Shown in pieces: positions 1 to 64,000 of a DNA stretch of 64,000 nt. How positions within the stretch are numbered: position 1 is the stretch's first letter; every line of letters starts with the position of its first letter. The notes below the pieces were generated by a model. It did no database searches. It was not told the DNA's origin and saw nothing but the letters and a program-made list of their open reading frames with translations. The translations under genes were made by a program, and so were the position numbers. Origin of the DNA: Blastocatellia bacterium (GTDB lineage Bacteria > Acidobacteriota > Blastocatellia > RBC074); the NCBI GenBank assembly GCA_043736395.1, contig JAYTCQ010000174.1, forward strand, positions 4,886 to 68,885, in the 5' to 3' direction.

Positions 1-1
1 C

Positions 2-2923
2 ACTGGCGTCAATGGCATCCAAAGTAACAATTCCGCTCCGAAAGCGGGCGCCGCATACGTATTTGTGCGCAGTGCCGGCGGCTGGAGCCAACAGGCTTAT
101 CTCAAGGCCTCCAACACGGAAGCTGGTGACGAATTTGGATACACCGTTGCGATCTCTGGCGACACGATCATCGTCGGAGCGCCATTGGAAGATAGTAACG
201 CGACTGGCGCTAATGGAAATCAAAGTGACAACAGCACTCCTGACTCTGGCGCGGCGTATGTCTTTGTGCGAAATGCTGGCAACTGGAGTCAACAGGCGTA
301 CCTCAAATCCTCTAACCCCGACATTGCAGATTTATTCGGTTGGTCGGTTGGGATTTCTAATGACACCGCAGTGGTCGGAGCCTGGCTTGAGGCCAGTGCG
401 AACGGAAACCAGAGTGATAATAGCGCTGCGGTTTCCGGTGCGGCGTATGTCTTTGCACGGAACGCAGGCAATTGGAGTCAGCAGGCATACCTCAAAGCAT
501 CAAACAAGGAAGCCGGGGATGCCTTTGGCTGGACAGTCGCGATCTCCGGCGAGACGATTATTATCGGCGCACCATTTGAAGCTGGTATTCCTGGTAATCA
601 AAATAACAACAGTGCCAGTAGTTCAGGTGCGGCATATGTCTTTGCACGGAATGCAGGGATTTGGAATCAACAAGCTTATCTCAAAGCATCCAACAGTGAA
701 GCAGGCGATGCTTTCGGATGGTCGGTAGGAATTTCTGATAACTCAATCATTGTCGGCGCCCCCTTTGAATCTAGTAATGCAACAGGCGTTAACGGTAATC
801 AAAGTGACAATAGCGCTTCTGTAGCTGGGGCGGCTTATGTGTTTACCGGGAGCGCAGGAATTTGGAATCAGCAGGCATATCTAAAAGCTTCCAACACCGA
901 TATAGCAGATCTGTTCGGTTGGTCAGTAGCCGTCGCCGGCGAGCGGGCAGTAGTCGGGTCTCAAGGCGAATCCAGCAATGCAATTGGCGTTAATGGAAAC
1001 CAATACAACAATACCTCTATTTATTCCGGCGCGGCATACGCATTTATTCGTCTTTCAGGAGTATGGAACCAACAGGCTTATCTCAAAGCATCCAACCCTG
1101 ATGGAGCCGATACCTTCGGAGTTGCAGTGGCGATCTCCGGCGATACTATTTTAGTCGGGGCACCAAGTGAGGCCAGCGACGCGACGGGCGTCAATGGTAA
1201 TCAGATTACAAACAATGCTCCGAACTCCGGCGCTGCCTATATTTTCTTTATCCCATTACCTGATCTGACTCTCACCAAAACAGACGGAGGAATGATTTTC
1301 ACGCCTGGTGGAAATGGCAGCTATACAATCAATGTAAGTAACGCAGCAGCGGCTGGCCCAACCATCGGCCCGATCATCGTCACTGATAGCTTACCTAACA
1401 ATTTAACTCTCACCAGTTATAGCGGTTCTGGTTGGATTTGCACTGGCACGACCAGCCTTTCGTGTACCCACAGCGGAATATTAAATGCCGGATCAAGTTT
1501 GCCACCGCTGGCATTAACGGTGAAGGTCGGATCAGGTACCCCGACGGGATTGAATAGCATTACGAACAAAGCAACGGTCTCGACACCGACTGAAGTAAAT
1601 CTCAGCGACAACTCTCACAGCATTTCCACTAGCGTTTTGGGCGTCCCAAAACTAACCGCGAGCCTTGCTGATCCATTGGTGTGTAATGGTTCGGACGGCC
1701 TCGCATCTGTGACCGCTACGCTCAGCAATCCCAATCAGACAGCCCTGCTTGCGGCGTTTACTGCTATGCTTCCCGCGCAGCTCACCGCGCTGGCGGGAAC
1801 CTGCAATACCTCGACCAATGGTGGTTGTACAATTGCGGCTAATGGTTCCAGCGTCACTTGGAATGGAACACTCAATCCAGGGCAAACCCTTACAATTAGT
1901 TATCAGGTACAAATCGCTGCCACCGTCTCACAGGGCACGCAGCTTTGTGTCAATTCAATCGGCACGGTTGGTGGTGTCGGAACCAATTCGCAAGCGTGTC
2001 TCACGGTGAATTGTACCGGGCAGGGATTGTTACCCATTTCCAATGTTGGCGTATCCGATCAAAAGCCGGGATCACTGCTGGTATTTCCTTATTATTCATC
2101 CAAAACCACTGAACGCCACGACACGCGTCTCACGATCACCAATGTCGGCTCACAGTTGGCATACATCCATTTATTTTTGATCGAAGGGACAAATTGCTTC
2201 CCGGCAGATTTCTTTTTATGCCTGACCCCGAAAGCAATTTACTCATTTAAAGCCTCAGATTACGATCCCGAAAATACCGGCTACATGTTAGCGGTTGCGG
2301 TAGATAATCAGGGTCGTCCAATCGCGCAGAATTCGTTAATGGGTAACGCCTTTGTGGATAATGGCGAGTATCAGGGCAACTATGGAGCCGAAGCCTTTTG
2401 GCGCTATGACACGGCACTCACCAACGTCAGTGAAAACTTTGCTGTCTTAGGACTGAACGGTACACAATACGATGCCGCGCCCATTCAATTTATGGTTGAA
2501 ATTCAAAGTCCGCTGGATGCAGTTAGACAAAAAATTATTGTCGCGCCGTTGTCAGGAGATTTTAGCGGAGGAGTGGCAAGCCTCGGCAGCGCCCTTCCTA
2601 TAATTACCAATGCAGCCGCGCAAATCGGTCCTGGGCTGGCTTCTAATGAAGAAGAAAAAACAGCCAGCTTTGTTTCGTTACTGAGTGGTGGATGTTTGAA
2701 AAGCGCGGTGATCACCACCACTTCCCCGCGCATCCCACGCGGGTTAGGCAGTTTAATTCCAAAAGGTAAGATGGGATTATTGAATTTTCGCGTGGGTGCG
2801 GGAGTCGGGCTAATAATGACACCACGAACAGATACAAATCGCTGGGGTGGAATTCGAACTTTGCATAAAACAGCAGCGGGAAATATGACAATTGCTATTC
2901 CGGTTTTTGCGCCTGGTTGTTAG
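2..2923 (+). CDS. FG-GAP repeat / DUF11-like surface protein with a C-terminal uncharacterised Cys-containing domain; 5' end lies outside the window
   Basis: ORF 65..2923 is in frame with open sequence back to base 2, and that sequence continues the same repeat (..GAAYVFVRSAGGWSQQAYLKASN..), so the start is upstream of the window. There are at least 7 tandem ~55-aa repeats of the form SGAAYVFxRxxGxWxQQAYLKASNxxxxDxFGWSVAISGDTxxVGAPxExS, typical of FG-GAP beta-propeller blades. A DUF11-like segment follows (LTLTKTDGG..YTINVSN..TVKVGSG). The last ~300 aa are homologous to the tandem paralogues at 57.5-59.9 kb. Confidence 0.8.
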   Translation, partial: TGVNGIQSNNSAPKAGAAYVFVRSAGGWSQQAYLKASNTEAGDEFGYTVAISGDTIIVGAPLEDSNATGANGNQSDNSTPDSGAAYVFVRNAGNWSQQAYLKSSNPDIADLFGWSVGISNDTAVVGAWLEASANGNQSDNSAAVSGAAYVFARNAGNWSQQAYLKASNKEAGDAFGWTVAISGETIIIGAPFEAGIPGNQNNNSASSSGAAYVFARNAGIWNQQAYLKASNSEAGDAFGWSVGISDNSIIVGAPFESSNATGVNGNQSDNSASVAGAAYVFTGSAGIWNQQAYLKASNTDIADLFGWSVAVAGERAVVGSQGESSNAIGVNGNQYNNTSIYSGAAYAFIRLSGVWNQQAYLKASNPDGADTFGVAVAISGDTILVGAPSEASDATGVNGNQITNNAPNSGAAYIFFIPLPDLTLTKTDGGMIFTPGGNGSYTINVSNAAAAGPTIGPIIVTDSLPNNLTLTSYSGSGWICTGTTSLSCTHSGILNAGSSLPPLALTVKVGSGTPTGLNSITNKATVSTPTEVNLSDNSHSISTSVLGVPKLTASLADPLVCNGSDGLASVTATLSNPNQTALLAAFTAMLPAQLTALAGTCNTSTNGGCTIAANGSSVTWNGTLNPGQTLTISYQVQIAATVSQGTQLCVNSIGTVGGVGTNSQACLTVNCTGQGLLPISNVGVSDQKPGSLLVFPYYSSKTTERHDTRLTITNVGSQLAYIHLFLIEGTNCFPADFFLCLTPKAIYSFKASDYDPENTGYMLAVAVDNQGRPIAQNSLMGNAFVDNGEYQGNYGAEAFWRYDTALTNVSENFAVLGLNGTQYDAAPIQFMVEIQSPLDAVRQKIIVAPLSGDFSGGVASLGSALPIITNAAAQIGPGLASNEEEKTASFVSLLSGGCLKSAVITTTSPRIPRGLGSLIPKGKMGLLNFRVGAGVGLIMTPRTDTNRWGGIRTLHKTAAGNMTIAIPVFAPGC

Positions 2924-2940
2924 AGACTAAAAATGCGGAA

Positions 2941-3034
2941 GCCCACACGCAGTAAGGGCGCCAGTACACTATTCAAAATTCACAATGATGCTAAATTCAC
3001 TTCTAATGAAATGGCGCCCTTACTGCGTGCGGGC
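2941..3034. terminator. 22-bp inverted repeat pair flanking a 50-nt spacer between convergent genes; probable bidirectional terminator or structured element
   Basis: gcccacacgcagtaagggcgcc (2941-2962) and ggcgcccttactgcgtgcgggc (3013-3034) are reverse complements with one mismatch. The spacer contains a duplicated aaattcac motif. The element is followed by the T-rich ttctgcaaaattattttatctc and sits between the stop of the FG-GAP gene (2923) and the stop of the minus-strand BNR gene (3056). Confidence 0.4.
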
Positions 3035-3055
3035 TTCTGCAAAATTATTTTATCT

Positions 3056-4039
3056 CTATTTGGAATCCTGATAGCGCAACATCAAACCATCAGCGCCGAC
3101 TGCCCAGATTTGTTTTTTCTTCGCAAATAATCCATACAAGTTTTGCGTTGTTCCACTTTCCTGCGTGAACCAGGTTCTACCGCCATCTCCGGTGCGCAAA
3201 ATAGTTCCTTTCCAACCAATGATAAAGCCTTGATCATCATTGACGAAAACTACACTGAGCAGCGTTTGTTTACTTTCAACTTTCACAGGTTCCCACGAAG
3301 CTCCGCCGTTTTCCGTTCTCAGAACTGTTCCTTTATCTCCCACAACGACAGCCTCTTTTTTGCCCGTTGCTTCGATATGATAAAGATTCCCTTTGACTCC
3401 GCTGGTTTGTTTGACCCAGGTTCTTCCGCCGTCTTCGGTATAAAGAATTGTCCCTTTGCCACCAACTACCCAACCACGTTTGTCATTCACAAATTTGACG
3501 TGAACCAATTCTTCTTTCGTGCCGCTTTCCTGTTGCGCCCACGACTGTCCGCCATCTTCAGTATGCAGGACACGGCCCTCCGTTCCGACTACCCAGCCTT
3601 TTTTCCGACTCGGAAAAGCCAGGCTGTAAAATTCAGGAAGCTCCTGATTTGACGAAGTTTTTGGAGCAATGATTTGAAATTTAGGAGACCAGACTTCACC
3701 GCCATCCGTAGTGTGATAAATACGCGCACCGCTTGCTAACAGAAAGCCATCTTTTTTATTGAGAAACAGAACATCATTAATCGCAGTTTTGACACCTGCG
3801 TCCTGTGCGAACCAACGCTCTCCGTTATTGTTCGTCGCACGAATAATACCGCGCTCGCCAACCACCCAGCCATTATCTTTGTCGACAAAATAAACTGTAT
3901 TCAATTCACAACGAGTACCTTTATTATCGCATTTCGTATCTTCCTGACGCACGCGTTGCCACTGTGCGTGGACGTCAACTACACTTACGTTCAACAAGAC
4001 AACCATCAAAAATGTGTAAAAGAAATTACGCAATTTCAT
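3056..4039 (-). CDS. BNR/Asp-box repeat beta-propeller protein (Ycf48-like / sialidase-like fold), secreted
   Basis: N-terminal signal peptide ([25 protein letters not shown]). Repeated Asp-box motifs S/T-x-D-G-G-x-T/S-W: TDGGEVW, TEDGGQSW, TEDGGRTW, TENGGASW, TGDGGRTW. Repeated W-x-x-G segments are spaced as in a 6-7 bladed propeller. Confidence 0.7.
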   Translation of the reverse strand: MKLRNFFYTFLMVVLLNVSVVDVHAQWQRVRQEDTKCDNKGTRCELNTVYFVDKDNGWVVGERGIIRATNNNGERWFAQDAGVKTAINDVLFLNKKDGFLLASGARIYHTTDGGEVWSPKFQIIAPKTSSNQELPEFYSLAFPSRKKGWVVGTEGRVLHTEDGGQSWAQQESGTKEELVHVKFVNDKRGWVVGGKGTILYTEDGGRTWVKQTSGVKGNLYHIEATGKKEAVVVGDKGTVLRTENGGASWEPVKVESKQTLLSVVFVNDDQGFIIGWKGTILRTGDGGRTWFTQESGTTQNLYGLFAKKKQIWAVGADGLMLRYQDSK

Positions 4040-4878
4040 TTAACCTTCTCCTCCTGACGAAAATTATATTGGACTACAGCGCTGATGCTAACCGATTTAT
4101 TTTGCAATTTCGCAGGCTCAAACCTTAACTGTTTGACGGTAGCTAGTGCTGAATCGTCCAGTCCAAAACCTGCCCAACGGATGATCTCTATCGCTCCGAT
4201 TACACCATTCGATTGAAACGTTACTTTCAAGTCAACCGTTGCGGCAATCCCCATCAAATCGGCTGATGCAGTGTAAGTGGGCTTCAAGCGCCTGAAAAAC
4301 TGTGGCGGCTTAATCTGGAGCCTGACCGCTTCGGCTGAATCCAGATCATAAACCTCTATCACTTTATCTATATCATTTGAGATCGCACTGGATTTTAGGG
4401 CATCAGACGATTGACGCCAAATCGTTTTGGTTAATTCTTTCAGCCTTTCGCGCGCCGCCTTTTCTTTTTCAGTTCGCGCCTGCTCAAACAAAAATTTTAT
4501 CAGCCGTCCTGTTCGGGTTTCGACGACAAAAGCCGCAATCAAGACGTCAAAGTAAAATTCTCGTTCAGAAAGCAATCGTCGTTGCACTTTAGCTGTCCCG
4601 ATCAAATAGTAATCACAACCCATACTCAGCCCTAGCGCACGTGCCTCTTCGACTTTTAAATTCAGGCTTCCGTTGTATCCGGCTCCTTTGATGGCGAGAT
4701 TTAATTGCTGTTCATCAACCAGTGAAACTGCATCACTTTCGGCGAGTTTTCGTAACTGCTGCGAAACTTCCACATCTCCATTGAAATCCAGAATTGCAAG
4801 GCGCGGCTGTGCCAATGTCGCAACTGAAAACAAACAGAAAATTATCATCAAGCAGTTTACGATTAATTTGTTTTCCAT
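4036..4878 (-). CDS. secreted protein with TonB C-terminal-like domain
   Basis: Start chosen at the internal Met ([24 protein letters not shown], signal peptide) rather than the ORF-track start at 4917. The C-terminal ~90 aa ([55 protein letters not shown]) fit the TonB-C pattern G.V.V.F.....G.V......GLD.AA..AV..W.F.PA. The middle is a charged coiled-coil-like region. It overlaps the 3' end of the HD gene by ~16 bp. Confidence 0.45.
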
Positions 4879-6131
4879 AGCCCTTCGACCGCCGCGCTGG
4901 CTTCCGCTGGATAACAAAAACGATGAATTTCGTAACGCCCCATGCCGCGTACGACTTCAGAAATATCGGCAATATCACATAGCTCTCGTGAACCCTTTTT
5001 TTCAATGTACAAACGACCTTTGCCTTCGGGACGGTAGATATTGTAATACGGCACATCCGATGCGCGATCTTCGATTAAATAATATGCCGGATCAAAACCT
5101 GCGGCTGAAATTCTCTCGCGGGCTTTGGCCACTAACTCTTTGCGTTCGGCTTCCGGCAAATCCACATCACGCACTTTGAAAAGACGGCGTTCAATAAATC
5201 TGGTAGCGAAATCTTTTAAAATCGGATCAGTTTCACGCGTCCATTGTTTGATATGAAACATGACATCGTGATCGTCAAACCGCAGGTATTCTTCGACCGA
5301 TAATTCCTGCTCGGTCAGCACTCTTTGCATAACGGAACCGGCAAGCAAAAATCCTAATTTTCCTTCGGCGGCTAATTCCACCGCACGCCGCATAATGCAT
5401 TGCAGCACGGCTTCGGCAGAACGCAACGTGCGATGAAAATACACTTGCCGAAACATATAGTATCGCGCTCGCAAATATTCCTCTGCCGCATATAAACCAT
5501 TCGAAGCCAGATACACACGATCATTCGCCAAATCAACTTCTAACGATTGAATGATCCATTCCAAATCGTAGTTGCCATACTGCGCTCCAGTCATCAAAGA
5601 ATCGCGCAGCAGATAATCAAAGCGATCTACATCAAGCTGTGATGAAACAAGCTGACTCACAAATTTTGATTTGTATTTATTTTCGAGCGTAGCGATGACT
5701 TTATCAGGCAGAGACGAATCGTATTCTTTCAATAATTTGTGAACTTGCGTTTCCGGATTGGCGATAATTTTCACTGTCCAGGTTTCGTGATGCTGCTGCA
5801 AAACTTTTTCCATGACATGCGAAAAAGGCCAATGCCCAAGATCATGCAACATCGCAGAAGCGCGAGCGACAACCCGATCTTCTTCACTGATTTCGTATTT
5901 TTCGCGGAAGCGATTCATCACCCGCGTCATCACGTGCATCACGCCCAGGCTATGCGTAAAGCGAGAATGCTCTGCACCTTGATATGTGTAATGCGCTAAC
6001 CCCAATTGACGAATGTAACGCAATCGCTGAAATTCGCGGGTGTCAATTAGCTTAATCAGCAAAGCATCATCTTTGCGATGATCCGATAAAGTAATAATGT
6101 TGTGAACCGGATCACGGTAAATACGTTCCAT
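4863..6131 (-). CDS. HD-domain metal-dependent phosphohydrolase (dGTPase-like family)
   Basis: HD motif pieces: [13 protein letters not shown] and [13 protein letters not shown] (H..HD..H metal ligands). Size ~420 aa is typical of the HD superfamily. Confidence 0.8.
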
Positions 6132-6162
6132 AATTTTTGCGTCGGGAAATTTTCAGGATTGC

Positions 6163-7305
6163 TTAAATCTCAGTAATGAGACGTGTCAACAAAGCGGCTC
6201 TGCGCGGAATATCTGCCACAATAATATGCTCGTGTTCAGCGTGCGCGCCTGCGCCGTCTACGCCTAATCCATCCAGAGTTGGAATTCCCAGAGCAGCAGT
6301 AAAATTGCCATCAGAGCCACCACCAACAACGCCTTCCAGCAAGTCTATCTCGAACTCCGCCGCACATCGTTTGGCAATTTCATAAAGCGCCAGATTTTTT
6401 TCAGAACGTTCCATCGGAGGACGATTGATTCCACCCATGAATTCTAACTGCGCACCGTCCAGAACTGGTTTTAAATTGCGAATAGCTGCCTCTAGTTCTG
6501 TGCCGTCATTCGTTTTCCAAAATCGAAAATCTATCTTCGCACTGGCCTCTGCGGGAATAACATTGGAAGTCGTTCCACCACTCGTGACACCAACATTGAC
6601 AGTAATCCCGCGCTCATAATCATTGAGTTCAGCCAGGCGCAAAGTTTGGTGCGCTAACTCGACAATAGCATTAATCCCCTTCTGTGGATCAAGTCCGGCA
6701 TGCGCTGCGCGCCCCTTTACTGTCAGCTTGAAATCCCCGATACCTTTGCGTCCTGTCTTCACTTTGCCTCCGGAAATGGGAGGCTCTAAAATTAGGGCAG
6801 CAATAGATTTTTTCGCCTCTTCCTCAATCAAACTTCGCGAAGTTTTGCTACCGATTTCTTCATCGCAAGTCAACAATAAGCTCACCGGATGCCTGGTTTT
6901 CAATCCAAGTGTAGTGATTGCCTCCAATGCATGCATCGCAATGGCAATGCCGGCTTTCATATCAAAAATTCCCGGGCCGTGTGCCGTCCCTCGTTCAGTA
7001 ATGTGGAATGGCAAGCGCGATAAAGTTCCTAATGGCCAGACAGTATCAAGGTGTCCAATGATAAGAATCTTTGGCGTACTTTCCGAATGCCCAAAATTAA
7101 AACGAGCTAACAGATTTGTTCCGTAACCAGATTGTGTGTGCATCCGTACTTCAGAAGTTAGGGTCTGAATTTTTTCAGCAATGAGATTCGCCAGTTGCGT
7201 AATCTCAGTCTCGGCACGCGAAGTAGACTCCTTTTCTACCAACTCGCGGATAAGTTCTAGAATTACATCGTGACGATGGACAAAGTGATGAAGAAGTGCA
7301 ACCAT
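6163..7305 (-). CDS. M20 family metallopeptidase / amidohydrolase (ArgE/DapE/carboxypeptidase G2-like)
   Basis: GHLDTVWP metal-binding motif, [16 protein letters not shown] and a C-terminal GAHAEHEHI motif. These are characteristic of M20/M25/M40 enzymes. Confidence 0.8.
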
Positions 7306-7676
7306 ATTTGCTTTCGTGTCAACTAAGTATTGGCAATATGCAGAACGATTGACAAAGCAGTTGAATCATGCACAATACGCAAGCATCTGACAAGTTAATA
7401 TATGACCTATCGATCAGATGTATTGTCAGTCCTTTTTAGCTCCCACGCCCCAAAGAATCAATTGTACGGTTTGCTTGTGAACATTTGAAGTTTTACTATA
7501 TTAGACGTGGGATGATGAGTAAGTTTATACGTAGCGTATCATCAATCTTGTTGCAATTATTTTCTCGGTGTCACAAAGAGAATCTGTAGTTTCTAATCGT
7601 ACTATCTGGATTCTGACATCTGATAAATCAATCATCTAGCTTAATTAGTCGAACGACTCGGAGGATTAAATCAATT

Positions 7677-8921
7677 ATGAAAAAGTTAGGATTTTTTGCC
7701 CTTGCACTTTCAATGAGTGCCTTATTATCGTCTGCACCAACTTTTGCTAATAACGATAAGGCAAACGATAAAACGTCAACCGTCACCACTCAACAGGCCC
7801 CAGCTCAACCGGAATTGCCGGAAGTCTGTTTCCCTTTTTATAAAGAATATTTTGAGGAAAAAACTGACTTTGATAAAAAATATACAAAGGCAAAAACCTT
7901 CCTGGAAAAATGCCCCCAAGCTGATGAATATTGGCTCAAAGGACCAAAAAGTTTTATCGCCAAATATGAGCTAAATAAGATTCGCGTAAAATGTGTTGAA
8001 GCTGATAAGTTATTCTTCGCTACCCCAAATGAAGCTAATTTAAATAATTTCACGAGTTCTTGCGATATGTGGATTAGTAAGACCACCACTCCTGATTTTT
8101 ATTTTCCCACGAGACTGGCAATCGGAACCGGATTTGGTCTATTAGCTGGATTTTATAAAGACACAGTGCGTGGAAATACATATGCAGAAAAAGCTCTTCA
8201 AAGTCTTTCACAAGCTGCTACACCACCCGAGTGGAAAGATGTGGATTGGGCAAACTTTAGAAAAGATAACACTGCACGATTAATTCAATACAAAGGTCTT
8301 TATAAATTGCGGCAGGCAACTCCTGATTATGAAGGAGCAATTAAAGACTTTACTGATGCAGCAGCACTTAAAGATGGCCCTGCAATCAAAGACCCTAATA
8401 CCTATCTTTTACGCGCTGAGGCAATCACCGTCTCATACACAAAATATAACGACGAATATAATGCTCTGACAGATGAAGAAAAACGTGGTGAAAAAGGCAA
8501 AGCGGCGTTAGCGAAAATTTATCCCGTCGTTGCCAGCTTAGCCAATGATTATGCTCGTGTTGTCGCGGTCACAGAAGGGAAGCCTGAATACAAAGCGATT
8601 TACGATGATTCGAAAGTACAAGCTGAAGAGTTTTACAAGTTCCTCAAAAACGGAAAAACGGCTGGGATCGAGGAATTGTATAAACGATTTAAGGCTGACG
8701 TAGGAGCACCCGATGTTGAAATCAAGGTCGAAGAATCAGCAGCTCCGAAATCTCCGGTAGGCAACAAAGGCAAGAAAACCACTGCTACCGCCACCGCGCC
8801 TGCGGGTGGCAATACTACGGCTCCCACCGCAGGTGGAGATGCAGCCGCAGCTACTACGAAGCCAGCGACAGGCAAAACCGCTGCCACTACTAAAACTGCT
8901 GCGCCAAAGAAGCGCAAATAA
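7677..8921 (+). CDS. secreted hypothetical protein with Lys/Ala/Thr-rich low-complexity C-terminal tail
   Basis: GGAGGA RBS 12 nt upstream of the ATG. Signal peptide MKKLGFFALALSMSALLSSAPTFA. The tail is KKTTATATAPAGGNTTAPTAGGDAAAATTKPATGKTAATTKTAAPKKRK. No recognisable catalytic motif. Confidence 0.6.
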   Translation: MKKLGFFALALSMSALLSSAPTFANNDKANDKTSTVTTQQAPAQPELPEVCFPFYKEYFEEKTDFDKKYTKAKTFLEKCPQADEYWLKGPKSFIAKYELNKIRVKCVEADKLFFATPNEANLNNFTSSCDMWISKTTTPDFYFPTRLAIGTGFGLLAGFYKDTVRGNTYAEKALQSLSQAATPPEWKDVDWANFRKDNTARLIQYKGLYKLRQATPDYEGAIKDFTDAAALKDGPAIKDPNTYLLRAEAITVSYTKYNDEYNALTDEEKRGEKGKAALAKIYPVVASLANDYARVVAVTEGKPEYKAIYDDSKVQAEEFYKFLKNGKTAGIEELYKRFKADVGAPDVEIKVEESAAPKSPVGNKGKKTTATATAPAGGNTTAPTAGGDAAAATTKPATGKTAATTKTAAPKKRK

Positions 8922-8958
8922 TTATCTCGGCCACAAGCCGAACAGAAAAGTATCGAAG

Positions 8959-8991
8959 AGCCAGCACCCGTTATCGAGCGCTGGCTTTTCG
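8959..8991 (+). terminator. putative rho-independent terminator after the 7677..8921 gene
   Basis: agccagcac-ccgttatcga-gcgctggct stem (8-9 bp) followed by tttcgtgc. The T-tract is weak. Confidence 0.4.
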
Positions 8992-9007
8992 TGCTCATAA
9001 GGAATGA

Positions 9008-9814
9008 ATGTCGGTTAATCCAGAAATACAGGACAAAAATAATCTCACTGAAGCTCATGCTGTATCAGCTGCCGATGTAGCTTCACCTCAAATCATTACG
9101 CCTGAAGTAGAAAAACTTCAACGAGTTGTTCACTATCAATTCAAAGATAAAAATCTTTTATTGCGGGCACTCACGCACCGTTCTTTTGCCAACGAACATC
9201 CTGAGCCTCGCCCTCAACATAACGAAGCCCTGGAATTTCTTGGTGATGCAGTTCTGGAATTTTTAGTAAGTGATTGGCTGCTTGAGCTTTTCCCCTTACA
9301 AAAAGAAGGGACTCTTTCGAAACTCCGTGCCTTTGCAGTGAGTGCTACCAGTCTGCAAAAACGCGCATCACAGATTAATTTAGGGGATTATTTATTCTTG
9401 AATCGTGGTGAAGAAAAAACTGGTGGGCGTACTAAATCTCATCTGCTGGTGGACGCCTACGAAGCGCTCATCGCGGCTATTTATTTAGACGGAGGAATTG
9501 AATCAGCCAAAGTTTTTGTCAGACGTGAATTTGCAGGAACTTTTTTGCAAATGAATCCTGACGATTTAACTGCCACCGATTATAAAACGGCGCTTCAGGA
9601 AAGCCTTCAAGCCTCAGGTTTACCGACTCCTAAATACGCCATCATTGAAAAACAAGGCCCTGATCATCGCCGCGTCTTTCAAGTTGAATTACGTGTTAAT
9701 GGAAAACGTCTGGCCACAGGTCAAGGCACAACAATTAAAAGCGCTCATCAGGATGCAGCACAATCAGCCTTAGCCCAATTACCAGCTGAGATCGAAAATC
9801 TGAAATCCAGTTAA
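9008..9814 (+). CDS. rnc: ribonuclease III
   Basis: RNase III signature [28 protein letters not shown], catalytic [15 protein letters not shown], and a C-terminal dsRBD-like region ([49 protein letters not shown]). Confidence 0.9.
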
Positions 9815-9827
9815 GTTTTTGAAATCA

Positions 9828-10130
9828 TTAAGCGGCTTGCTGAACCTGTGAAAGACAATCCAGTTCGCAGTTATAGTCTTTGGCTAATTTTTCCAACTTG
9901 TTCCATTCTGCCTCGGAAACGATTAGATAACCCTGAAAATCTACGTATAAATCCCACTGGCTATTTCTCAAATCTTTAATTAACTGATCACAGTCTTGAG
10001 CGTTTCCATTAATTTCAGTACGAAAATATCTATTCATCATAGGTTGGTTAAACAGCATGAAAGGGCTTAGTTTAGAAAGTGTGATTAGTGGTGCAGAGCC
10101 GACGTGGTTGATCTTGTCTCTTGCTCGCAT
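9828..10130 (-). CDS. small hypothetical protein (possibly starting at the internal MLFNQP Met)
   Basis: ORF only; no recognisable motif. It is convergent with rnc. Confidence 0.3.
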   Translation of the reverse strand: MRARDKINHVGSAPLITLSKLSPFMLFNQPMMNRYFRTEINGNAQDCDQLIKDLRNSQWDLYVDFQGYLIVSEAEWNKLEKLAKDYNCELDCLSQVQQAA

Positions 10131-10266
10131 CAGGAGAGGGGCTTTTCAACTTGCAATATACCACCCAACCCATTCTTTAAACAACTATAAACTTCGTCTT
10201 TTAACTTGACTTAGATCGGAGACGCCGCGATATTTTAATTTTTTCGGATCCTAATAATTTGTTGCT

Positions 10267-11028
10267 ATGGAACTTCCATCTTATACAATTCGACTTTGCA
10301 CCAGTCTCCCGGAATTTTCGGCTTGCCTTGAGATGCAGCGTGAAGTCTGGCAATTCGCAGACCTTGACATTACGCCCTTGCGGTCATTTGTTATCACCAA
10401 AAATAGCGGTGGTTTTACACTTGGGGCTTTTTCTTCAACAGATGAAAAGTTACTGGGATTTGCTCACGCTTTAGCTGCCTTCGATGAGAAGAATCGCCCC
10501 TATTATTATTCTCATATGCTGGCAGTTGATCCAGTTTTTCAAAACTCCGGACTTGGCTTAAAGCTCAAATTTGCTCAGCGTGATTATGCCCTGCAACACG
10601 GTATTGACTTAATGGTTTGGACTTTTGATCCATTACAATCACGCAACGCCCATCTCAATATCAACAAACTTGGTGGAGTCATTCGGAAATATCAGGATAA
10701 TTATTATGGCAACCATAGCACCAGCCAACTGCACCGCGGATTAGATACTGATCGGCTTTTAGTTGAGTGGTGGTTGGATTCCGCCCGCGTTAAATCTATG
10801 GCGGAATTCAGCAGTCACGGAGAAACTTTATCTCCTGTCGCTAAAGTGGCGATTCCTTACGATCTGGAGGAAATCAAAAATCAAGATTTGCAAGCAGCGC
10901 GCAACTGGCAAATACAGGTTCGTGAAGGTTTTCAGAACTGTCTGAAAAATGGTTTATTTTGTGCAGGATTTGAGCGTGGCACAGATGAAAAGCCTAGTCA
11001 GTATTTATTTTTTTCAGATACCAGATAA
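10267..11028 (+). CDS. GNAT-like acetyltransferase family protein (tentative)
   Basis: The segment YYYSHMLAVDPVFQNSGLGLKLKFAQRDYALQHGIDLMVW resembles GNAT motif A (V.P..Q..G.G..L) and the following helix. The rest is unassigned. Confidence 0.45.
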   Translation: MELPSYTIRLCTSLPEFSACLEMQREVWQFADLDITPLRSFVITKNSGGFTLGAFSSTDEKLLGFAHALAAFDEKNRPYYYSHMLAVDPVFQNSGLGLKLKFAQRDYALQHGIDLMVWTFDPLQSRNAHLNINKLGGVIRKYQDNYYGNHSTSQLHRGLDTDRLLVEWWLDSARVKSMAEFSSHGETLSPVAKVAIPYDLEEIKNQDLQAARNWQIQVREGFQNCLKNGLFCAGFERGTDEKPSQYLFFSDTR

Positions 11029-11084
11029 GGGCATGATCAGTATGACCAAGACCGCCTGCTGATTTTTAGTTCATGTGATTAATT

Positions 11085-12344
11085 ATGGCCAATCCTATCA
11101 TTGCAGCTATTCGTAGTGGTTCAGCTCCTGCCCCCGCCAAAATGGCAGCCGCTCGGGCAGCCTTACCGTTACCTCCCGAAGACCTGCTTGAGATTCTGGT
11201 TGTCCTTTGCCAGGATCAAGATGTTGATTTGCGAACCACAGCCATTAAATCACTCAATGAATTTGATGCTGACCGGATGCGGGAAGTAGTCAAATTAACA
11301 TCAACACCGATTGATGTTTTGCTGTTTCTCTGTACTTGGCGAAATGGAAAAAAAGATTTCTACGAAGCCATGGTGTTGAACGATTCGACACCCGATCACG
11401 GCATGTCTGAACTGGCAAAATGGAATAAAGATGGTTCACTTTTAGAACTAATCGCCATTAACCAGGAACGAATGATTCGTCATCCTGAAATTATTACCTC
11501 GCTCATTGCAAACAAAGCCAGTACGCCGGAAGCCGTGCGACGCGCCACTGAGTGCCGGATAGAATTCTTCGAGAAGGAGCTGGGAGCCAAACGTGTTGAA
11601 GACGAAAGACGCGCACGCGCGGCAGCCGCTTCCGCGGCGTTAGGCTTGAACTATGTCGAAGAAGCGCTCATCGAACTTATTGATGACGATATAAAAATTG
11701 AAGAATTAGATTTTGAAAATGTCCTTGAGGGTGAAGATGATCCTAAAATCGGCCCCGAATTCCAACGAATAATTCGTGAAGAACTTAATCGCGTCAACGC
11801 GGAGGAAGTAGTTGCTGAACAAGTAGTTTCAGAAGAAAATCTCACGATGATGGATGATAATCCTGAAGCTGACGAATTAGTTAGTCAGATCATCAGTCAA
11901 ATGTCCGCCGAAGGAGAAGTAGCTTCGCCCGAACGTTTGACCGTGCTCCAAAAGATCGCGCGTATGTCCGCTAAAGCTCGCGTCAAATTAGCTCTCAAAG
12001 GCAATCGTGAAGCGCGTAACATTTTGCGACGTGATCCAAATAAATCCGTCATCATGGGAGTTCTCGGTAATTCCCGTATCACGGAATCTGAAGTTGAAGC
12101 TATCTCTGCCATGAAGACACTCCCGGAAGAGGCTTTAAGACTGATTTCATTGAACAGACAATGGATTAGAAACTATCCCATCATTCATAACTTAGTAAGA
12201 AATGCGCGAACTCCCGTAGCCACCAGTCTGCCATTACTTAACCGATTATTTCCAAAGGATTTGAAAGCAATGGTCACTAATCGAAACGTACCAGACGTGA
12301 TCCGTAAACAAGCTGGCCGATTAGCTGTAGCCCGGCGGTCGTAA
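11085..12344 (+). CDS. hypothetical protein (alpha-helical, acidic central region)
   Basis: 419-aa ORF with consistent coding character. No motif recognised. Confidence 0.5.
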   Translation: MANPIIAAIRSGSAPAPAKMAAARAALPLPPEDLLEILVVLCQDQDVDLRTTAIKSLNEFDADRMREVVKLTSTPIDVLLFLCTWRNGKKDFYEAMVLNDSTPDHGMSELAKWNKDGSLLELIAINQERMIRHPEIITSLIANKASTPEAVRRATECRIEFFEKELGAKRVEDERRARAAAASAALGLNYVEEALIELIDDDIKIEELDFENVLEGEDDPKIGPEFQRIIREELNRVNAEEVVAEQVVSEENLTMMDDNPEADELVSQIISQMSAEGEVASPERLTVLQKIARMSAKARVKLALKGNREARNILRRDPNKSVIMGVLGNSRITESEVEAISAMKTLPEEALRLISLNRQWIRNYPIIHNLVRNARTPVATSLPLLNRLFPKDLKAMVTNRNVPDVIRKQAGRLAVARRS

Positions 12345-12468
12345 ATCGTTGTAGTTAAATTGACAGTCTCGTTATCTTACTTGTAAGATAGCGAACTATT
12401 TTGAACAGTTTCCTTAATTACCAAATTAATTCAGCCTCAAAAATAAGAGAGGAGAGGCACTACTAAAC

Positions 12469-13323
12469 ATGCCCACACTAGGTGAAGAACTACGGAGAAT
12501 ACGAGAAGAAAAAGGCATGAACTTGCGAGAAGTTTCTGATGCAACACACATCGGAACTCGCTTTTTGCAAGCGATTGAATCTGACAATTATTCAATCCTG
12601 CCCGGTGGTATTTTTAATCGTGGCTTTGTGCGAAGTTATGCCCGATATATTAGCATGGACGAAGAACAGGCCATGACTCTCTACAACCAGCAGCTTGAAG
12701 CACAGGGTGGGGAAGCCCCCAGAAATCCCGCTCCAAGTCTGGATGGTATTGAAGAAGAGGCCAGCTCTCCCTGGGGCAGTATTGCGTTAATTGTTATCAC
12801 TTTACTTTTACTTAGTGCTGGTATTTTTACGGCCTGGAAATGGTTCAAAGGTGGAGAAGCATTGTTGGTAAGCAATCCAGCACCAAGTGCTACTGTTAGC
12901 GCCTCTCCGTCAGCCTCGGCTGAAGCTGCGGCACCTTCGCCATCGGCCAGTTCGTCACTTAGCACTTCACCTTCTGCAATACCATCTCCGAGTGCTGCTG
13001 TTTCTCCGTCAGTCGCTCCGATGCCTGGCGCAATGCAATTAAAATTACAAGCCAAAGATGCTGACTGCTGGATTAAAGTCAGATCGGATGCGAATCCAAA
13101 AAGTGAAATGGCAATTCTGAAACCGGGTGAATACCGCGAGGTTTCGGCCAATGAGCGCTTCATCGTCAACGTTGGAAATGTTCTGACTTTGAATGCTTAT
13201 TTAAACGGGAAGCCAATTACAATCAACGCAAACAAAGGAAAATTTATTGCTGAAGGAGTCCTGATTACCAAAGACAACCAGCAATTATTTGTACCGACTG
13301 CACCGGCAGCAGCGCCGCAGTAG
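12469..13323 (+). CDS. rodZ: RodZ-like cytoskeleton protein (HTH-XRE N-terminus, TM helix, Ser/Ala/Pro-rich linker, DUF4115-like C-terminus)
   Basis: N-terminal HTH (LGEELRRIREEKGMNLREVSDATHIGTRFLQAIESDNYSILPGG, then IFNRGFVRSYARYI). One TM helix (WGSIALIVITLLLLSAGIFTAW). Low-complexity SPSA linker. C-terminal beta domain (CWIKVRSDANPKSEMAILKPGEYREV..NAYLNGKPI). Purine-rich RBS gagaggagagg upstream. Confidence 0.7.
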   Translation: MPTLGEELRRIREEKGMNLREVSDATHIGTRFLQAIESDNYSILPGGIFNRGFVRSYARYISMDEEQAMTLYNQQLEAQGGEAPRNPAPSLDGIEEEASSPWGSIALIVITLLLLSAGIFTAWKWFKGGEALLVSNPAPSATVSASPSASAEAAAPSPSASSSLSTSPSAIPSPSAAVSPSVAPMPGAMQLKLQAKDADCWIKVRSDANPKSEMAILKPGEYREVSANERFIVNVGNVLTLNAYLNGKPITINANKGKFIAEGVLITKDNQQLFVPTAPAAAPQ

Positions 13324-13420
13324 TTATGCTGATTCATGAATTTATAAAATGGTCATTGTGGGATTACTACTTGACCAGTTTGCCTGATGATGGCAAACGA
13401 TAATTTAATCCATACGCCAC

Positions 13421-13457
13421 AAACCGCGCGGCAACCAACGCCTGCGCGGTTTTTGTT
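13421..13457 (+). terminator. rho-independent terminator after the rodZ-like gene
   Basis: aaaccgcgcgg-caaccaacg-cctgcgcggttt stem followed by tttttgttta. It lies between rodZ-like and guaB. Confidence 0.55.
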
Positions 13458-13486
13458 TATCCAGAATTTTTACGCATTGTTTATAA

Positions 13487-15730
<2,244 letters not shown>

Positions 15731-15734
<4 letters not shown>

Positions 15735-18700
15735 CGTTCAGCTAACATCCGTTCTGCTTCTTCATCTGACATTTCTTCAAGCTCAGCCAATAATGCCGCC
15801 AGCTCTGCATCTTCGGTTGAAGAAGATAAAATTTCATCAACGACCATCGCCAAGCCTTCGACGGTTGGCACTTCAAATATTTTCCGCAATGGAATTTTTA
15901 CTCCGAATGCATTCTGCAATCGAGCTACGACCTTTGTTGCTAATAATGAATGTCCTCCCAATGAAAAGAAATTATCGTTGATGCTGATTTGCTTCACTTT
16001 CAATAATTCTCCCCAGGTATTCGCTAACATTTCTTCGGTCGGAGTTCTGGGAGCAACGTAAGTCTCATTCTCTTCTCGTCGTGAAGCCTCAGGTTGAGGC
16101 AAAGATTTTCGATCAATTTTTCCATTTGGAGTTAACGGCAACCGCTCCAAACATACGAATGCTGATGGGATCATGTGAACAGGGAGCCGATCCTGAAGCT
16201 GAGCACGTATTTGAGTGGGCTGAATTTTTGATGGCGTGACAACGTAGGCCACCAGCCGCTGATCTCCCGGTTGATCTTCACGAACGATAACGGCGGCATC
16301 ACTAATTTCAGACAAGCGTTTGAGCGCTTCTTCAATTTCACCTGGCTCAATCCGAAAGCCTCTCAACTTCACCTGCGCATCGGCACGCCCCAATAATTCA
16401 ATTGTGCCGTCAGAAAGATAACGACCGAGATCGCCGGAGAAATAAAATTTTTCTGAGGATGAGTGATGGGTGATGGGTGATGAGTTACTCGACACCTGAC
16501 CCCTAACACCTAACACCTGAAACCTCTCCGCCGTTAATTCGGAACGATTCAAATATCCACGTGTGACTCCGTTGCCACCGATGCAAAGCTCTCCCGCAAC
16601 GCCAATGGGGACGATGCATTGATTGCGATCCACAAAATAAATTTTTGTATTGGCAAATGGTTTTCCAATGGGAACCATTCCTTCGCCTTGCAAATCGCTG
16701 GCTTCAAAATAGGTGCTGTCAATCGTCGCTTCCGTCACACCGTACGAATTCACAACTCGCGCTTGCGAGCCACAAAGCCTTCGAAGTTTTCTATATTCCT
16801 CGCGCTGCCACGTGTCGGAGCCTACAACTACCAGCCGCATAAAATCTAGTCGCAAATTACTTTCTTCCAGATGCTCAAGTAATGGACGCATCACTGCCGG
16901 AACAAATTCCGCCGAATCTATTTCTTCTGTCCGCATCAAATCGTACAGGCGATCAGGTTCGAGTAAATAATCTGTCGGACAAATTACCAGCTTTGCGCCA
17001 CTGCAAAGCGCCCGTACAAAATCACCGGTGAAGACATCAAAGGAAAAACTCGCCATTTGTAAATGACTCTTCAGCGATGAAAGTTTGTAAGCCTGCTCCC
17101 ACGCGGCGAATGCATTGACGACGTTGCCGTGCGTCACCATTACACCTTTCGCCTGGCCCGTCGAACCGGAGGTATAAATCACGTACGCCAGATTTTCAGC
17201 ACTCATTTCTGTCTTTAGATTTTTCCCATCAAAAATTTCAGATTGAAAATTTTTATACAGATCGTCCAGATATATCACTTCTGCCGAATGCTCCGGTAAT
17301 CTTTGCTGAAGGTGCTTTTGCGTCAACAAAACTTTAACATTCGCATCACTGAGCATGTGCGCCAGCCGCTCCGCCGGATAGTTCGGGTCAAGCGGTAAAT
17401 AAGCGCCACCAGCTTTGAGAATGGCCAATACCCCAACCACCATTTCGAGCGAACGCTCAACGCACAGACCAACAATCATTTCGGGAGACACACCAAATTT
17501 CAGTAAATGATGCGCTAAAAAATTTGCCCGTTTATTCAATTCTGCATACGTGATTTTTTTTCCGTCGAACGCAACGGCAATGGCTTCAGGCGTACGCGCC
17601 GCTTGTTCCTCAATCAATTGATGCAAAGATAACTTTGGCACTTCAACTGTTGGCGCATTCCAGTTGGATAAAATTTGCTGCGTCTCTTGCGCGGTCAACA
17701 ATGGCAATTGTGAAATTTGCTGAACAGGGTTTTCGACAATTCCCTCCAACAAAATTTCCCATTGCGTCAGCATTCGCTCAGCAGTTTCTGCTGCAAATAA
17801 ATCGCGGTCATATTCCAGCCAGACTTCCAGACCTTCCGGTTTTTCATAGACATCCAAACTCAAATCAAACTTGGCAGTGGTGCTGGCAAACTTCACTGGA
17901 GTCAAACTAATATCTTTCCAATGTGCTGACATATCTGGCGCATTCTGCATTGCAAACATCACTTGGAAAATCGGCGAATAGCTCAAGCTTCGTTCCGGTT
18001 GAAGCGCTTCAACTAATTTTTCAAACGGCATTTCCTGATGCGCATACGCTCCCAGCGCACGTTCACGGGTTCGCTGGAGCAACTCAATAAATTTCGGATC
18101 ACCCTCTAAATTCCCGCACAACGCTAAGGTATTCACAAAAAACCCAATCAGGCTTTCCGTTTCAGTTTTTGGACGTCCGGCAATCGGAGTTCCTACCACG
18201 ACCTGTTCCTGACCGCTGTAGCGCATCAGTAAAACCTGGAACGCAGACAGTAACGTCATATACAAAGTTACGCCTTCACGTTGGCTTAAAGATTTTAGTT
18301 TTTTGAGTAATTTCGCCGATACAAATTTAGAAATTTGCGCACCGCGATATTTCTGTACCGCCGGACGTGGCTTATCTGTTGGCAGTTCCAAAAAGGCGGG
18401 TGCACTACGTAAATGTTCGCGCCAGTAATTCACCTGTTCGGCTAAGATTTCACTTTGTAAATACTCTTGTTGCCAGCACGCATAATCAGCGAATTGAATC
18501 GGCAAATCCGGTAATTGCGAGGAATGGTCATAACCTGTTCCTAATTCATTTAGAAAAATACTTATGGACCAACCATCACTGATAATGTGGTGAAATACGA
18601 TGATTAATAAATGTTCTGATTCGTTGAGCCGGAGCAAATGCAAGCGCCACAAGGGAGTCTGGCTCAAATCAAAAGGCGTTTCAATCGCATGTGAAATCAG

Positions 18701-20908
18701 ACGCATTTTTTCTGCTTGACGATAATCCGCTGAAAAGTTACTAAGGTCAGCTAACGGCAAATCAGCCTGTAAAAATGGGGTAATGCGCTGACTGGCTTGC
18801 CCATTTTCAGAAACAAAACTTGTTCGTAAGATTTCGTGACGATCAACTACGGCTTGCAAGGCTTGCTGCAACGCAGAGACTTCAAGTTTTCCCTTGAGCC
18901 GAATGATTTTGCTTAAATTATACGTGGCCGTGGCCGGCTCTAATTGATCCAGAAACCAGAGGCGCTGTTGTGAAAATGAGAGCGGAATTCCGACCTGCTT
19001 ATTTGTCCGCAACAAGGCCGGGACAAAAACTTTAGAGTTACTTTTTTGAAATTGCGTGATCGCTTCAGCCAAGTCTGCAACTGTTGGAGAATTGAAAATC
19101 GTACTTAACGGCAGTTGTATTTTAAAGTCAGTCCGCAACCTTGAAATTACCTGACCTGCCAATAGTGAATGTCCTCCGATGGCAAAAAAATTATCTCGTC
19201 TGCCCACCCGTTCGCGACCTAAAACTTTAGCCCAGATTGCTGCAATAATTTCTTCTATCGGCGTCTTCGGAGCAAGATAACTATCTTGAATTTGAAGAGA
19301 ATTGGCATCTGGTGCTGGCAGCGCTTTGCGATCAATTTTCCCGTTCGGAGTCAGAGGCAAACCATCAATCTTCACAAAAGCGGCGGGAACCATGTAATCC
19401 GGCAATTCGCGTACGATCAGTTCGCGGAGTTCTTGAAACACTGCCTTTTGGGTTTCAGGTTTTGGGTTTCGGGTGACGATGTAGGCGACCAGCTGCTTGC
19501 GTCCAGGAACGTCTTCACAAGCAATGACAGAGCATTCGCGAACACTCGGATGCCTCATGAGAAATGCTTCGATTTCTCCCAGCTCGACGCGGAAGCCGCG
19601 AATTTTTACTTGAAAATCCTGTCGCCCTAAACACTCCAATTCACCATTCGGCAACCAACGCGCGTAATCGCCGGTAGGGACGCTCGAGTAATGAGTGATG
19701 AGTGATGAGTGATGAGTATCAATACCACGAAACTCAAAATTCGAAATTTGAAATTGTTTTCCGTGAAGATAGCCGCGCCCAACGCCTGCGCCACAAACGT
19801 AAATTTCTCCGGCTTCCCCTTTTGGTACAGGTTGCTGATTTTCGTCGAGTAGAAAAATTTGTGTATTGGCGATGGGGCGTCCGATGGGTATGACTTTTAT
19901 TTCTCCACTCAGCTCAGAAGATTTGATGCGATGCATCGCCACAATCCCGCTGGTTTCGGTTTGCCCCATCATGTGAACGTGCGTCGCGGGATGCTTGAAT
20001 TCATTGATCCAGGTGCTTGGAATATCTGACAGCAAAGGTTCACTGGCAGATAAAATTAACCGCAGATCATTCGCTAATAATTCCTCTCGTTGCGTTTCGG
20101 CAAGCTCTAATAAAGCATTTGTACAATGCCGCTGGAACGAAGGCACCGCATCGAAAACTGTGACGTGATATTTTTTGATTAGGGCGAAAAGCGGAAGCGG
20201 ATCCATCCGCTGTTCTTCATCCGCAATAACGACAGTGGCTCCGTGCGCCAGCGGGAAAAGCAAATGACGACGCGACGACGAAAATCCAATTGAAGCCAGG
20301 TGCAAATAACAATCCTGCGGCGTGAGCTGTAATTCGTTTTGCAGCGCTGTCACATAATGCGTGAGATTGCGCTGCGTCAACATGGTGCCTTTGGGCTTGC
20401 CTGTCGAACCAGAGGTATAAATCAGATAAGACAAATTTTCAGCATTGAGTTGAGCCTGAAGATTTTCTGCGCTGTGTTTTGAAATTTCAGACCAGTCCGT
20501 ATCAAGCGAAACAAACTGAGAATCCGCATTTAAAAACTGAGGCAGCAAGCGCGATTCAGTGACGACGATTGGAGCCGCAGTGTCCGCCAGCATAAATGCG
20601 ATGCGATCTGTCGGGTACGCCGGATCAATCGGCACAAACGCCGATCCTGATTTAAGAATTCCAAGAATGCCAACCGCCATGTCTACGGATCGCCCGACAC
20701 AGATCGGAATCATCACTTCCGGCCCTGCGCCAAGTGATCCTAAATAATGTGCCAATTGATTGGCTCGCTGATTTAGTTCGTTGTAGGTTAGTTGTTGCTG
20801 ATTGCACACGACGGCAACCTGTCGCGGCAGGAGGGCGACTTTCTGCTCAAAGAGTTCGTACCAGCAAGACTCTAGTTTATGCGTTGTGTTTATTTCTTTG
20901 GGTTCCAT
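15731..20908 (-). CDS. non-ribosomal peptide synthetase, two modules: A1-T1-C2-A2-T2 with a C-terminal acidic docking (COM-like) tail; no TE
   Basis: A core motifs appear twice (LSYLIYTSGSTGKPKG / LAYVIYTSGSTGQAKG, GELCIGGNGVTRGYL, GRQDFQVKIRGFRVELGEIE / GRADAQVKLRGFRIEPGEIE, LPLTPNGKIDRK twice). Two PCP motifs (FFAIGGHSLLA and FFSLGGHSLLA). One C domain (HHIISDGWS). The protein starts directly with an A domain (no C) and ends with the acidic tail EDAELAALLAELEEMSDEEAERMLAER. In A1 the Asp235 position reads FSSS instead of FDxS. Confidence 0.9.
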
Positions 20909-21013
20909 TCATTGCTGCTCAAATATTTCTCACGGCTCAGATAAGAAATGACTAATCAACTGGAAATTTCAAATTTGATTTAGGTAACTCCTGTCTGAAC
21001 AAAATCTCGAAAA

Positions 21014-23002
21014 CTAATTAGTGCCTGTTCTAAACCTCCAATGCGGGCTAATCGAAGTGCCGATGCCATCGCTCACCGTGACATACCATTCGTATTCAGT
21101 ATTTGGTCGTAAGCCTGACCAATTCACCGTCGCGGTCGCTCCAGAAATGGCATTCGGATTCGATTTGATAACTGTAAAGCCACTGTCTTGCAGGTTGGAA
21201 TTTAAAGTGAATTGGCTGATCGCCGTCTGATCAAAAATGTTTTGCGTCGGAGAATATGTTTGGACGCGAATTTGATTACTTGCTGGAGATAGCTCCATAA
21301 TTCTAAGCCATCCGTCACCACCATTTTGTAAATTTTGGAAATCAGAAAGTAGCGTGTAAACGGTATTTCCATTGAAAACATCCTGCCTGCGAGCTTCGCC
21401 TGGAACGTGTCCTGTCAGCATTAAAAACAAATTGGAATTTGATTTTAATGCGTCATACGTCGCTCGCCCTTGCGTCGAAAATGAAGCATTCAAATTGAGT
21501 AAATTGTGACTGACAATAATGGCGTGGCGGGTGCTGTAGGTCTTCAGCAAATTATTTGCCCAGCTTAAAATTGCGGTATCCGGGGTTTCGTCAAACTCCA
21601 GATAAATCGTGATGAAATCCATTCCGCCCGCTGAAAATAACTGGTACTGATTATCCAGATTGCCGCCATAACGGCCGCCATAATAATTGCGTTTGTAAAA
21701 CCGCGAAGTCCCGAAATACTGATTGAAAAGTTTGGTCGAAGCTCCGACTGGATTTCCTTCCGGCGACTGATCATGATTTCCAACAGCTACGCCAAAAGGA
21801 AGGCCATCAAGCAAACTGGTCGTGACAGGATTTTCCAATAATTTCATTGCTCCATCCACATTCAACCATTCGCTGACGCTGTCTCCGTGCTCAACACAAT
21901 CGCCCAGATGAGCCACATATCCGATGTTGCGCGCCGTTCGCTGATTCACAATCCATTGTGTTTGCGCAGTGAACATCGCACTCGTTCCGCTAAATAAATT
22001 ACTGGAATAATATTGTGTATCCGGCAACGCAATGAGCGAAAAAGTCGCTCCTGTCGTTCCGGCAATTTTCCCGTAATACGTCACAATCAAGTTGTCATTT
22101 TCAGGATCAGAAACTGATACACTTAAGTTCGGATTCGTTGGGACATTAATTGAATTATTCGACGGAGCATTGAGCGTTGCGATCACAGGATTTTGATTGC
22201 CCACAAAATTTATTCCGCTTGTCCACAGCCAATTGGAACCGCGCAAAGTGCCGTTAAGATTGCGTCCGCTTGAATCCGCAATCCTCGTTCCGCTTCCATC
22301 ATTTAATGCCCAACGCGCAATCAATCCAGTCGTGACGGAAAGTTGTTGACGCATTCCATCAATAATTTGTGAGACGGGACGCGCATAATTCCACAGACGA
22401 ACTTCATCCAGTGTACCGGCAAAAAATCCTTCAGCGACTCCGGTTGAATTCAGAGCCGAAGCCAACGCGGTGTGCTGAATGCTATCGTTCCTGGCCGATA
22501 GCCCAACATTGATTTCAGCCTCCAAATTTCCATTGAGGTAAAGCCGAAAGATTTGGCCGTTGTATGAAACTGCGGCGTGGTACCACGTGTTATAACGCAC
22601 CGGCGTGACTCCGCGCAGGGGATGATTTCCGCCCAATGGTTTATCTTCAAAATCCGCAGCCAGCACACCAGTAGAGTTATCAATGCCCAAAAAATAATTC
22701 ATATCCACAGTGCTGCCGTCATCTTCGCCGCGTCCTTTGGTTACCAGAGGAATCGCACTCAAGCCACCATTACCAGTAAAAGTCGGTTGACCGATTCCAG
22801 TGCGACGAAACCATGTTTCTACCGTGAAGGACGAAAATCCCAGCTGGCTTGGAGTCCCGAAAGTAACGTAATCCCCTGACCCACTGAATGAAAGCGCATC
22901 CGTTCTTTGAAATGGTGGTTTCGCAGAAAAAATATTTAGTGTAAAACCACAGATCAAAACGAACGCAAAATTCCATCGTAGTTTTTGTTTCATACAATTC
23001 AA
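21014..23002 (-). CDS. secreted LamG/concanavalin-A-like lectin domain fused to calcineurin-like metallophosphoesterase
   Basis: Signal peptide. The N-terminal ~250 aa fit a LamG-like jelly-roll (YNTWYHAAVSYNGQIFRLYLNG, AGTLDEVRLWNYARPVSQI). The metallophosphatase motifs are GDCVEHGDS, GNHD and IIVSHN..GH. Confidence 0.7.
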   Translation of the reverse strand: MNCMKQKLRWNFAFVLICGFTLNIFSAKPPFQRTDALSFSGSGDYVTFGTPSQLGFSSFTVETWFRRTGIGQPTFTGNGGLSAIPLVTKGRGEDDGSTVDMNYFLGIDNSTGVLAADFEDKPLGGNHPLRGVTPVRYNTWYHAAVSYNGQIFRLYLNGNLEAEINVGLSARNDSIQHTALASALNSTGVAEGFFAGTLDEVRLWNYARPVSQIIDGMRQQLSVTTGLIARWALNDGSGTRIADSSGRNLNGTLRGSNWLWTSGINFVGNQNPVIATLNAPSNNSINVPTNPNLSVSVSDPENDNLIVTYYGKIAGTTGATFSLIALPDTQYYSSNLFSGTSAMFTAQTQWIVNQRTARNIGYVAHLGDCVEHGDSVSEWLNVDGAMKLLENPVTTSLLDGLPFGVAVGNHDQSPEGNPVGASTKLFNQYFGTSRFYKRNYYGGRYGGNLDNQYQLFSAGGMDFITIYLEFDETPDTAILSWANNLLKTYSTRHAIIVSHNLLNLNASFSTQGRATYDALKSNSNLFLMLTGHVPGEARRQDVFNGNTVYTLLSDFQNLQNGGDGWLRIMELSPASNQIRVQTYSPTQNIFDQTAISQFTLNSNLQDSGFTVIKSNPNAISGATATVNWSGLRPNTEYEWYVTVSDGIGTSISPHWRFRTGTN

Positions 23003-23005
23003 TTC

Positions 23006-23914
23006 TTACGCCTGCGGTTCCTTATCAAGCCTGAGCAAATAACCGGTTTTACGTTTCAAATCTGTTTGAATTGAAACATAAATACCGTCCTGATCATCCA
23101 TTGTGATCCCGCAAATATTGCTTAATTTTCCGCCCAGCACAGCTATCGTTTTGACGCCTTCTTCAGGTGTATAGCGCATCAGTTTTCCGTGGCTGCTATC
23201 AGTGATGTACAGCACATGATTGGCATACCAAATCGTTTCCGGGGAAAATCCCTCACGGTTTTCGATCAACCGTTGCAGCTTCATTTCAGGCGTCAGGACA
23301 TACACAATCTGGTCTTCGTTGTCGGCGATATAAAGATTGCCTTTTTCATCAAAGACCATACTTTCCGGCTTCGTGATTCCATATCCCGGTCCCAGAAAAA
23401 CGGTTACTTCTCCGGTGCGGCTCACGCTAAAAACCTGATGCCGGACGCCGTCGCCAACGAGGATCGCACCTGAAGGAGACAACGCGATTCCTTCCGTTGA
23501 AACCAATCCTTTTTCCCTGCCCGCCAGCAGAAAAGCTTTCCCATTTTTATCCACCTCCCAGACACCACCCGCATCGTCATCCGTGAAAAAAATATTGCCT
23601 TCCGCGTCCATCACTAAATCTTCAGGAGATTGAATTCCGAGTGTCGTATCGCATAACGTTTTGACATCTTTCGCATCGTGCCAGATTCGTAATGCGCCGC
23701 CTGCCTCATCCGCCATGATTAGCTTCCCCTGTCGCCACAAAATTCCATCGGCGACTTCAAAGCCGTCGTGATTCGTTGCAATCACCGTCGCGCGATAATC
23801 AGGGTCAGTCAGCATCACCATTCCCTTTTGATCAAGCCCGCAGGAATTCATCAAAAAGACACAAAGAAAAATTGCTGCCAGCTTTGAGATTTTATTAATG
23901 TGAGGAATTGTCAT
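23006..23914 (-). CDS. NHL-repeat / SMP-30-gluconolactonase-like beta-propeller lipoprotein
   Basis: Lipobox LMNSCG after the signal peptide. Repeated blade signatures (GNIFFTDDDAGGVWEV, GNLYIADNEDQIVYVL, HVLYITDSSHGKLMRY, DGIYVSIQTD) typical of NHL/SGL six-bladed propellers. Confidence 0.6.
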   Translation of the reverse strand: MTIPHINKISKLAAIFLCVFLMNSCGLDQKGMVMLTDPDYRATVIATNHDGFEVADGILWRQGKLIMADEAGGALRIWHDAKDVKTLCDTTLGIQSPEDLVMDAEGNIFFTDDDAGGVWEVDKNGKAFLLAGREKGLVSTEGIALSPSGAILVGDGVRHQVFSVSRTGEVTVFLGPGYGITKPESMVFDEKGNLYIADNEDQIVYVLTPEMKLQRLIENREGFSPETIWYANHVLYITDSSHGKLMRYTPEEGVKTIAVLGGKLSNICGITMDDQDGIYVSIQTDLKRKTGYLLRLDKEPQA

Positions 23915-24783
23915 AACTGGCCTTTGATAATGTGCTTCCCGATCGCCATTCCTGCTTTGAGCAATGGTCGAAGATTTTGCAGTGTGTTCGCCACTTCAAA
24001 AATAGTGATAAAAATTAACGCGCTGGATAACCCCTGATGCTGTAAAGTCCATTTGGTAATGGGATCAAGCAACTTCCGAAATCCTTTTCCGACGATCAAC
24101 TGAATCAGCAGCAGGATGATAATTCCGATGCCGCCGCCGACTATGACATCCAACGGAGAATGCTGACCGGTGATGACACGGCTGCCCATAATCACAAAGA
24201 CTGTCCACGCGATGGCGATGCTTCCAATTCGTCGTGAAGCCAGCCAGATTCCAACCGCCAACGTTAAATAAAAGCCGGCGTGATCGCTTGGAAATGATCC
24301 AAGATCATTCTGAAAAACTTCACCTTTTTGCAGCGCCTGAAAACCTTTCTGACTCTCATCGTCCAACGGCACACGAAAAGCTAATTTCTGGCTTTCGACT
24401 AACTGATCGCCTTCCAGATGAAACGCCTTCTGCGATTGAATGAATGGACGCGGCAGAAAAACTGTTTTGGAAATGGTCTTCGTCGTAGCGATAACAAAAA
24501 CCGCCGCGAGCAAGGTCAACAAAAGAATTTTTCGCTGGCGGACAATTTCTGCTTCTTCACCCCGCCCAAACCAGACAGCAACAAAACATCCACCCACGAT
24601 GGCAGCCTTGACCAACTGATTTTCAAGCGGCAACGTCAATAAAGTATCAAGCACCCAGGAATGCCCGACGACACTATTGAGAAGTTCATACAAGTAATCG
24701 CTGGCAGATGTCAGAGTGGTGAGGAGTACATTATTCACAATTTTCTTCTCCTGTTTTTTCAAGCTTTGCTTTGGCCAGAGCAA
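23911..24783 (-). CDS. PAP2 family (type 2 phosphatidic acid / undecaprenyl-PP phosphatase-like) membrane phosphatase
   Basis: PAP2 motifs: PSDH (FPSDHAGF) and SRxxxxxHxxxD (GSRVITGQHSPLDV), with multiple TM helices. The N-terminal 17 codons overlap the 3' end of the upstream NRPS gene, so the true start may be a downstream non-ATG codon. Confidence 0.75.
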   Translation of the reverse strand: MLWPKQSLKKQEKKIVNNVLLTTLTSASDYLYELLNSVVGHSWVLDTLLTLPLENQLVKAAIVGGCFVAVWFGRGEEAEIVRQRKILLLTLLAAVFVIATTKTISKTVFLPRPFIQSQKAFHLEGDQLVESQKLAFRVPLDDESQKGFQALQKGEVFQNDLGSFPSDHAGFYLTLAVGIWLASRRIGSIAIAWTVFVIMGSRVITGQHSPLDVIVGGGIGIIILLLIQLIVGKGFRKLLDPITKWTLQHQGLSSALIFITIFEVANTLQNLRPLLKAGMAIGKHIIKGQL

Positions 24784-27700
24784 GGGTTAGTTGTCGCGCC
24801 AATTCCTGCACGTGCGGTTCTTTGATGATTGTTTGGTGATCGCCTGGCAGGCGGATAATTTCAACGCCACCCGCTGCGAGCGCCTGCCATCCCGTAATAT
24901 TTTCGGCGACGCTGACTTCTTCTTCCGCGCAGAAAAATGTCACTTTTCCGGCATACACTTGCGGGACATATTTTTTAACGGCGAGGTAATTTATCTCTTC
25001 AATTTTCCGTAAAATTTCAGCTAGTGGCTGATTAGAATTTTGGGTAATTTTTTCCGTCAACTGCCACCAAATATTTTTCAGCTTTCGGGTTTTAAATTGC
25101 GCTTTGCTCAAAATGTAATGGGCTTTACCGTGCAGATTAAGCGATGCCAGATTACGGCAATGCTGTTTGATGCGAAGGCGTAAAAATTTCTTTTGATACT
25201 CTTTGGCTTCCGCTTCTGAAAATAATTTCAACCAGCCCAGCGGATATGTATCAAGCATCGCCAACAATGCAACTCGCTCTCCCTGATCGTGAAGTTGTCG
25301 CGCCATCTCAAAAGCAACTGACCCGCCAAACGAACGTCCACCTAAATAATAAGGGCCGTACGGTTGCAGTTGACGTATTTCAGAAATGTAATGCGCAGCC
25401 ATTTCTGCGATATTGGTCAGCGGCGCAGTTTGTCCGTCGAGGCCTACTGCCTGCAATCCATAAAATGGATGCTCGGAATCGAAGTGCTGAACGATGCTGT
25501 TATATTCCAGCACGTTTCCGCCCACTGCATGCACACAGAAAAATGGAGCCGCCGTTCCGCTTGGACGCAGCGGTACTAACGAATTCCACGAAGGCTCCCA
25601 GCCTTGTTCACGTAACATTTCAGCCAACTGCTCAATCGTTGGAGATTGAAATAAAACAGCGAGTGGTAATTGCTTGCCAAAGGCCTGTTGAATCGCACTG
25701 AAAAGTCGAACCGCAATTAATGAATGCCCACCCAGCTCAAAGAAATTATCGCGGACGCCAATCGGATGAATTCCCAAAACTTCTTGCCAGATATTGATGA
25801 GGCGCACTTCCAGTTCGTCTTTTGCCGCGACTAATTCCTGTTTAGTTTCAGTCAACAATTGATCCGCTTTGGGCAATTTTTTGCGATCAACTTTTCCATT
25901 CGGCGTCAGTGGAAATTGCTCCAGGTGAACCCATGCGGAAGGAACCATGTATTCCGGCAATCGCTGCTTTAAAAATTCGCGCAGATCACTCACCAACAAA
26001 GGCTCAACGGCGACATAGTAAGCAATTAATTTTTTATCGTTTTTATTCGTGTCTACCTGTAAGACAACTTCCTGAATAGACGGATGTGCAAGCAATGCAT
26101 TTTCGATTTCTCCCAGCTCAATGCGAAAGCCGCGCAATTTAATCTGATGATCTTTTCGACCAATGAATTCAATGGTTCCGTCAGGAAGATAGCGCGCAAT
26201 ATCTCCGGTTTTATAAAAGCGCGTGGCAGGTGTGAGGTGTCGGGTTTCAGCAAACCTAACACCTGACACCCGAAACCTGTCACCTGTTAATTCCGGTTGA
26301 TTCAGATATTCACGCGCCAGACCATCACCGCCGATATAAATTTCGCCATGAACTCCCATAGGAACCGGATTCATATAACGATCCAAAATATGAATCGTAG
26401 TTCTGGAGATCGGGCGTCCGAGAGGAATTGATCCTTCACCTACATTTTCGATGAGATGCCACGTCGCAAACGTAGTGCTTTCGGTGGGGCCATAACCATT
26501 TACCAAACGCTCCGGCGATCCATTTTTGAGCACCTCGCGACAACAGCCTGGGTCGCAGGCGTCGCCACCGATAATCAATGTTTTCAGGGTTGCAAAAGCG
26601 GTGGGAACTTCACGCGACAACAGATTAAAAAGCGCCGTTGTCAGGAACATGACCGTAATTTTTTGTTCTCGTAATTGCGCGGCAAATTCGTGTGGTGACA
26701 GCGCAATGTCTTTGTTGATAAGCACCAGCCTGCCGCCGTTCAATAGCGCGCCCCACAGTTCAAAAGTTGCGGCATCAAATGAAATATTCGAGACCTGCGC
26801 CATCGCATCTGAACTGTCCAGATGAACGTAATTTGTATTGATAACCAAACGACTGACGCCACGATGAACAATCGCTGAGCCTTTCGGCTGTCCCGTTGAA
26901 CCCGAGGTATAAATCACGTACGCCAAATCTTCAGATTTATTCAGATTCGTGAGATTTTTATCATTTTGCTCAGGGAATATACCTTTTTCATCCAGACAAA
27001 TTATTTGAGCAGTTGTTTCAGGCAATCGTGACCGCAATGATAACTGTGTCAAAATCACCGGCGCGTTTGCATCGTTAAGCATGAACTCTAAACGCACTTG
27101 CGGATAAGCCGGATCAAGCGGCAAATAGGCTCCACCCGCTTTTAGAATTCCCAACACACCAATCACCATTTCTACACTGCGATCTGTGAAAAGTCCGACT
27201 AACGTATCTGGTTTTATTCCTGTTTCGCGCAGAGCGTGCGCTACGTGATTTGCGCGGCGATTCAGTTCGCGGTAGCTGACATTTACTTCACCTGAAACAA
27301 TGGCAACGGCATCAGGCGTGCGATCCACCTGTGCTTCAAATAATTGATGCAGACACAAATCTTTTGGGTAATCAGTGGCGGTGTCATTCCACTCAACCAA
27401 AATTTGCTGAAGCTCTGCCGCACTCAAAAAAGGCAGCTCGGACAAACGTTGTTGAGGATCGGTGACGATTCCTTCGAGCAGGTTTTGATAGTGCTGCAGC
27501 AATCGCTGCATCGTTGCTTCATCAAACAAATCGGTGCTGTATTCAATGGTCGTCTGCAATCCATCAGCGGTTTCGCTGACCGATAAAAACAAATCGAACT
27601 TTGAGGTCACCGCACTAATTTTATAAGGGCGAAGTTGCAAGCCCGGAATTTTCACCGATGAGGTTGTCTCAGGCTGTAACGCAAAAGCCGTTTGAAAAAT

Positions 27701-28855
27701 CGGGTTATGACTGAGGCTTCGTTCGGGGCGAAGTTCAGCGACTAATTTTTCAAACGGAAAATCCTGATTGGAAAAAGCGTCTAAGGTCGTTTCTTTGATT
27801 CTTCGCAGTACTTCACAAAAGGTTGGATTCCCTGACAGGTCAGCGCGAAGCACCAACGTATTCACAAAAAAACCAATTAAAGATTCTGTCTCAGTCCGCG
27901 TTCGTCCTGCCACCGGAGCGCCCACGACCAAATCATCCTGATCGGTATAACGCGCCAGCAAAACATTAAATGCCCCCAGCAAAGTCATGAACATGGTCAC
28001 GCCTTCTTTTCGGTTCAAGGCTTTGAGTTCATTTTGCAGGCCAGCGGAAAACACGCTGGAAATTTGCGCGCCTCGAAAACTTTGCACGGCTGGCCGCGGT
28101 CGGTCGGTCGGAAATTCAAGCAAAGCTGGAGCACCTGCCAGCTGTTTTTTCCAATACTGAAGTTGCTGTTTGGAATCTTGTTCCTGCTGAAGTGACCAGG
28201 CAGCGTAGTCTCCAAATTGAATCGAAAGCTCCGTCAACTGTGGCTTATTTTGTTGTGCGTAATCAAAATAAAGCTGCGCAAATTCGTTCCAGAAAATACC
28301 GAGTGACGATCCATCGCTAACGATGTGGTGAACCGTCAAAAACAAAATATGTTCCTGTTCATCCAGTTTGACGAGGACAAAATTTAAGAGACAATTCTCC
28401 AGAGAAATTGGGTGAGCGGCTTCTTCCGACAAGAATTTTAAAGTCTCCGCTTCACGCACCTCCGGCGGGTATTCGCTGAAATCTTTCCAGCTCAATGGTA
28501 GCGATTGTGAATCTGAAATTTTCTGTTTCGGCGCTCCATCAATCTCTATAAATGTGGTTCTCAATGCATCGTGACGCGCAAAGATTTTTTCCAGTGCTTT
28601 TTGCAAAGCCTCTTGATTCAGCGTTCCGCTAAGCCTCATCGCATCAGTAAGATTGTAGGTCGAAGCGGAAGGATTTAATTGCGATAGAAACAAGAGGCTT
28701 TGTTGATTAAAAGTAAGCGGCGCAATGAATCTATCAGCACGAAGTGGAATCGCGGTATTTTGTTGAGGCGCGCGATTTCTTTCACGCAATTTCTTTTCAA
28801 GCAAAATGCGCTTAGCGGCGGAAAGCTCCTCAATTCTTTGTGTCAACTGCGTCAT
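24731..28855 (-). CDS. non-ribosomal peptide synthetase termination module: N-terminal basic docking helix - C - A - T - TE
   Basis: N-terminus MTQLTQRIEELSAAKRILLEKKLRERNRA (COM-like, basic). C domain with HHIVSDGSS. A motifs (LAYVIYTSGSTGQPKG, NGYGPTE, GEIYIGGDGLAREYL, GRKDHQIKLRGFRIELGEIE, LPEYMVPS, NGKVDRK). PCP FFELGGHSLIAVRL. Thioesterase with PFFCVHAVGGNVLEY and the GRSFGG nucleophile elbow. Confidence 0.9.
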   Translation of the reverse strand: MTQLTQRIEELSAAKRILLEKKLRERNRAPQQNTAIPLRADRFIAPLTFNQQSLLFLSQLNPSASTYNLTDAMRLSGTLNQEALQKALEKIFARHDALRTTFIEIDGAPKQKISDSQSLPLSWKDFSEYPPEVREAETLKFLSEEAAHPISLENCLLNFVLVKLDEQEHILFLTVHHIVSDGSSLGIFWNEFAQLYFDYAQQNKPQLTELSIQFGDYAAWSLQQEQDSKQQLQYWKKQLAGAPALLEFPTDRPRPAVQSFRGAQISSVFSAGLQNELKALNRKEGVTMFMTLLGAFNVLLARYTDQDDLVVGAPVAGRTRTETESLIGFFVNTLVLRADLSGNPTFCEVLRRIKETTLDAFSNQDFPFEKLVAELRPERSLSHNPIFQTAFALQPETTSSVKIPGLQLRPYKISAVTSKFDLFLSVSETADGLQTTIEYSTDLFDEATMQRLLQHYQNLLEGIVTDPQQRLSELPFLSAAELQQILVEWNDTATDYPKDLCLHQLFEAQVDRTPDAVAIVSGEVNVSYRELNRRANHVAHALRETGIKPDTLVGLFTDRSVEMVIGVLGILKAGGAYLPLDPAYPQVRLEFMLNDANAPVILTQLSLRSRLPETTAQIICLDEKGIFPEQNDKNLTNLNKSEDLAYVIYTSGSTGQPKGSAIVHRGVSRLVINTNYVHLDSSDAMAQVSNISFDAATFELWGALLNGGRLVLINKDIALSPHEFAAQLREQKITVMFLTTALFNLLSREVPTAFATLKTLIIGGDACDPGCCREVLKNGSPERLVNGYGPTESTTFATWHLIENVGEGSIPLGRPISRTTIHILDRYMNPVPMGVHGEIYIGGDGLAREYLNQPELTGDRFRVSGVRFAETRHLTPATRFYKTGDIARYLPDGTIEFIGRKDHQIKLRGFRIELGEIENALLAHPSIQEVVLQVDTNKNDKKLIAYYVAVEPLLVSDLREFLKQRLPEYMVPSAWVHLEQFPLTPNGKVDRKKLPKADQLLTETKQELVAAKDELEVRLINIWQEVLGIHPIGVRDNFFELGGHSLIAVRLFSAIQQAFGKQLPLAVLFQSPTIEQLAEMLREQGWEPSWNSLVPLRPSGTAAPFFCVHAVGGNVLEYNSIVQHFDSEHPFYGLQAVGLDGQTAPLTNIAEMAAHYISEIRQLQPYGPYYLGGRSFGGSVAFEMARQLHDQGERVALLAMLDTYPLGWLKLFSEAEAKEYQKKFLRLRIKQHCRNLASLNLHGKAHYILSKAQFKTRKLKNIWWQLTEKITQNSNQPLAEILRKIEEINYLAVKKYVPQVYAGKVTFFCAEEEVSVAENITGWQALAAGGVEIIRLPGDHQTIIKEPHVQELARQLTLALAKAKLEKTGEENCE

Positions 28856-28870
28856 TCTGAATTTATTTCA

Positions 28871-31603
28871 TCAAACAGCTTGGCCTGATTGAATATCCTT
28901 TCGATTTAATCGTTTATTGAGTTGTTCGGCTAAGAGTTTCACGTTGGAGCTTTGAATCATGCTTTGATGATTGCCCGGAACTTCGACAACTTCGACTCCA
29001 CCTGTTGCAAGAGATTGCCAACCAAACTGATTTTCCAGAGAACTGACCTCTTCGGTCGCAGAAAAGTATGTAATTCGATCTGGATAAGCGCGAGGAATAT
29101 ATTTTTTGGCTGCCGAATAATTGAATTCCTCAATGTTGCGCAATGTATCTGATAAAGGCATTTCTTCACTTTGATTGAATTTTCGGCTCACCTGCCATTG
29201 CCATGTTTCAACTTTACGTTTCTTGTAATTGGCCTTTTCCAGGAAATAAGAAATTTTCCCTTTCCAGTTAAATTGCTGAACATTCGCCAAATGCCGCTGA
29301 ATTCGAATGAGTAAAAAGCGCGTTTGATATTTCAATGTAATGCCGCGCGAAAACCGTTTCAGCCAACCAATCGGGTCGGTATCAAGCAATGCCACCAGCG
29401 CAACCTCCTGATTTTGTTCGCGGAGCTGTTGCGCCATTTCATAAGCTACGACGCCTCCAAACGACCGTCCACCAAGTTGATAAGGGCCATTCGGTTGCAG
29501 TTGCCGCAGCTCTTTAATGTATTGCGACGCCATCGCTTCGATACTGGTCAGCGGTTGCCGCTTGCCGTCTAATCCCACCGATTGCAAACCGTAGAATGGT
29601 TGATCGGACGGCATCTGCTGCGCGAGTTCGTAATACTCAAGCACATTGCCGCCAACAGCGTGAACACAAAAGAATGGGGTCTTATCTCCCTTTGGTTGTA
29701 ATGGAACCAAAGAAGTCCACAACAATTGTTCGTCCTGCGTTTGGAGAAAAATTGCCAATTGCCGAATCGTTGGAGATTGAAACAAGGTCACGAGCGGCAG
29801 CCGTTTGCCAAAATTAATTTCAAGCTCAGCAAAGATGCGAACCGCCAATAACGAATGGCCTCCCAGCTCAAAAAAATTGTCTGTGACACTAATCGGATGA
29901 AGGTGCAAAGCGGCTTCCCAAATTTCAACCAGCCTGGCTTCAATCTTATTATCGGCAATCACTACGTCATCTTTGTCACGGTCATTGATGACGGCTTCTG
30001 GCGCGGGTAATTGCTTCCGATCAATTTTTCCATTTGGCGAAAGCGGAAGCGAATCCAGCCTGATGAATAAAGATGGAACCATGTAATCCGGCAATTTTTG
30101 ACTGAGATGATGACGAAGCTCTTCATTCTTCGGCGCATCAATTCCTCCCACATAATAGGTCACCAAACGCTTGTTACCGGAGGCGTCCTCGCCTGCCACG
30201 ACTACACATTCACGAATCAAATGATGCTGCGATAAAACTGTTTCGATTTCTCCGAGTTCAATGCGATGACCGCGAATTTTGACTTGAAAATCCATTCGGC
30301 CTAAACACTCCAGCACGCCATCAGGATGGAGACGCGCAAGGTCACCGGTGCGGTAAACGCGAGTGCCGGGGAATGAGTGCTGAGTTATGAGTGCTAAGTT
30401 AGCTGACTCTTGAAACTTCTCAGATGTTAGCTCTGCTCTATTTAAATATCCTCGCGCTAATCCAATCCCCCCAATTAACAGCTCTCCTGCTGTTCCGGTT
30501 GGCATTGGATTGAAGTTTTCATCCACAATAAAAATCTGGTAATTCGTGATTGGTCGTCCAATCGGCACAAAGTTTCGCTTGGTCTCGCGTTCGCAATCCC
30601 AATACGTGCATTCAACGGATGCTTCGGTCGGACCATATAAATTATGCAGTCCGATGTGTCGCGGCATACGCGCAAAAAAGCGTTGTTGAAGGGTGAACGG
30701 TAACGGTTCTCCGCTGCAAAAAATATGCTGAAGGGAATCACTTCTATGAAAACTTTCGTCTTCTAACAGCATCTGCAATTGCGAAGGAACCATGAATAAA
30801 GTTGAGATTTTTTCGCGCTGGATCAATTCAATTAAATAAGCGCCATCCTTCTGTCCACCGGGCGCTGCAATCACTAATCTGGCTCCAGCGATCAAGGGGG
30901 AAAAGAATTCATACAAAGACAGATCAAAGCTGAATGGAGTCTTCAATAAGACCGCGTCTTCTGTGCTCAGCGGAAATTGATTTTGCATCCATTGCAATTG
31001 ATTACAAATCCCGCGATGCTCAATCATGACGCCTTTGGGATTGCCCGTTGATCCCGATGTATAAATCACATACGCCAGATTTGAAGGCTTCGCTCCACTC
31101 TCAAAATTAGCTTCGCTTTCCTGATTAATTTCTGCCGTGTCCAGACAAATGACTTGGGAATTATTGGCTGGTAAAGATGCCAGCAAGTCATTTTGCGTCA
31201 ATAAAACCGGGACTCCGGCATCACTCATCATAAAAGCGATGCGGTCTGCCGGGTAGTCAGGATCAAGTGGAACATACGCGCCTCCGGCTTTGAGAATGCC
31301 GTACATCGCAATCACCATTTCAGGCGAACGCTCCATAAAAATCCCGACCAATGTTTCCGGTGTCACGCCGATTCTTTTTAAATAATGTGCCACTTGATTG
31401 GCACGATGATTGAATTCCTGATACGTCAGAATTTTGTCGTCGAAAATAAGTGCAGGTAAGTGAGGAGTTTTTTTGACCTGTGCTTCGAACAGTTGATGCA
31501 GGCAGGCTTCGCCTGAACTGACAATATTTTCAAAGTCAGCCTGCACCTGATTTTCTCGATGTAAACTAATTGCTTTCATTTTCCTCTCACCTGTTTTTGC
31601 CAT
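28871..31603 (-). CDS. stand-alone NRPS-like A - T - TE tridomain protein
   Basis: Starts within an A domain (LTYQEFNHRANQVAHYL). A motifs (LAYVIYTSGSTGNPKG, FSFDLSLYEFF, NLYGPTE, GELLIGGIGLARGYL, GRMDFQVKIRGHRIELGEIE, NGKIDRK). PCP FFELGGHSLLAVRIF. TE PFFCVHAVGGNVLEY..GGRSFGG, paralogous to the TE of the upstream gene. No C domain. Confidence 0.9.
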   Translation of the reverse strand: MAKTGERKMKAISLHRENQVQADFENIVSSGEACLHQLFEAQVKKTPHLPALIFDDKILTYQEFNHRANQVAHYLKRIGVTPETLVGIFMERSPEMVIAMYGILKAGGAYVPLDPDYPADRIAFMMSDAGVPVLLTQNDLLASLPANNSQVICLDTAEINQESEANFESGAKPSNLAYVIYTSGSTGNPKGVMIEHRGICNQLQWMQNQFPLSTEDAVLLKTPFSFDLSLYEFFSPLIAGARLVIAAPGGQKDGAYLIELIQREKISTLFMVPSQLQMLLEDESFHRSDSLQHIFCSGEPLPFTLQQRFFARMPRHIGLHNLYGPTEASVECTYWDCERETKRNFVPIGRPITNYQIFIVDENFNPMPTGTAGELLIGGIGLARGYLNRAELTSEKFQESANLALITQHSFPGTRVYRTGDLARLHPDGVLECLGRMDFQVKIRGHRIELGEIETVLSQHHLIRECVVVAGEDASGNKRLVTYYVGGIDAPKNEELRHHLSQKLPDYMVPSLFIRLDSLPLSPNGKIDRKQLPAPEAVINDRDKDDVVIADNKIEARLVEIWEAALHLHPISVTDNFFELGGHSLLAVRIFAELEINFGKRLPLVTLFQSPTIRQLAIFLQTQDEQLLWTSLVPLQPKGDKTPFFCVHAVGGNVLEYYELAQQMPSDQPFYGLQSVGLDGKRQPLTSIEAMASQYIKELRQLQPNGPYQLGGRSFGGVVAYEMAQQLREQNQEVALVALLDTDPIGWLKRFSRGITLKYQTRFLLIRIQRHLANVQQFNWKGKISYFLEKANYKKRKVETWQWQVSRKFNQSEEMPLSDTLRNIEEFNYSAAKKYIPRAYPDRITYFSATEEVSSLENQFGWQSLATGGVEVVEVPGNHQSMIQSSNVKLLAEQLNKRLNRKDIQSGQAV

Positions 31604-31620
31604 GCTTAATTTGTAAAAAA

Positions 31621-32829
31621 TTATGAGGCGACTGAAAATTCCTTAACTCCTTCGGAAATATTTCTTTTGATTTTCTGCAATTCCGGCTGACAGGAAGCGG
31701 GTGCCACCTGACTTAAAAATTCCAGCATGCGACCGGCAAAAACCGGGTAAGAAAATTTTTCGGCATGCTGACGCAGTACACGTTGCGACCAACGATAATC
31801 TTCAAATTGCTCAATGGCTTCGGATAAAGATTGGCTGGTGGGATGCTTAAAAAATAATCCAGTCAAACCATCGGCAACGGTTTCCAGCGCTCCGCCTGCA
31901 CCGTAGGCAACCACGGGACGCCCAGCAGCATTGATCTCAAGTGGGGTCATCCCAAAATCTTCTTCACCGGGAAATAACAAAGCGCGGCAATGGCTGGCAT
32001 AATAATTCACGACGTCATCGGGCTGTCGCCCTAAGAATTTAACCGTCGGGCCAGCCATTGCTTCCAAGCGCTGCCGATCTGGACCATCGCCGATGACGAC
32101 CAATTCACGATTCATTTTCGTGCAGGCCTGAATCGCGAGGTCAATGCGTTTATAGGGAACGAGCCGTGACAAGATCAAAAAATAATCTTCCACGTGATTG
32201 CTGGGCTGGAATCGGCCTACGTCAATCGGAGGTGGAATCACGACCGATTCACGTTCATAAATTTGTTTGATTCGATCAGCCACTATTTGCGAGTTCGCGA
32301 TGTAATAATCCGGTTGACGCGCAGCGCGACGATCCCACGCACGTAATCCCGCGAGCATTGCAGGCAACACAGCCCGCGCCGCGCCGCTAAAGGCTTCACG
32401 TTCGGCATAATCGTCATACCGCCAAACCCATCGCATCGGAGTATGGCAATAACAAACATGCACCGCATTTTTCGCACGACGGACGCCTTTGCCATAGCCA
32501 GAACTGCTGCTGACAATTAGCTCATGTTCTGATAAATCCAGACTTTCGACAGCGAACGGATAGAGCCAAAAATACTGGCGGAATTTGCTTTCCACCGCTG
32601 GCATTTTCTGCATGAAGGAAGTGCGAATTTCTTTCGTGCGTAATCTTTCCGGCAAGCGATGCTCAAGCGCAACCGTCGCGTACATCGGAGCCGCTGGAAA
32701 GATTTGCGATAAGGCTTCCGCCACTTTTTCCGCTCCGCCCATCTGGACGAAATAATCATGTACTAAAGCTATTCGGGGCATCCTGAGTGATCCTTTTTTC
32801 GGTAGTAGTTCGTGTTTGCGATGCAACAC
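31621..32829 (-). CDS. GT4 family glycosyltransferase (start probably at the internal MPRIALVHDYF Met, ~32781)
   Basis: IALVHDYFVQMGGAEKV (GT4 N-terminal donor-binding start) and a C-terminal E..G...LE-type region (FGMTPLEINAAGRPVVAYGAGGALETV). Confidence 0.75.
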   Translation of the reverse strand: MLHRKHELLPKKGSLRMPRIALVHDYFVQMGGAEKVAEALSQIFPAAPMYATVALEHRLPERLRTKEIRTSFMQKMPAVESKFRQYFWLYPFAVESLDLSEHELIVSSSSGYGKGVRRAKNAVHVCYCHTPMRWVWRYDDYAEREAFSGAARAVLPAMLAGLRAWDRRAARQPDYYIANSQIVADRIKQIYERESVVIPPPIDVGRFQPSNHVEDYFLILSRLVPYKRIDLAIQACTKMNRELVVIGDGPDRQRLEAMAGPTVKFLGRQPDDVVNYYASHCRALLFPGEEDFGMTPLEINAAGRPVVAYGAGGALETVADGLTGLFFKHPTSQSLSEAIEQFEDYRWSQRVLRQHAEKFSYPVFAGRMLEFLSQVAPASCQPELQKIKRNISEGVKEFSVAS

Positions 32830-32859
32830 GAATCTGTTTTTTTATCTTTCAGGTTTAAG

Positions 32860-34158
32860 CTATGCACTAAACCGCAGCCATAAATTCGTTACTATTTTGC
32901 CAATCGGAAAATCATCACGTTGTGGATAAAAACAATCACGCCAACTGATTTTTTGTTTATGTAGTAACCCAAATAACGCGACAATCAGCATCACGCTGTA
33001 GCCCAGCACCGAAGCCAGCGCCGCGCCAACGATGCCGCGTGTCGGCAACCAATACAGCAGCGCGATCACGGTGACCACCGCTGAAGATAAGCGCGAAATG
33101 GTGCTCAGAATCGGGTAGCCCAAACCGTTTAAGCCACTGTTCACAATTGCGGCCAGGCTCCAAAGGACAGAGGCAACCAGCAGCAGCCGGAGAGTTCCTG
33201 TTGCTGCCAAAAACTCTTCGCCATACGCAAAGCGCAAGATATATGGCGCTGACACCCAAAGCGGAATTAACACCACGACATACACGTAAAGTGTTTGGCG
33301 CATACTTTTGGTGAGTAATTGCAGTGACTCTTTTTTGCTTTCCAGGGCGGCGACCTCTGGCAACAAGACATCCGAGACCGAAGACGCAAGGACGGTGGTG
33401 ATTTCAGAGAGCCGCACGGCTACCACATAAAGCCCGATCACTGCGCTGGGAGCCAGCGCCGCGAGTAATAATTGATCCAATCGCAGAGTTGCTATTGAGG
33501 TAATCAAGCCCGGAAAATAACGCAGCCCGTAAGCAAGCGCTTCTTTCCATTCCCCCCAACCAAGTTGCCAATGCGGACGCAATGCAACCTTGACGCCGAT
33601 GACGGCAAGTGTCGTACACGCCAACTGTGCAGCGATCATGGTATAGGCGGCATTTCTTACCGTCAGCTCGCCAATCAACCAGAGCACTATATAAGTGACA
33701 GATTGTGTGCCGTAAAAAATGCCTCGTGCGGCAGCCGACCATCTAAACTGTCGCGTTCCCTCAAGCAAGCCAACCATCAAATCAAACAGAAGCGCGAGCG
33801 GAATATTTAATAAATAAACTCGTACCAACAGCATGACCGCCGGACTGCGTTGCCCAATCAGATGCGGGACAACCAACTCCGCTATCCCAAAGGCGATGAG
33901 GCCGGCGAATAACGCAAAAATGAGTGCATTGGAATAATGTGTGGAAAGTGACTCTGGACGACGTGCCAGATAATAACGATAGGCCTGCGGTAAGCCTAAG
34001 CCGAAAGCCCAGGCTACGATATTTGGCCATAACACAACCACCGCGAGGTCGCCACGTCCTTCCGGCCCGAGTGCCCAGGCAGTCAACAAGCTTGTGACCA
34101 CACCGGAAAGCAGCGTAAAGCCGTAAGTCAAAAATACGATGGCGATATTTTTCTTCAT
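32860..34158 (-). CDS. Wzx-like polysaccharide/oligosaccharide flippase (MOP/polysaccharide biosynthesis protein family)
   Basis: 432 aa with ~12 predicted TM helices, hydrophobic throughout. Size and topology match Wzx/polysaccharide biosynthesis proteins. It sits within a GT / sugar-transferase locus. Confidence 0.65.
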   Translation of the reverse strand: MKKNIAIVFLTYGFTLLSGVVTSLLTAWALGPEGRGDLAVVVLWPNIVAWAFGLGLPQAYRYYLARRPESLSTHYSNALIFALFAGLIAFGIAELVVPHLIGQRSPAVMLLVRVYLLNIPLALLFDLMVGLLEGTRQFRWSAAARGIFYGTQSVTYIVLWLIGELTVRNAAYTMIAAQLACTTLAVIGVKVALRPHWQLGWGEWKEALAYGLRYFPGLITSIATLRLDQLLLAALAPSAVIGLYVVAVRLSEITTVLASSVSDVLLPEVAALESKKESLQLLTKSMRQTLYVYVVVLIPLWVSAPYILRFAYGEEFLAATGTLRLLLVASVLWSLAAIVNSGLNGLGYPILSTISRLSSAVVTVIALLYWLPTRGIVGAALASVLGYSVMLIVALFGLLHKQKISWRDCFYPQRDDFPIGKIVTNLWLRFSA

Positions 34159-34213
34159 TCGTTTGGTAATAATTCAGTCAGCGCCTGATCTATGAGGCGC
34201 ATTATTTTAGTAA

Positions 34214-35440
34214 CTAAAAATTCGTTTTGCGGTATTGATCGGCTACCGCATTTAGTGACGGATTTATCAAATCCGATGAATTCGCCTGACGATAAAACTG
34301 TTCCAATTTCTGTTGATATGTCGCGACGGAAAACTCCCTGTATATTTGTTGGCGCGCTGCCGAGCCTAATCGTTTGCGTAACAATTTATCCTGACTCAAT
34401 TTGATGATCGCGGCGGCCAACGCCTCGTCATTGCTGACAGGCACCAGCCAGCCATTCAACGCGTGATGAATCATTTCTGGATTACCTCCCACTGCGGTGG
34501 CGATGACGGGCAACTCGCTTGCCATCCCTTCCAACACAACCAGCCCGCAAGGTTCCGCCAATGAATTCACTACTAATAAATCCAGTGCTTGCATCACCGC
34601 CGGAACATCACGCCGTCCGCCTAAAAAACGAACGGCTGCTGCAATTTCTAATTTTTCAGACATTTGTCTTAAGAGCTGAAAATACTTTTCATCAGAGGCA
34701 TTGAATTGTGGTTCGCCAACAATTAATAAAATTGCCTTGGGAAATTCTTGGACGACGCGCTTAAAAGCATGGAGCAATCCAAGCTGCCCTTTGCGCTCAG
34801 TGATTTGTCCGATGATCCCGATTACTGGTACGTCCCGATTAATTGCTAATTCGGAACGGATGCCGAAACGTTTTTTTTCATCAGGCTGAAACTTTTCCGT
34901 ATCAGCACAGTTAAGAATTGTTTTGATCGGAACGCGCTCATAAAACGGATGCAATAAAATTCCGCGAAATCTGTTGGCTGTCGCCTGTGAAACTGCTAAA
35001 AGTTTGATTCGTGACGAAGCCAGTAAAACAAAGAGCCGAATCGCAGTACTAATCGGATGATGCGGTAATAAATCATGCAGATGCCAAATGACAGGAACCT
35101 TTAATCCGACTGTTGCCGCTGTGATAACTAATCCGGCACGAATACTGTTGGCATGAATCAGATCAGGATTTATTGTTTTTATTTGTGAACGAACACTGCG
35201 CATGACGTGCCAAAACGAAATCAAATACTGCACCATTAGGTCTAATCGCCAGGTAAATCTTGCCTCCAGTTTTTTGACTTCAAGGCACGGGATTTTTTGT
35301 GCTTCAACTTGCCGTTTCAGGTCGCCAGCCGGACACATCACAATGCTCTGAAATTCAGAGTTAAGCTGCGATAAAATCAGTAAAAGCACCCGTTCTGCTC
35401 CACTGACGATATCCGTATGGTTGTAAAAAAGTATTTTCAT
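34214..35440 (-). CDS. GT4 family glycosyltransferase
   Basis: Start chosen at MKILFYNHTDIVSGAERV, the GT4 N-terminus. C-terminal retaining-GT motif EPCGLVVLEGMASELPVIATAVGGNPEMI (E..G....E.MA.G.PV). Confidence 0.75.
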   Translation of the reverse strand: MKILFYNHTDIVSGAERVLLLILSQLNSEFQSIVMCPAGDLKRQVEAQKIPCLEVKKLEARFTWRLDLMVQYLISFWHVMRSVRSQIKTINPDLIHANSIRAGLVITAATVGLKVPVIWHLHDLLPHHPISTAIRLFVLLASSRIKLLAVSQATANRFRGILLHPFYERVPIKTILNCADTEKFQPDEKKRFGIRSELAINRDVPVIGIIGQITERKGQLGLLHAFKRVVQEFPKAILLIVGEPQFNASDEKYFQLLRQMSEKLEIAAAVRFLGGRRDVPAVMQALDLLVVNSLAEPCGLVVLEGMASELPVIATAVGGNPEMIHHALNGWLVPVSNDEALAAAIIKLSQDKLLRKRLGSAARQQIYREFSVATYQQKLEQFYRQANSSDLINPSLNAVADQYRKTNF

Positions 35441-35456
35441 TTCCCTTTTATCTTTC

Positions 35457-36974
35457 TCAGAATTCATGTGATAGCTCACCTGCCAGTTGCTGTTCATCGC
35501 GCGCGGATTCTGAACAAATCCAACCAATCACCATCCAGGCGATAGGTGCGGCTGAATAAATCATAAAAGTCAGTCCGAAAATGCTATTCAGAATCAGCAT
35601 GGAGATGATCGCTGCTGCGATGCGACGCACTGTAGCTATGTGGCTTCCCGAGGCAGCGCTTTTAAAAATCCTTACTCCAATCCATTGAATTCGCACCAGA
35701 ATCCCAACAAATAACAATGCTACTGGAAGGCTACAGCCAACCAGCAGGACAACCACAAAACTGTCTATCGGGTAAAAATCGCTGGTAATACTCGTATAGC
35801 GGGCTGCTGCTACTGTTCCTGCACTAATTCCTGCACCCAGTGGATGAGCGGGAATATATTTGGTGATAAGTACTCCCCAGATTTTGAATCGCTCATCCAG
35901 GCTACCTTCTTTCGTTGGTTGTAAAGTTCCACGCGCTGTATGCGAAAGCATAGTTCCGAATTTATCGTCTTTATCTTTTTCCCACATTTCCTGCGCTGAT
36001 GGCGGCTTCGCAATCACTAGTAGAAGTACTAATGAAAGTCCCATCATCCCGCAACGTTTGATAACTCCGGTCCAATTTTCAGCCCCTACTAAAATAAAAA
36101 CTCCTACTCCGGCCACCAGCCCGAAAATTGCTGTTCGTTGTCCTGTAATAATAAGTACCGAGCTTAACCCTAGGAAACACATGACCCAGCCCAAACGCCG
36201 TACTAACTGTTTTGCTCCGAACGCAAAACCAAACGCAATCAAAGCACCAAATTGAACATACCGCCCCCATTCTTCCGCGCTATTGAAAGTTGCTAACGAG
36301 CGTTGAATATGGCCTACGGCAATGGATTCATAATGGTCTGTGTGATTTACCCAATACTGCTCAAAGCTGGGGAAACCAAAAACTAATTGGTAGGCTCCAT
36401 GCAAAGAACAAATCAATCCCATCACTACAATCAGGCGGAAAGCGGTGCTCAAAAAAGCTGGCTTCATCGCACGCCCGAAATAAAACCAGGCTACCGGCAA
36501 CAAAATGAAGAAGGCTCCCGACATGCCAACAAACACTCCACCCTGAAATGGATTGAAGATTTGAATAAAGAAGCATGCTGCCAGAATTGAAACGGGTAGC
36601 CCTAACGGCTTCGTCATGAAAATCTGTTCACGCCTCTTCCACAGTAGAATCGTAAAGGCCAAAACGGTTAGTAATGGCGTCACCAAATGAATGGGATCAG
36701 TAGTCGTGTATTCGACGAAAATGAACTGCGCGCGCCGCAAAAAACCACGCATCGGCTCAAAAATCAGCATTGCCAAAAGGCCTGCTTCAAGACTGGAGAG
36801 TAATGGCAATGCCATTAACCATAGTGCTCCGCTCAGCATCAGACTGCGTAATAAACCACCCCCACTAACAACAGCTAACGCCGTCGCGGCTGAGAGGGCA
36901 GGCAAAGGGCCCAGCCACATCAACCACGAACGGCGAAAAGCGGTTATCCTTGATTGTTCTTTGGCTCCAATCAT
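35457..36974 (-). CDS. O-antigen ligase / Wzy polymerase-like polytopic membrane protein
   Basis: 505 aa with >=10 hydrophobic helices. A large periplasmic-type loop (EMWEKDKDDKFGTMLSHTARGTLQPTKEGSLDERFKIWG) precedes the C-terminal helices, as in the Wzy_C/O-antigen ligase family. Assigned mainly by topology and context. Confidence 0.5.
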   Translation of the reverse strand: MIGAKEQSRITAFRRSWLMWLGPLPALSAATALAVVSGGGLLRSLMLSGALWLMALPLLSSLEAGLLAMLIFEPMRGFLRRAQFIFVEYTTTDPIHLVTPLLTVLAFTILLWKRREQIFMTKPLGLPVSILAACFFIQIFNPFQGGVFVGMSGAFFILLPVAWFYFGRAMKPAFLSTAFRLIVVMGLICSLHGAYQLVFGFPSFEQYWVNHTDHYESIAVGHIQRSLATFNSAEEWGRYVQFGALIAFGFAFGAKQLVRRLGWVMCFLGLSSVLIITGQRTAIFGLVAGVGVFILVGAENWTGVIKRCGMMGLSLVLLLVIAKPPSAQEMWEKDKDDKFGTMLSHTARGTLQPTKEGSLDERFKIWGVLITKYIPAHPLGAGISAGTVAAARYTSITSDFYPIDSFVVVLLVGCSLPVALLFVGILVRIQWIGVRIFKSAASGSHIATVRRIAAAIISMLILNSIFGLTFMIYSAAPIAWMVIGWICSESARDEQQLAGELSHEF

Positions 36975-36992
36975 TACATTTTCAACTCGGCC

Positions 36993-39900
36993 TTACTGCG
37001 AATAAAGCTGGCTTCTTGGAATTACCTCCCTCGCTTGATTCGGGCTTGACCATTCAAGTTTGACCGAAGCCGTTTTATCTTTTTCTACAAACTCCAATTT
37101 AATGGTGTATTTTTGCCCACCGTTGAGCGTGACAGCACCGCGACTTTCTGTCAGATCACTTCCGCTTCGGTTGATGATTAGTTGACCATTGATCCAAAGC
37201 CGCACTGTGTCTGCCGTCGTCACATAGAAAGTTTGCGTGCCTGAAAAACGAGGCTGGACAAAACCTGTCCACCTGATGGAAAAGTGGTCTTTGTCTAAGG
37301 CTGCATCGGGTTTTTCTTTGCCCCAATCGAAATCAATGAAGGGGTCAATGCGCGTCAACTTTAATTCTTTGAATTCTTCTTTCTTGAAATATTCTCCCTT
37401 CAATCCAGTTCCCGTTCCATTAACAGGCTTGATAACATTTACTTGAACCGCGCTTGAATTCGTGACCGCGCCGCTATTGTCATAAGCTCTCGCCGTAAAC
37501 GAATAGGCTCCAGCTGATCCCAGACTTACTGTATATTCATAAGGAGCGCTTTGATCCGAATTTATTAATGATCCGCCTTGATAAAATTCAACTTTACTAA
37601 TCGTACCGTCTGAATCCGATGCGTTTGCGCGCAGCGTGACAGCAGTCGGCGCAGTCACCGTTGCATTGTTGGCAGGCGCAGTCAGGGTGACTGTCGGAGG
37701 ACGATTTGCTGCGGTGGTATTTACCTTCACATTATCAATCACTGCCTTACATAGGACTGTGTTATTGGCAGCTGTCACAGCAATTCCAAATAAAACCGAG
37801 GACGGCATGTTTACTGTGACCGTCTCTATTAACAGCCAGTTCGTACCATCAGCCGATTGATACGTACTAAACTGATTGCCTCGTCGCACAATGCGTTGCC
37901 AACGCTGCAAAATTTGCGCATCTCCCAAGCTCGTGATCGTAGCCTCGCCAGGATTGGCGCGTCGTAAGGAGGCTGAATGCTCGTTCGATTTATACCGAAC
38001 CATGACATATCGTGAATTCGCCGCCAGACTCTCTCGAATCATGACACCGGCTTTGGCTTCGACTGCTGTGTTTTGAATGCTGGCAACACGCGCCACAATC
38101 TGCCCATCGCCTTGCAAAGTTTGATAGACATAATTGAAGCTGTCACTCGTCCCGCCAATATCCGTCCCGGAACCTTGCAAAGTGAAACTTCCATTGGAAA
38201 AACTATCAATTCCAACTTTTCCAACACTGCCGACATCCTTTCCTAGCCAGGGTACAGGCAATGTTGTAACGGGTGGCGGAGCGGAACTTTCAGGGATGAC
38301 GTTCACCCGTTTGGTGTCGGTCAATCCGGCACTATCAGTAACGGTCAGTACGATTTCATAAAAGAAGGTCTCACCCACTGAGCCATGATCTTCAACGACA
38401 AAACTGCCGCTGGTTCCGGTTGCCGTAACGCCGGGATGAATATGTTCATTGTGATGCAACAACACTGACCATTTCATGGCACTGGCAGGCAATGTCTCGT
38501 CGGCATCCGAAGCGGTTCCCGTGAACGTTAATTGCGTCCCGGTTTTGATGCGGGCATTGTTGGCGGGTGCGGTGATCGTGGCAACCGGCAGCCGCCCGCC
38601 AACCACTACGTCAATCGTGCTGATACCGGTAAGTCCTTGCGAGTTCGTAACAGTTAACTTCACAGAAAAAGTCTTAACGCCTGTCCCGCTGTAGGTATGT
38701 GTTGGGTTGGCAGTAGTCGAATTGGAACCATCGCCAAAATCCCATAGATAGGTTAAAGCGCTGCCATTGGGATCACTTGACCCAAGACTTGAAAACGCAA
38801 CGGTGTAAGGAGCAGACGGTGAAGGGCGCGAGGCCGTCGCATTCGCCGCTGGAGCTGAACCGCTGAAGCGAATACGTTTGATTTCGCCTGTTGCGATCGA
38901 CAGATAATACAAAGAACCATCTGGTCCTTGCTCGATATGCACAGGCGAATCCACACCTGTCGCAAGCGATTCCACGCTCGTAATATTATTGTTCGCATCA
39001 AACACAGCACGGCGAATGAAGCCTTGTACAAAATCACCAAAGAATAAATTATTGCGAAACTTGGTGGGATATTTTGTGCCCGTATAAAATGGCCCCATCA
39101 CGATGGATGACCCGCCATTCCAGGGATAACTATAGAGCGGCGGCGTCACGGAACTGGCCGGGATTTGGGCGCAACGTTGCGGAAATGCATTTTGGAAAGT
39201 GAATTGAGGATTCGGCCCTTCATAGCATGGCCAGCCAAAATTCGCGCCACGCCCGCGATTGATTTCTTCAAATTTTGCCGCCCCGACATCACCGATGTAG
39301 ACTTCACTGGTTCCGGGTTTGTTCGTGAAACGAAAGGGGCTGCGCAGTCCGTAGGCATAGACTTTCGACCGTACTGAGTTCGGATTGCCATCGTAAAATG
39401 GATTGTCACTCGGCGCAGTGCCATCGGGATTGATCCGCAGAATTTTGCCGTTGTAGTAATTTAAATCCTGAGAACGAAACGATTGTTCTGTCGCCGCGCT
39501 GAACGATGCGCCATCGCCCATTCCCACGTAAATTTTTCCATCCAACCCGAAGCGTACGGTGCCAACCGTATGAGCACCGGAGTCTGATCCCATACAATCA
39601 GAACCAACCGGAGAATTGCTGCAAGGCGGCGTACTGATCTTACCCATTAAAATAACTTCGCTATTCGCCTGTGCAAGATCAGGATTATTAAGATCAGCTT
39701 TCACACGTGTGAGCCGGGCGGTCTTAGCGCCAACACCAGGAGTTGCTCCGTCTTCGAAGGTATACAACAAATAAACAAATCCGTTCGTCGCAAAATTCGG
39801 ATCAAGTGCCAACCCAATCAGACCGCTGTCAACGCCCGAATAAACGCGCGCGCGAATGTCAAGAAAGGGAGTTGTTAACAACACACCATTTTTGACAATG

Positions 39901-40106
39901 CGAACGACTCCTGGCTTTTCCCATAAAAAGATTCTGCCGTCCGGTGCAAATGCAAAGCCGACGGTATTGAAGCGTGTTACCTGAGCAACGGTTTCCGTCG
40001 AAAACCCTGCATCCGTAAACGTCTGGGCGTAAATTCGCTCCCCCATGAAAACAAGCAACATTACCGCCACGCACAATGCAGTGGCTGGGGCTTTTCGTAG
40101 CTTCAT
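36993..40106 (-). CDS. giant secreted protein: N-terminal glucose/sorbosone-dehydrogenase-like beta-propeller, PKD/Ig-like domains, C-terminal PA14 domain
   Basis: Signal peptide. Propeller segments (GFAFAPDGRIFLWEKPGVVRIV, LIGLALDPNFATNGFVYLLYT, GPDGSLYYLS). PKD domain (LTYLWDFGDGSNSTTANPTHTYSGTGVKTFSVKLTVTNSQG). Further Ig-like repeats (VTLTAPANNATV). PA14-like C-terminus (GLKGEYFKKEEFKELKLTRIDPFIDFDWG..FSIRWTGFVQPRFSGTQTFYVTTADTVRLWINGQLII). Confidence 0.7.
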   Translation of the reverse strand: MKLRKAPATALCVAVMLLVFMGERIYAQTFTDAGFSTETVAQVTRFNTVGFAFAPDGRIFLWEKPGVVRIVKNGVLLTTPFLDIRARVYSGVDSGLIGLALDPNFATNGFVYLLYTFEDGATPGVGAKTARLTRVKADLNNPDLAQANSEVILMGKISTPPCSNSPVGSDCMGSDSGAHTVGTVRFGLDGKIYVGMGDGASFSAATEQSFRSQDLNYYNGKILRINPDGTAPSDNPFYDGNPNSVRSKVYAYGLRSPFRFTNKPGTSEVYIGDVGAAKFEEINRGRGANFGWPCYEGPNPQFTFQNAFPQRCAQIPASSVTPPLYSYPWNGGSSIVMGPFYTGTKYPTKFRNNLFFGDFVQGFIRRAVFDANNNITSVESLATGVDSPVHIEQGPDGSLYYLSIATGEIKRIRFSGSAPAANATASRPSPSAPYTVAFSSLGSSDPNGSALTYLWDFGDGSNSTTANPTHTYSGTGVKTFSVKLTVTNSQGLTGISTIDVVVGGRLPVATITAPANNARIKTGTQLTFTGTASDADETLPASAMKWSVLLHHNEHIHPGVTATGTSGSFVVEDHGSVGETFFYEIVLTVTDSAGLTDTKRVNVIPESSAPPPVTTLPVPWLGKDVGSVGKVGIDSFSNGSFTLQGSGTDIGGTSDSFNYVYQTLQGDGQIVARVASIQNTAVEAKAGVMIRESLAANSRYVMVRYKSNEHSASLRRANPGEATITSLGDAQILQRWQRIVRRGNQFSTYQSADGTNWLLIETVTVNMPSSVLFGIAVTAANNTVLCKAVIDNVKVNTTAANRPPTVTLTAPANNATVTAPTAVTLRANASDSDGTISKVEFYQGGSLINSDQSAPYEYTVSLGSAGAYSFTARAYDNSGAVTNSSAVQVNVIKPVNGTGTGLKGEYFKKEEFKELKLTRIDPFIDFDWGKEKPDAALDKDHFSIRWTGFVQPRFSGTQTFYVTTADTVRLWINGQLIINRSGSDLTESRGAVTLNGGQKYTIKLEFVEKDKTASVKLEWSSPNQAREVIPRSQLYSQ

Positions 40107-40237
40107 TTTTTCTCCTGTGTGTGAGTGCAGTATTTGTTGAGCGACCTGCCAGATCGCTTCTATATTTTTTCTAACTAAAATTGAAAGTTAGAATTTGTCA
40201 TCCGCTTCTGCACTTTTCGCGGACAATCAAAAACTTT

Positions 40238-41671
40238 TTAAGTAGCACCTCTTCCCGTCAAAACAGCAGGAATCGTGCGAAGTAAAATCCGAAAATCGAG
40301 TCCCAGCGACCAACGATCAATATATTCAAGATCAAGCAGCATCCATTCCTTAAAACTTAAATTGCTGCGACCGGAAACCTGCCATAAACACGTAATTCCC
40401 GGCTTGACACTGAAGCGTCTTTTTTGCCACGCAGCATTCAGTCCAAGCGCATCGCGCATCGAAAGCGGACGCGGCCCGACTAAGCTCATGTCTCCCAGCA
40501 CGACATTAATGAGCTGTGGTAATTCGTCTAAACTGGTTTTTCTGAGCCAGCGCCCTAAAGTTGTAATTCGGGGGTCGTACTTGATCTTGAAAATCGGGCC
40601 TTCTTTTTCATTGAGGTGCTCAATCTCCTGCATCCGCGCTTCTGCGTCTACCACCATTGTGCGGAATTTGAAGAGTTGAAAACGACGCTTGTTATATCCC
40701 ATCCGTTCTTGAATAAAGAAGACCGGCCCCTTCGAATCCAATTTGATGGCAATCGCAATCAGCGCAAATAATGGAGCGCATGGAATCAATAAAAATAGTG
40801 CTGCCAGCAGGTCAAAGATTCGTTTGGCTTCCGTTCTCCATCCCAGCGCCGGAGTGGAATGTAAGGAGATAAAATTCATTCCCTGCAACCGCGCCGGACG
40901 CGAAAAAGCGAGTTGCTGCGGAAATAAATCTGACAGCAAATGTGTCGTGATTCCCTGCTCTTCCAGTTGCAGAATAGCGTCTTCGATTTGGGCATATTGA
41001 GATTTTATGGGGAGCGCGAGGACGACTTCATCTACGACTTCGGTGGCAATGATTCCGGTCAAATCTTCAAGCTTGCCAATTCTGCGGAGTTCTGGAAGTG
41101 ACGTATTGATTTCATGATCATCTAAATATCCAAGGACGCGATAACCAAGATCAGGACGCTTCATCAGGCGCTCGACAAATTGCTGTCCGCGTGGGCCGCC
41201 TCCGATCAATAATAAATTTTTGGTGTTATGCCCGCGCCGCCGAAACGAGCGAAAAACGTATTGCTGAATCAGCCTGAAGGCGCAAATGAACACAAAACCA
41301 ACGAGCGCGAACATCCCCGTAACAATCACGGTAACTGTCGGCCAATTACCAACCTGTGCCACGATCAGCAAAGCCGTGGCGCACCAGAAAACCGACAAGG
41401 CAATTTCCATGACTTCTTCGGCTAAAAGATGCAATCGAGTTAATAAATATAGCCCACGGATATTGAACGCCTGATGCCAGATCAATAACAAAAGTCCGAT
41501 CAGGATAGCGTTGGTGACTTTGACACGATCCGTCACGAAGGTGATACCGTAATCAACGTAATCCTGGTTGGAGTAATTTAAGGCGATGGTTAGGCCGAGT
41601 GCTGTGACTAACAACACCAAATCCATAAGCTGAAGGTACAGCAAATAAAGCTTTCGATACGGGGCGGGCAT
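40238..41671 (-). CDS. undecaprenyl-phosphate sugar phosphotransferase (exopolysaccharide priming transferase, WcaJ/EpsB/CpsE-like)
   Basis: N-terminal TM helices. Central NAD-binding-like CoA_binding region (LLLIGGGPRG). C-terminal bacterial sugar transferase domain (DELPQLINVVLGDMSLVGPRP..KPGITCLWQVSGRS). Confidence 0.85.
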   Translation of the reverse strand: MPAPYRKLYLLYLQLMDLVLLVTALGLTIALNYSNQDYVDYGITFVTDRVKVTNAILIGLLLLIWHQAFNIRGLYLLTRLHLLAEEVMEIALSVFWCATALLIVAQVGNWPTVTVIVTGMFALVGFVFICAFRLIQQYVFRSFRRRGHNTKNLLLIGGGPRGQQFVERLMKRPDLGYRVLGYLDDHEINTSLPELRRIGKLEDLTGIIATEVVDEVVLALPIKSQYAQIEDAILQLEEQGITTHLLSDLFPQQLAFSRPARLQGMNFISLHSTPALGWRTEAKRIFDLLAALFLLIPCAPLFALIAIAIKLDSKGPVFFIQERMGYNKRRFQLFKFRTMVVDAEARMQEIEHLNEKEGPIFKIKYDPRITTLGRWLRKTSLDELPQLINVVLGDMSLVGPRPLSMRDALGLNAAWQKRRFSVKPGITCLWQVSGRSNLSFKEWMLLDLEYIDRWSLGLDFRILLRTIPAVLTGRGAT

Positions 41672-41699
41672 AATTTTTTCCAGTAGTATTGGGTGGTCG

Positions 41700-41795
41700 G
41701 TGGTTGGTGGTCAGTAGTCGGTAGAAGGCAGTTGTTTCAAGAACTCTGCCAACCGAACACCGACCACTGATCACCGACCACCGCTTTAGCTCAGA
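41700..41795. repeat. long imperfect inverted repeat (GGTGGTCGG-type units) in the intercistronic gap of the minus-strand EPS operon
   Basis: gggtggtcggtggttggtggtcagtagtcggtagaaggcag .. ctctgccaaccgaacaccgaccactgatcaccgaccaccgc form two ~40-nt arms. About 30/40 positions are complementary around a ttgtttcaagaa loop. It lies between the PCP gene stop and the sugar-transferase start. Confidence 0.5.
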
Positions 41796-41797
41796 CT

Positions 41798-43312
41798 TTA
41801 ATTACTAACCCGGGTAACCAGTCTTGAGACCTTATTTATTGAAACAATCGGCTGGTTTACACGAGCCGTGGGTTGAAAATATTCGACCGTAAAGGCTGTT
41901 ACCAGTCCAAGAATCAATCCGCCAATTAATCCCAGAATCAAATTGAGCGGAACATTTGGACTCGTTGCTTTAAAGGGAACACTCGCTGGTTCTGCGACCC
42001 TCACGTTGATAATTCCTTCTTTATCGAGGGCGGCGGAAACTCGGCTTTCTTCCCCTTTTTTGGAGTACAACTGATAGGACTGATCTGCCAACTCCCGTTC
42101 GCGATCCAGACGCCGCTGGGCATATCCCTGCACTCCTAATTCACGCACCTTGACCTTCGCCTGAGCCACGGTCCCGATCAGCGCTTTTTCTTTCTCTCGC
42201 AGTGACGCCAACGCGCTACGCTCGGTTGTTAAGGTGTCATTCAAACGCTGACGCAACGGATTCAGGGCAGAAGTTGTTGTTGACTCAGCGGGGGCTTTCT
42301 CTACTGCTTCGATCATCCGACGGGCTTTTTCGATGTCTTTTTCGAGATCAAGAATTAACCGATGCTGGGGCTTATATTTTCCCAGCAGCTCTGAACGTCG
42401 CAGTTCTAAAGTGAACAATTGCGCCCGAATGGCATCAGGAGCTGTTCGATGTGAAATGCGTTCTTCACTCTTCAAGCGTTCAGGTTCATTCGCCAATTGT
42501 TGTTCTAAAGATGAAATGCGGGCTTCGCTTTCAACGATTCCAGTGCGCGTGCTTTCCAGAGCGACTTCGAATTCGTTGAGCTGGCGCATCTGTGTCTCGA
42601 TTTGCTGATTGAGTAACTGTGGATTTGGTAGCGGACTGATTCGTTTTAATTCGGCTTCTTTTTCGTTCAGCGCAGCACGCATCGTTTCCGCTTGCTCCAC
42701 AAAGAAATTTGTAGCTCCGATATTTTCACGCAGTTTAATATGGCGTTCCTGATACAAATCACACAGGGTGTTCACAACTAATGCCGCCTGTTCACGGTTG
42801 TTAGCCTTGTAAGTAATTTTGATGAGATTTGATTTCTTCCCTGGCTCAATCGTTAAATTTTCCTGAAGCTTCGCAAGTGCTAAAGAACTGGCTGTCAGCT
42901 TTTCATCCGCCGGGTCTTTATCGAAGGCAGCGAAGACTGTGCTGCTGCTTTTAGATCCGAAACCTTTATCCAGATGTAGTCGCTTCACAACTTCTGCTTG
43001 TAGTGACGGGCTATTAATAATTTCAACTTCAGAATTCACATCTTCTTCGGTCATTCGCGTATCAGGATGCCCTGTCGCAATAATTTGCTCCGGTGTCACA
43101 GGCGCATCAAAACGTTCTTTCATCACCAAAATAGAAGCTGAAGAACTGTAGATAGGTTTCGTGAACCACGTACCAACCGCAGTTAAGGTAAAAGTCAAAA
43201 TTGCAGCCCCCAGAATCAACCATTTGCGTGCCCAGAGAATATTTCTAAGGTCACGCAAAAGATTTTCTGAATCTAACCAACTGTCTGGTTGTTTTCCTAA
43301 ATGAATACTCAT
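41798..43312 (-). CDS. polysaccharide co-polymerase (PCP/Wzz/GumC family) chain-length determinant
   Basis: N-terminal TM (WLILGAAILTFTLTAVGTWF). Wzz-like periplasmic region with long coiled coils (LNEKEAELKR.., QLANEPERLKSEE..). C-terminal TM (LILGLIGGLILGLVTAF). The 4-bp start/stop overlap with the next gene suggests co-translation. Confidence 0.75.
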   Translation of the reverse strand: MSIHLGKQPDSWLDSENLLRDLRNILWARKWLILGAAILTFTLTAVGTWFTKPIYSSSASILVMKERFDAPVTPEQIIATGHPDTRMTEEDVNSEVEIINSPSLQAEVVKRLHLDKGFGSKSSSTVFAAFDKDPADEKLTASSLALAKLQENLTIEPGKKSNLIKITYKANNREQAALVVNTLCDLYQERHIKLRENIGATNFFVEQAETMRAALNEKEAELKRISPLPNPQLLNQQIETQMRQLNEFEVALESTRTGIVESEARISSLEQQLANEPERLKSEERISHRTAPDAIRAQLFTLELRRSELLGKYKPQHRLILDLEKDIEKARRMIEAVEKAPAESTTTSALNPLRQRLNDTLTTERSALASLREKEKALIGTVAQAKVKVRELGVQGYAQRRLDRERELADQSYQLYSKKGEESRVSAALDKEGIINVRVAEPASVPFKATSPNVPLNLILGLIGGLILGLVTAFTVEYFQPTARVNQPIVSINKVSRLVTRVSN

Positions 43313-44373
43313 GTAATAACCGCTATGAAATTCATCAATCCACGCATCCGCGATTTGACTACAGAAAGAGGTGAAGGAGTAGAACGCGCTTTATTGAGCG
43401 TGACGCCCAGCACATTTGCCTGAGCGCTCCGCAATCTCTGCTGTGCTTCGCCCAGGCTGGCAAACGAAGTAACATTTTCAGTCGCCACGAGAATAACGCC
43501 GTCCACCGCGCCCGCTAATAAGGCTACTTCTGGATGACTGCTGACAGCCGGAGCATAAATCACCACCAAATCAAACATTTTCTCAAGCTCGCTTAATACC
43601 ACTGACGGAGTCCAGTTTTTCAACCAATCGTCAAGCTTGACTGCGCCCAGCGAAGAGGCAATCTCGTAAAGATTTTGTGTTCTTGTTCGTTTGATTCGAA
43701 ACGAATAATCATCTGATAAAACTTTATTTCGGTGTGTTAATGCGCTGGTTTCCGCGACTTCGAGATATGCAATTTTTAATCGCTTATATTCCGAAATTAA
43801 TTGGCTCAGATCAGCCGCTATTGGTTGGGCGCTGACTTCTGGCGCGGCTCCACAAATTAAAACTGAACGAAGCTTTCTTTGCTCTGCTTCAACCATGATG
43901 GTCGCCCGCAATTTCAACAATTGTTCGCGTGCCTCCGGCGACAAAGGCGATGGCTCTGGAGCATCAGCCTGACGAGGAACCGCCAGTTCATTGAATATCC
44001 GGCTGGCGGCTGAAGCTGCATTTTGGCTGGTGCTTTTCACTTGTGAAACTTGTTTCGGAAGAGTTGAATAATTAGCCCGGGTAGGCGATCTTTTCACAGT
44101 CTGTGAAACAATCGAAGTCGGTATGATTTGGCGCGCTTCAGGTTTCAAATTTCCTAAAACCTCAACTAACTCGTCAATTTCCGAAACGGGAAAAGTCTGC
44201 TGCCGCCGCACAGGAAGTACCTTGTTCCACTCCTGCGGTGAAACAGTAATCACTTCCCAATCTCCGGTCACAAAACCATTTTTACGCGCTGATTGTGCGA
44301 CGTTCCGGTGTGATGTATTGGTTGTCACTTGCCACATATTTTTTCTCTTTTCCGGTGCAAAAAACGAATGCAA
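43309..44373 (-). CDS. BY-kinase (Wzc/CpsD cytoplasmic ATPase)-like protein with degenerate Walker A (likely pseudo-kinase)
   Basis: The C-terminal half aligns to the BY-kinase P-loop domain. VLICGAAPEVSAQPIAADLSQLIS is where the G..GKT/S Walker A should be, and the Lys/Thr are absent. Walker A'-like DGVILVAT and Walker B-like DLVVIYAPAV are present. No C-terminal Tyr cluster. Confidence 0.45.
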   Translation of the reverse strand: MHSFFAPEKRKNMWQVTTNTSHRNVAQSARKNGFVTGDWEVITVSPQEWNKVLPVRRQQTFPVSEIDELVEVLGNLKPEARQIIPTSIVSQTVKRSPTRANYSTLPKQVSQVKSTSQNAASAASRIFNELAVPRQADAPEPSPLSPEAREQLLKLRATIMVEAEQRKLRSVLICGAAPEVSAQPIAADLSQLISEYKRLKIAYLEVAETSALTHRNKVLSDDYSFRIKRTRTQNLYEIASSLGAVKLDDWLKNWTPSVVLSELEKMFDLVVIYAPAVSSHPEVALLAGAVDGVILVATENVTSFASLGEAQQRLRSAQANVLGVTLNKARSTPSPLSVVKSRMRGLMNFIAVIT

Positions 44374-44407
44374 ATTTGTTGAATGTCGGACGATTTTTCT
44401 AAATCAC

Positions 44408-45868
44408 CTACGCTTTGATTTCCAATTTCACTTCTCGTGGCGCAGGTAACCTAGCTAATACTGCCAACCCCAAACGGCGGTGCAAGCCTTCTTCACTACA
44501 AACACGGGGATGAAAAGTTTCCGCAATTAATACGCTGCCAAGCGAGGTCCCCAGGCCTGCCAACAAAAGTAAAATCAAATTCTGTGACCAGTTAGGACTA
44601 ACCGGGTAACGCGCAATACTGGCGCCTTCCATTAAAATGACCTGCGTCAATTTTGACTTCTTAACAATGGCTTCAATTTCCGCTTCCTGCGCTTTCTGAC
44701 GGTATAAATCTACAGCTTCCTGATTGAGGAGACGCTCACGTTCAAGGCTCTCTTTTTTGACCCCTGCCTGGTTTAGGTTATTCACACGCGACTGATAGGT
44801 ATTCACCAGCTCACGAAGTCTCGCTTCACGCTCAACCAAAACTGCCAGCGAAGTCTCAGCTTTGAAGAGATCATCCGCGAGACGACGACGCGTCTGATTA
44901 ATCGCAAAAGAACGCTCACGCGGAGGGTTCTGTTCTTCCTTGGCAATCAACTCTTTGGATTTGGCAATGCGCTGATCCATGTCGCGAATCAACCGATGCT
45001 GGGGCTGATATTTTTGCAGCAACTGTGTGCGTTGCATTTCAAACGCCACCAGTTCTTCTTTCATTTTGTCCAATGCCTGCACGTATTTCGTTGAGGAGCC
45101 AACTTCCAGTTGTTCCGGTTCAGAAGCCAGTTGAGATTTCAGCGCATTGATTTGCTTCTGTGCCTCGCGCCTTTCGATGTCTGCCGCTTCCGCTTGTTTT
45201 TGAAGTTCGTAATATTGCTTTAAGACAAGCTCTTTTTGAGAAGCGTTCCCGTTTAATTCAGGTGTTGCCTCAACGCGCTTTAATGCGGTCGTTGCCGCAT
45301 CTAATTTCTGATTAAAAACTTCTGCTCGCTCACTCAACGCGGCTTTCGCATTCACTGGATTTATCGGCTGGCTCAGGCGTTCACGCTCCTTCAGATATTC
45401 AGCAAAAAACAGTTGCAAAACGCGTGCTGCTCGTTCAGGATTTTCATCGCGATAAGTAACTCTGATCACATTCGAACGATTGATTTCTTCCACCAAAAAT
45501 CGTGACGCAAATTGTTGCAGCGAATGCTCATCATTGCTCCCCTTCTGCTGTGCCACAGTCATCAGTAATTCCTGATTTTTCAGAAGTTCAATTTCGGAAG
45601 CGATTTGATTGGTTGCGGTTGCTTTGGAACCGTTCCCAGCAGAAATAGTTTCTGGACTGACCAGAATTTTTATCGAAGATTCGTATAAAGACACCATTTG
45701 GAACATCACCCCAATACCGCTCAGAACAATCAAACTAAATAGTGCAAGTGCCAGCTTTTTGCGCATCCAGATCACAGCACAAAATTCACGCCAAAGCGCT
45801 GACATTGAATTTAGATTGATAGAATTACTAAGCGACATAAGAGCCTTATAAATGAATTCACCGGGCAA
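44408..45868 (-). CDS. second PCP/GumC-like polysaccharide co-polymerase paralogue
   Basis: N-terminal TM (LALALFSLIVLSGIGVMF), an extensive coiled-coil periplasmic region and a C-terminal TM (LILLLLAGLGTSLGSVLIAETF). Same architecture as 41798..43312. The true start may be the internal MSALWREF Met. Confidence 0.65.
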   Translation of the reverse strand: MPGEFIYKALMSLSNSINLNSMSALWREFCAVIWMRKKLALALFSLIVLSGIGVMFQMVSLYESSIKILVSPETISAGNGSKATATNQIASEIELLKNQELLMTVAQQKGSNDEHSLQQFASRFLVEEINRSNVIRVTYRDENPERAARVLQLFFAEYLKERERLSQPINPVNAKAALSERAEVFNQKLDAATTALKRVEATPELNGNASQKELVLKQYYELQKQAEAADIERREAQKQINALKSQLASEPEQLEVGSSTKYVQALDKMKEELVAFEMQRTQLLQKYQPQHRLIRDMDQRIAKSKELIAKEEQNPPRERSFAINQTRRRLADDLFKAETSLAVLVEREARLRELVNTYQSRVNNLNQAGVKKESLERERLLNQEAVDLYRQKAQEAEIEAIVKKSKLTQVILMEGASIARYPVSPNWSQNLILLLLAGLGTSLGSVLIAETFHPRVCSEEGLHRRLGLAVLARLPAPREVKLEIKA

Positions 45869-46459
45869 AATTATAAACGCCTATAGACCTCTTAAATTCA
45901 GGAACTGCCTTGGCAAAATAATGTTTGATTGCACAGCCAGGAAAGAAAACCCTTTTGGGAAAGGGAAAAATGATGACTAGGGTGGTAAGAAACGATGGCA
46001 AGCTAATACGAAATAAATAACAACACCTGCCTCAAAGCTAAGGAGAAAAAATTCATCCTGACATGGGGAACTTTAGAGAAACGCAAATCGAAATTGCTTT
46101 CGCTCACCTGGCTTATTTGCTTAAAGGTATCGCTACTTGACGGTATGCATTAACCAGCATTGGACGATCTGCCACCGGGACTTAGGCTGAGCAACCAGAT
46201 GCTAATGATGTATTACTTAACGGGGTACCTCCTATCTAAAAACTATTCTCTAACCATCAGGCAACGCTTCAGAAGTACACATAGCTTTTTCGGTAAAAAC
46301 TGAGAACTACCTGACAAAAAATGTTGAATTATCCACACGTTTACAAATTGGTATTATCAATCTGCGTGCCATCCTTAACGGGAATTACGGCGACTGAGAT
46401 AACCGCTGTATTGATAATACTTATCCTCCCTAACTACCTGCTCCAATAATTGTTACCGC

Positions 46460-46476
46460 AAACACTAAGTGGCAAC
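46460..46476 (-). promoter_or_regulatory. perfectly palindromic sigma-54 -24/-12-type element (TGGCAA-N5-TTGCCA), read identically on both strands
   Basis: tggcaactttattgcca gives GG and GC at the canonical 10-nt spacing on both strands. It lies between the EPS operon start (45868) and the stop of the sigma-54 activator gene (46606). A second weaker element occurs on the minus strand (TGGCACgcagaTTGAt, rc of 46353-46371). Confidence 0.45.
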
Positions 46477-46605
46477 TTTATTGCCAGCTAACACTGCCAT
46501 TGCAACGATTCACCCTATAAACAAAGGCTATATTTCACTGGACATACAGTTGCCACTTGCATATTTTTTCAAATTCGACTTCTTCAAATTTTCCAGGAAG
46601 ATTAA

Positions 46606-49560
46606 TTAAGCGATTTTGGATTGTGGGAGCAGATGATGTCGGCGCAGCATTTTTCGTAGACCATATCGTGAAACGCCTAATTCGACTGCGACTCTGGAGA
46701 TATTTCCTTTATGTCGATTCAATGCTTCACTAATAACTTGATGCTCTGTATCCGCCACGGCTTCCGCCAATGAATGTTTATGTGAGGAAAAAGAAAACGA
46801 TGAGATGAGCCGGATTTCCGAGTGACTACGAATATTCGGCGAGAGCAGTTCTTCTGTAATCATTGTGCCTGCCGGAGTCAACGCCACTAATCTTTGCATC
46901 TCATTTTCCAGTTGCCGGGCATTTCCAGGCCAATCGTATTGTTTAAGTACTGACAAGGCATTCGACGAAAGAGAAATATCCTGTTTCTCTGATTGCACAA
47001 GATTGCGCGCCAGAAAATGTTCTGCCAGTAATGAAATTTCTTCGCGACGCTCTCGCAACGGAGGCATCCGAAATTCAATCACATTCAGCCGATAATAAAG
47101 ATCAGCGCGAAATTCATGACGGGTCACCATTTCTTCTAAATCACAATTCGTTGCTGCCAGGATGCGCACATCTACAATCCTTGGCGAAGCTTCGCCAATT
47201 CTTTGGACTTCCCCGTTTTGAAAAAATCTCAGTAATTTTGGCTGCATCTCGCGCGTCAGTTCACCTATTTCATCCAGGAATAATGTTCCCTTCTCGGCGG
47301 CTCCGATCATCCCCGGAAAATCCGCAGTAGCTCCGGTAAATGATCCGCGACGATGCCCGAAAAGTTGAGACTCAATTAGCTCACGAGGCGCAGAGGCACA
47401 ATTAAAAGGAATGAATGAATGTGCCGCGCGTTTGCTATACGCATGAATCGCACGTGCGACTAATTCTTTTCCCGTTCCGGTTTCGCCTGTAATTAAAACG
47501 GTGATTTCGCTACTGCGCAAACTCAGCACCTGCGCAACAATTTTTTTCATGACTTCGCTGCGATAGACCAAACCAGGTAATGAAATTTGATTCGCTTCAG
47601 CCGCGAAAGAAGGGGTCGTAAGCAATGGATGTTTACGCATATGGGAACTGCGTTCAAATCCGGCTCTGAACTGTTTTAATAAGAGTTCCAGTAAAGAATC
47701 CGGCAACGGCGCCTTTTGTCTTCCTAAGTATATAAATTTAATTTCACTCTGTTCTGAAAATGAATAAAGCTTTGCATCTCTTAAATCAATTTCGCTTTTC
47801 ATTAAGCGCTGGCTCAACTCAGAGGCAAAAGCTTCGGTGCAACCACAATAGATAGAAGGTTCCAGTATTTCGTTAGTTTCTTTGAAAAAAATGACCGGCG
47901 AGATTTGTAATTCTTCAAATAAAATACGAGCCATTTCACGCAATAATACTTCTGCTGAGAAATCCGCATCCAGCAATCGGGTAATTACGGAAATGACCTG
48001 ATCTGTGATACCAAACTTTTTTGAATTTGCGGTGGGGGCCGTATGTAAGCTCTTAGAAAATGATTGGACACGCTCCAACATTGGCTGCGCCTCTAGTTCT
48101 TCAAAGATATTTTTAGCTGTTTTCAGGGACTGACTGGCGAGCGCGAATTCCCCGCGTTGGGACTGAGCTTCAGCAAGATAATAATTGGCAACTCCTAATC
48201 GGTAACGGTCTCCCATGACTTGTCGAATTGAAATCGCCTGATTAAAACACCCCGTAGCTTCAGTTGCCTGATTCATTGCTACGTGTACAGAACCAGAAAC
48301 TTCGCGTAACTGCCCCATCAGACTATTAGTTTCTATTCGCTCAATTTCTTCTTTGATTGATTTCAGAAGCTCATAGGCGGCAGAAATTTCTCCCAGCGCT
48401 AAATGTGCTTCTATCAGACAAAGCTGTGCGGCGGCACTTCCGCGCGGGTCTCCCATCCGTTCACAAATTTGTAAACTTTCATGAAAGGACTCGGTCGCCT
48501 TCTGCACATCGCCTGCTAATAACCGGCCCCGCCCTTGCACTAGCAATGCCACGGCATAATTAAACCCAACTTTCAGTGCTCTTAATGATTCCAGGCTTTC
48601 TGCTATTAATTGTTCGGCTTTTTCAAAGTGCCCCTTGAGATAATGTAAGTCCGCAAGTGTTTCCAGTGAAGTAGCCACAACCAGAGTCGCTTCACAATGC
48701 CGGGCTCTGGATAGCGATTCATTTAAAGCTTCTTCAGCTCGTCGCAGTTCTCCCAGCCGTAAGAGGCTATAACCCAAATTTGAGTACGCATTAATAATCA
48801 ATCTTGGATTGCGCGCGCGTTCAAGTGATGGCAAGGCTCGCTCAATTAAAATAACGCTTTCCTGCATCTGACCTTGCAATGAAGCAATCGCCGCCAAATT
48901 AATATCCGTACTGCCTTGCATCAAGGGATCATCAATCGTGCTTAAAGCTTCGAGAGCTTGATGAAATGATTGCTTTGCTTGATCAAATTCACCTTCCAGA
49001 AAATAAACAATTCCGATTCCGTTATAAGCCTGGGCTAGAAATAATTGCTGGCTCCGATTCTGATTTTCGTCTATCACTTTTGAGAAATGGTCGCGCGCAA
49101 ACCATAGTTCACCCAAACGCCGATACAGGGTCCCAAGCAAAATCTGCCCTTTGACTTTGACCTGCGCATTATTTTCTTCCTGTGATAAAGCGATGGATTG
49201 TTTGGCGTAAGCAATTGCCTTTGGTAAATCGGTGGCTCCGTAAGCCGAACCAAGTCGGTAGCAAATTTCGCTTTGGGCAAGGAGTGAAACGGCTCGGCGG
49301 TGGCGATCATCTTCATAGCCAGTCAGGACAGCCAGCGCCTTGGAAAATTGAGCTAAACTTTCCAGCGCCTCAGCTAAAAGACAACGTATCAAGGCTTCTG
49401 ATTCAGGGCGTAAGCTGGAAGATTTAAGCGCGAGTTCACAATGAGAAACGGTCTCTTCATATAAAAAACTGTGCATCGCAGAACGCGCCTGGCTGACGCA
49501 TTTTCCCCAACCGGGTGTGCGCGCTAAAGCTGATTTTTTGTCACTTCGAGAGTCTGCCAT
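46606..49560 (-). CDS. sigma-54-dependent transcriptional activator (bEBP) with N-terminal TPR array and GAF-like domain instead of a receiver; C-terminal Fis-type HTH
   Basis: AAA+ sigma-54 interaction domain with Walker A GETGTGKELVARAIH, the GAFTGA-equivalent GSFTGA, ESQLFGH and Walker B LFLDEIGEL. C-terminal HTH RHKGNISRVAVELGVSRYGLRKMLRR. The N-terminal ~600 aa contain many TPR-like helical repeats (e.g. AQAYNGIGIVYFLEGEFDQAKQSFHQALE). Confidence 0.85.
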   Translation of the reverse strand: MADSRSDKKSALARTPGWGKCVSQARSAMHSFLYEETVSHCELALKSSSLRPESEALIRCLLAEALESLAQFSKALAVLTGYEDDRHRRAVSLLAQSEICYRLGSAYGATDLPKAIAYAKQSIALSQEENNAQVKVKGQILLGTLYRRLGELWFARDHFSKVIDENQNRSQQLFLAQAYNGIGIVYFLEGEFDQAKQSFHQALEALSTIDDPLMQGSTDINLAAIASLQGQMQESVILIERALPSLERARNPRLIINAYSNLGYSLLRLGELRRAEEALNESLSRARHCEATLVVATSLETLADLHYLKGHFEKAEQLIAESLESLRALKVGFNYAVALLVQGRGRLLAGDVQKATESFHESLQICERMGDPRGSAAAQLCLIEAHLALGEISAAYELLKSIKEEIERIETNSLMGQLREVSGSVHVAMNQATEATGCFNQAISIRQVMGDRYRLGVANYYLAEAQSQRGEFALASQSLKTAKNIFEELEAQPMLERVQSFSKSLHTAPTANSKKFGITDQVISVITRLLDADFSAEVLLREMARILFEELQISPVIFFKETNEILEPSIYCGCTEAFASELSQRLMKSEIDLRDAKLYSFSEQSEIKFIYLGRQKAPLPDSLLELLLKQFRAGFERSSHMRKHPLLTTPSFAAEANQISLPGLVYRSEVMKKIVAQVLSLRSSEITVLITGETGTGKELVARAIHAYSKRAAHSFIPFNCASAPRELIESQLFGHRRGSFTGATADFPGMIGAAEKGTLFLDEIGELTREMQPKLLRFFQNGEVQRIGEASPRIVDVRILAATNCDLEEMVTRHEFRADLYYRLNVIEFRMPPLRERREEISLLAEHFLARNLVQSEKQDISLSSNALSVLKQYDWPGNARQLENEMQRLVALTPAGTMITEELLSPNIRSHSEIRLISSFSFSSHKHSLAEAVADTEHQVISEALNRHKGNISRVAVELGVSRYGLRKMLRRHHLLPQSKIA

Positions 49561-49803
49561 AAATCCTGGTTCCTACCTAAATCAACTCAAAAATGAAAGA
49601 TCGCCCCTGTTACTACCCACTAAAGGTTCACTGTGATGGGGCTATGACAAGTAATATTTTCAATCGCCATATTTATTTAGGAGATTCGTCACAAATCAGA
49701 AAAAATCAGACATTTTTTTCTAATCTCTGCAACTTCTACTCAATTGAACATTTCTATCGGATGAGGCTCTGTGGTCTTTGGGTAATACTTTGCGAACCCC
49801 TAC

Positions 49804-51726
49804 ATGCACACAGAGCATAAGAATCGTATGAAGAACCTACGTCGGGAAAAAATCTATAGATTCTCGTTGCTGCTATTGGTAACGCTCTTCCTACTGCCAA
49901 CCCAATTTTCTGGAAGCAAGGCACAAAACCAGTCATCGCAAAAAAATGAAAAGCCTTCCTGGTTGAAAAAGAAAATTGCTCCTGATTTGGAAGATTCAAA
50001 CGAGCTTCAGAATAATGACCTCCGACGTATTGTGGTGAAATTCAATAGCTTCACTTCAGACTCTGTCTTGAAATCCAAAGTGTTGGGCGTCGGCGGAAAA
50101 ATTCATAAGATTCACCAAAATATGGGTCTGGCTACAGTTGATATTCCTCGCTCACGAGTCAATGAATTGGCTGAAGCCCTGGAGGTGGAATATATCAGTC
50201 CTGATCGCCCGTTAATGGCTTTTAGTCATATTGAAACAACCACGGGGGCCGAGCAGATTCGCAATCTGGTGAGTGGAACCACACTAAACGGAAAAGGTAT
50301 CGGGATAGCAATTATTGATAGCGGAATTGACAGTAATCACAAACTGATTCGATCTTCATCAGGTCATCCCGGAATAGTAAAATATTCCAGCTTTCTCGCC
50401 AGTAGTGCAACTACCGATAAATATGGACATGGTACGCATGTCGCCTCAATTGCAAGTGGAGGCAATGAGCTTAAAGGCCTCTATCAGGGCGTCGCGCCGG
50501 GTGCCAATTTGATTAATTTACGCGTCCTCGATGATCGCGGGCTGGGCACAATCAGTAGCCTCATCGCAGCAATTGACTGGTGCATTATCAATAAAACTCT
50601 CTATAATATTCGTGTTATTAACCTAAGCGTTGGAGCTGTCGCTTCGGACAGTTATAAAAATGACCCCCTTTGTTTAGCCACACGTCGCGCTGTAAATGCT
50701 GGAATTATCGTCGTAGCAGCAGCTGGAAATGATGGAAAAAACTACATTGGGAAAAAATTTTATGGCGGCATTCACTCACCTGGAATTGACCCTTCAGTGA
50801 TTACAGTTGGTGCTACGAATTCTTACTTTACAGATCGTCGTTCTGATGACGTGGTCGCTACCTACAGCTCTCGTGGTCCCACTCGCGGATATGTCACCAG
50901 CGCTAATGGTCTGAAAAATTATGACAACTTGATTAAGCCTGATCTAGTAGCTCCCGGCAATAAAATCATTGGCGCCAGCTCCAGTAATCCAGATACTAAA
51001 GACAGCCTTAATAATCTCGTGTTGAGTTATCCTGTTTTAGCTGTCGACTCATCAGCTAAGCCTGCCGACCGGGTCATGTATTTGAATGGGACTTCGGTCG
51101 CTACCCCTGTAGTTTCCGGCGCAGTCGCATTATTGTTGCAAGCCAATCCGAACTTAACACCGAATCTGGTGAAAGCGATTTTGATGTATACAGCGCAACC
51201 AATTCGCGGATTCAACACGTTGGAGCAGGGAGCAGGATCACTTAACATTGATGGTGCTCTCCGTATCGCCAGGCTAATTAAATCCAATCCCTCTTCCTTA
51301 TCAAATGGCTCATCAATGCTAAACAGTTCACTTCCATCACCCCAACTCAGCAATATCTCCGGTGAGAATTGTTGGTGGAGTCAGGGTGTTGTGACGAACC
51401 ATTGTTTTCTGACAGGCAGCAATTTAATGATTTATTGGCAGGGGGTCTATTCGAAAAGCTTTACTCTGACGGATGCAACTAAGGTTACTAACGGTAGTTT
51501 CTCTCAAGTCCCAGGACTCACTTCGTGGGGAATTTCAAATAGCCTTGGAGTAACTTTTGCCGATGGAAACACGATGGCTGATGGCTATCTTCTCGCAAAC
51601 GGTGTAACTTTTGCTGATGGAATAGCCTTTCCCAGTGGAGTCACCTTTGCCGACGGTCAAATGGTCTTCGATAGCACGATCATCACAAAATCCGTCAAAT
51701 CAAAGGTTGTGGTACCTGGTGACTAG
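49804..51726 (+). CDS. secreted subtilisin-like serine peptidase (S8 family) with C-terminal GVTFADG repeats
   Basis: Catalytic triad motifs: AIIDSGIDSNH (Asp), HGTHVASIASG (His), GTSVATPVVSGAVALL (Ser). Signal peptide after the second Met (MKNLRREKIYRFSLLLLVTLFLLP). The C-terminus has three degenerate GVTFADG repeats. Confidence 0.85.
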   Translation: MHTEHKNRMKNLRREKIYRFSLLLLVTLFLLPTQFSGSKAQNQSSQKNEKPSWLKKKIAPDLEDSNELQNNDLRRIVVKFNSFTSDSVLKSKVLGVGGKIHKIHQNMGLATVDIPRSRVNELAEALEVEYISPDRPLMAFSHIETTTGAEQIRNLVSGTTLNGKGIGIAIIDSGIDSNHKLIRSSSGHPGIVKYSSFLASSATTDKYGHGTHVASIASGGNELKGLYQGVAPGANLINLRVLDDRGLGTISSLIAAIDWCIINKTLYNIRVINLSVGAVASDSYKNDPLCLATRRAVNAGIIVVAAAGNDGKNYIGKKFYGGIHSPGIDPSVITVGATNSYFTDRRSDDVVATYSSRGPTRGYVTSANGLKNYDNLIKPDLVAPGNKIIGASSSNPDTKDSLNNLVLSYPVLAVDSSAKPADRVMYLNGTSVATPVVSGAVALLLQANPNLTPNLVKAILMYTAQPIRGFNTLEQGAGSLNIDGALRIARLIKSNPSSLSNGSSMLNSSLPSPQLSNISGENCWWSQGVVTNHCFLTGSNLMIYWQGVYSKSFTLTDATKVTNGSFSQVPGLTSWGISNSLGVTFADGNTMADGYLLANGVTFADGIAFPSGVTFADGQMVFDSTIITKSVKSKVVVPGD

Positions 51727-51769
51727 GTTATTTATAAAATAACTTTATTGAGAGCTAACGCGAGCATAT

Positions 51770-52480
51770 ATGAACAGCCATTTTCCCGGCATCAAAAGCT
51801 TACATCTTCTAATGATTGCAAGTGTTTTTTCATTTTTATTAATGCAATCATCGGGAGCGCAATCAATTCCCAAACCAACTGAAAAATCAGCCCAGACGAA
51901 TGTTGTTAATTCAACTCCTGACTATCAAATTCACAAAGGCGATAAACTCAGTATCAAATTTCTTTATCAGCCGGAATTGAGTGATGCGGCAGTTGTCGTG
52001 CGACCAGATGGCAAGATCAGCTTGCCAATGGTAGATGAACTGAAGGTGGAAGGATTAACTGCACAACAAGTGAAGAAGTTACTCGAAAAAGCCTATCGGG
52101 AAATCCTGCTTGATCCTGAAATTAATGTCAGCGTCATAGAATTTGTGCCTCAGCGCTTTTTTGTTGGAGGGCAGGTTTTTAAACCGGGAAGCTATGACAT
52201 GCGCGCCGGACAAACTCTCTTACAAGCTATCATTCTGGCCGGAGGATTTACGCCGGACGCGCATCGAAAATATGTGCTTCACGCCAGACCAGTTGGCAAT
52301 AAAGAACTGAAAGTAACAGCGATTGATGTGACGAAAATCTTAAAAACCGGGGATAACAAAGAAGAAATTTTTCTTCAGGATGGAGACTATATTTTTATCC
52401 CCAACTCAAAACTTTCAAAATTTAATTCAATCGTAACGGCGTTTCGCTCTATCATGCCGGGGTATGCCATTCAGTTTTAA
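51770..52480 (+). CDS. polysaccharide export protein (Wza/GumB/EpsA-like, Poly_export + SLBB)
   Basis: Signal peptide. Poly_export-type N-terminal domain (YQIHKGDKLSIKFLYQPELSDAAVVVRPDGKISLPMVDELKVEGLTAQQV). Second SLBB-like domain (ILKTGDNKEEIFLQDGDYIFIPN). Confidence 0.75.
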   Translation: MNSHFPGIKSLHLLMIASVFSFLLMQSSGAQSIPKPTEKSAQTNVVNSTPDYQIHKGDKLSIKFLYQPELSDAAVVVRPDGKISLPMVDELKVEGLTAQQVKKLLEKAYREILLDPEINVSVIEFVPQRFFVGGQVFKPGSYDMRAGQTLLQAIILAGGFTPDAHRKYVLHARPVGNKELKVTAIDVTKILKTGDNKEEIFLQDGDYIFIPNSKLSKFNSIVTAFRSIMPGYAIQF

Positions 52481-52485
52481 TTGTT

Positions 52486-55242
52486 CTACATCGCCTCAAT
52501 CATAGCTGCCAGTTTTGTCAATTGCTCTTCAATTTCAGCCGTACGAGCGCGAGATTCTGTCACAACTTCGACAGCGGCGCGGGCTACGAAATCAGCATTT
52601 GACAAGCGTTTTTGCAGGCTTTCAAGTTCTTTGCTAAGTTTCGTGGCGCTGGCTTCCAATCGCGCTTTTTCTTTTTCGAAATCTATTAAACCTTCCAGCG
52701 GAACAGCGATTTCAATGCCGCTCAAAACATCGCGGACAGAACCTTTTTGGGTAGTGATAGATTCTACCAATTCAAGATTTTCAAGTCGTGCCAATCTGAC
52801 GATTTGATCTGTCATCGCAGTAATCACAGCTTTGCTGCCTTCGTCTGAAGTTGCCAGTTGCGCATTAATTTTTACTGACGGGGAAATATTAAAAGTAGCG
52901 CGAATGTTACGGAGTTTCGATACGACTCCAGTGAATAATTCCATCTCGCGTTCAGCTTGCTCATCGCGTGCACCAGCTTGTGGAAAAGCCTTCAGGCAAA
53001 TTGTTTCTCCCCGATGCGGCAGACGTTGCCACAGCTCTTCGGTGATGAATGGCATCAGTGGATGCAATAAGCACAGGCTGCGTTCGAGGATGTAAATGAT
53101 GCGGCGTTTCACCGCAGTATTTTCATCAGAAATTTCCGTCGAAGTCACAAACGGCTTTGATAATTCAATGTACCAATCACAAAAATCATTCCAGAAAAAT
53201 TGGTACAATGTTGCGGCTGCTTCGTGAAAACGATACTCCGCGAGCGCTGAATTCACTTCACTGGTGGCGTATTGCAAACGGCTTAAAATCCAACGATCAG
53301 CGAGAGTCGGATTCGATAATTTCGTTTCCCATTCGAGCGGTTCCTGCGCTTCTAAAATCTCATCGCAATTCATCAAGACAAACCGCGTCGCATTCCAAAT
53401 TTTATTGGCAAAATTTCGCGAAGATTCGAGCTTAGAATCTTGCAGCGCCAGCGTCAATCCAGCTGTCGAAGCTGCCGTCAAAGCAAAGCGCGCCGCGTCT
53501 GTTCCATACTGAGCAAACACATCCAGCGGATCAATCACATTGCCCTTCGTCTTGGACATTTTCTGTCCCTGCGGATCAAGCACAATTGCGTTGATATAAA
53601 CCGTGCTGAACGGGACTTCGCCCATAAATTTCAAGCCCATCATCATCATTCGCGCGACCCAGAAAAAGATGATGTCTTGCGCCGTGACTAAAACTTGCGT
53701 GGGATAGAATTTTTTTAAATCTTCAGTTTGCTCAGGCCAACCGAGCGTTGAGAAAGGCCACAGTGCCGATGAAAACCAAGTATCAAGAACATCTTCATCT
53801 GGAGTCAAAATCGTGTTCGAATCTTTTCCTTGTTGTGCTAACCGTTCACGCGCTTCGCCTTCGTTACGAGCAACAATAATTTCACCTTCAGGAGTATACC
53901 AAGCCGGAATGCGATGCCCCCACCAGAGTTGCCGCGAGATGCACCAGTCCTGAATATTTTCGAGCCAGCCACAATAAATTTTCGAAACTCCTTCAGGAAT
54001 AATTTTCGTACGCCCATCTACAACAGCTTGCAGCGCGGGTTCGGCGAGCGGCTGCATTTTCATAAACCATTGCGTAGAAATTAATGGTTCGACAACTTGC
54101 CCGCTACGTTGGCAGTGTCCGACGTTGTGCGTGTAATCCTCAGTCTTGAGCAATAATCCAGCCGTTTCCAAATCAGCAACAACGGCTTTGCGCGCAGCGT
54201 AGCGATCTAGTCCGCGATATTTTTCTGGCGCAGCATCTGTGATTTTTGCTTCTTTGCTGATGACCTGAATGAATTCGAGATGATGGCGTTTGCCCATCGC
54301 AAAATCGTTTGGATCGTGCGCAGGAGTAACTTTAACCAAGCCTGTACCGAAATCTTTTTCGACGAGATTATCTTGAATAAAGTTTATTTGGCGTCCGACC
54401 AAGGGCAGCACAGCTTTTTGGTTTTTCAATTCGGCGTAGCGTTCATCATCAGGATTGAACGCCACTGCCGTATCACCAAGCATCGTTTCAGGACGCGTTG
54501 TTGCGACTACAATAAATGTTCCCTGCGCAGTTTTGAGCAATCCTGATTTCGCTTCACCTTCATTAAGTGCGGCGTAGGCTTCGGCTAAGCCTTCGTAAGT
54601 TTCATTACCACTCGCAGAACCCACCGGATAAGCGATGTGCCAGATGTTGCCTTTGACTGGTTTCATCTCGGTTTCGAGATCGGAAATCGCAGTCTGCAAT
54701 CCAGGTGACCAGTTGACCATGTATTCGCCGCGATAGATCAAACCTTCATCATACAACCGCACAAAAACTTCGAGCACAGCTTTGGATAAGCCTTCGTCCA
54801 TCGTGAAGCGTTCGCGTGACCAGTCTACGGAATCACCCACAATACGCATTTGTTTTTGAATCGTACCGCCGGAGTGCGCTTTCCATTCCCAAACTTTTTC
54901 GAGGAATCTTTCGCGGCCTAAATCGCGGCGGTCAACGCCTTCTGCGGCGAGCTGCCGCGTCACTACCATTTGCGTCGCGATGCCGGCGTGATCAGTTCCT
55001 GGAAGCCACAAAACTCTGTCGCCGTTCATTCTGCGCCAACGCGCTAACACGTCCTGCAATGTATGATTAAGGGCGTGTCCCATGTGCAAATATCCCGTGA
55101 CGTTCGGCGGCGGAATCACCATCGTAAAAACAGGCGCATCAGGATTCGTTTGTTTTTCAGGAGCAAAATAATTGTTCTGTTCCCATTCGGGATACCAGCG
55201 GGCTTCGACTTCTTTAGGTTCGTATTGTTTCGGAATTTCCAT
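52486..55242 (-). CDS. valS: valine--tRNA ligase
   Basis: Class I aaRS HIGH motif ([21 protein letters not shown]) and KMSKS motif (KMSKTKGN). Editing domain. 918 aa with a C-terminal coiled coil typical of ValRS. The N-terminus [17 protein letters not shown] is ValRS-like. Confidence 0.95.
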
Positions 55243-55340
55243 ATTTTTGAGCGATCAGCAATGAGCGATTAGCATTTAGCTTTCTAACGAGTAAAAATGA
55301 ATTGCCAATCATCTGGAATCTTGCGAGGTTCGTCAACAGC

Positions 55341-55380
55341 AAAAAATAACGCCGGCAACTTTTTCAAGCGCCGACGTTAT
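55341..55380 (-). terminator. rho-independent terminator downstream of the response-regulator gene (minus strand)
   Basis: On the minus strand: ataacgtcggcgc-ttgaaaaagtt-gccggcgttat stem (10/11 bp) followed by ttttttgctg. Confidence 0.55.
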
Positions 55381-55404
55381 GCGGGGGTCAGTAAATCAAT
55401 AAAT

Positions 55405-56646
55405 TTAATGAGCAAGCTGTTTTTGTTGCGCGATTTGTTTGCGAATTAAAAGCTCGGCCATTTCGGGAACGACTTCCCAGGCAACATCCTGAATCGCCTT
55501 TGCAGAAAGCTTTTGGATCACCCGATTGACGATGTCTTCGACTAAAGATTCAGGTATCTGCATTGCGCTTTCATTAAAACTGACCGGCGTTGAAGCCATC
55601 GGCATTTCTAAAGGCGCTGACTCTGACTCAGGAATGGTTTCTGAAATCGTTTCCAGAACTGGTTCTGAAACTGTTTCAATTGGCGTCGTCATGGGCATGA
55701 GTGTTCCCAGACCAACATCCATACTCAGATTCATATCCTGAATCGCGGAAGTGTCCATTAAAGTTGTTCCTTCTGGAACAATAACTTCCGGCTCAGAATG
55801 CATTGTTGATAATAATAAATCATCTGAACCACTTGTTGGCACCGGAGAACTCATCGAAGCCAGTGCTGGAGCCGGCTGGATTGATGGCATTGTCAAAGGA
55901 GTATACTCAGATAAATCCAGCACATCCTCTTCAGCCAAAGTCTCTGGCGTGGCGGCCATCATCGAAGCGACCGTGGTGGGCAAAGTTGTCAGTGGCGGAC
56001 TCCAGGGAGCTGAACTTACTTCGGGTAAATCCAGAGTACGTAACAAATCAGCTCCTGAAAAGTCACCCGACACTGATAACGCAGAAGGCAGCTCTGGTTC
56101 CATCGCGTATGACATCGCAGGAACCGGAGGAGCTACTAAGCCCGCATTCATTTCTGCCATCTCTGCCATAGAAGATGAGGGCTGTCCCGCTGATTCAGTT
56201 GGAACTGTCGATTCTGAGTTGACAGATTCATTTATTTGCGATGACGCAGACGATGACGCATCGGCTGGAATTTGTGGTCGCGCCAGAAGTTCCTGAACAG
56301 TTGTCACGAGGGTTCGAATAGATTGAAATGGTTTGGTCAGCTGATGATCAGCACATACTTTTTTAGCACGCTCCGGATCGAATGGCTCGAAAGCATGCAC
56401 CAGCAAGATCACTGGGATATTTTTGAATTGAGGGTGAGCCTTAACATATTCACAAACCTCATAGCCATCCTTACCCGGCATGAAAACATCTGCCATGATC
56501 AAATCAGGTTTAATTGCTTCGATTTGTTGAACTGCTTGTTCGCCATTTCCAAACGCAATTACTTCAATACCTTCTTCAGTCAAACTCAATTTGACGATTT
56601 TTTGAACTGTAATACTGTCATCAGCCAGCAGGACTTTGTATCCCAT
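55405..56646 (-). CDS. CheY-like receiver domain protein with long Ser/Pro/Met-rich low-complexity linker and small C-terminal helical domain
   Basis: Receiver: MGYKVLLADDSITVQ..PDLIMADVFMPGKDGYEVCEYVK..LTKPF (Asp pocket, phosphoacceptor D in IMADVFMP, conserved K). ~250 aa of low-complexity sequence follow. C-terminal QIPESLVEDIVNRVIQKLSAKAIQDVAWEVVPEMAELLIRKQIAQ. Confidence 0.7.
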   Translation of the reverse strand: MGYKVLLADDSITVQKIVKLSLTEEGIEVIAFGNGEQAVQQIEAIKPDLIMADVFMPGKDGYEVCEYVKAHPQFKNIPVILLVHAFEPFDPERAKKVCADHQLTKPFQSIRTLVTTVQELLARPQIPADASSSASSQINESVNSESTVPTESAGQPSSSMAEMAEMNAGLVAPPVPAMSYAMEPELPSALSVSGDFSGADLLRTLDLPEVSSAPWSPPLTTLPTTVASMMAATPETLAEEDVLDLSEYTPLTMPSIQPAPALASMSSPVPTSGSDDLLLSTMHSEPEVIVPEGTTLMDTSAIQDMNLSMDVGLGTLMPMTTPIETVSEPVLETISETIPESESAPLEMPMASTPVSFNESAMQIPESLVEDIVNRVIQKLSAKAIQDVAWEVVPEMAELLIRKQIAQQKQLAH

Positions 56647-57462
56647 AGATTCTTCCTCACGGAAATGTGCTTTTAGTCAACACAATTATTTTGCAGTTAT
56701 CAAGACTTCTCAGCACTCACGCATGTCTTAGCGCAATGAAATTCATTGCATCTTTTAAATTATAGTTAAGGGTTGTTTTAATACTTTGATCGGAACCTAT
56801 CACTTGAAAGTAGAACTCAAGGGGCGGCGGGCAACTGAAAAGTACCATTAACCTGATGAAGAGACAATAAAAAAATAGAATAATAGTTTTTTCATAAATG
56901 CTTGCTCTACTTTTATTAAAGAAATTCTTCAGCTCTCAAGGCAATAAATTTGAAAAAATCCGCCAAATTTATTTAATTCTAATAAACTGTAAAAATTTTG
57001 GATAATTTTAAAGTTGACGCAGTGCTAAAATGTGATCTATTATTATTTTGATAACTAATAGTCATCCTCACATATCCGGCAACACCCATGATGACTTTTA
57101 TCAAGTAAGTGTCCAGGTCAGTTTTTGTCCTGTCCAGCATCCCCAATTCCTTTTCAGCGTGCCCAGTAACGAATAGCATCTGTTTTATATTACACTCGCG
57201 CCTAACAATTTGGTTTTCCGTTTCAATATTGAATCTAAGTGACCAATCAAGATGTCGTTAGATCATCTGAATTGAGAATTTGCCTTTATTAGCAATTTCT
57301 ATTTTCCATCACTGGGTTTAGCAGCTCTCCAAGTTGCTGAATAGTTGCCTTTACTTTAATAATTTCTGAGCGACGGTTAGGAGTCAAAGCTTTACAGTTT
57401 TGATTTAAGCTCCTAATTTTCGAGTGCTCCGCTCGAGGGTTACGAACCAAAACACACACATC

Positions 57463-57487
57463 CTCAGGTAATTCCTGAGAGAGGGGA
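57463..57487 (+). promoter_or_regulatory. conserved leader hairpin abutting the RBS of tandem paralogue 1
   Basis: ctcagg-taatt-cctgag (6-bp stem, 5-nt loop) followed directly by agagggga (SD-like). The 29-nt block catcctcaggtaaYtcctgagagagggga is repeated almost exactly upstream of paralogue 2 at 58787-58815. Confidence 0.4.
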
Positions 57488-57493
57488 ATGAAC

Positions 57494-58582
57494 ATGCACA
57501 CCTCACACAAATTCACACACATTCTTTTGACACTATTCGTGCTCATCGTAAGCGTTACCGCATCGATGGCACAGGCTACCCCAAGTATTCCCAGCGATAT
57601 GAAACAAGGCTCAATGCTGTTTTACAACGCTTACACTTCAACTGTTGGTGATGCTGCGCAAAATACGCGGATCAATATCACGAATACGAATCCTACTAAA
57701 TCCGTTAACGTCCATTTTTTCTTTGTCCGAAGTAGTGATTGCACTATTGCAGATACTTATGTCTGCTTGACGGCTAGTCAGACTTTTTCCTTCCTGGCTT
57801 CGGAATATGATCCTGGCGAGTCCGGCTTCATCTTTGCCGTTGCGACCGATGATGCTGGCTGCCCTATTAATTTTAATTATTTGATAGGTGACTTGTATGC
57901 AAAGAGCTTCTTTGGAACATCCACTTATTTTCAGGCCAATTTAGGTGCCGTCGCCTTTGCCGCACAAAATATTTGGGATGGAGCAAATTATGTCGCCTGG
58001 GCTCCTGGAACACGAGCATTGCTTTTCAATAACGACATGCTTTGCGCTATTGCTTTTGGTCTCTACCACGACCTGACGAATCCAACCATTTGTCACGCCT
58101 TATACGATAAAGTTCCTTCCCAAATGGCAGTTGACAACATCCAGAGCGAAGCTGATGGAAATAATACTTTGCTGATCTTGCACTCAATGCAGGGTAAACC
58201 TGAACAGGCTGGTGCTATTGGCATTATTCTGGGACAAGTCTTCGATGATAATGAAAAGGGATACAGCTTCCAGACAACTTCGGTAGGCTGCTTCTGGGCC
58301 AGACTTATTAACAGATCATTTATTCGTATTCCACTGGGAATTGACAAAGTCATCTCTAAAGGTCGCACCGGATGGATGTATTTCCAATCACCTAATGGCG
58401 GCACCACTGGCGTCCCTGACCTGGGCTTACTTGGAGCCACAATTGTCAGTAACAACAGACCTGATGGCTTCAATGGTGGTCATAACCTTCACATGACACG
58501 ATTTAAAGATAATCGTGGTTTCGCTATCCCGGTCTTCCCGAGCGGTGTAGCGTGTGCTGGTATCGCTCCTGTTGGAGACTAA
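57494..58582 (+). CDS. secreted hypothetical protein, tandem paralogue 1 (shares a ~300-aa uncharacterised domain with the FG-GAP protein C-terminus)
   Basis: Start placed at the second ATG (MHTSHKFTH, spacing to the SD ~6 nt; the ORF track starts at 57488). Signal peptide ..ILLTLFVLIVSVTASMAQA. About 70% identical to 58825..59922. Shared motifs with the FG-GAP protein: SDxKxGSxL, TRxxITN, CLT, SFxASxYDP, AVAxDxxGxPI, NxGAxAF, KGxxGxxxF, AIPVF. Confidence 0.8.
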   Translation: MHTSHKFTHILLTLFVLIVSVTASMAQATPSIPSDMKQGSMLFYNAYTSTVGDAAQNTRINITNTNPTKSVNVHFFFVRSSDCTIADTYVCLTASQTFSFLASEYDPGESGFIFAVATDDAGCPINFNYLIGDLYAKSFFGTSTYFQANLGAVAFAAQNIWDGANYVAWAPGTRALLFNNDMLCAIAFGLYHDLTNPTICHALYDKVPSQMAVDNIQSEADGNNTLLILHSMQGKPEQAGAIGIILGQVFDDNEKGYSFQTTSVGCFWARLINRSFIRIPLGIDKVISKGRTGWMYFQSPNGGTTGVPDLGLLGATIVSNNRPDGFNGGHNLHMTRFKDNRGFAIPVFPSGVACAGIAPVGD

Positions 58583-58618
58583 GTGATTCTTTTTTAAAAT
58601 CTTTATTTACTTAAAGAT

Positions 58619-58659
58619 AACCGGAAGCAGAGATTCTCTGTTTCCGGTTTTTTATTTTT
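58619..58659 (+). terminator. rho-independent terminator after paralogue 1
   Basis: aaccggaagcagag-att-ctctgtttccggtt (14-bp stem, one mismatch) followed by ttttttattttt. Confidence 0.7.
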
Positions 58660-58790
58660 CTCCCATCTTTTCTGAAATCCCTCCTCAATTAGCAGTCTCT
58701 ATAGTCCGTCACTGGAGTCTAAGAATGAACCGACCCGAAAGCTCAGGTCTGGGTTGTCTCAAAGGCTTACCATTAAGACCAAATTACATC

Positions 58791-58815
58791 CTCAGGTAAC
58801 TCCTGAGAGAGGGGA
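58791..58815 (+). promoter_or_regulatory. conserved leader hairpin abutting the RBS of tandem paralogue 2
   Basis: ctcagg-taact-cctgag then agagggga. It is identical to the element at 57463-57487 except for one loop base. ATG at 58825. Confidence 0.4.
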
Positions 58816-58824
58816 TTTTTCACC

Positions 58825-59922
58825 ATGACCTCACACAAATTCACACACATTTTCTTAACGCTGTTGGCCCTAATTATTTGCGCGACAGCTTCGATGGCAC
58901 AAGGACCTATAGAACCTGGAGTCGCCAGTGACCAGAAACAGGGATCACTTTTGTTCTATAATACCTATACCTCAACAATTGGTGACGCTTCGCAAAACAC
59001 GCGAATCAACATCACGAATACTCATCACACATCTTCGGTTAACGTTCATCTATTCTTTGTCCGAAGCATTGATTGCACCATTGCAGACACTTATGTCTGT
59101 CTGACAGCAAATCAAACCTTTTCCTTCCTGGCTTCTGAGTATGATCCCGGCGAAACGGGTTTCATCTTCGGAGTCGCCACAGATGACAATGGCTCACCAA
59201 TCAACTTCAATTATTTGATTGGCGATTTATATGTGAAGAGCTACTTCGGAACGCCTAACTATTTCCAAGCCAATTTAGGCGCAGAAGCTTTTGCCGCTCA
59301 AAACAAATGGACTGGTACGGCGTATGCAAAATGGAACGAATACACTGCGGCTCCGCTCTTCGGAAATGACATGCTGTGCGCTATCGCATTTGGCCTTTAT
59401 CACGATACCAGCAGCCCCGCAGCGGAATTGACCCCACACGCTTTATACGACCGTGTGCCTGTCACTTTGGCCGTTGATAACATTCAAAGCGAAGCCGATG
59501 GTAATGCTACCTTGTTGATCCTGCACTCAATGCAAGGTAGAACTGACCGAGCTGGTGTTATTGGCAGTATTGCTGGTCAGGTCTTTGATGATGTGGAAAG
59601 AGGATACAGCTTCCAATCTTCAAATCTCAGTTGCTATTCAGCAAGATTGATCAATCGGGCTTCTGTTCGTGTCCCAACGGGAATTGACAAAGTTATTTCA
59701 AAAGGAAAAACCGGATGGATGTACTTCACTTCCCCAACCAACGGACAAGGATTATCTGAACTTGGATTGCTCGGCGCCAGCATTGTCAGCAATGGCAGAA
59801 ATGATGCAGCAGCATTCAACGGTGGACATAATCTTCATCAGATTCGTGTCAAAGACAATCGCGGTTTCGCTATCCCAGTCTTTCCGAGTGGCGTGGCTTG
59901 CGCTCCTTCGATGACTTGGTAA
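58825..59922 (+). CDS. secreted hypothetical protein, tandem paralogue 2
   Basis: MTSHKFTHIFLTLLALIICATASMAQG signal peptide. Collinear with paralogue 1 along its whole length (e.g. VNVHLFFVRSIDCTIADTYVCLTANQTFSFLASEYDPGETGFIFGVATDDNGSPINFNYLIGDLY). Confidence 0.8.
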   Translation: MTSHKFTHIFLTLLALIICATASMAQGPIEPGVASDQKQGSLLFYNTYTSTIGDASQNTRINITNTHHTSSVNVHLFFVRSIDCTIADTYVCLTANQTFSFLASEYDPGETGFIFGVATDDNGSPINFNYLIGDLYVKSYFGTPNYFQANLGAEAFAAQNKWTGTAYAKWNEYTAAPLFGNDMLCAIAFGLYHDTSSPAAELTPHALYDRVPVTLAVDNIQSEADGNATLLILHSMQGRTDRAGVIGSIAGQVFDDVERGYSFQSSNLSCYSARLINRASVRVPTGIDKVISKGKTGWMYFTSPTNGQGLSELGLLGASIVSNGRNDAAAFNGGHNLHQIRVKDNRGFAIPVFPSGVACAPSMTW

Positions 59923-59950
59923 GTTAAAAAGTCCTTTGGATAAAACTAAA

Positions 59951-59990
59951 GACCAGAAGTTGTTAAATCAACTTCTGGTCTTTTTCTTTT
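59951..59990 (+). terminator. rho-independent terminator after paralogue 2
   Basis: gaccagaagttg-ttaaat-caacttctggtc (perfect 12-bp stem) followed by tttttctttt. Confidence 0.75.
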
Positions 59991-60063
59991 CTGAACTCGA
60001 CTTTATCAGCCGATTCGGTAGAATGAGCATCTATTTTCAAACTGATTTTTGGAGGGACTCACG

Positions 60064-62520
60064 ATGCAGGATTTTGAAATTCTTGGACAATTCTATCTCG
60101 GCAAAAAATACGATTTAAAAAAACAGGCTTCTTCAGACGACCTGATTCTTTATGATTCAAAAGACATGGTCACGCATGCCGTTTGCGTAGGCATGACAGG
60201 CAGTGGCAAAACAGGTCTTTGTCTCAGCCTGCTCGAAGAAGCGGCGATGGATTCCGTTCCGGTAATTGCGATTGATCCTAAAGGTGATCTGGCAAATTTG
60301 CTGTTAACTTTTCCTGATCTTGCACCTGGCGATTTTGAGCCGTGGATCAACGAAGATGATGCCCGTCGCAAAGGCGTCAGCCCTTCAGAATTTGCCACTC
60401 AACAATCGGAGCTTTGGAAAAATGGGCTGGCGAAATGGGGACAGGATGGCGAGCGAATTCGTAAGCTGAGAGAAACTGCTGAATTTGCGATTTATACGCC
60501 AGGCAGCAGTGCCGGGATTCAGCTTTCGATTATGAAATCGTTCACTGTGCCACCTCCGGAAATCATGGAAGACGGCGAATTGCTACGTGAACGCATCAGC
60601 ACTACAGTCACGAGCCTACTCGGTTTGCTCGGTATCGAAGCCGATCCCATTCGCAGCCGTGAACATATTCTGCTTTCAACGATCATTAATACCTGCTGGC
60701 AAAATGGTAAAGACCTTGATCTCGCAGCACTGATTCAGCAAATTCAGCAACCGCCATTCAATAAAATTGGCGTGATGGATATTGAATCTTTTTATCCAGG
60801 CAAAGAACGTTTTGAGCTGGCGATGTCCATTAACAATTTATTGGCTTCGCCTGGCTTCAGTTCGTGGATGGAAGGCGAACCTCTTGACATCAATAACCTC
60901 CTTTACACATCAACTGGTAAACCGAAAATTTCGATTATCTCCATCGCTCATCTGAACGACGCCGAACGAATGTTTATGGTGTCTTTGCTACTCAATCAGG
61001 TCTTGGGTTGGATGCGACAACAATCAGGAACTACCAGTTTACGTGCGATGCTGTACATGGATGAAATCTTCGGATACTTCCCGCCTGTTGCTAATCCACC
61101 TTCAAAACAACCATTGCTGACCTTGCTGAAACAGGCGCGCGCTTTTGGTTTGGGAATTATGCTCGCCACGCAAAACCCGGTAGATTTGGATTATAAAGGC
61201 TTGGGCAATACAGGAACCTGGTTCATTGGACGGCTGCAAACGGAACGTGATAAGGCGCGTGTTTTGGAAGGTCTCGAAGGCGCATCGGCCAGCGCCGGAA
61301 TGGAGTTTGATCGCGGTGCGATGGAAGAAATCCTGGCCGGCTTGGGCAATCGAATTTTCCTGATGAATAACGTTCACAACGACGCGCCTGTGGTTTTCGA
61401 GACGCGCTGGGCGATGTCGTATTTACGTGGCCCACTCACCCGCAATCAAATCAAACAGCTCACCGATCCGATCAGAGATCAATTGCAAGGCGTGCCGATG
61501 GTTGCGGCTAAAGCGGCGCCAACTTCTGGAACGAAAAAAGCCGCGACTTCCAGTGCAAGTACAGGTGCGCGTCCATTGTTAGCTTCGGATGTCACACAAT
61601 ATTTTTTACCTGTCAGATCAAATGCGCCGGATGAAGGTTGTACGTTAGTTTATTCGCCGATGGTGATTGGCGCGACTGATATTCATTTCGTAGATTCAAA
61701 AACAGAAATAGATCATTCGCAAGTCGCTGTTTTTCTTGCTTCAATTACTGACAACACTATTCCGGTTGACTGGTCGGATGCGAATGAAATCAGTATTGAT
61801 CCAAATGATTTAGAAACAGAACCAAACGATGCCGGACAATTTGCCGAAGTCCCTTCAGTTGCGGGCAAAGGGAAAAGCTTTGAAAAATGGGGCAAAGACT
61901 TAACTGATTTTATTTATCGCAATCGCACCATTGATTTGTTATACAGCGAATATCACGAAGTTTTTTCCACGCCTGACGAGTCTGAACGCGATTTCCGGGT
62001 ACGATTAAATCAACTCGTACGCGAAACCCGGGACGGCGAAGTCGAAAATCTCAGACAAAAGTATGCAACGAAAATTGCGGCTTTAGAGGAGCGCATGCGC
62101 CGCGCTCAAATGGCTGTTGAGAAAGAAGCACAAGAAGCGCAATCTGCAAAAATGCAGGGATTTCTTTCCATCGGAGCTTCTTTGCTCGGCGCATTCATGG
62201 GCAACAAAATGGTTAGCTCAACAAATATTCGCCGTGGAGCTAGTGCCATCAGCAGCATGTCCCGAGCTTCTAAACAATCAGGAGATGTTGGAAGAGCTGA
62301 AGAAACTGTCGAAGCAATTGGCGCCCAAATTCAGGAATTAGAAGCGCAGTTCCAAGCCGAAACCGACGCCTTGAAATCGCAAAGCGACCCAACGACCGAG
62401 CGCCTCGAGACGATTTCCGCTAAACCCAAAAAGAAAGACATTGCCTTAAAAGTTGTCGCTTTAGCCTGGGATCCTCAGTGGCAAGACGAACGCGGCGACC
62501 TAACTCCTGCCTGGGAATAA
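60064..62520 (+). CDS. HerA/FtsK-like P-loop NTPase (DUF853/YjgR-like) with ~300-aa C-terminal coiled-coil extension
   Basis: Start at the ATG 7 nt after the GGAGGGA RBS; the ORF track starts at an upstream TTG. Walker A GMTGSGKTG. Walker B-like LYMDEIFGYFPP. AIDPKGDL and the rest are collinear with HerA-like DUF853 ATPases (~500 aa). The C-terminal part is a long charged coiled coil (RLNQLVRETRDGEVENLRQKYATKIAALEERMRRAQMAVEKEAQEAQ..). Confidence 0.55.
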   Translation: MQDFEILGQFYLGKKYDLKKQASSDDLILYDSKDMVTHAVCVGMTGSGKTGLCLSLLEEAAMDSVPVIAIDPKGDLANLLLTFPDLAPGDFEPWINEDDARRKGVSPSEFATQQSELWKNGLAKWGQDGERIRKLRETAEFAIYTPGSSAGIQLSIMKSFTVPPPEIMEDGELLRERISTTVTSLLGLLGIEADPIRSREHILLSTIINTCWQNGKDLDLAALIQQIQQPPFNKIGVMDIESFYPGKERFELAMSINNLLASPGFSSWMEGEPLDINNLLYTSTGKPKISIISIAHLNDAERMFMVSLLLNQVLGWMRQQSGTTSLRAMLYMDEIFGYFPPVANPPSKQPLLTLLKQARAFGLGIMLATQNPVDLDYKGLGNTGTWFIGRLQTERDKARVLEGLEGASASAGMEFDRGAMEEILAGLGNRIFLMNNVHNDAPVVFETRWAMSYLRGPLTRNQIKQLTDPIRDQLQGVPMVAAKAAPTSGTKKAATSSASTGARPLLASDVTQYFLPVRSNAPDEGCTLVYSPMVIGATDIHFVDSKTEIDHSQVAVFLASITDNTIPVDWSDANEISIDPNDLETEPNDAGQFAEVPSVAGKGKSFEKWGKDLTDFIYRNRTIDLLYSEYHEVFSTPDESERDFRVRLNQLVRETRDGEVENLRQKYATKIAALEERMRRAQMAVEKEAQEAQSAKMQGFLSIGASLLGAFMGNKMVSSTNIRRGASAISSMSRASKQSGDVGRAEETVEAIGAQIQELEAQFQAETDALKSQSDPTTERLETISAKPKKKDIALKVVALAWDPQWQDERGDLTPAWE

Positions 62521-62696
62521 TTATTACTGAGCAAGCGCGGCGCTATGTTATAGTTACTGCGCTTGCTTGGTCTGTTTGAGCAAGTTTACGATTACAATTT
62601 CCTACCGCGCTATTTTTTAATTCCATCATGACAATGCCTCGTCTAACCTTCGTCACTTGTGAAATCCACAAGCGATATTTTCCGGAAAGGAATAAA

Positions 62697-63518
62697 ATGC
62701 GTTTTTTGATGATTCCATGTTTTATTTTGCTGACTGTGATTTCCTTTACAGGTTGCGTAACAAACACCACTGAAGGCGCAGTTCAGGTTCAAGTTGTGCG
62801 CGGACAAATTAATCGAATCATCAAACCTTCAGATGGTTGGGTTGGAACATTAACTACTGTTGGCGATCAATATTACGACATTGATTTACGTTCGTTTACT
62901 GAAAATGTTGACGTTGGAGCAAGTACCAAAGATAACGCCGCACTCAAAATTAGCATTGCCGTGACAGCTCATGTCATTTCTGAAGATGACAGCATCAAAG
63001 CCTATGTGCGTAAATTCGGGTTGGAGCAAAAAGAGCGTCACGACCGAAGAAATGCGATTTTAATGGGACACGTGAACACCGAAACAAAAAATGCAGTGGC
63101 AGGTTTTGATGCATACAGCTTATTAGCGAATCAGGAAGCCATCCAAAAAAGTATCACGAATTCACTAAGCTCTATCTTCAAACAACAATTATTACTCGAA
63201 TTGGAATCAGTACAAATTATTGGACGACCGGATTTTGTGGATGATCGCATTGAGCTGGCTGCCAGTTCTGTCGTCGCCAATCAAAAGGCTAAAGAAGCTG
63301 CCGAAGCTGATTTGGCTCGCGCGAAGGTCGAGGCAGAAAAGAAACAAGTTGAAGCACTAACTTTCAATAATCCAGCTTTATTACAAATCAAATTACTGGA
63401 AATGCGCCTGGACATCGAACGCGCCAGAGCCGAGGGCATTGCCAGACATCAAGGGCCGCTGACCATTGTCAATGGTGCGACCGATACTCAAATTCAATTG
63501 CGAGCCAGCGAAAAATGA
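62697..63518 (+). CDS. SPFH (band-7/stomatin/prohibitin-like) domain lipoprotein
   Basis: Start placed at MRFLMIPCFILLTVISFTGC (signal peptide plus lipobox FTGC, RBS aagga upstream). SPFH hallmarks: VQVVRGQ..R and the TKDN motif (ASTKDNAALKISIAVTAHV). C-terminal coiled coil (AEADLARAKVEAEKKQVEAL). Confidence 0.55.
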   Translation: MRFLMIPCFILLTVISFTGCVTNTTEGAVQVQVVRGQINRIIKPSDGWVGTLTTVGDQYYDIDLRSFTENVDVGASTKDNAALKISIAVTAHVISEDDSIKAYVRKFGLEQKERHDRRNAILMGHVNTETKNAVAGFDAYSLLANQEAIQKSITNSLSSIFKQQLLLELESVQIIGRPDFVDDRIELAASSVVANQKAKEAAEADLARAKVEAEKKQVEALTFNNPALLQIKLLEMRLDIERARAEGIARHQGPLTIVNGATDTQIQLRASEK

Positions 63519-63712
63519 TTAAGCTTTTTTTGTTAATTATTGTTGGGCTATTATTATTAGCATCGCCTGTTTTGATCGTCGTTGGATTGCGCTACTGGCG
63601 AAAGCGAAGCGCGGCGCAGGCACGTCAAGAGATAGAAGCAGAAATAGAATGGGTAGAACGTGTTCTACAAAAAAAAGCTGACGCAGTTCCATTTGAAGAT
63701 AAAAATTCCTGA
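63515..63712 (+). CDS. small single-pass membrane protein, translationally coupled to the SPFH gene (ATGA overlap)
   Basis: 65 aa. One TM helix (LFLLIIVGLLLLASPVLIVVGL) followed by the charged tail RYWRKRSAAQARQEIEAEIEW. Its start codon overlaps the SPFH stop. Confidence 0.4.
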   Translation: MIKLFLLIIVGLLLLASPVLIVVGLRYWRKRSAAQARQEIEAEIEWVERVLQKKADAVPFEDKNS

Positions 63713-63734
63713 GATTGTTTACAAAAAAATTATT

Positions 63735-64000
63735 ATGACACATCGAATAACTTTAATTCCTGGCGACGGTATTGGCACTGAAATTACGGCGGCAGTTGTC
63801 CGCATTATCGAAGCCGCTGGCGTAGACATTCACTGGGACAGCTTTGTCGCAGGCGCAGAAGCGCTGTCCCGTTACGGCGATCCCTTGCCGCAACCGGTAC
63901 TTGATTCCATCCGACAAAATCGGGTGGCGTTGAAAGGCCCACTAACAACTCCGGTCGGCACCGGCTTTGCCAGTGTCAATGTACGCTTGCGCAAGACGCT
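63735..64000 (+). CDS. isocitrate / 3-isopropylmalate dehydrogenase family protein, 5' portion (continues beyond the window)
   Basis: The N-terminus ITLIPGDGIGTEI..VLDSIRQNRVALKGPLTTP matches the beta-decarboxylating dehydrogenase family (IDH/IMDH). The substrate (isocitrate vs isopropylmalate) cannot be assigned from 88 aa. Confidence 0.7.
   Translation, partial: MTHRITLIPGDGIGTEITAAVVRIIEAAGVDIHWDSFVAGAEALSRYGDPLPQPVLDSIRQNRVALKGPLTTPVGTGFASVNVRLRKT

Follow-up and report, generated by a model that had tools for sequence, protein, structure and literature searches.

The window, a 64,000-nucleotide stretch of DNA from an uncultured soil acidobacterium (Blastocatellia), encodes a three-protein NRPS (NRPS-A, NRPS-B, and NRPS-C) together with its own phosphopantetheinyl transferase and, as conserved extracytoplasmic partners, a PAP2 phosphatase and an SGL/NHL lipoprotein. 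The genes for this NRPS set lie within one Wzx/Wzy polysaccharide operon. The best explanation of the whole, which we hold to be probable if far from secure, is that NRPS-C docks onto NRPS-B to give a three-unit line, that NRPS-A is an optional accessory, and that the peptide product might be tied to the polysaccharide pathway.

RESULTS

Domain content of the three NRPS proteins

The open reading frames of all three NRPS proteins were found on the minus strand at the positions listed in Table 1, and they are transcribed in the order NRPS-A, NRPS-B, three further genes, and NRPS-C. An earlier reading of the DNA letters alone (the sequence-only reading) had correctly given the order A, B, then C, and its domain orders (A-T-C-A-T, C-A-T-TE, and A-T-TE) were borne out by Pfam, with E values for the NRPS domains of 1e-14 to 1e-169, far beyond chance. 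NRPS-C consisted of AMP-binding, PP-binding, Condensation (residues 640 to 1080), AMP-binding (1100 to 1453), and PP-binding (1628 to 1687) domains and had no release domain. NRPS-B consisted of Condensation (45 to 486), AMP-binding (506 to 851), PP-binding (1018 to 1081), and Thioesterase (1104 to 1356) domains, and NRPS-A consisted of AMP-binding (39 to 387), PP-binding (557 to 619), and Thioesterase (643 to 898) domains, with no C domain found by Pfam. The catalytic motifs were intact: HHxxxDG in both C domains (HHIISDG at residue 773 of NRPS-C), GGHS in all four T domains (residues 578 and 1651 of NRPS-C), and GxSxG in both TE domains. The strings quoted in the sequence-only reading, namely, the acidic tail of NRPS-C, the N terminus of NRPS-B (MTQLTQRIEELSAAKRILLEKKLRERNRA), and PFFCVHAVGGNVLEY and GGRSFGG of both TE domains, were likewise present.

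Table 1. Features of the window discussed in the text
Feature	Position	Strand	Description
Phosphopantetheinyl transferase	14922..15734	-	Sfp/HetI type; Pfam ACPS and AASDHPPT_N; NCBIfam HetI, 196 bits
NRPS-C	15731..20908	-	1725 aa; A1-T1-C1-A2-T2 plus C-terminal docking tail; initiation module and first elongation module
C-terminal docking domain of NRPS-C (predicted)	15734..15817	-	Residues 1698-1725; two short helices, net charge -9
A2 adenylation domain of NRPS-C	16079..17611	-	About residues 1100-1610; code DVGEVGSIDK, ornithine-type
A1 adenylation domain of NRPS-C	19316..20851	-	About residues 20-531; code SSRDLAMGIK
LamG-phosphoesterase	21014..23002	-	Secreted LamG plus calcineurin-like metallophosphoesterase protein (Pfam); Sec-type signal peptide
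SGL/NHL beta-propeller lipoprotein	23006..23914	-	Pfam SGL/NHL/SSL_N; lipoprotein-type signal ...FLMNSC
PAP2-family membrane phosphatase	23911..24783	-	Pfam PAP2; at least 3 hydrophobic segments
NRPS-B	24731..28855	-	1374 aa; N-terminal docking domain, then C-A-T-TE; termination module
TE of NRPS-B	24788..25546	-	Residues 1104-1356; Pfam Thioesterase 5e-30; GRSFG at residue 1173
N-terminal docking domain of NRPS-B (predicted)	28772..28855	-	Residues 1-28; predicted helix-turn-helix, net charge +4
NRPS-A	28871..31603	-	910 aa; stand-alone A-T-TE monomodule; A code DLYFFSLVEK
TE of NRPS-A	28910..29677	-	Residues 643-898; GRSFG at residue 712
Wzx/Wzy-type polysaccharide genes	31621..45868	-	Pfam and NCBIfam; same tightly spaced run as NRPS
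GT4	31621-32829	-	
Wzx	32860-34158	-	
GT4	34214-35527	-	
Wzy-like	35457-36974	-	Wzy_C 29.9 bits, just below Pfam cut-off of 31.7; at least 12 hydrophobic segments
GSDH-PKD-PA14	36993-40106	-	
Priming sugar-phosphate transferase	40238-41671	-	Polyprenyl glycosylphosphotransferase TIGR03025, 409 bits, above cut-off
Wzz/GNVR	41798-43312	-	
Kinase-like protein	43309-44373	-	354 aa
Wzz-like	44408-45868	-	
TPR-containing sigma-54 activator	46606..49560	-	Pfam Sigma54_activat and HTH_8; upstream of run; candidate regulator

The NRPS genes are interleaved with a Wzx/Wzy polysaccharide operon

The genes from position 45868 to position 14922 form one run with intergenic gaps of -71 to 131 bp. The core of a Wzx/Wzy locus was present in this run, i.e., a priming transferase, Wzx, a Wzy-like protein, Wzz/PCP proteins, and glycosyltransferases, and, with its two Wzz/PCP-like and two GT4 proteins, the locus resembles Wzx/Wzy exopolysaccharide loci but differs from them in the multi-module NRPS interleaved here. 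No OPX/Wza outer-membrane export gene (Poly_export type) was found among the 33 window open reading frames scanned, and one may be encoded beyond the window's ends; every match to the XrtA/PEP-CTERM family models fell below the cut-off. Two sigma-54-like sites with one mismatch each (46357 to 46371 and 46472 to 46486, minus strand) lie in the 737-bp gap between the run and the sigma-54 activator gene, and the window-wide count of such sites was not significant.

At the downstream end of the run, the start of the phosphopantetheinyl transferase gene overlaps the stop of NRPS-C by 4 bp. The three genes between NRPS-B and NRPS-C encode proteins that are membrane bound or secreted. NCBIfam models for undecaprenyl-diphosphate phosphatase and PgpB matched the PAP2 protein weakly. 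The gene for the LamG-phosphoesterase adjoins the synthetase in most Blastocatellia loci examined and is absent from L031, and homologues elsewhere have no NRPS nearby.

The same interleaved order of NRPS and polysaccharide genes was found in loci L003/L010, L005/L011, L006/L036, L008, L012, L013, and L017, and interleaving with one Wzx/Wzy operon was seen in at least nine Blastocatellia genomes at 55 to 90% identity. In these relatives, the cluster's only Wzx sits between NRPS genes; in three proteins of a sub-lineage (P0132, P0138, and P0140), Wzx is fused to A-T-C-A-T-C-T through a linker of about 3 aa; and in the distant locus L035, Wzx lies immediately upstream of the synthetase. All of these arrangements speak against a reading that we consider possible and yet doubtful, namely, that the NRPS set is a self-contained small-peptide cluster merely co-transcribed with the polysaccharide operon. 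Both TE domains would then hydrolyze, a free peptide and an amino acid product would be exported, and the PAP2, SGL, and LamG-phosphoesterase proteins would have a role, outside the cytoplasm where their membrane-bound or secreted nature would place them, in maturation or self-protection. BcrC, which shields the bacitracin producer, is a PAP2 phosphatase, and the possession of a dedicated phosphopantetheinyl transferase also fits such a cluster. Moreover, in L037 and L038, PAP2 and SGL stay beside a synthetase whose A1 code is identical and whose last module contains a TE, and no Wzx, Wzy, or glycosyltransferase genes were found within 10 kb of this set, which weakens the link to a glycan. A hydrolyzing A-T-TE protein, however, would achieve no more than loading a free amino acid and releasing it again, with ATP consumed in the process.

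NRPS-C very probably docks onto NRPS-B

A line running from NRPS-C to NRPS-B is supported because NRPS-C has no release domain and because NRPS-B alone among the window's NRPS proteins has an N-terminal C domain, which was LCL-like (272 bits to TycC5-6 versus 111 bits to SrfA-C and 105 bits to TycB1). The tail of NRPS-C carries the motif LLAELExxSEEEAxxLL, conserved in 16 orthologues, and the N terminus of NRPS-B carries QRIExLSPAKRALLExxLRE, conserved in all orthologues examined, with I8, L11, S12, K15, R16, L18, L19, and L23 invariant. A six-frame translation of the window contained each motif exactly once, and among 358 retrieved NRPS proteins, the NRPS-B-type motif was found at 20 N termini, with at most three internal occurrences. 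In L035, A-T-C-A-T carries the tail motif, and the gene that follows (C-A-T) carries the N-terminal one; L037 has the same layout, with A-T-C-A-T-C-A-T bearing the tail motif and the following C-T-TE gene bearing the N-terminal motif. Since both loci thus carry the two motifs on adjacent, colinear genes, they support the order NRPS-C and then NRPS-B.

Whether the two ends form docking helices, a check put forward in the sequence-only reading, was addressed with AlphaFold2, which predicted a helix-turn-helix for both. In the NRPS-C tail, helices at residues 1698 to 1712 and 1715 to 1723, separated by an M-S turn, follow the four-helix T domain. At the N terminus of NRPS-B, helices at residues 2 to 9 and 13 to 28, separated by an E-L-S turn and followed by a disordered linker (residues 29 to 43), were predicted with low confidence (pLDDT of 51 to 69); a poor model of residues 1 to 495 (pLDDT of 62) also had residues 1 to 28 as a separate helix-turn-helix that the linker joins to the C domain. 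For comparison, a COM acceptor is a helix-hand motif to which strands of the C domain contribute. A profile of the tail matched the PaxB docking domain in 6TRP (ELENLSEEELLAMLN) with an E value of 0.21, which is not significant alone and ranked fourth among 19 distinct PDB sequences matched at E values of up to 10, and the tail core ELExxSEEE..LL aligned with this PaxB stretch. The longest-coverage Foldseek match for the tail was PaxA T1-CDD (7B2B; TM of 0.70), and the N-terminal profile of NRPS-B matched no docking structure in the PDB. The spacing of I8/L11/L19/K22 in NRPS-B equals that of I18/L21/L29/K32 in CurH, and type-2 C-terminal elements have conserved hydrophobic positions i, i+3, i+8, and i+12 (PMC11221535), at which the NRPS-C tail has L, M, A, and L, i.e., a bulky hydrophobic residue at three of four.

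From these sequence comparisons and models, we conclude that NRPS-C very probably docks onto NRPS-B, as had been proposed from charge complementarity. The COM class then suggested for the pair was rejected, since COM domains are defined at E/C junctions (PMC9113145), whereas the donor here follows a T domain and Pfam found an E domain in none of the three proteins. Rather, we infer that the pair belongs to the type-2/PAX alpha-helical class (CurG/CurH, 4MYY; PaxB/PaxC, 6TRP; PaxA/PaxB, 7B2B), with which it would share a two-helix acidic element directly after the carrier domain, a helical basic element directly before the first domain of the next subunit, and, as in the PAX system, a PCP-to-C junction (PMC9113145). 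Cognate pairs of this class bind each other specifically, with micromolar affinity. The pair differs in having Ala at one of the four conserved hydrophobic tail positions, in being predicted from sequence and models, and in its acidobacterial host, the class being known mainly from cyanobacteria, myxobacteria, and Xenorhabdus (PMC11221535).

The docking pair also bears on the reading that gene order equals biosynthetic order, with NRPS-A starting a two-unit chain on NRPS-B and NRPS-C making something else, which we consider improbable. The genes for NRPS-A and NRPS-B are 15 bp apart, and in L032 they form a single open reading frame (P0243), which counts against NRPS-A being independent of NRPS-B; yet this fusion keeps the N-terminal docking motif of NRPS-B intact, start Met included. 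NRPS-A itself has no docking tail, its TE stands between its T domain and the C domain of NRPS-B, and NRPS-C would be left without a release domain and with an orphan tail. Furthermore, loci without NRPS-A still carry NRPS-B (L031, L035, and L038 have both B-type and C-type genes), and in the colinear related loci, A-T-C-A-T comes before the TE module. Within Blastocatellia, the non-colinear order of the genes is maintained; related loci are colinear, and no sign was seen that the order has a mechanistic meaning.

Specificity codes and loss of a module

Alignment of each A domain to GrsA-PheA, also suggested in the sequence-only reading, recovered the control code DAWTIAAICK and gave codes for A1 and A2 of NRPS-C and for NRPS-A (Table 1) and the valine-like code DAFFIGGTFK for NRPS-B; positions 299 and 301 of the codes shift between alignments. 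In A1, Asp235 is missing and the pocket holds Ser, Ser, Arg, and Asp. Because of the missing Asp235, the starter would not be a normal alpha-amino acid, so that of the three-residue product proposed earlier, the three units stand and an ordinary amino acid as the first of them does not. The A1 motif I[GA]FSSSRR was kept in 17 retrieved proteins, and the A1 codes of the distant loci L035 and L037 are identical to that of NRPS-C. A fatty-acyl-AMP ligase was considered for A1 and rejected, the best PDB matches being true NRPS A domains. The A2 code is identical to the ornithine signature DVGEIGSIDK (PMC3992020) at 9 of 10 positions and follows the pattern DVG[ED]x[GV]SIDK in orthologues.

Among the NRPS-C orthologues (which include P0121 to P0140), the close ones (78 to 100% identity), as well as the distant P0203 (60%), have about 1715 to 1751 aa and the order A-T-C-A-T. 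Most of those at 56 to 62% identity have 2223 to 2325 aa, or 2675 to 2710 aa when fused to Wzx, and contain an extra C-T module that lacks an A domain and has its motifs intact; P0157 (1962 aa) is a frameshifted long form. In L035, a full C-A-T stands in place of the extra C-T. We infer, with good support from these sequences, that the synthetase in the window is a shortened line that has lost one module, which relatives keep as C-A-T or as A-less C-T.

NRPS-A as a probable accessory

The TE domains of NRPS-A and NRPS-B were 53% identical over 270 aa (their T domains, 56%), and a neighbor-joining tree built from 80 TE domains placed the A-type and B-type orthologues in sister clades. Because of this identity and these sister clades, we regard the two TE domains, on the strength of sequence comparison, as old in-cluster paralogues, in agreement with the paralogy noted earlier, and the T-TE part of NRPS-A probably arose by duplication of that of NRPS-B. 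Both TE domains have the catalytic Ser as well as conserved Asp and His motifs, which is compatible with transfer and hydrolysis alike. The A code of NRPS-A was shared by 24 of 29 orthologues. Its gene is missing from L017 and L031 and also from L035, L037, and L038; L031 keeps NRPS-B and NRPS-C, and L017 keeps NRPS-B, its contig ending before the NRPS-C position. This distribution suggests that NRPS-A is an optional accessory rather than part of the line. A role in which NRPS-A supplies an A domain in trans for carrier domains that have none is very improbable. In its favor, most of the distant NRPS-C orthologues end in an A-less C-T with intact motifs, and a C-T-TE without an A domain occurs in L037; against it, NRPS-A is kept in the window and in its close relatives, which have no A-less module, L031 has an A-less C-T and no NRPS-A nearby, and the T and TE domains of NRPS-A itself are intact.

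The earlier view of NRPS-A as a self-loading, self-releasing unit is plausible by analogy with its nearest functional precedents, which are FrsA/Sln9 (PMC7794379) and MysE, which joins the single amino acid that it has loaded to an acceptor made by other enzymes (PMC10666671). As here, FrsA (FR900359) and Sln9 (salinamide) belong to clusters with two TE-bearing NRPS systems, the accessory unit being a single module whose TE is closest to that of the main line (PMC7794379). In contrast to NRPS-A, which has no C domain, FrsA has a starter C domain that N-acylates its amino acid, and the Frs copies, still nearly identical in DNA, go back to a recent duplication, whereas the paralogues here are only 53% identical (PMC7794379). 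The FrsA/Sln9 TE transfers to a hydroxyl of the main product; for NRPS-A, transfer is putative. MysE (Ava_3855, P0116; shinorine) shares the stand-alone bacterial A-T-TE architecture and is 46% identical to NRPS-A across 95% of the length, the A domains being 53% identical. MysE differs in its serine code (DVWHISLIDK versus DLYFFSLVEK, which is not a Ser/Gly code), in a TE that fell in a distant cyanobacterial clade, and in adjoining MysA (DHQS-like), MysB (O-methyltransferase), and MysC (ATP-grasp) genes; genes of these three types were found beside P0116 and P0090, and none was found in the window.

DISCUSSION

In the pathway that we propose, NRPS-C would be the upstream subunit, its acidic two-helix tail binding the basic N-terminal element of NRPS-B. 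The three modules would then incorporate a starter other than a normal alpha-amino acid, followed by ornithine and a valine-like residue, and the TE of NRPS-B would release a capped, cationic three-unit chain; the domain orders, codes, and docking motifs lend these steps good support. By analogy with its precedents, NRPS-A may load one amino acid, which its TE may pass to an acceptor, either the peptide (e.g., the free delta-amine of ornithine) or an acceptor shared with the TE of NRPS-B. A lipid-linked glycan had already been named as a possible acceptor in the sequence-only reading. Operon nesting, the Wzx-NRPS fusions, the lost module, the optional nature of NRPS-A, and the travelling of PAP2 and SGL with the synthetase had been little noted in that reading.

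Adenylating enzymes acting with carrier proteins put amino acids on envelope polymers and glycolipids in the Dlt system (D-alanylation of teichoic acids) and in AlmEFG (glycine on Vibrio lipid A). The addition of amino acids, and hence of positive charge, to a glycopolymer or glycolipid provides a working analogy for an NRPS in a polysaccharide operon. Unlike the NRPS described here, Dlt and AlmEFG rely on single A and carrier proteins that stand free and on membrane transferases dedicated to the task; they lack C and TE domains and build no multi-unit chain. With Pfam or NCBIfam, no homologue of DltB/DltD or AlmG was seen in the window.

The logic of these enzymes was first described as unusual, which overstated the case, since two TE-bearing systems with paralogous TE domains in one cluster are a described paradigm (PMC7794379). 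The enzyme logic has precedents, and the unusual point is the location of NRPS genes within an operon for sugar-polymer export. In Blastocatellia, the product might be exported together with the lipid-linked repeat unit flipped by Wzx, or it might be attached to that repeat unit.

Setting of the synthetase genes in a polysaccharide gene run

The three peptide synthetase proteins of the window (NRPS-A, NRPS-B, and NRPS-C) are encoded in a run of genes extending from position 45868 down to 14922, all on the minus strand, with -71 to 131 bp between neighboring genes. A sigma-54 activator with TPR is encoded upstream of the run, beyond a 737-bp gap that holds two sigma-54-like sites (TGGCAC-N5-TTGC) with one mismatch each (46357-46371 and 46472-46486, minus strand). 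A window-wide promoter scan returned 87 such sites against 71 expected, which was not significant, and it is the position alone of the two sites upstream of the gene run that is suggestive. The ORFs scanned in the window included neither further synthetase genes nor a recognizable outer-membrane export gene of the Wza type. Blastocatellia metagenome-assembled genomes supplied the exact matches and the close relatives.

Genes of the run in order of transcription (A, adenylation; C, condensation; T, carrier; TE, thioesterase)
Feature	Coordinates	Strand	Remarks
Wzz-like chain-length protein	44408-45868	-	
Kinase-like protein, 354 aa	43309-44373	-	No Pfam match; weak NCBIfam match to tyrosine-autokinase domain of polysaccharide systems
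Wzz/GNVR chain-length protein	41798-43312	-	
Priming polyprenyl glycosylphosphotransferase	40238-41671	-	
GSDH-PKD-PA14 protein	36993-40106	-	Secreted
Wzy-like protein	35457-36974	-	
GT4 glycosyltransferase	34214-35527	-	
Wzx flippase	32860-34158	-	
GT4 glycosyltransferase	31621-32829	-	
NRPS-A	28871-31603	-	A-T-TE
NRPS-B	24731-28855	-	C-A-T-TE
PAP2 membrane phosphatase	23911-24783	-	
SGL/NHL lipoprotein	23006-23914	-	
LamG-metallophosphoesterase	21014-23002	-	Secreted
NRPS-C	15731-20908	-	A-T-C-A-T
HetI-type phosphopantetheinyl transferase	14922-15734	-	

Three observations favor a link between the synthetase and the polysaccharide genes. In every Blastocatellia locus complete enough to judge, the synthetase genes were interleaved with the only Wzx of the cluster. 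In a Pyrinomonadaceae sub-lineage the two are a single protein: Wzx is joined to the synthetase N-terminus through a linker of about 3 residues in P0132, P0138, and P0140, giving Wzx-A-T-C-A-T-C-T fusions of 2675 to 2710 aa (L031, 10001-18133). The C-terminus of Wzx is usually cytoplasmic, a topology that would suit such a fusion. NRPS-A and the LamG gene are both missing from the L031 fusion locus, which carries in addition a polysaccharide deacetylase gene and a FemAB-like gene. In the distant locus L035, Wzx lies immediately upstream of the synthetase, beside Wzy, priming transferase, and Wzz genes.

Evidence against such a link came from two other loci, L037 and L038 (JGI 3300060351 and 3300061213). 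They combine PAP2 and SGL with a synthetase whose first adenylation domain has the code seen in the window, and no sugar genes were found within 10 kb of them. This indicated that PAP2 and SGL belong to the synthetase and that the cassette can stand alone. We conclude that in Blastocatellia a polysaccharide operon captured the cassette. In both loci PAP2 and SGL directly precede a three-module synthetase with an SSRDLAMGIK starter, which is followed by C-T-TE or C-A-T-TE, and a separate A-T protein bears the same docking-tail motif at its C-terminus.

The two GT4 genes of the window flank its only Wzx. In all relatives examined, among them the 80 to 92% identical loci L006 and L036, the only Wzx is placed between the LamG gene and NRPS-C. 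Identity between the Wzx proteins of the window and L006 is only about 68%, suggesting that the gene may have been relocated or replaced in the window. The LamG-phosphoesterase was considered as a marker of the system beyond Blastocatellia and rejected; by BLAST, no synthetase lay near its homologues in Chitinophagaceae, Dehalococcoidia, Anaerolineae, Verrucomicrobia, and Paenibacillus, so the LamG gene is a lineage-specific addition. Another locus, L033 (3203-4897 and 10001-14458; P0112, ENA ERZ26165376), encodes a family-2 glycosyltransferase that continues into the C-terminal half of a C domain and then A-T-TE. A 564-aa protein nearby combines an A fragment and a T domain with the N-terminal half of a C domain. 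Between these synthetase pieces lie genes for a methyltransferase, a GT4, a Wzy, and a second GT4. A true fusion of sugar transferase and synthetase is doubtful here, as the arrangement resembles a synthetase split in the middle of its C domain by inserted sugar genes.

Domain order and probable docking of NRPS-C onto NRPS-B

Pfam searches gave A-T-C-A-T, C-A-T-TE, and A-T-TE for NRPS-C, NRPS-B, and NRPS-A, respectively (E-values down to 1e-169), in agreement with the order proposed in the sequence-only reading, and all of the strings quoted there were found in the translations. The C, T, and TE catalytic motifs are intact in the three proteins. The two TE domains are indeed paralogous, with 53% identity; identity is 56% between the adjoining T domains of NRPS-A and NRPS-B and falls to 43% between their A domains. 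The A-type and B-type orthologues formed two sister clades in an 80-domain TE tree, indicating a duplication older than the divergence of these Blastocatellia. The description of this logic as unusual was overstated, because a split line with helical docking and a single-module unit with a duplicated TE are both already known. The gene order had also been described as non-colinear. It is reversed in the window; since L035 and L037 are colinear, the reversal in Blastocatellia reflects the history of the genome and not the mechanism. The interest of the system is its polysaccharide setting, its odd starter domain, and its module-loss series, not its domain order.

The same reading had NRPS-C docking onto NRPS-B through COM domains. 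The acidic C-terminal tail of NRPS-C (net charge -9) carries the motif LLAELExxSEEEAxxLL in 16/16 complete orthologues, regardless of their length, and the basic N-terminal element of NRPS-B (residues 1-28; net charge +4) carries QRIExLSPAKRALLExxLRE in every orthologue examined. When the 64-kb window is translated in all six frames, each of the two motifs turns up a single time. In L035 the tail motif closes an A-T-C-A-T protein and the N-terminal motif opens the C-A-T of the next gene; in L037 the tail motif closes A-T-C-A-T-C-A-T and the N-terminal motif opens the C-T-TE of the next gene. AlphaFold2 placed two helices (1698-1712 and 1715-1723) behind T2, the last carrier of NRPS-C; its low-confidence model of the NRPS-B start has helices 2-9 and 13-28 in a helix-turn-helix, with a disordered linker behind them. 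When a profile of the tail was compared with PDB, the PaxB docking domain in 6TRP (ELENLSEEELLAMLN) ranked fourth (E = 0.21), and the Foldseek match of longest coverage was PaxA T1-CDD. A profile of the N-terminal motif retrieved only chance matches from PDB, such as peptide deformylase and flagellin. The I8/L11/L19/K22 spacing of NRPS-B is that of CurH I18/L21/L29/K32, described for type-2 docking domains, and the motif is frequent at the N-termini of unrelated multi-module synthetases (20 of the 358 proteins retrieved) and almost never internal. The docking idea holds up, and NRPS-C very probably docks onto NRPS-B; the adjacency in L035 and L037 lends it independent support. The COM label is wrong, because COM domains are defined at E/C junctions and these proteins have no E domain.

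Adenylation specificity and probable loss of a module

Specificity codes were taken by alignment to GrsA-PheA, and the control code DAWTIAAICK was recovered. The codes used for comparison were those for ornithine, valine, lysine, aminoadipate, and gamma-glutamate, of which that for ornithine alone was confirmed in papers. The second A domain of NRPS-C (A2; DVGEVGSIDK) is of the ornithine type, with 9/10 positions identical to DVGEIGSIDK. The code of NRPS-B (DAFFIGGTFK) is valine-like by comparison with the valine code DAFWIGGTFK; L035 has DAFWLGGTFK at the corresponding position. The code of NRPS-A, DLYFFSLVEK, is kept in 24/29 orthologues. The starter domain of NRPS-C (A1; SSRDLAMGIK) lacks Asp235, to which the alpha-amino group of the substrate is normally bound. 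Its motif I[AG]FSSSRR is conserved, and its code is identical in L035 and L037 although domain identity there is only 48 to 60%. A fatty-acyl-AMP ligase was considered for A1 and rejected; genuine NRPS A domains such as LgrA and ApnA A1 head its PDB matches, its A3, A8, and A10 motifs are normal, and its pocket is polar. This polar pocket, with Arg239, suggests that the substrate may be an acid bearing a second anionic or polar group. The C domain of NRPS-B is of the L-donor (LCL) type, consistent with the missing epimerase. From the A-domain codes, the LCL-type C domain, and the lack of an epimerase, the product is predicted to be a capped X-Orn-Val chain.

Close NRPS-C orthologues (78 to 100% identity) share the short A-T-C-A-T form, as does the distant orthologue P0203 at 60%. 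Most orthologues at 56 to 62% identity have an extra A-less C-T module with intact motifs, and L035 has a complete C-A-T with a lysine-like code where others have C-T or nothing. The A-less C-T closes most distant orthologues (L010, L011, L013, and P0126-P0136), with HHxxxDG and GGHS intact. The last T domain and tail of the window protein were closest to the third T domain and tail in 2/4 long forms compared, suggesting that an internal stretch may have been deleted from NRPS-C and the docking tail retained. The line in the window is very probably a shortened form, and the relatives make up a natural module-reduction series, from C-A-T through A-less C-T to no module.

NRPS-A as a likely accessory unit

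NRPS-A is missing from L017 and L031, both of which keep NRPS-B; NRPS-C is also kept in L031, and the L017 contig stops short of the NRPS-C position. Since L035, L037, and L038 likewise lack it, NRPS-A is a lineage-specific accessory. The protein has no docking tail. In logic it comes closest to FrsA/Sln9. There a second unit has its own TE, nearest to that of the main line, and this TE joins the unit's product to the main product. The nearest architectural match is MysE (Ava_3855), which loads serine and joins it to an acceptor made separately; orthology with MysE was rejected, as the MAA genes, the specificity code, and the TE clade all differ. A role as a trans-acting A domain was also rejected for the window, in which no carrier is A-less; L031 possesses an A-less carrier yet lacks NRPS-A.

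In L032 (1-4858; P0243, GCA_009612815.1), A-T-TE and C-A-T-TE form one 2319-aa ORF with no intervening stop, the junction of which keeps the docking motif MRPLTQRIENLSPAKR intact. This ORF may represent a natural fusion or reflect an error in sequencing; as it reads, it argues for enzymes that would lie physically close rather than for NRPS-A feeding NRPS-B. Distant NRPS-A orthologues in L003, L005, L008, and L012 share a short N-terminal motif, ML(V/I/D)R(L/P)(N/T)E(G/Q/E), that is missing in the window protein and in its close relative L006. Cyanobacterial C-A-T-TE proteins of the MysE TE clade also occur in mycosporine-like amino acid clusters, as in Gloeothece citriformis PCC 7424 (L034, P0090), where the neighbors are genes for a DHQS-like protein, an O-methyltransferase, and a sodium:solute symporter, together with a 452-aa gene that has no Pfam match.

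A possible route to a peptide-decorated polysaccharide

Covalent attachment of the peptide to a lipid-linked sugar unit is possible, but we think it rather unlikely. Equally tentative is a joint reading, itself doubtful, in which the TEs of NRPS-A and NRPS-B would transfer rather than hydrolyze. At the inner membrane face, the NRPS-B TE would pass the capped ornithine-valine chain, and the NRPS-A TE a single amino acid, to hydroxyls of an undecaprenyl-diphosphate-linked sugar repeat unit. Wzx, fused to the synthetase in some relatives, would then flip the decorated unit and Wzy would polymerize it, resulting in a polysaccharide with positively charged nonribosomal peptide side chains. On this view, the extracytoplasmic target of PAP2 and the secreted phosphoesterase would be the lipid-diphosphate carrier.

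In the literature, we found nothing relevant on synthetases of Wzx/Wzy loci or of Blastocatellia, and no description of this combination of enzyme logic and setting. What is new is a multi-module synthetase conserved in a Wzx/Wzy operon across an uncultured soil Acidobacteriota family, a flippase-synthetase fusion in one sub-lineage, a starter A domain that lacks the usual alpha-amino-binding residue and yet has an identical code across distant relatives, and the module-reduction series seen among the relatives. If the peptide is not on the polymer, the system would still offer a new capped cationic peptide made by a compact cassette, transferable docking pairs, and a natural example of module loss from an assembly line. 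If the peptide ends on the polymer, it would represent a new means of decorating bacterial surface polysaccharides.

Follow-up and report, generated by a model that had tools for sequence, protein, structure and literature searches.

A predicted enhancer-dependent sigma-54 control region between a TPR-containing activator gene and an exopolysaccharide/NRPS operon in Blastocatellia

How is a long string of exopolysaccharide (EPS) and NRPS genes switched on? The locus treated here raises this question. It lies in a 64-kb stretch of DNA from an uncultured member of the Blastocatellia (Acidobacteriota), called the window below (Table 1). The original prediction placed a sigma-54-type promoter and a long leader between these genes and an upstream sigma-54 activator (bEBP) gene, and this we support, finding the arrangement conserved in many Blastocatellia loci. 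It also took a palindrome in the gap for the promoter itself, a reading that we do not support. We consider it likely that the locus is an enhancer-dependent sigma-54 control region, predicted from sequence to comprise a TPR/GAF-like activator, the palindrome as its enhancer (UAS), a TGGCAC promoter, a leader and the EPS/NRPS operon.

Table 1. Positions of features in the window, numbered from its first nucleotide
Feature	Position	Strand	Details
EPS/NRPS string, 17 co-directional genes	14922-45838	minus	Pfam/NCBIfam; intergenic gaps <=131 nt
Predicted 5' leader, ~505 nt	45839-46345	minus	from predicted start to ATG 45838
H1 3' arm, GTATTAGCTTGC	45998-46009	minus	RNAalifold
H2 3' arm, GTTATTT	46015-46021	minus	RNAalifold
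H2 5' arm, AAGTAGC	46132-46138	minus	RNAalifold
H1 5' arm, GCTGGTTAATGC	46147-46158	minus	RNAalifold
Conserved leader core, TAGCA..TGG..GCC-N11-GGC..CCA..TGCTGGTTAATGC	46138-46211	minus	covariance model R1
Nearly invariant AGGAGGT	46227-46233	minus	start codon after it absent in most loci
Candidate sigma-54 promoter, TGGCACGCAGATTGAT	46356-46371	minus	-24 TGGCAC perfect (46366-46371); -12 TTGA; predicted start ~46345
Perfect palindrome TGGCAA-N5-TTGCCA, TGGCAACTTTATTGCCA	46470-46486	.	candidate UAS ("site 3"), 115 nt upstream of promoter
Degenerate candidate enhancer site, TGGCAACTGTATGTCCA	46539-46555	read on minus	2 mismatches to TGGCAA-N5-TTGCCA; 184 nt upstream of promoter
Sigma-54 activator (bEBP), 984 aa	46606-49560	minus	Pfam
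GAF-like module, aa ~513-643	47632-48024	minus	directly N-terminal to AAA+; fold model
Weak TGGGTA-N5-TTGC match, TGGGTAATACTTTGC	49779-49793	plus	judged chance, outside the system
Divergent pair	49828-52480	plus	secreted S8 subtilase 49828-51726; Wza-type polysaccharide export protein 51770-52480

The string encodes two Wzz-type chain-length proteins, a kinase-like protein, a priming sugar transferase, a GSDH-PKD-PA14 protein, a Wzy-like protein, glycosyltransferases, a flippase, NRPS modules and a PPTase. Judging by an ortholog gene call and alignment, ATG 45838 and not TTG 45868 is the probable start of its first gene. The order activator, gap, Wzz-like, Wzz, Bac_transf, GSDH-PA14 persists in loci with a sensor identity as low as 40%, and the gap between activator and Wzz-like gene measures 760-870 nt in the closest relatives. 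On the far side of the activator, the S8 subtilase has a signal peptide and C-terminal GVTFADG repeats, and is the activator's divergent neighbor in 25 of the 30 assessable loci. A weak sigma-54-like match before the S8 start had also been noted; its location is right, but it is not conserved in three loci (L003, L001 and L006) whose activator sensor regions are 77-87% identical to that of the window, and 21 matches of this type occur in the window against 13 expected. Neither a TGGCAA palindrome nor a sigma-54 site is conserved among relatives in the S8-activator intergenic region.

The activator itself turned out much as first described, a receiver-less, TPR-containing protein encoded directly upstream of the EPS/NRPS genes. 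A TPR solenoid (aa ~30-500, with multiple TPR matches including TPR_MalT, E 1e-23) is followed by the GAF-like fold, an AAA+ domain (Sigma54_activat, PF00158, aa 665-829, E 6e-64, 215 bits against a cut-off of 20), an AAA lid and a Fis-type HTH (HTH_8, aa 935-974). The translation shows GETGTGKELVARAIH, ESQLFGH, the Walker A motif GETGTGKE and GSFTGA, which is the sigma-54-contacting GAFTGA loop of bEBPs with one conservative substitution. Pfam gave no Response_reg match anywhere in the 984 aa. NCBIfam matches covered aa ~650-977 only and all fell under family cut-offs, and PADLOC returned generic RtcR/PspF-like AAA+ and subtilase/IetS similarity only, with no sign of a defense system. A GAF domain is built as an antiparallel sheet with helices on its flanks. 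The GAF-like assignment made here is tentative and concerns the predicted fold, not the sequence: no Pfam family and, with a 24-sequence profile, no PDB chain was hit at E<=10, whereas an AlphaFold2 model of aa 507-663 (pLDDT 75.4, topology a-a-b-b-a-b-b-a) found in Foldseek a PDB top 50 made up almost entirely of GAF domains (including NifA, Nlh1 and Nlh2), with weak scores (best E 2e-3, TM 0.45-0.55). Some 57 full-length orthologs and paralogs were found, and all named relatives are Acidobacteria/Blastocatellia except two MAGs titled Heliobacteriaceae; a metagenome scan yielded three loci, two of them duplicates.

The palindrome lies 10 nt away from the position first reported for it (46460-46476), and it does fit TGGCA-N6-TTGC on both strands as claimed. 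That pattern has four matches in the window against 1.4 expected, and 7 of 100 shuffles reach at least four, so the fit is not significant alone. More telling is the comparison with related loci. TGGCAACTTTATTGCCA is present once in the window, and 15 exact copies of the palindrome occur among 41 fetched loci, all at this regulatory position. Related Blastocatellia loci, about 30 in all, carry TGGCAA-N5-TTGCCA palindromes in arrays of two or three, spaced by 21 and ~70 nt. Counted from TGGCAC, the arrays sit near -207/-186/-115 or -230/-209/-137, and their last member precedes an invariant TGGCAC-N5-TTG[T/A/C] by 114-138 nt. The window has one perfect and one degenerate copy only, the latter at the position of "site 2" in other loci (-184 to -209). 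When an extra S8 gene has been inserted after the activator (L008, L010), the palindromes stay with the promoter. Paralogous activators are accompanied by different palindromes that track changes in the HTH recognition helix; in L032 and L037, for example, TGTCAAC-N3-GTTGACA coincides with GL[H/Y]KML in place of GLRKM. In two separate subfamilies, a G to T change in the site goes together with R to H/Y in the helix, a covariation drawn from few lineages. Because of the arrays, the 114-138 nt offset and the paralog-specific sites tracking the HTH, the palindrome is most likely the enhancer of the adjacent activator, a predicted docking site for its HTH dimer, as would befit a bEBP.

A possible objection is that the palindromes are bound by some other regulator, a repressor or a second activator, while the adjacent activator acts from solution or elsewhere. 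Some sigma-54 activators do function without specific DNA binding. This activator, however, retains an intact HTH_8, different paralogs have different types of palindrome in step with the helix, and the site geometry is typical for activator enhancers; we regard the objection as unlikely to be correct.

The promoter is better sought downstream. The second minus-strand match, which the original prediction placed ~100 bp from the palindrome, is indeed there, at 115 nt, but its secondary rank does not stand: we reread it as the promoter. TGGCACGCAGATTGAT is unchanged in the three closest relatives, and 27 loci carry TGGCAC-N5-TTGN in the right orientation downstream of the activator, with TGGCAC and TTG invariant or nearly so. 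The logo of the 27 homologous sites is T27 G27 G27 C26 A27 C27 R N4 T27 T24 G27 [T12 A10 C5] T20. By chance, this 9-base pattern is expected ~0.6 times per 64 kb, both strands counted. The GG of the -24 element is present within TGGCAC. At -12, where GC is expected 10 nt from the GG, the window has GA (TTGA) at the correct spacing; among the homologs, the TT and the G at -13 are conserved and the -12 base varies as in the logo. The pspA promoter of E. coli is sigma-54-dependent. Its sequence, TGGCACGCAAATTGTAT, combines a perfect -24 with a non-C -12 (TTGT), so that the deviation in the window is compatible with function, yet a real departure from consensus. No rpoN was seen within the 64-kb window. 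We propose that TGGCACGCAGATTGAT is a real promoter, of predicted sigma-54 type.

This bears on the view that the palindrome is itself the sigma-54 promoter, reading in both directions, that the leader measures ~600 nt and that TGGCACGCAGATTGAT is secondary or non-functional. The correctly spaced GG and GC on both strands speak for it, as does the lack of a -12 C in the TGGCAC element, and since the perfect palindrome meets the sigma-54 consensus, sigma-54 may bind there. But both halves are conserved symmetrically and in multiple copies per locus. Ortholog copies decay to half-sites or lose GG/GC (CGGCAAC, TGAAAAC, TGACAAC) where the TGGCAC downstream is invariant, and paralog palindromes (GCAAACA-N3-TGTTTGC, TGTCAAC-N3-GTTGACA) have no GG/GC at all, yet keep TGGCAC-N5-TTGN downstream. 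A symmetric, paralog-specific site 114-230 nt upstream of a conserved asymmetric element makes a very unlikely promoter. Less credible still is an ordinary sigma-70 promoter that would drive the operon and render the sigma-54-like elements irrelevant: two sigma-70-like matches do lie in the region, one overlapping the palindrome, but they occur at shuffle frequency (2 found against 2.5 expected), with no conservation seen, whereas the TGGCAC element is conserved in ~27 loci and always adjoins a sigma-54 activator gene. Least credible of all is that the palindrome, which a consensus scan calls terminator-like (seven pairs, tail CTTAGTGTTT) and which lies 120 nt past the activator stop codon, is an RNA hairpin terminating or stabilizing the activator transcript (a role that could coexist with that of enhancer), given that the stem is weak and short with no proper U tract, that the arm sequences are conserved where a hairpin would give covarying pairs, and that the several palindromes per locus lie beyond another gene in L008 and L010 and abut or overlap the activator stop codon in L035 and L017, which fits a DNA site and not an RNA element.

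Taking the palindromes as enhancer sites and TGGCACGCAGATTGAT as the promoter shortens the leader from the ~600 nt first suggested to the length in Table 1, counted from the predicted start. Among 16 related loci its length stays within 430-580 nt in 15; the exception is L019, with 815 nt. A core of ~75 nt begins ~160-270 nt (mostly 160-200) downstream of TGGCAC; its covariance model, R1, matches the window at 76.9 bits, 13 other loci at 66-87 bits and, upstream of a GSDH-PA14 gene in L027, one further site at 41.7 bits. The core hairpin has nearly invariant pairs, with two double changes, a conservation too high to show covariation. Two long-range helices, H1 and H2, were predicted by RNAalifold on a sequence-only alignment. 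Their positions are paired in 96% of cases against 25-43% when slid, and nine double-change cells were reached in 0 of 500 shuffles; such shuffle statistics overstate the support because the compared loci are not independent. L027 offers a natural deletion variant: an 11-nt loop takes the place of the ~150-nt insert between the H2 arms, and the arms show the compensatory pair AAACCAC/GTGGTTT. Covariation supports the leader as a candidate for a new cis-regulatory RNA, and the core and long-range helices would probably give a second, RNA-level checkpoint.

Two other roles for the leader were considered; a leader peptide was rejected, and a terminator or attenuator found no support. A leader peptide after AGGAGGT mostly lacks a start codon, its frames disagree between loci, and the core has 1-2-nt indels; no conserved leader ORF was found across related loci. 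For an intrinsic terminator or attenuator, the window has CCCTTTCCCAAAAGGG plus a T-run at 45942-45965, and no consistent terminator appears over 16 loci. Rfam gave nothing relevant for 45000-50500 at E<=1, only a chance-level STnc390 (E 0.63) that falls within the first gene of the string. Taken as a whole, the leader folds with unremarkable energy (z = -0.9).

The mechanism that we propose would run as follows. The activator, made from its own gene, would bind through its Fis-type HTH to the palindromic sites just downstream of that gene. A signal received by the sensory half would free the AAA+ domain, and the activator would assemble on these sites and loop to sigma-54 RNA polymerase parked at TGGCACGCAGATTGAT, using ATP for promoter opening. 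Transcription would start near the predicted position, traverse the leader with its putative RNA-level checkpoint, and enter the polysaccharide/NRPS genes at 45838, of which it may cover all ~31 kb.

Parts of this scheme are familiar. According to two reports on NorR/norVW of E. coli, three inverted-repeat enhancer sites lie upstream of a sigma-54 promoter (PMC2831303, PMC2941729). NorR is the best NCBIfam match to the AAA+/HTH half, and the two systems share the lack of a receiver and a three-site inverted-repeat array; the GAF-type module directly N-terminal to AAA+ in NorR has a putative counterpart here in the GAF-like part. The match, however, reaches 319 bits against a cut-off of 476 and is confined to aa 660-975; by sequence, the GAF-like part resembles no known GAF domain, and a ~480-aa TPR solenoid precedes it; the site is TGGCAA-N5-TTGCCA rather than GT-N7-AC. 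In the present case an EPS/NRPS operon is the target, and the sites follow the gene of the activator itself instead of lying in a divergent intergenic region. The pspA promoter nearly matches promoters of this family (e.g. TGGCACGCAAATTGTT in L027), but PspF has no sensory domain, is controlled by PspA and serves unrelated biology. Sigma-54 activators at exopolysaccharide loci include PrsR, the PEP-CTERM-box response regulator (TIGR02915), among others (Haft 2006, PMC1569441; Francke 2011, PMC3162934). As with PrsR, the activator gene adjoins an EPS locus, and its Wzz, Wza and priming-transferase genes resemble XrtA-system families, all matches to XrtA-system models being under cut-offs. Unlike PrsR, the activator has no receiver and reaches only 299 bits against a cut-off of 503 for TIGR02915 (aa 657-977 only), and neither exosortase nor PrsK was seen within the window.

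For the sensor and the leader, the nearest parallels lie elsewhere. MalT binds maltotriose, and Rap, NprR and PlcR bind imported peptides. By analogy with MalT and the RRNPP proteins, a cytoplasmic TPR superhelix (with its TPR_MalT match) appears here fused to a transcription output, which is an AAA+ sigma-54 activator rather than a STAND ATPase/LuxR or plain HTH protein; the adjoining secreted protease gene may likewise recall peptide-signal maturation systems. The analysis turned up neither a ligand for the TPR sensor nor a peptide gene or importer. Polysaccharide-operon leaders include the EAR RNA of Bacillales and the JUMPstart/ops-RfaH elements of Proteobacteria. The present leader resembles these as a long conserved untranslated region before a very long polysaccharide operon, and its invariant TAGC-containing blocks are reminiscent of ops (GGCGGTAGC). 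It differs from them in sequence and long-range helices, with no Rfam family match, and no NusG paralog was seen within the window.

A broader reading, which we consider doubtful, is that S8 subtilase and activator form a signaling pair: the protease would make or mature an extracellular (peptide) cue, the TPR part would sense it in RRNPP-like fashion, and the sigma-54 promoters would be switched on, with the EPS leader RNA as second checkpoint. Under the same reading, the pair would recur in Blastocatellia as paralogous cassettes, with EPS/NRPS, an NRPS gene, a Ro/TROVE gene and a LuxR-type regulator as targets. The leader of the EPS cassette might then be riboswitch-like or act by antitermination, the core hairpin and H1 competing for the same GCUA/G nucleotides.

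Soils are rich in Acidobacteria, which are difficult to grow, and to our knowledge almost nothing is known of how their matrix polysaccharide or secondary-metabolite clusters are controlled. The literature searched held no description of acidobacterial sigma-54 control of EPS or of a TPR-containing sigma-54 activator, and the sensor architecture of TPR plus cryptic GAF-like fold did not turn up in the reviews and papers searched. As predicted here, the locus follows the classical enhancer/sigma-54 plan but adds to it a sensor architecture not described before and an as yet unexplained leader RNA. It also carries two lessons for promoter prediction: a symmetric enhancer of the form TGGCAA-N5-TTGCCA looks like a sigma-54 consensus match and misleads pattern scans, and the putative sigma-54 promoters of this lineage mostly have no canonical -12 C, so scanning matrices should permit non-C. 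The regulatory map of enhancer sites, promoter, start site and leader, all predicted, is transferable to ~30 related loci.

The window has a single copy of the palindrome TGGCAACTTTATTGCCA, at 46470-46486, ten bases rightward of where the original prediction had placed it (46460-46476), and it does fit TGGCA-N6-TTGC on both strands, as had been claimed; in the window alone this pattern has four matches against 1.4 expected, which is not significant. Relatives of the activator were sought with its sensory half (aa 1-655). This search found ~57 full-length proteins that share the activator architecture, the named ones coming from Acidobacteria/Blastocatellia metagenome bins, and about 32 non-redundant loci were compared. 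The gene order (divergent S8 peptidase, activator, long gap, Wzz-like, kinase-like, Wzz, Bac_transf, GSDH-PA14) is retained in relatives with as little as ~40% sensor identity. The titles of two bins (loci L011 and L024) read 'uncultured Heliobacteriaceae'; both hold this otherwise Blastocatellia-only locus, and are probably mislabelled or mis-binned.

The palindrome had been taken as the sigma-54 promoter; comparison of the loci indicates that the roles should be swapped, with the palindrome most likely serving as an enhancer and the second sigma-54-like match on the minus strand, which is indeed present, as the promoter. Scanning the DNA 3' of the activator stop codon at every locus, we found one to three TGGCAA-N5-TTGCCA-type palindromes per locus, spaced exactly 21 nt from first to second and ~70 nt on to the third, the last lying 114-138 nt upstream of a TGGCAC-N5-TTGN element. 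All 15 exact palindromes in 41 loci are inside the regulatory interval, and at L008 and L010, where an extra S8 gene follows the activator, palindromes and promoter travel with the EPS genes. The palindromes drift among loci to half-sites or to forms that have lost the GG or GC needed by a sigma-54 promoter (CGGCAAC, TGAAAAC, TGACAAC), whereas TGGCAC-N5-TTGN stays conserved. Paralogous activators, up to three per bin, likewise retain the downstream TGGCAC-N5-TTGN while their palindromes differ; the two loci with TGTCAA-type palindromes belong to different subfamilies, and the HTH recognition helix reads GL[H/Y]KML in both, vs GLRKM otherwise. Such an arrangement, in which symmetric, paralog-specific sites recur in helical phase 115-230 nt upstream of a -24/-12 element, is typical of sigma-54 activator enhancers, and the three sites of the norVW region are a close published parallel to the array (PMC2831303). 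A sequence one mismatch from the enhancer palindrome, GGGCAACTCGCTTGCCA (minus-strand reading TGGCAAGCGAGTTGC), lies at 34508-34524 within the glycosyltransferase gene 34214-35527, and may be due to chance.

Features of the regulatory region and of related loci
Feature	Position or locus	Strand	Sequence or evidence
Proposed sigma-54 promoter	46356-46371	-	TGGCACGCAGATTGAT
Sigma-54 activator ORF, 984 aa	46606-49560	-	PF00158 (E 6e-64), AAA lid, HTH_8, TPR
S8 subtilase gene	49828-51726	+	
Leader conserved block	46284-46294	-	ACCGAAAAAGC
Leader conserved block	46227-46233	-	AGGAGGT
Leader conserved core, ~75 nt	46138-46211	-	
Leader conserved block	45998-46009	-	GTATTAGCTTGC
Predicted leader helix H1			GCTRGTTAATRC pairs with GTRTTAGCTYGC
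Predicted leader helix H2			AAACTAC/GTAGTTT; variants GAATCGC/GCGATTC, AGGCCAC/GTGGTTT, AAGTAGC/GTTATTT
Paralog palindrome	L037, L032		TGTCAAC-N3-GTTGACA
Paralog palindrome	L023		TGGTAAG-N3-CTTACCA
Paralog palindrome	L026		GCAAACA-N3-TGTTTGC
S8 gene next to activator	window; L001, L003-L006, L008, L012-L022, L024-L026, L031, L035, L037, L040		

A possible objection to the promoter is its -12 dinucleotide, which in the window is GA, so that the GC that defines the consensus is absent. The base counts at 27 homologous sites mark the asymmetric TGGCAC-N5-TTGN as the conserved element: T27 G27 G27 C26 A27 C27, then G/A, four free bases, T27 T24 G27, T12/A10/C5 and T20, with C at -12 in only five. 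A base other than C at -12 is not disqualifying, because the pspA promoter of E. coli K-12, a textbook sigma-54/PspF promoter, has the same TTGT form (TGGCACGCAAATTGTAT, from the genome record) and is almost identical to several promoters here.

A further sigma-54 match proposed on the S8 side (TGGGTAATACTTTGC, 49779-49793) must be discarded: the window has 21 such matches against 13 expected, and the three closest relatives have unrelated sequence there. Neither a conserved sigma-54 site nor a TGGCAA palindrome was found in the S8-activator intergenic region. Within it (49620-49760), the blocks AATATTTTCAATCGCCATATTTATT, ATCTCTGCAACTTC and ATTGAACATTTC are conserved in relatives as distant as ~54%; they have no sigma-54 likeness and may serve the two divergent genes as ordinary promoters or operators. 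Divergent from the activator, upstream, are the secreted S8 subtilase, with a conserved start codon (ATG 49828), and a Wza-type exporter. In 25 of the 30 loci that could be assessed, the subtilase gene neighbours a TPR-type activator and diverges from it (Table), a neighbourhood that extends to paralogs with 36-47% sensor identity and other target operons; this recurrence suggests that protease and activator form a functional pair. L008 and L010 have an extra downstream S8 copy and L017 a tandem pair. The C-terminus of the peptidase (51560-51726) has repeated GVTFADG motifs (GVTFADGNTMADG...GVTFADGIAFPSGVTFADG).

The activator is, as predicted, a receiver-less TPR protein: all of the quoted motifs are present, TPR matches are many (including TPR_MalT), and a domain search of the 984-aa ORF found no receiver. 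NCBIfam models match the C-terminal third only, every score falling under the family cut-off; lacking both a receiver and a passing score, it falls outside the NtrC/PrsR response-regulator families. Searched as sequence, aa ~505-660 matched nothing in Pfam, even at E<=10, or in the PDB. An AlphaFold2 model of this segment built from a 24-sequence alignment (pLDDT 75, topology a-a-b-b-a-b-b-a) retrieved almost exclusively GAF domains from the PDB with Foldseek, including those of the sigma-54 activators NifA, Nlh1 and Nlh2, although the hits scored weakly (E no better than 2e-3, TM about 0.5). The "GAF-like" label is thus reasonable for the modelled fold, but unproven at the family level. NorR and NifA offer an analogy for the probable role of this module, which is to gate the AAA+ domain in response to input from the ~480-aa TPR solenoid. 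We propose that the activator works like GAF activators of that type, from multiple upstream sites, here on a pspA-like promoter.

The leader runs ~505 nt, rather than the ~600 nt first suggested, between a predicted start at ~46345 and the probable ATG start codon at 45838; it is 430-580 nt in 15 of 16 loci measured and 815 nt in L019. We considered whether it is coding, but a start codon after AGGAGGT is absent in most loci, no reading frame is kept among loci, and indels of 1-2 nt occur, so we regard it as non-coding. In it we recognise a putative conserved RNA element, which no Rfam family matches and for which the literature searched held no description. A covariance model of the core matches once in the window and at 14 other loci, including L027, where the copy is upstream of a GSDH-PA14 gene and adjoins a paralogous activator.

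The pairs of the core hairpin are too invariant for covariation to be judged. From a sequence-only alignment of 11 leaders, RNAalifold predicted two long-range helices (H1 and H2, Table); pairing is 96% vs 25-43% in slid controls, and the nine double-change cells were reached by 0/500 shuffles. Since the sequences are related to one another, these statistics are supportive, short of conclusive. L027 has an 11-nt loop where the H2 arms are otherwise ~150 nt apart, and its arms read AAACCAC/GTGGTTT. The H1 5' arm has GCUA/G in common with the core-hairpin 3' strand, which would make the two mutually exclusive and hints at a switch. No consistent terminator was found across leaders of the loci measured.

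The same promoter type occurs in L027 at ~1417-1432 (-) (TGGCACGCAAATTGTT), with a shortened leader RNA (1188-1252, -) ahead of a GSDH-PKD-PA14 gene that is 80% identical to the window gene 36993-40106 and divergent from a frameshifted paralogous activator. Elsewhere, paralogous TPR activators precede other sigma-54-type promoters (L020/L022 ~8236-8985; L026 8237-9805; L030 7286-8857; L032 7628-10243; L023 8354-9244), behind which lie genes assigned by eye from translations to a LuxR-type response regulator, a Ro/TROVE-like protein, an NRPS condensation-domain protein and a FliR/EscT-like membrane protein; so the family is not confined to EPS loci. Past the L023 promoter (~8150-8330), the leader has a ~30-nt motif twice (AGTGCCGGGGGATTGGGCCGCAAGGCTTAAGG and AGTGCCAGGGGGATTTAGCCGCAAGGCTTATGG), which may be a further RNA element, and between the L026 promoter and the Ro/TROVE-like gene (~8140-8215) a GC-rich hairpin-forming sequence also occurs twice (ATGACAGGCGGCTCGCCTGTC and ATGACAGGCGAGCCGCCTGTC).

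Downstream of the window activator are 17 co-directional minus-strand genes with gaps <=131 nt, encoding Wzz-type proteins, a priming transferase, GSDH-PKD-PA14, Wzy-like, glycosyltransferases, a flippase, NRPS modules and a PPTase. At 15731-31603 the polysaccharide string continues unbroken into NRPS genes (A-T-TE, C-A-T-TE, A-T-C-A-T), an unusual situation for an EPS operon; this stretch also holds a PAP2 phosphatase, an NHL/SGL propeller, a Laminin_G/metallophosphatase protein and the PPTase.

The original idea of a sigma-54 switch stands, once the two DNA elements have traded roles, the S8 site is discarded and the leader is shortened. Sigma-54 frequently governs cell-exterior functions (PMC3162934; PMC1569441), as predicted here. 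No TPR-containing sigma-54 activator was described in the literature searched. At -12, the sigma-54-type promoters of this lineage have T or A in 22 of 27 sites, the canonical C being rarer, and standard GG-N10-GC scans overlook these T/A promoters.

Follow-up and report, generated by a model that had tools for sequence, protein, structure and literature searches.

A covarying hairpin module at the translation start of a secreted protein family in Blastocatellia

Two tandem paralogous genes of a Blastocatellia bacterium are preceded by nearly the same short leader, and the question they raise is what kind of element has been kept there. The genes lie in a 64-kb stretch of DNA, here called the window, with coding sequences at 57494..58582 (paralogue 1, with a signal peptide) and 58825..59922 (paralogue 2, with a conserved early-coding tract at 58828-58851); all features described below are on the forward strand. 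Alignment with copy 2 and with orthologues makes ATG 57494 (MHTSHKFTH) probably the true start of paralogue 1, and a start at 57488 probably wrong. An intrinsic terminator follows paralogue 1 at 58619..58659, a 14-bp stem and then a T run, which is retained with compensatory changes in the orthologous loci L001 and L002; a second true terminator is found at 59948-59993. As modeled, the family consists of secreted beta-sandwich proteins, unannotated and clade-specific, from soil Acidobacteria (Blastocatellia). The AlphaFold model of a family protein has a pLDDT of 92.6, and among solved structures none is related over the whole protein. An FG-GAP gene in the same neighborhood extends past the start of the window, and the contigs that carry its neighbor end short of its 5' end.

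A pattern search of the window returns a 30-nt match, ACATCCTCAGGTAA[T/C]TCCTGAGAGAGGGGA, at 57458-57487 and 58786-58815 and nowhere else, with 0 copies expected by chance in 64 kb. The pair agrees at 29 of 30 bases, with the preceding A common to both copies; the 29-nt form, CATCCTCAGGTAA[T/C]TCCTGAGAGAGGGGA, occupies 57459-57487 and 58787-58815. The near-identical 29-nt element that the initial annotation placed before both paralogues is thus confirmed, with its start moved from 57458, which was off by one, to 57459. A search for further copies, which the annotation had proposed, finds no third one in the 64-kb window even at 3 mismatches (0/100 shuffles matched), and the palindrome CTCAGG-N5-CCTGAG is restricted in the window to the same two sites. 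The description of the surrounding DNA as otherwise unrelated is right in part: upstream, copies 1 and 2 share a weak local alignment spanning ~200 nt, and identity picks up again past the start codon, where ACCTCACACAAATTCACACACATT is identical at 24/24 positions (57500-57523 vs 58828-58851). The two paralogues have 73.5% protein identity and 70% DNA identity, and the duplication is old, because their four-fold degenerate sites are only 41% identical. Given neutral identity of 41%, the probability of finding at least 54 of 55 bases identical is ~4e-20, and the view that the element was kept through the duplication while the coding sequence diverged stands on that contrast (54/55 bases vs 41% at neutral sites). 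The hairpin element is under selection.

The same element belongs to the gene family at large. In the window, the hairpin, P1, lies at 57463..57479 in copy 1 (CUCAGG, loop UAAUU, CCUGAG) and at 58791..58807 in copy 2 (CUCAGG, loop UAACU, CCUGAG). Far from being absent before orthologues, which the initial annotation had named as evidence against a function, the stem-loop with its purine tract is found upstream of all 22 non-identical Blastocatellia subfamily genes examined, whose proteins have identities as low as about 42%. The P1 stem has 6-9 bp in every one of the 22, with loops of 3-8 nt that are not conserved. Its basal pairs, CUCA/UGAG, are constant throughout, and because these 4 bp never vary, half of the stem is without covariation evidence. 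The upper pairs vary in a compensatory way among G-C, A-U, C-G, and G·U: pair 5 is A-U in 12 genes, G-C in 8, and G·U in 2, while at pair 7 six genes have G·U, four G-C, four A-U, and two C-G. With pairing in 22/22 genes and 3-4 pair types at each of these two positions, P1 has the properties of a generic conserved RNA hairpin; 99.3% of P1 alignment cells are paired, and 0/500 shuffles reached the covariation score. Sense-strand specificity follows from the G·U pairs. The earlier reading as an RNA element at the ribosome-binding site is upheld by the compensatory stem changes across the 22 genes, and P1, as the alignments portray it, is a short, stable RNA hairpin of the sense transcript and the core of a start-site module.

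The same alignment bears on the idea that the repeat is a palindromic operator bound by a transcription-factor dimer, or that it has no function and the copies are identical only through gene conversion between tandem genes. In the window the element does form an inverted repeat of 6 bp without a mismatch; both there and in L001 a response-regulator gene is located upstream, and in another lineage (L031) tandem paralogues have identical 5' ends. Across the family, however, CTCA-to-TGAG half-site spacing ranges over 9-14 nt, loops differ in length and sequence, and G·U pairs occur in 6/22 stems; read on the opposite strand, or as duplex symmetry, each of these becomes an A·C mismatch. The P1 site lies ~410 nt downstream of a predicted, conserved promoter, and the element is equally conserved in genomes without the neighboring regulator and in single-copy genomes, where gene conversion is impossible. 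The operator suggested at first is not borne out, and we regard an explanation of either type as highly improbable.

P1 was compared with several known classes of element. A covariance model built for the module, R1, gives 22 matches at 47-93 bits, all before family genes, in 22 loci totaling 208 kb; with copies only before family genes in the window and these loci, the element does not behave as a dispersed palindrome of the REP or MITE type. A metagenome scan yielded 2 loci only. Searched against Rfam 15, the window as a whole gives no match at gathering score; matches in 56900-57560 are chance-level only (E >= 0.8), and seven orthologous loci give nothing at E <= 0.1. P1 is followed by AGAGGGGAA with no U run, unlike an intrinsic terminator or attenuator, and its loops, unconserved and mostly without GGA, do not resemble CsrA/RsmA sites. 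Pairing of CCCUC, extending the 5' arm, with GAGGG was rejected as a general register, as the two bases before CUCA vary (AU, AC, or UU in L010, L011, L014, L027, and L028).

The 29-nt leader is a conserved element, as described at first, but not a free-standing one; it forms the core of a module of ~90 nt that extends into the first 8-9 codons. The order of parts is a G-poor, ACA-rich tract, then P1, then GAGAGAGGGGAA, then AUG, then near-frozen codons 3-8. The tract 5' of P1 (57439..57462, ending ...AACCAAAACACACACAUC) is predicted to be single-stranded; over the 22 genes, the 24 nt before P1 contain a mean of 2.5 ACA motifs (background 0.31) and 1.2 G. The purine tract GAGAGAGGGGAA of copy 1 (57477..57488) contains the Shine-Dalgarno sequence (SD), either GAGG at 57481-57484 or AGGGG; its counterpart in copy 2 is GAGAGAGGGGA at 58805..58815, and UGAGAGAGGGGAA is constant in 19/22 genes. 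Beyond the AUG, the early-coding tract of copy 1, ACCUCACACAAAUUCACACACAUU (57500..57523), contains a pair of YUCACA boxes that repeat every 10 nt, and codons 3-9 make up a second G-free tract, CCUCACACAAACUCACACA; the 27 nt after AUG carry 4.2 ACA motifs, against ~0.3 expected, and ~1 G. Both flanks thus have the G-poor, CA/ACA-rich composition of enhancer or standby sites and are predicted by folding to be unpaired. The early codons are synonymously frozen (ACC 20/20, TCA 20/20, AAA 20/20, ACA 21/21), whereas in 131 other conserved-residue columns codon entropy averages 1.33 bit and nowhere drops to 0.3 bit or lower. Lack of structure alone predicts that ACC, ACA, and ACU, or UCA, UCC, and UCU, would alternate; they do not, which implies a sequence-specific reader. 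The conserved stretch runs from about -60 to +27, and the region contacted by the 30S subunit is roughly -60 to +27.

The interpretation we put first, tentatively and at a little short of even confidence, is that the P1 module is a cis-acting module for translation initiation and mRNA stability. P1 would act as a fixed structural clamp between the ribosome-binding site and a long multi-hairpin leader, so that alternative pairings could not capture the SD. The CA/ACA tracts on either side would load 30S subunits, working as ribosome standby sites or enhancers, the hairpin and the strongly bound SD may hinder 5'-to-3' nuclease attack on the mRNA, and the expected outcome would be high, robust expression of the secreted beta-sandwich protein. 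There are precedents for the parts. CA-repeat single-stranded tails beside a ribosome-binding-site stem-loop strongly boost translation via standby (PMC5934652), and ACA motifs near the SD enhance translation, such that replacing the four ACAs of dppA brought expression down >100-fold (PMC3879156). The resemblance to the MS2 coat model of standby and CA tails (Sterk, Romilly and Wagner 2018, PMC5934652) is that a CA-rich single-stranded tract of ~16-24 nt, G-free and hence unstructured, adjoins the stem-loop of the ribosome-binding site. The MS2 hairpin, however, encloses SD and AUG; in the Blastocatellia module the SD follows P1 closely on its 3' side, with weak pairing at most (helix P2, below), and the tracts here carry specific conserved YUCACA, beyond the mere repeats of the CA tails.

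One result sits awkwardly with maximal initiation. The SD is predicted to be mostly paired with CCUC of codons 3-4, which is odd for a purely maximal-initiation site, and opening the stretch between the SD and +13 is predicted to cost 5.5-11 kcal/mol at 37 C. This raises the alternative of a self-inhibiting start site, in which the SD GAGG pairs with CCUC (57501-57504 in copy 1) to form P2, stacked on P1 with the AUG in a 15-18 nt loop, and acts as a thermosensor or attenuator. Most members fold with P2 in their minimum-free-energy structure, the alignment consensus includes it too, the predicted unpaired probability of the SD is ~0-0.2, and CCUC is constant in 21/22 genes. In L028, the most divergent, the SD region and the early codons have both changed, and AGAG/CUCU pairing is still predicted. 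Between 20 and 50 C the predicted opening cost drops from ~9-14 to 4-8 kcal/mol, but weakening with temperature is common to any structure and hence unspecific. P2 also has just 4 bp, with both strands invariant and so no covariation support, and it leaves the frozen codons 5-9 unexplained. Distant relatives retain ACCUCA though their SD, GGAGA, pairs over only 3 bp, so P2 cannot be the sole explanation of the conservation. A likeness to RNA thermometers such as ROSE and fourU, where a short SD-containing helix lies near the AUG, goes no further than P2: the SD is outside the covarying P1, and P2 (GAGG:CCUC) is a 4-bp helix closing a loop of ~16 nt, invariant in sequence and thus without a covariation signal. 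We consider self-inhibition unlikely.

Copy 1 also has a long conserved leader. A predicted sigma-70-type promoter at 57014..57043 (TTGACG, 18-nt spacer, TATTAT; consensus score 10/12) recurs as TTGAC(T/G)-N18-TA(G/A/T)(A/T)AT in 18/18 non-redundant orthologous loci, 435-474 nt 5' of the ATG and with diverged spacers. Similarity among the window, L001, and L002 starts exactly at this promoter, and we infer that copy-1 transcription starts just past it. The resulting non-coding 5' leader, ~444 nt at 57050..57493, is conserved in 18 loci, with a length of 429-468 nt, G+C of 40-63%, and conserved blocks at fixed positions; the leaders compared contain no conserved upstream ORF or leader peptide. 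Hairpin H1 (57060..57096, AGUCAUC / GAUGACU) starts ~10 nt from the predicted transcription start and is paired in 13/13 AT-rich leaders, with variation to G·U only; its loop bears the invariant CCUCAC(A)AUCCGGCAA, the first YUCACA box. In 18/18 leaders the block TCACTGGG (57309..57316) lies between +252 and +283 relative to the predicted start, and copy 2 has the similar GTCACTGGAG. Hairpin H5 (57376..57417) varies in sequence: 14 leaders have a predicted hairpin at this position, with stems such as CUCACC/GGUGAG, CCAUC/GAUGG, GGCAUCG/CGAUGCC, and UGCCCAAU/AUUGGGUA. Hairpin H6, the "TCGAG box" (57418..57438, UCGAGUG-CUC-CGCUCGA), is kept in copy-1-type genes and in L003-L011, L020, and L022, with a seventh pair that is G-C or A-U depending on the leader, and is missing in copy 2 and L012. 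RNAalifold on a MAFFT alignment of the whole leader recovers P1 and P2 only. Terminator-like sites near -140 occur in some lineages only, and a conserved terminator within the leader was rejected. Judged from the loci compared, copy 1 is the ancestral arrangement, in which the module ends a leader of ~450 nt, and copy 2 kept the last part only.

Such a leader invites comparison with riboswitches, the module being then the expression platform of a ligand- or protein-regulated sensory leader of ~450 nt, with P1 switching with upstream sequences. The leader has conserved length, promoter, and blocks, at least four hairpins (H1, H5, H6, and P1), and no upstream ORF, all of which would suit this proposal. 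On the other hand, copy 2 retains P1, SD, and early codons without most of the leader, and P1, whose two arms lie side by side, should fold in all circumstances. With RNAduplex, the start-site region has no long-range partner that recurs; pairing between leader and start site was rejected because the predicted sites differ among genomes. Rfam has no matching family. We hold a sensory leader to be improbable. For the cis-acting initiation and stability module, the same copy 2 is informative in another way: since it has the module and lacks most of the leader, the module works, or is selected, alone.

The stability part of that proposal has its own parallel. The ompA leader is 133 nt long; the Blastocatellia leader is three to four times longer, and P1, ~410 nt from the predicted 5' end in copy-1-type genes, does not have the 5'-terminal position of a stabilizer of the ompA hp1 type. 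With the promoter at -450, a 5'-terminal role for P1 would require processing, and processing of the leader or a separate start for copy 2 could alter the distance of P1 from the 5' end. No conserved -10/-35 pair for a second promoter was seen right before P1, and TATAGT is conserved upstream of copy 2 without a -35 partner. What the locus has in common with ompA-type 5' UTRs and with Gram-positive stabilizers (STAB-SD, polypurine; PMC3997798; katG, PMC2358910) is a hairpin near the 5' end (H1) and a hairpin before a strong purine-rich SD (P1), and the product is exported in both this family and ompA.

The sequence-level conservation of the ACA motifs suggests that the ribosome, and perhaps a regulator as well, reads them. 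In the latter case, a hypothetical RNA-binding protein, or a small RNA with a G/U-rich seed, would bind the YUCACA boxes and the purine tract and so switch translation, with P1 merely presenting the sites. Four YUCACA boxes stand at conserved positions (the H1 loop, about -50, +9, and +19); the pattern has 101 matches against 8 expected, an enrichment inflated by shared ancestry and overlapping pattern matches. The invariance of the sequence exceeds structural or amino-acid requirements, and ACCTCA at codons 3-4 is retained in 11 distant family genes without P1 and with another SD, AAGGAGA. There is precedent in GcvB, which silences ACA/CA-rich enhancers (PMC3879156). In its targets dppA and yifK (Yang et al. 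2014, PMC3879156), several ACAs likewise cluster around SD and start codon, but those are Enterobacteria rather than Blastocatellia, and the Blastocatellia motifs lie on both sides of a conserved hairpin and reach codons 3-9. Against a regulator acting in trans, the window holds no antisense or small-RNA partner, as sequences of the TGTGTGAG type are the complement of the module itself plus one unrelated site. A loop-reading protein is excluded by the unconserved P1 loops, and the CsrA-type pattern of GGA in the loop was not found in the 22 P1 hairpins. We treat a trans-acting reader as a minority possibility. A bolder version, more speculative and rather unlikely, is that the module and its ~450-nt leader form an undescribed class of Blastocatellia regulatory leader, in which a dedicated protein or small RNA recognizes four invariant YUCACA boxes (in the 5' hairpin loop, just before P1, in codons 3-4, and in codons 6-8), bridges the 5' end and the start site, and gates synthesis of the secreted protein family. 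If so, the frozen first codons (ACC UCA ...), kept even in distant hairpin-less relatives, would be part of the operator.

Acidobacteria rank among the soil phyla that are most abundant and least often cultivated, and to our knowledge almost nothing is known of their post-transcriptional control. The locus described here offers a compact, very strongly conserved element, combining a covarying hairpin, a purine SD, ACA/CA tracts, frozen codons, a promoter, and a long leader, which could enter the RNA family databases. It also points to probable high or tight expression of this secreted protein family, and should the conserved boxes turn out to bind a factor, a new regulator would come to light.

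The tandem paralogues in the window (coding sequences 57494-58582 and 58825-59922, both on the forward strand) are each preceded by a near-identical leader, as the initial annotation had reported; alignment of the two gene units bears this out with slight corrections to coordinates and extent, giving a block of 30 nt in which 29 of 30 bases agree. A pattern search of the 64-kb window finds CATCCTCAGGTAA[T/C]TCCTGAGAGAGGGGA at 57459-57487 and 58787-58815 and nowhere else, even at three mismatches (shuffles gave no match), and the inverted repeat CTCAGG-N5-CCTGAG is confined to the same two sites, both before genes of this family. Around the start codon 10-13 nt differ between copy 1 and copy 2 in the gene-unit alignment, and past it identity returns for 24 of 24 nt (ACCTCACACAAATTCACACACATT, 57500-57523 versus 58828-58851). 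The duplication is old, because identity falls to 41% at four-fold degenerate sites (it is 73.5% for the proteins and 70% for the coding DNA). Chance preservation of the conserved blocks is excluded (probability about 4e-20).

Among loci from related genomes, L001 and L002 are syntenic and carry the two paralogues (proteins about 85% identical to the window's); single-copy orthologues have 52-57% identity (L003-L012, L020, L022, L025), and distant members 42-47% (L014, L027, L028). The absence of the motif before orthologues had been named as one observation that would count against a function; instead, a stem-loop followed by a purine tract stands equally far from the ATG in 22 of 22 non-identical genes. 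In this hairpin (P1, just 5' of the Shine-Dalgarno sequence, or SD) the basal four pairs, CUCA/UGAG, are invariant in the 22 genes, pair 5 is G-C in 8, A-U in 12 and G·U in 2, pair 6 is G-C in 21 and G·U in 1, and pair 7 is G·U in 6, G-C in 4, A-U in 4 and C-G in 2. Up to two extra pairs occur, the stem spans 6-9 bp, and the 3-8 nt loop has no conserved sequence. Pairing holds for 99.3% of P1 cells in the model-based alignment, changes on both sides are seen at two pairs, and 0 of 500 shuffles attained the observed covariation score; independent compensatory events are few, since every sequence was taken from a metagenome assembly and the organisms are related. The initial annotation had allowed either an RNA element or a palindromic DNA operator. 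Its G·U pairs, loops that differ between genes and a CTCA-TGAG half-site distance that varies from 9 to 14 nt favour the former and speak against the latter, showing that the selected object is a sense-strand RNA hairpin and not a protein-binding DNA palindrome. That a DNA operator, or gene conversion, should be the only explanation is very improbable.

The 29-nt core of the original description stands, but its extent does not, since conservation reaches into the early codons and the long leader. The sequence UGAGAGAGGGGAA is unchanged in 19 of 22 genes, and synonymous positions in the early codons past the start are frozen (ACC, TCA and AAA in 20/20 each, CAC in 18/20, ACA in 21/21); at 131 other conserved-residue columns the mean codon entropy is 1.33 bit, and in 0/131 is it as low as 0.3 bit. 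G is almost absent from the 24 nt 5' of P1 and from the 27 nt past the AUG, which have means of 2.5 and 4.2 ACA motifs, respectively, against about 0.3 expected in each. A covariance model (R1) of the whole module, from CA/ACA tract through P1, SD and AUG to early codons, matches only before family genes in 208 kb, twice in the window. YUCACA boxes occupy four conserved positions (the loop of the 5'-end hairpin, about -50, +9 and +19), the last two forming the direct repeat CTCACAC-AAA-CTCACAC, and these boxes might be an operator for a trans factor, a serious if unlikely reading. Directly 5' of the ATG of another secreted protein gene (ORF 36993-40106, minus strand) lies ACTCACACACAGGAGAAAAA (40107-40130); start sites in the source organism may more generally have a YUCACA/CA tract beside the SD.

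Folding predicts P1 in every member, and also a second helix, P2, in which SD GAGG would pair with CCUC of codons 3-4 (4 bp) and leave the AUG within a loop of 15-18 nt; opening the SD to +13 has a calculated cost of 5.5-11 kcal/mol at 37 C. Such a start site could be self-inhibiting and temperature-sensitive through P2, whose strands are invariant and hence carry no covariation signal. However, codons 3-4 are ACC TCA in every family gene for which DNA was obtained, including distant members without the hairpin, and relatives that have the SD AAGGAGA and no P1 (L018, L019, L029, L031) keep ACCUCA, so P2 is not the whole explanation of the frozen codons; we regard the self-inhibiting start site as rather doubtful. 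No explanation tried accounts fully for the conservation of these two codons. Locus L031 is also a further lineage with a homogenised or frozen coding 5' end: in its tandem paralogues at 5001, 6523, 8085 and 9643 the first 36 nt are identical (ATGAAAACCTCACTTCGCTACACTCACGCGCTGATG) and the upstream regions differ.

Window positions 57014-57493 were compared with the same region of L001-L012, L014, L020, L022, L027 and L028. A sigma-70-like promoter, TTGAC(T/G)-N18-TA(G/A/T)(A/T)AT, its spacer sequence diverged among loci, is predicted 435-474 nt 5' of the ATG at 18/18 non-redundant loci with the long leader (57014-57043, forward strand, for copy 1), and the window, L001 and L002 are alike from exactly that point on, despite a different upstream neighbour in L002. 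With the start so predicted, the leader measures 429-468 nt in these 18 loci, the genomes of which span 40-63% G+C. Its hairpins are H1 close to the 5' end, covarying H5, and H6 at a "TCGAG box", and it has conserved blocks at fixed positions (AGTCATCCTCAC.ATCCGGCAA, GTGCCC, TCACTGG and the TCGAG box); no conserved upstream ORF and no Rfam match were found in it. At about 450 nt, it resembles a structured leader not described before, for which the module would be the expression platform if the leader were riboswitch-like, an improbable arrangement in our estimate.

In most orthologous promoters (L003-L028) a G+C-rich discriminator (gcgcgccg) separates the -10 hexamer from the predicted start; those of the window, L001 and L002 lack it. 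Discriminators of this kind typify promoters under stringent control. Most genomes (L004, L014, L020, L022, L027 and L028 compared, against window stretches 51770-56646 and 60064-63518) have divergent Wzy_C and Poly_export genes upstream of the family gene, which is followed by a conserved unknown gene of 396 residues, RuvX and MltG; in the window and L001 the genes upstream encode a response regulator and ValRS, and those downstream a HerA-like ATPase and an SPFH protein. The window has a Poly_export gene near the paralogues (51770-52480). The HerA-like ORF is listed from TTG 60049, and ATG 60064, after GGAGGG, is the likelier start (60049-60066).

Copy 2 probably needs its own promoter, because a strong intrinsic terminator follows each paralogue (58619-58659 and 59948-59993) and copy 2 sits downstream of the first, which is maintained in L001 and L002 through compensatory stem changes. 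The sole candidate seen is a conserved TATAGT at about 58711-58716. What copy 2 retains of the leader is no more than faint similarity to roughly its final 200 nt, yet the module is kept almost perfectly and is therefore under selection in its own right.

Each of the two proteins has a signal peptide at its N-terminus, and no Pfam family, NCBIfam family or PDB sequence match was found for them; homologues come from metagenome-assembled Blastocatellia and other Acidobacteriota. The signal-peptide N-terminus M(R/Q)TS(R/H)KLTH is kept in about 100 homologues (among P0001-P0120) whose overall identity is only about 40%. The AlphaFold model (95-sequence alignment) is all-beta and confident (pLDDT 92.6); no solved structure related to the whole protein was found, and one domain resembles the small beta-sandwich TM1070. 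A domain copy, about 28% identical, occupies 2054-2917, the C-terminal part of a large ORF (65-2923) running off the window start.

The module's architecture (CA/ACA single strand, hairpin, strong purine-rich SD, G-free early coding region) is like that of characterised systems. CA-repeat standby tails adjoining a ribosome-binding-site stem-loop have been characterised experimentally (PMC5934652), ACA enhancer motifs double as small-RNA targets (PMC3879156), and leader stabilisers are made of secondary structure and a strong SD (PMC3997798). Since the architecture matches these features, we tentatively favour a module that would act in cis on translation initiation and stability, with P1 as its structural clamp and insulator; it would work much as standby/enhancer-type start sites and ompA-type leaders do. 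From the observed conservation of sequence and structure and from composition we infer all functional steps of this reading and of its rivals, which are not fully exclusive of it. The module lacks the defining features of a terminator, a DNA operator, a dispersed palindrome and a CsrA site, and belongs to no curated family in Rfam. It is classified as a clade-specific cis-acting 5'-UTR and start-site element, and it gains interest from the extreme constraint on synonymous sites in the first codons, from the boxes and their repetition, and from a 450-nt leader not previously described.
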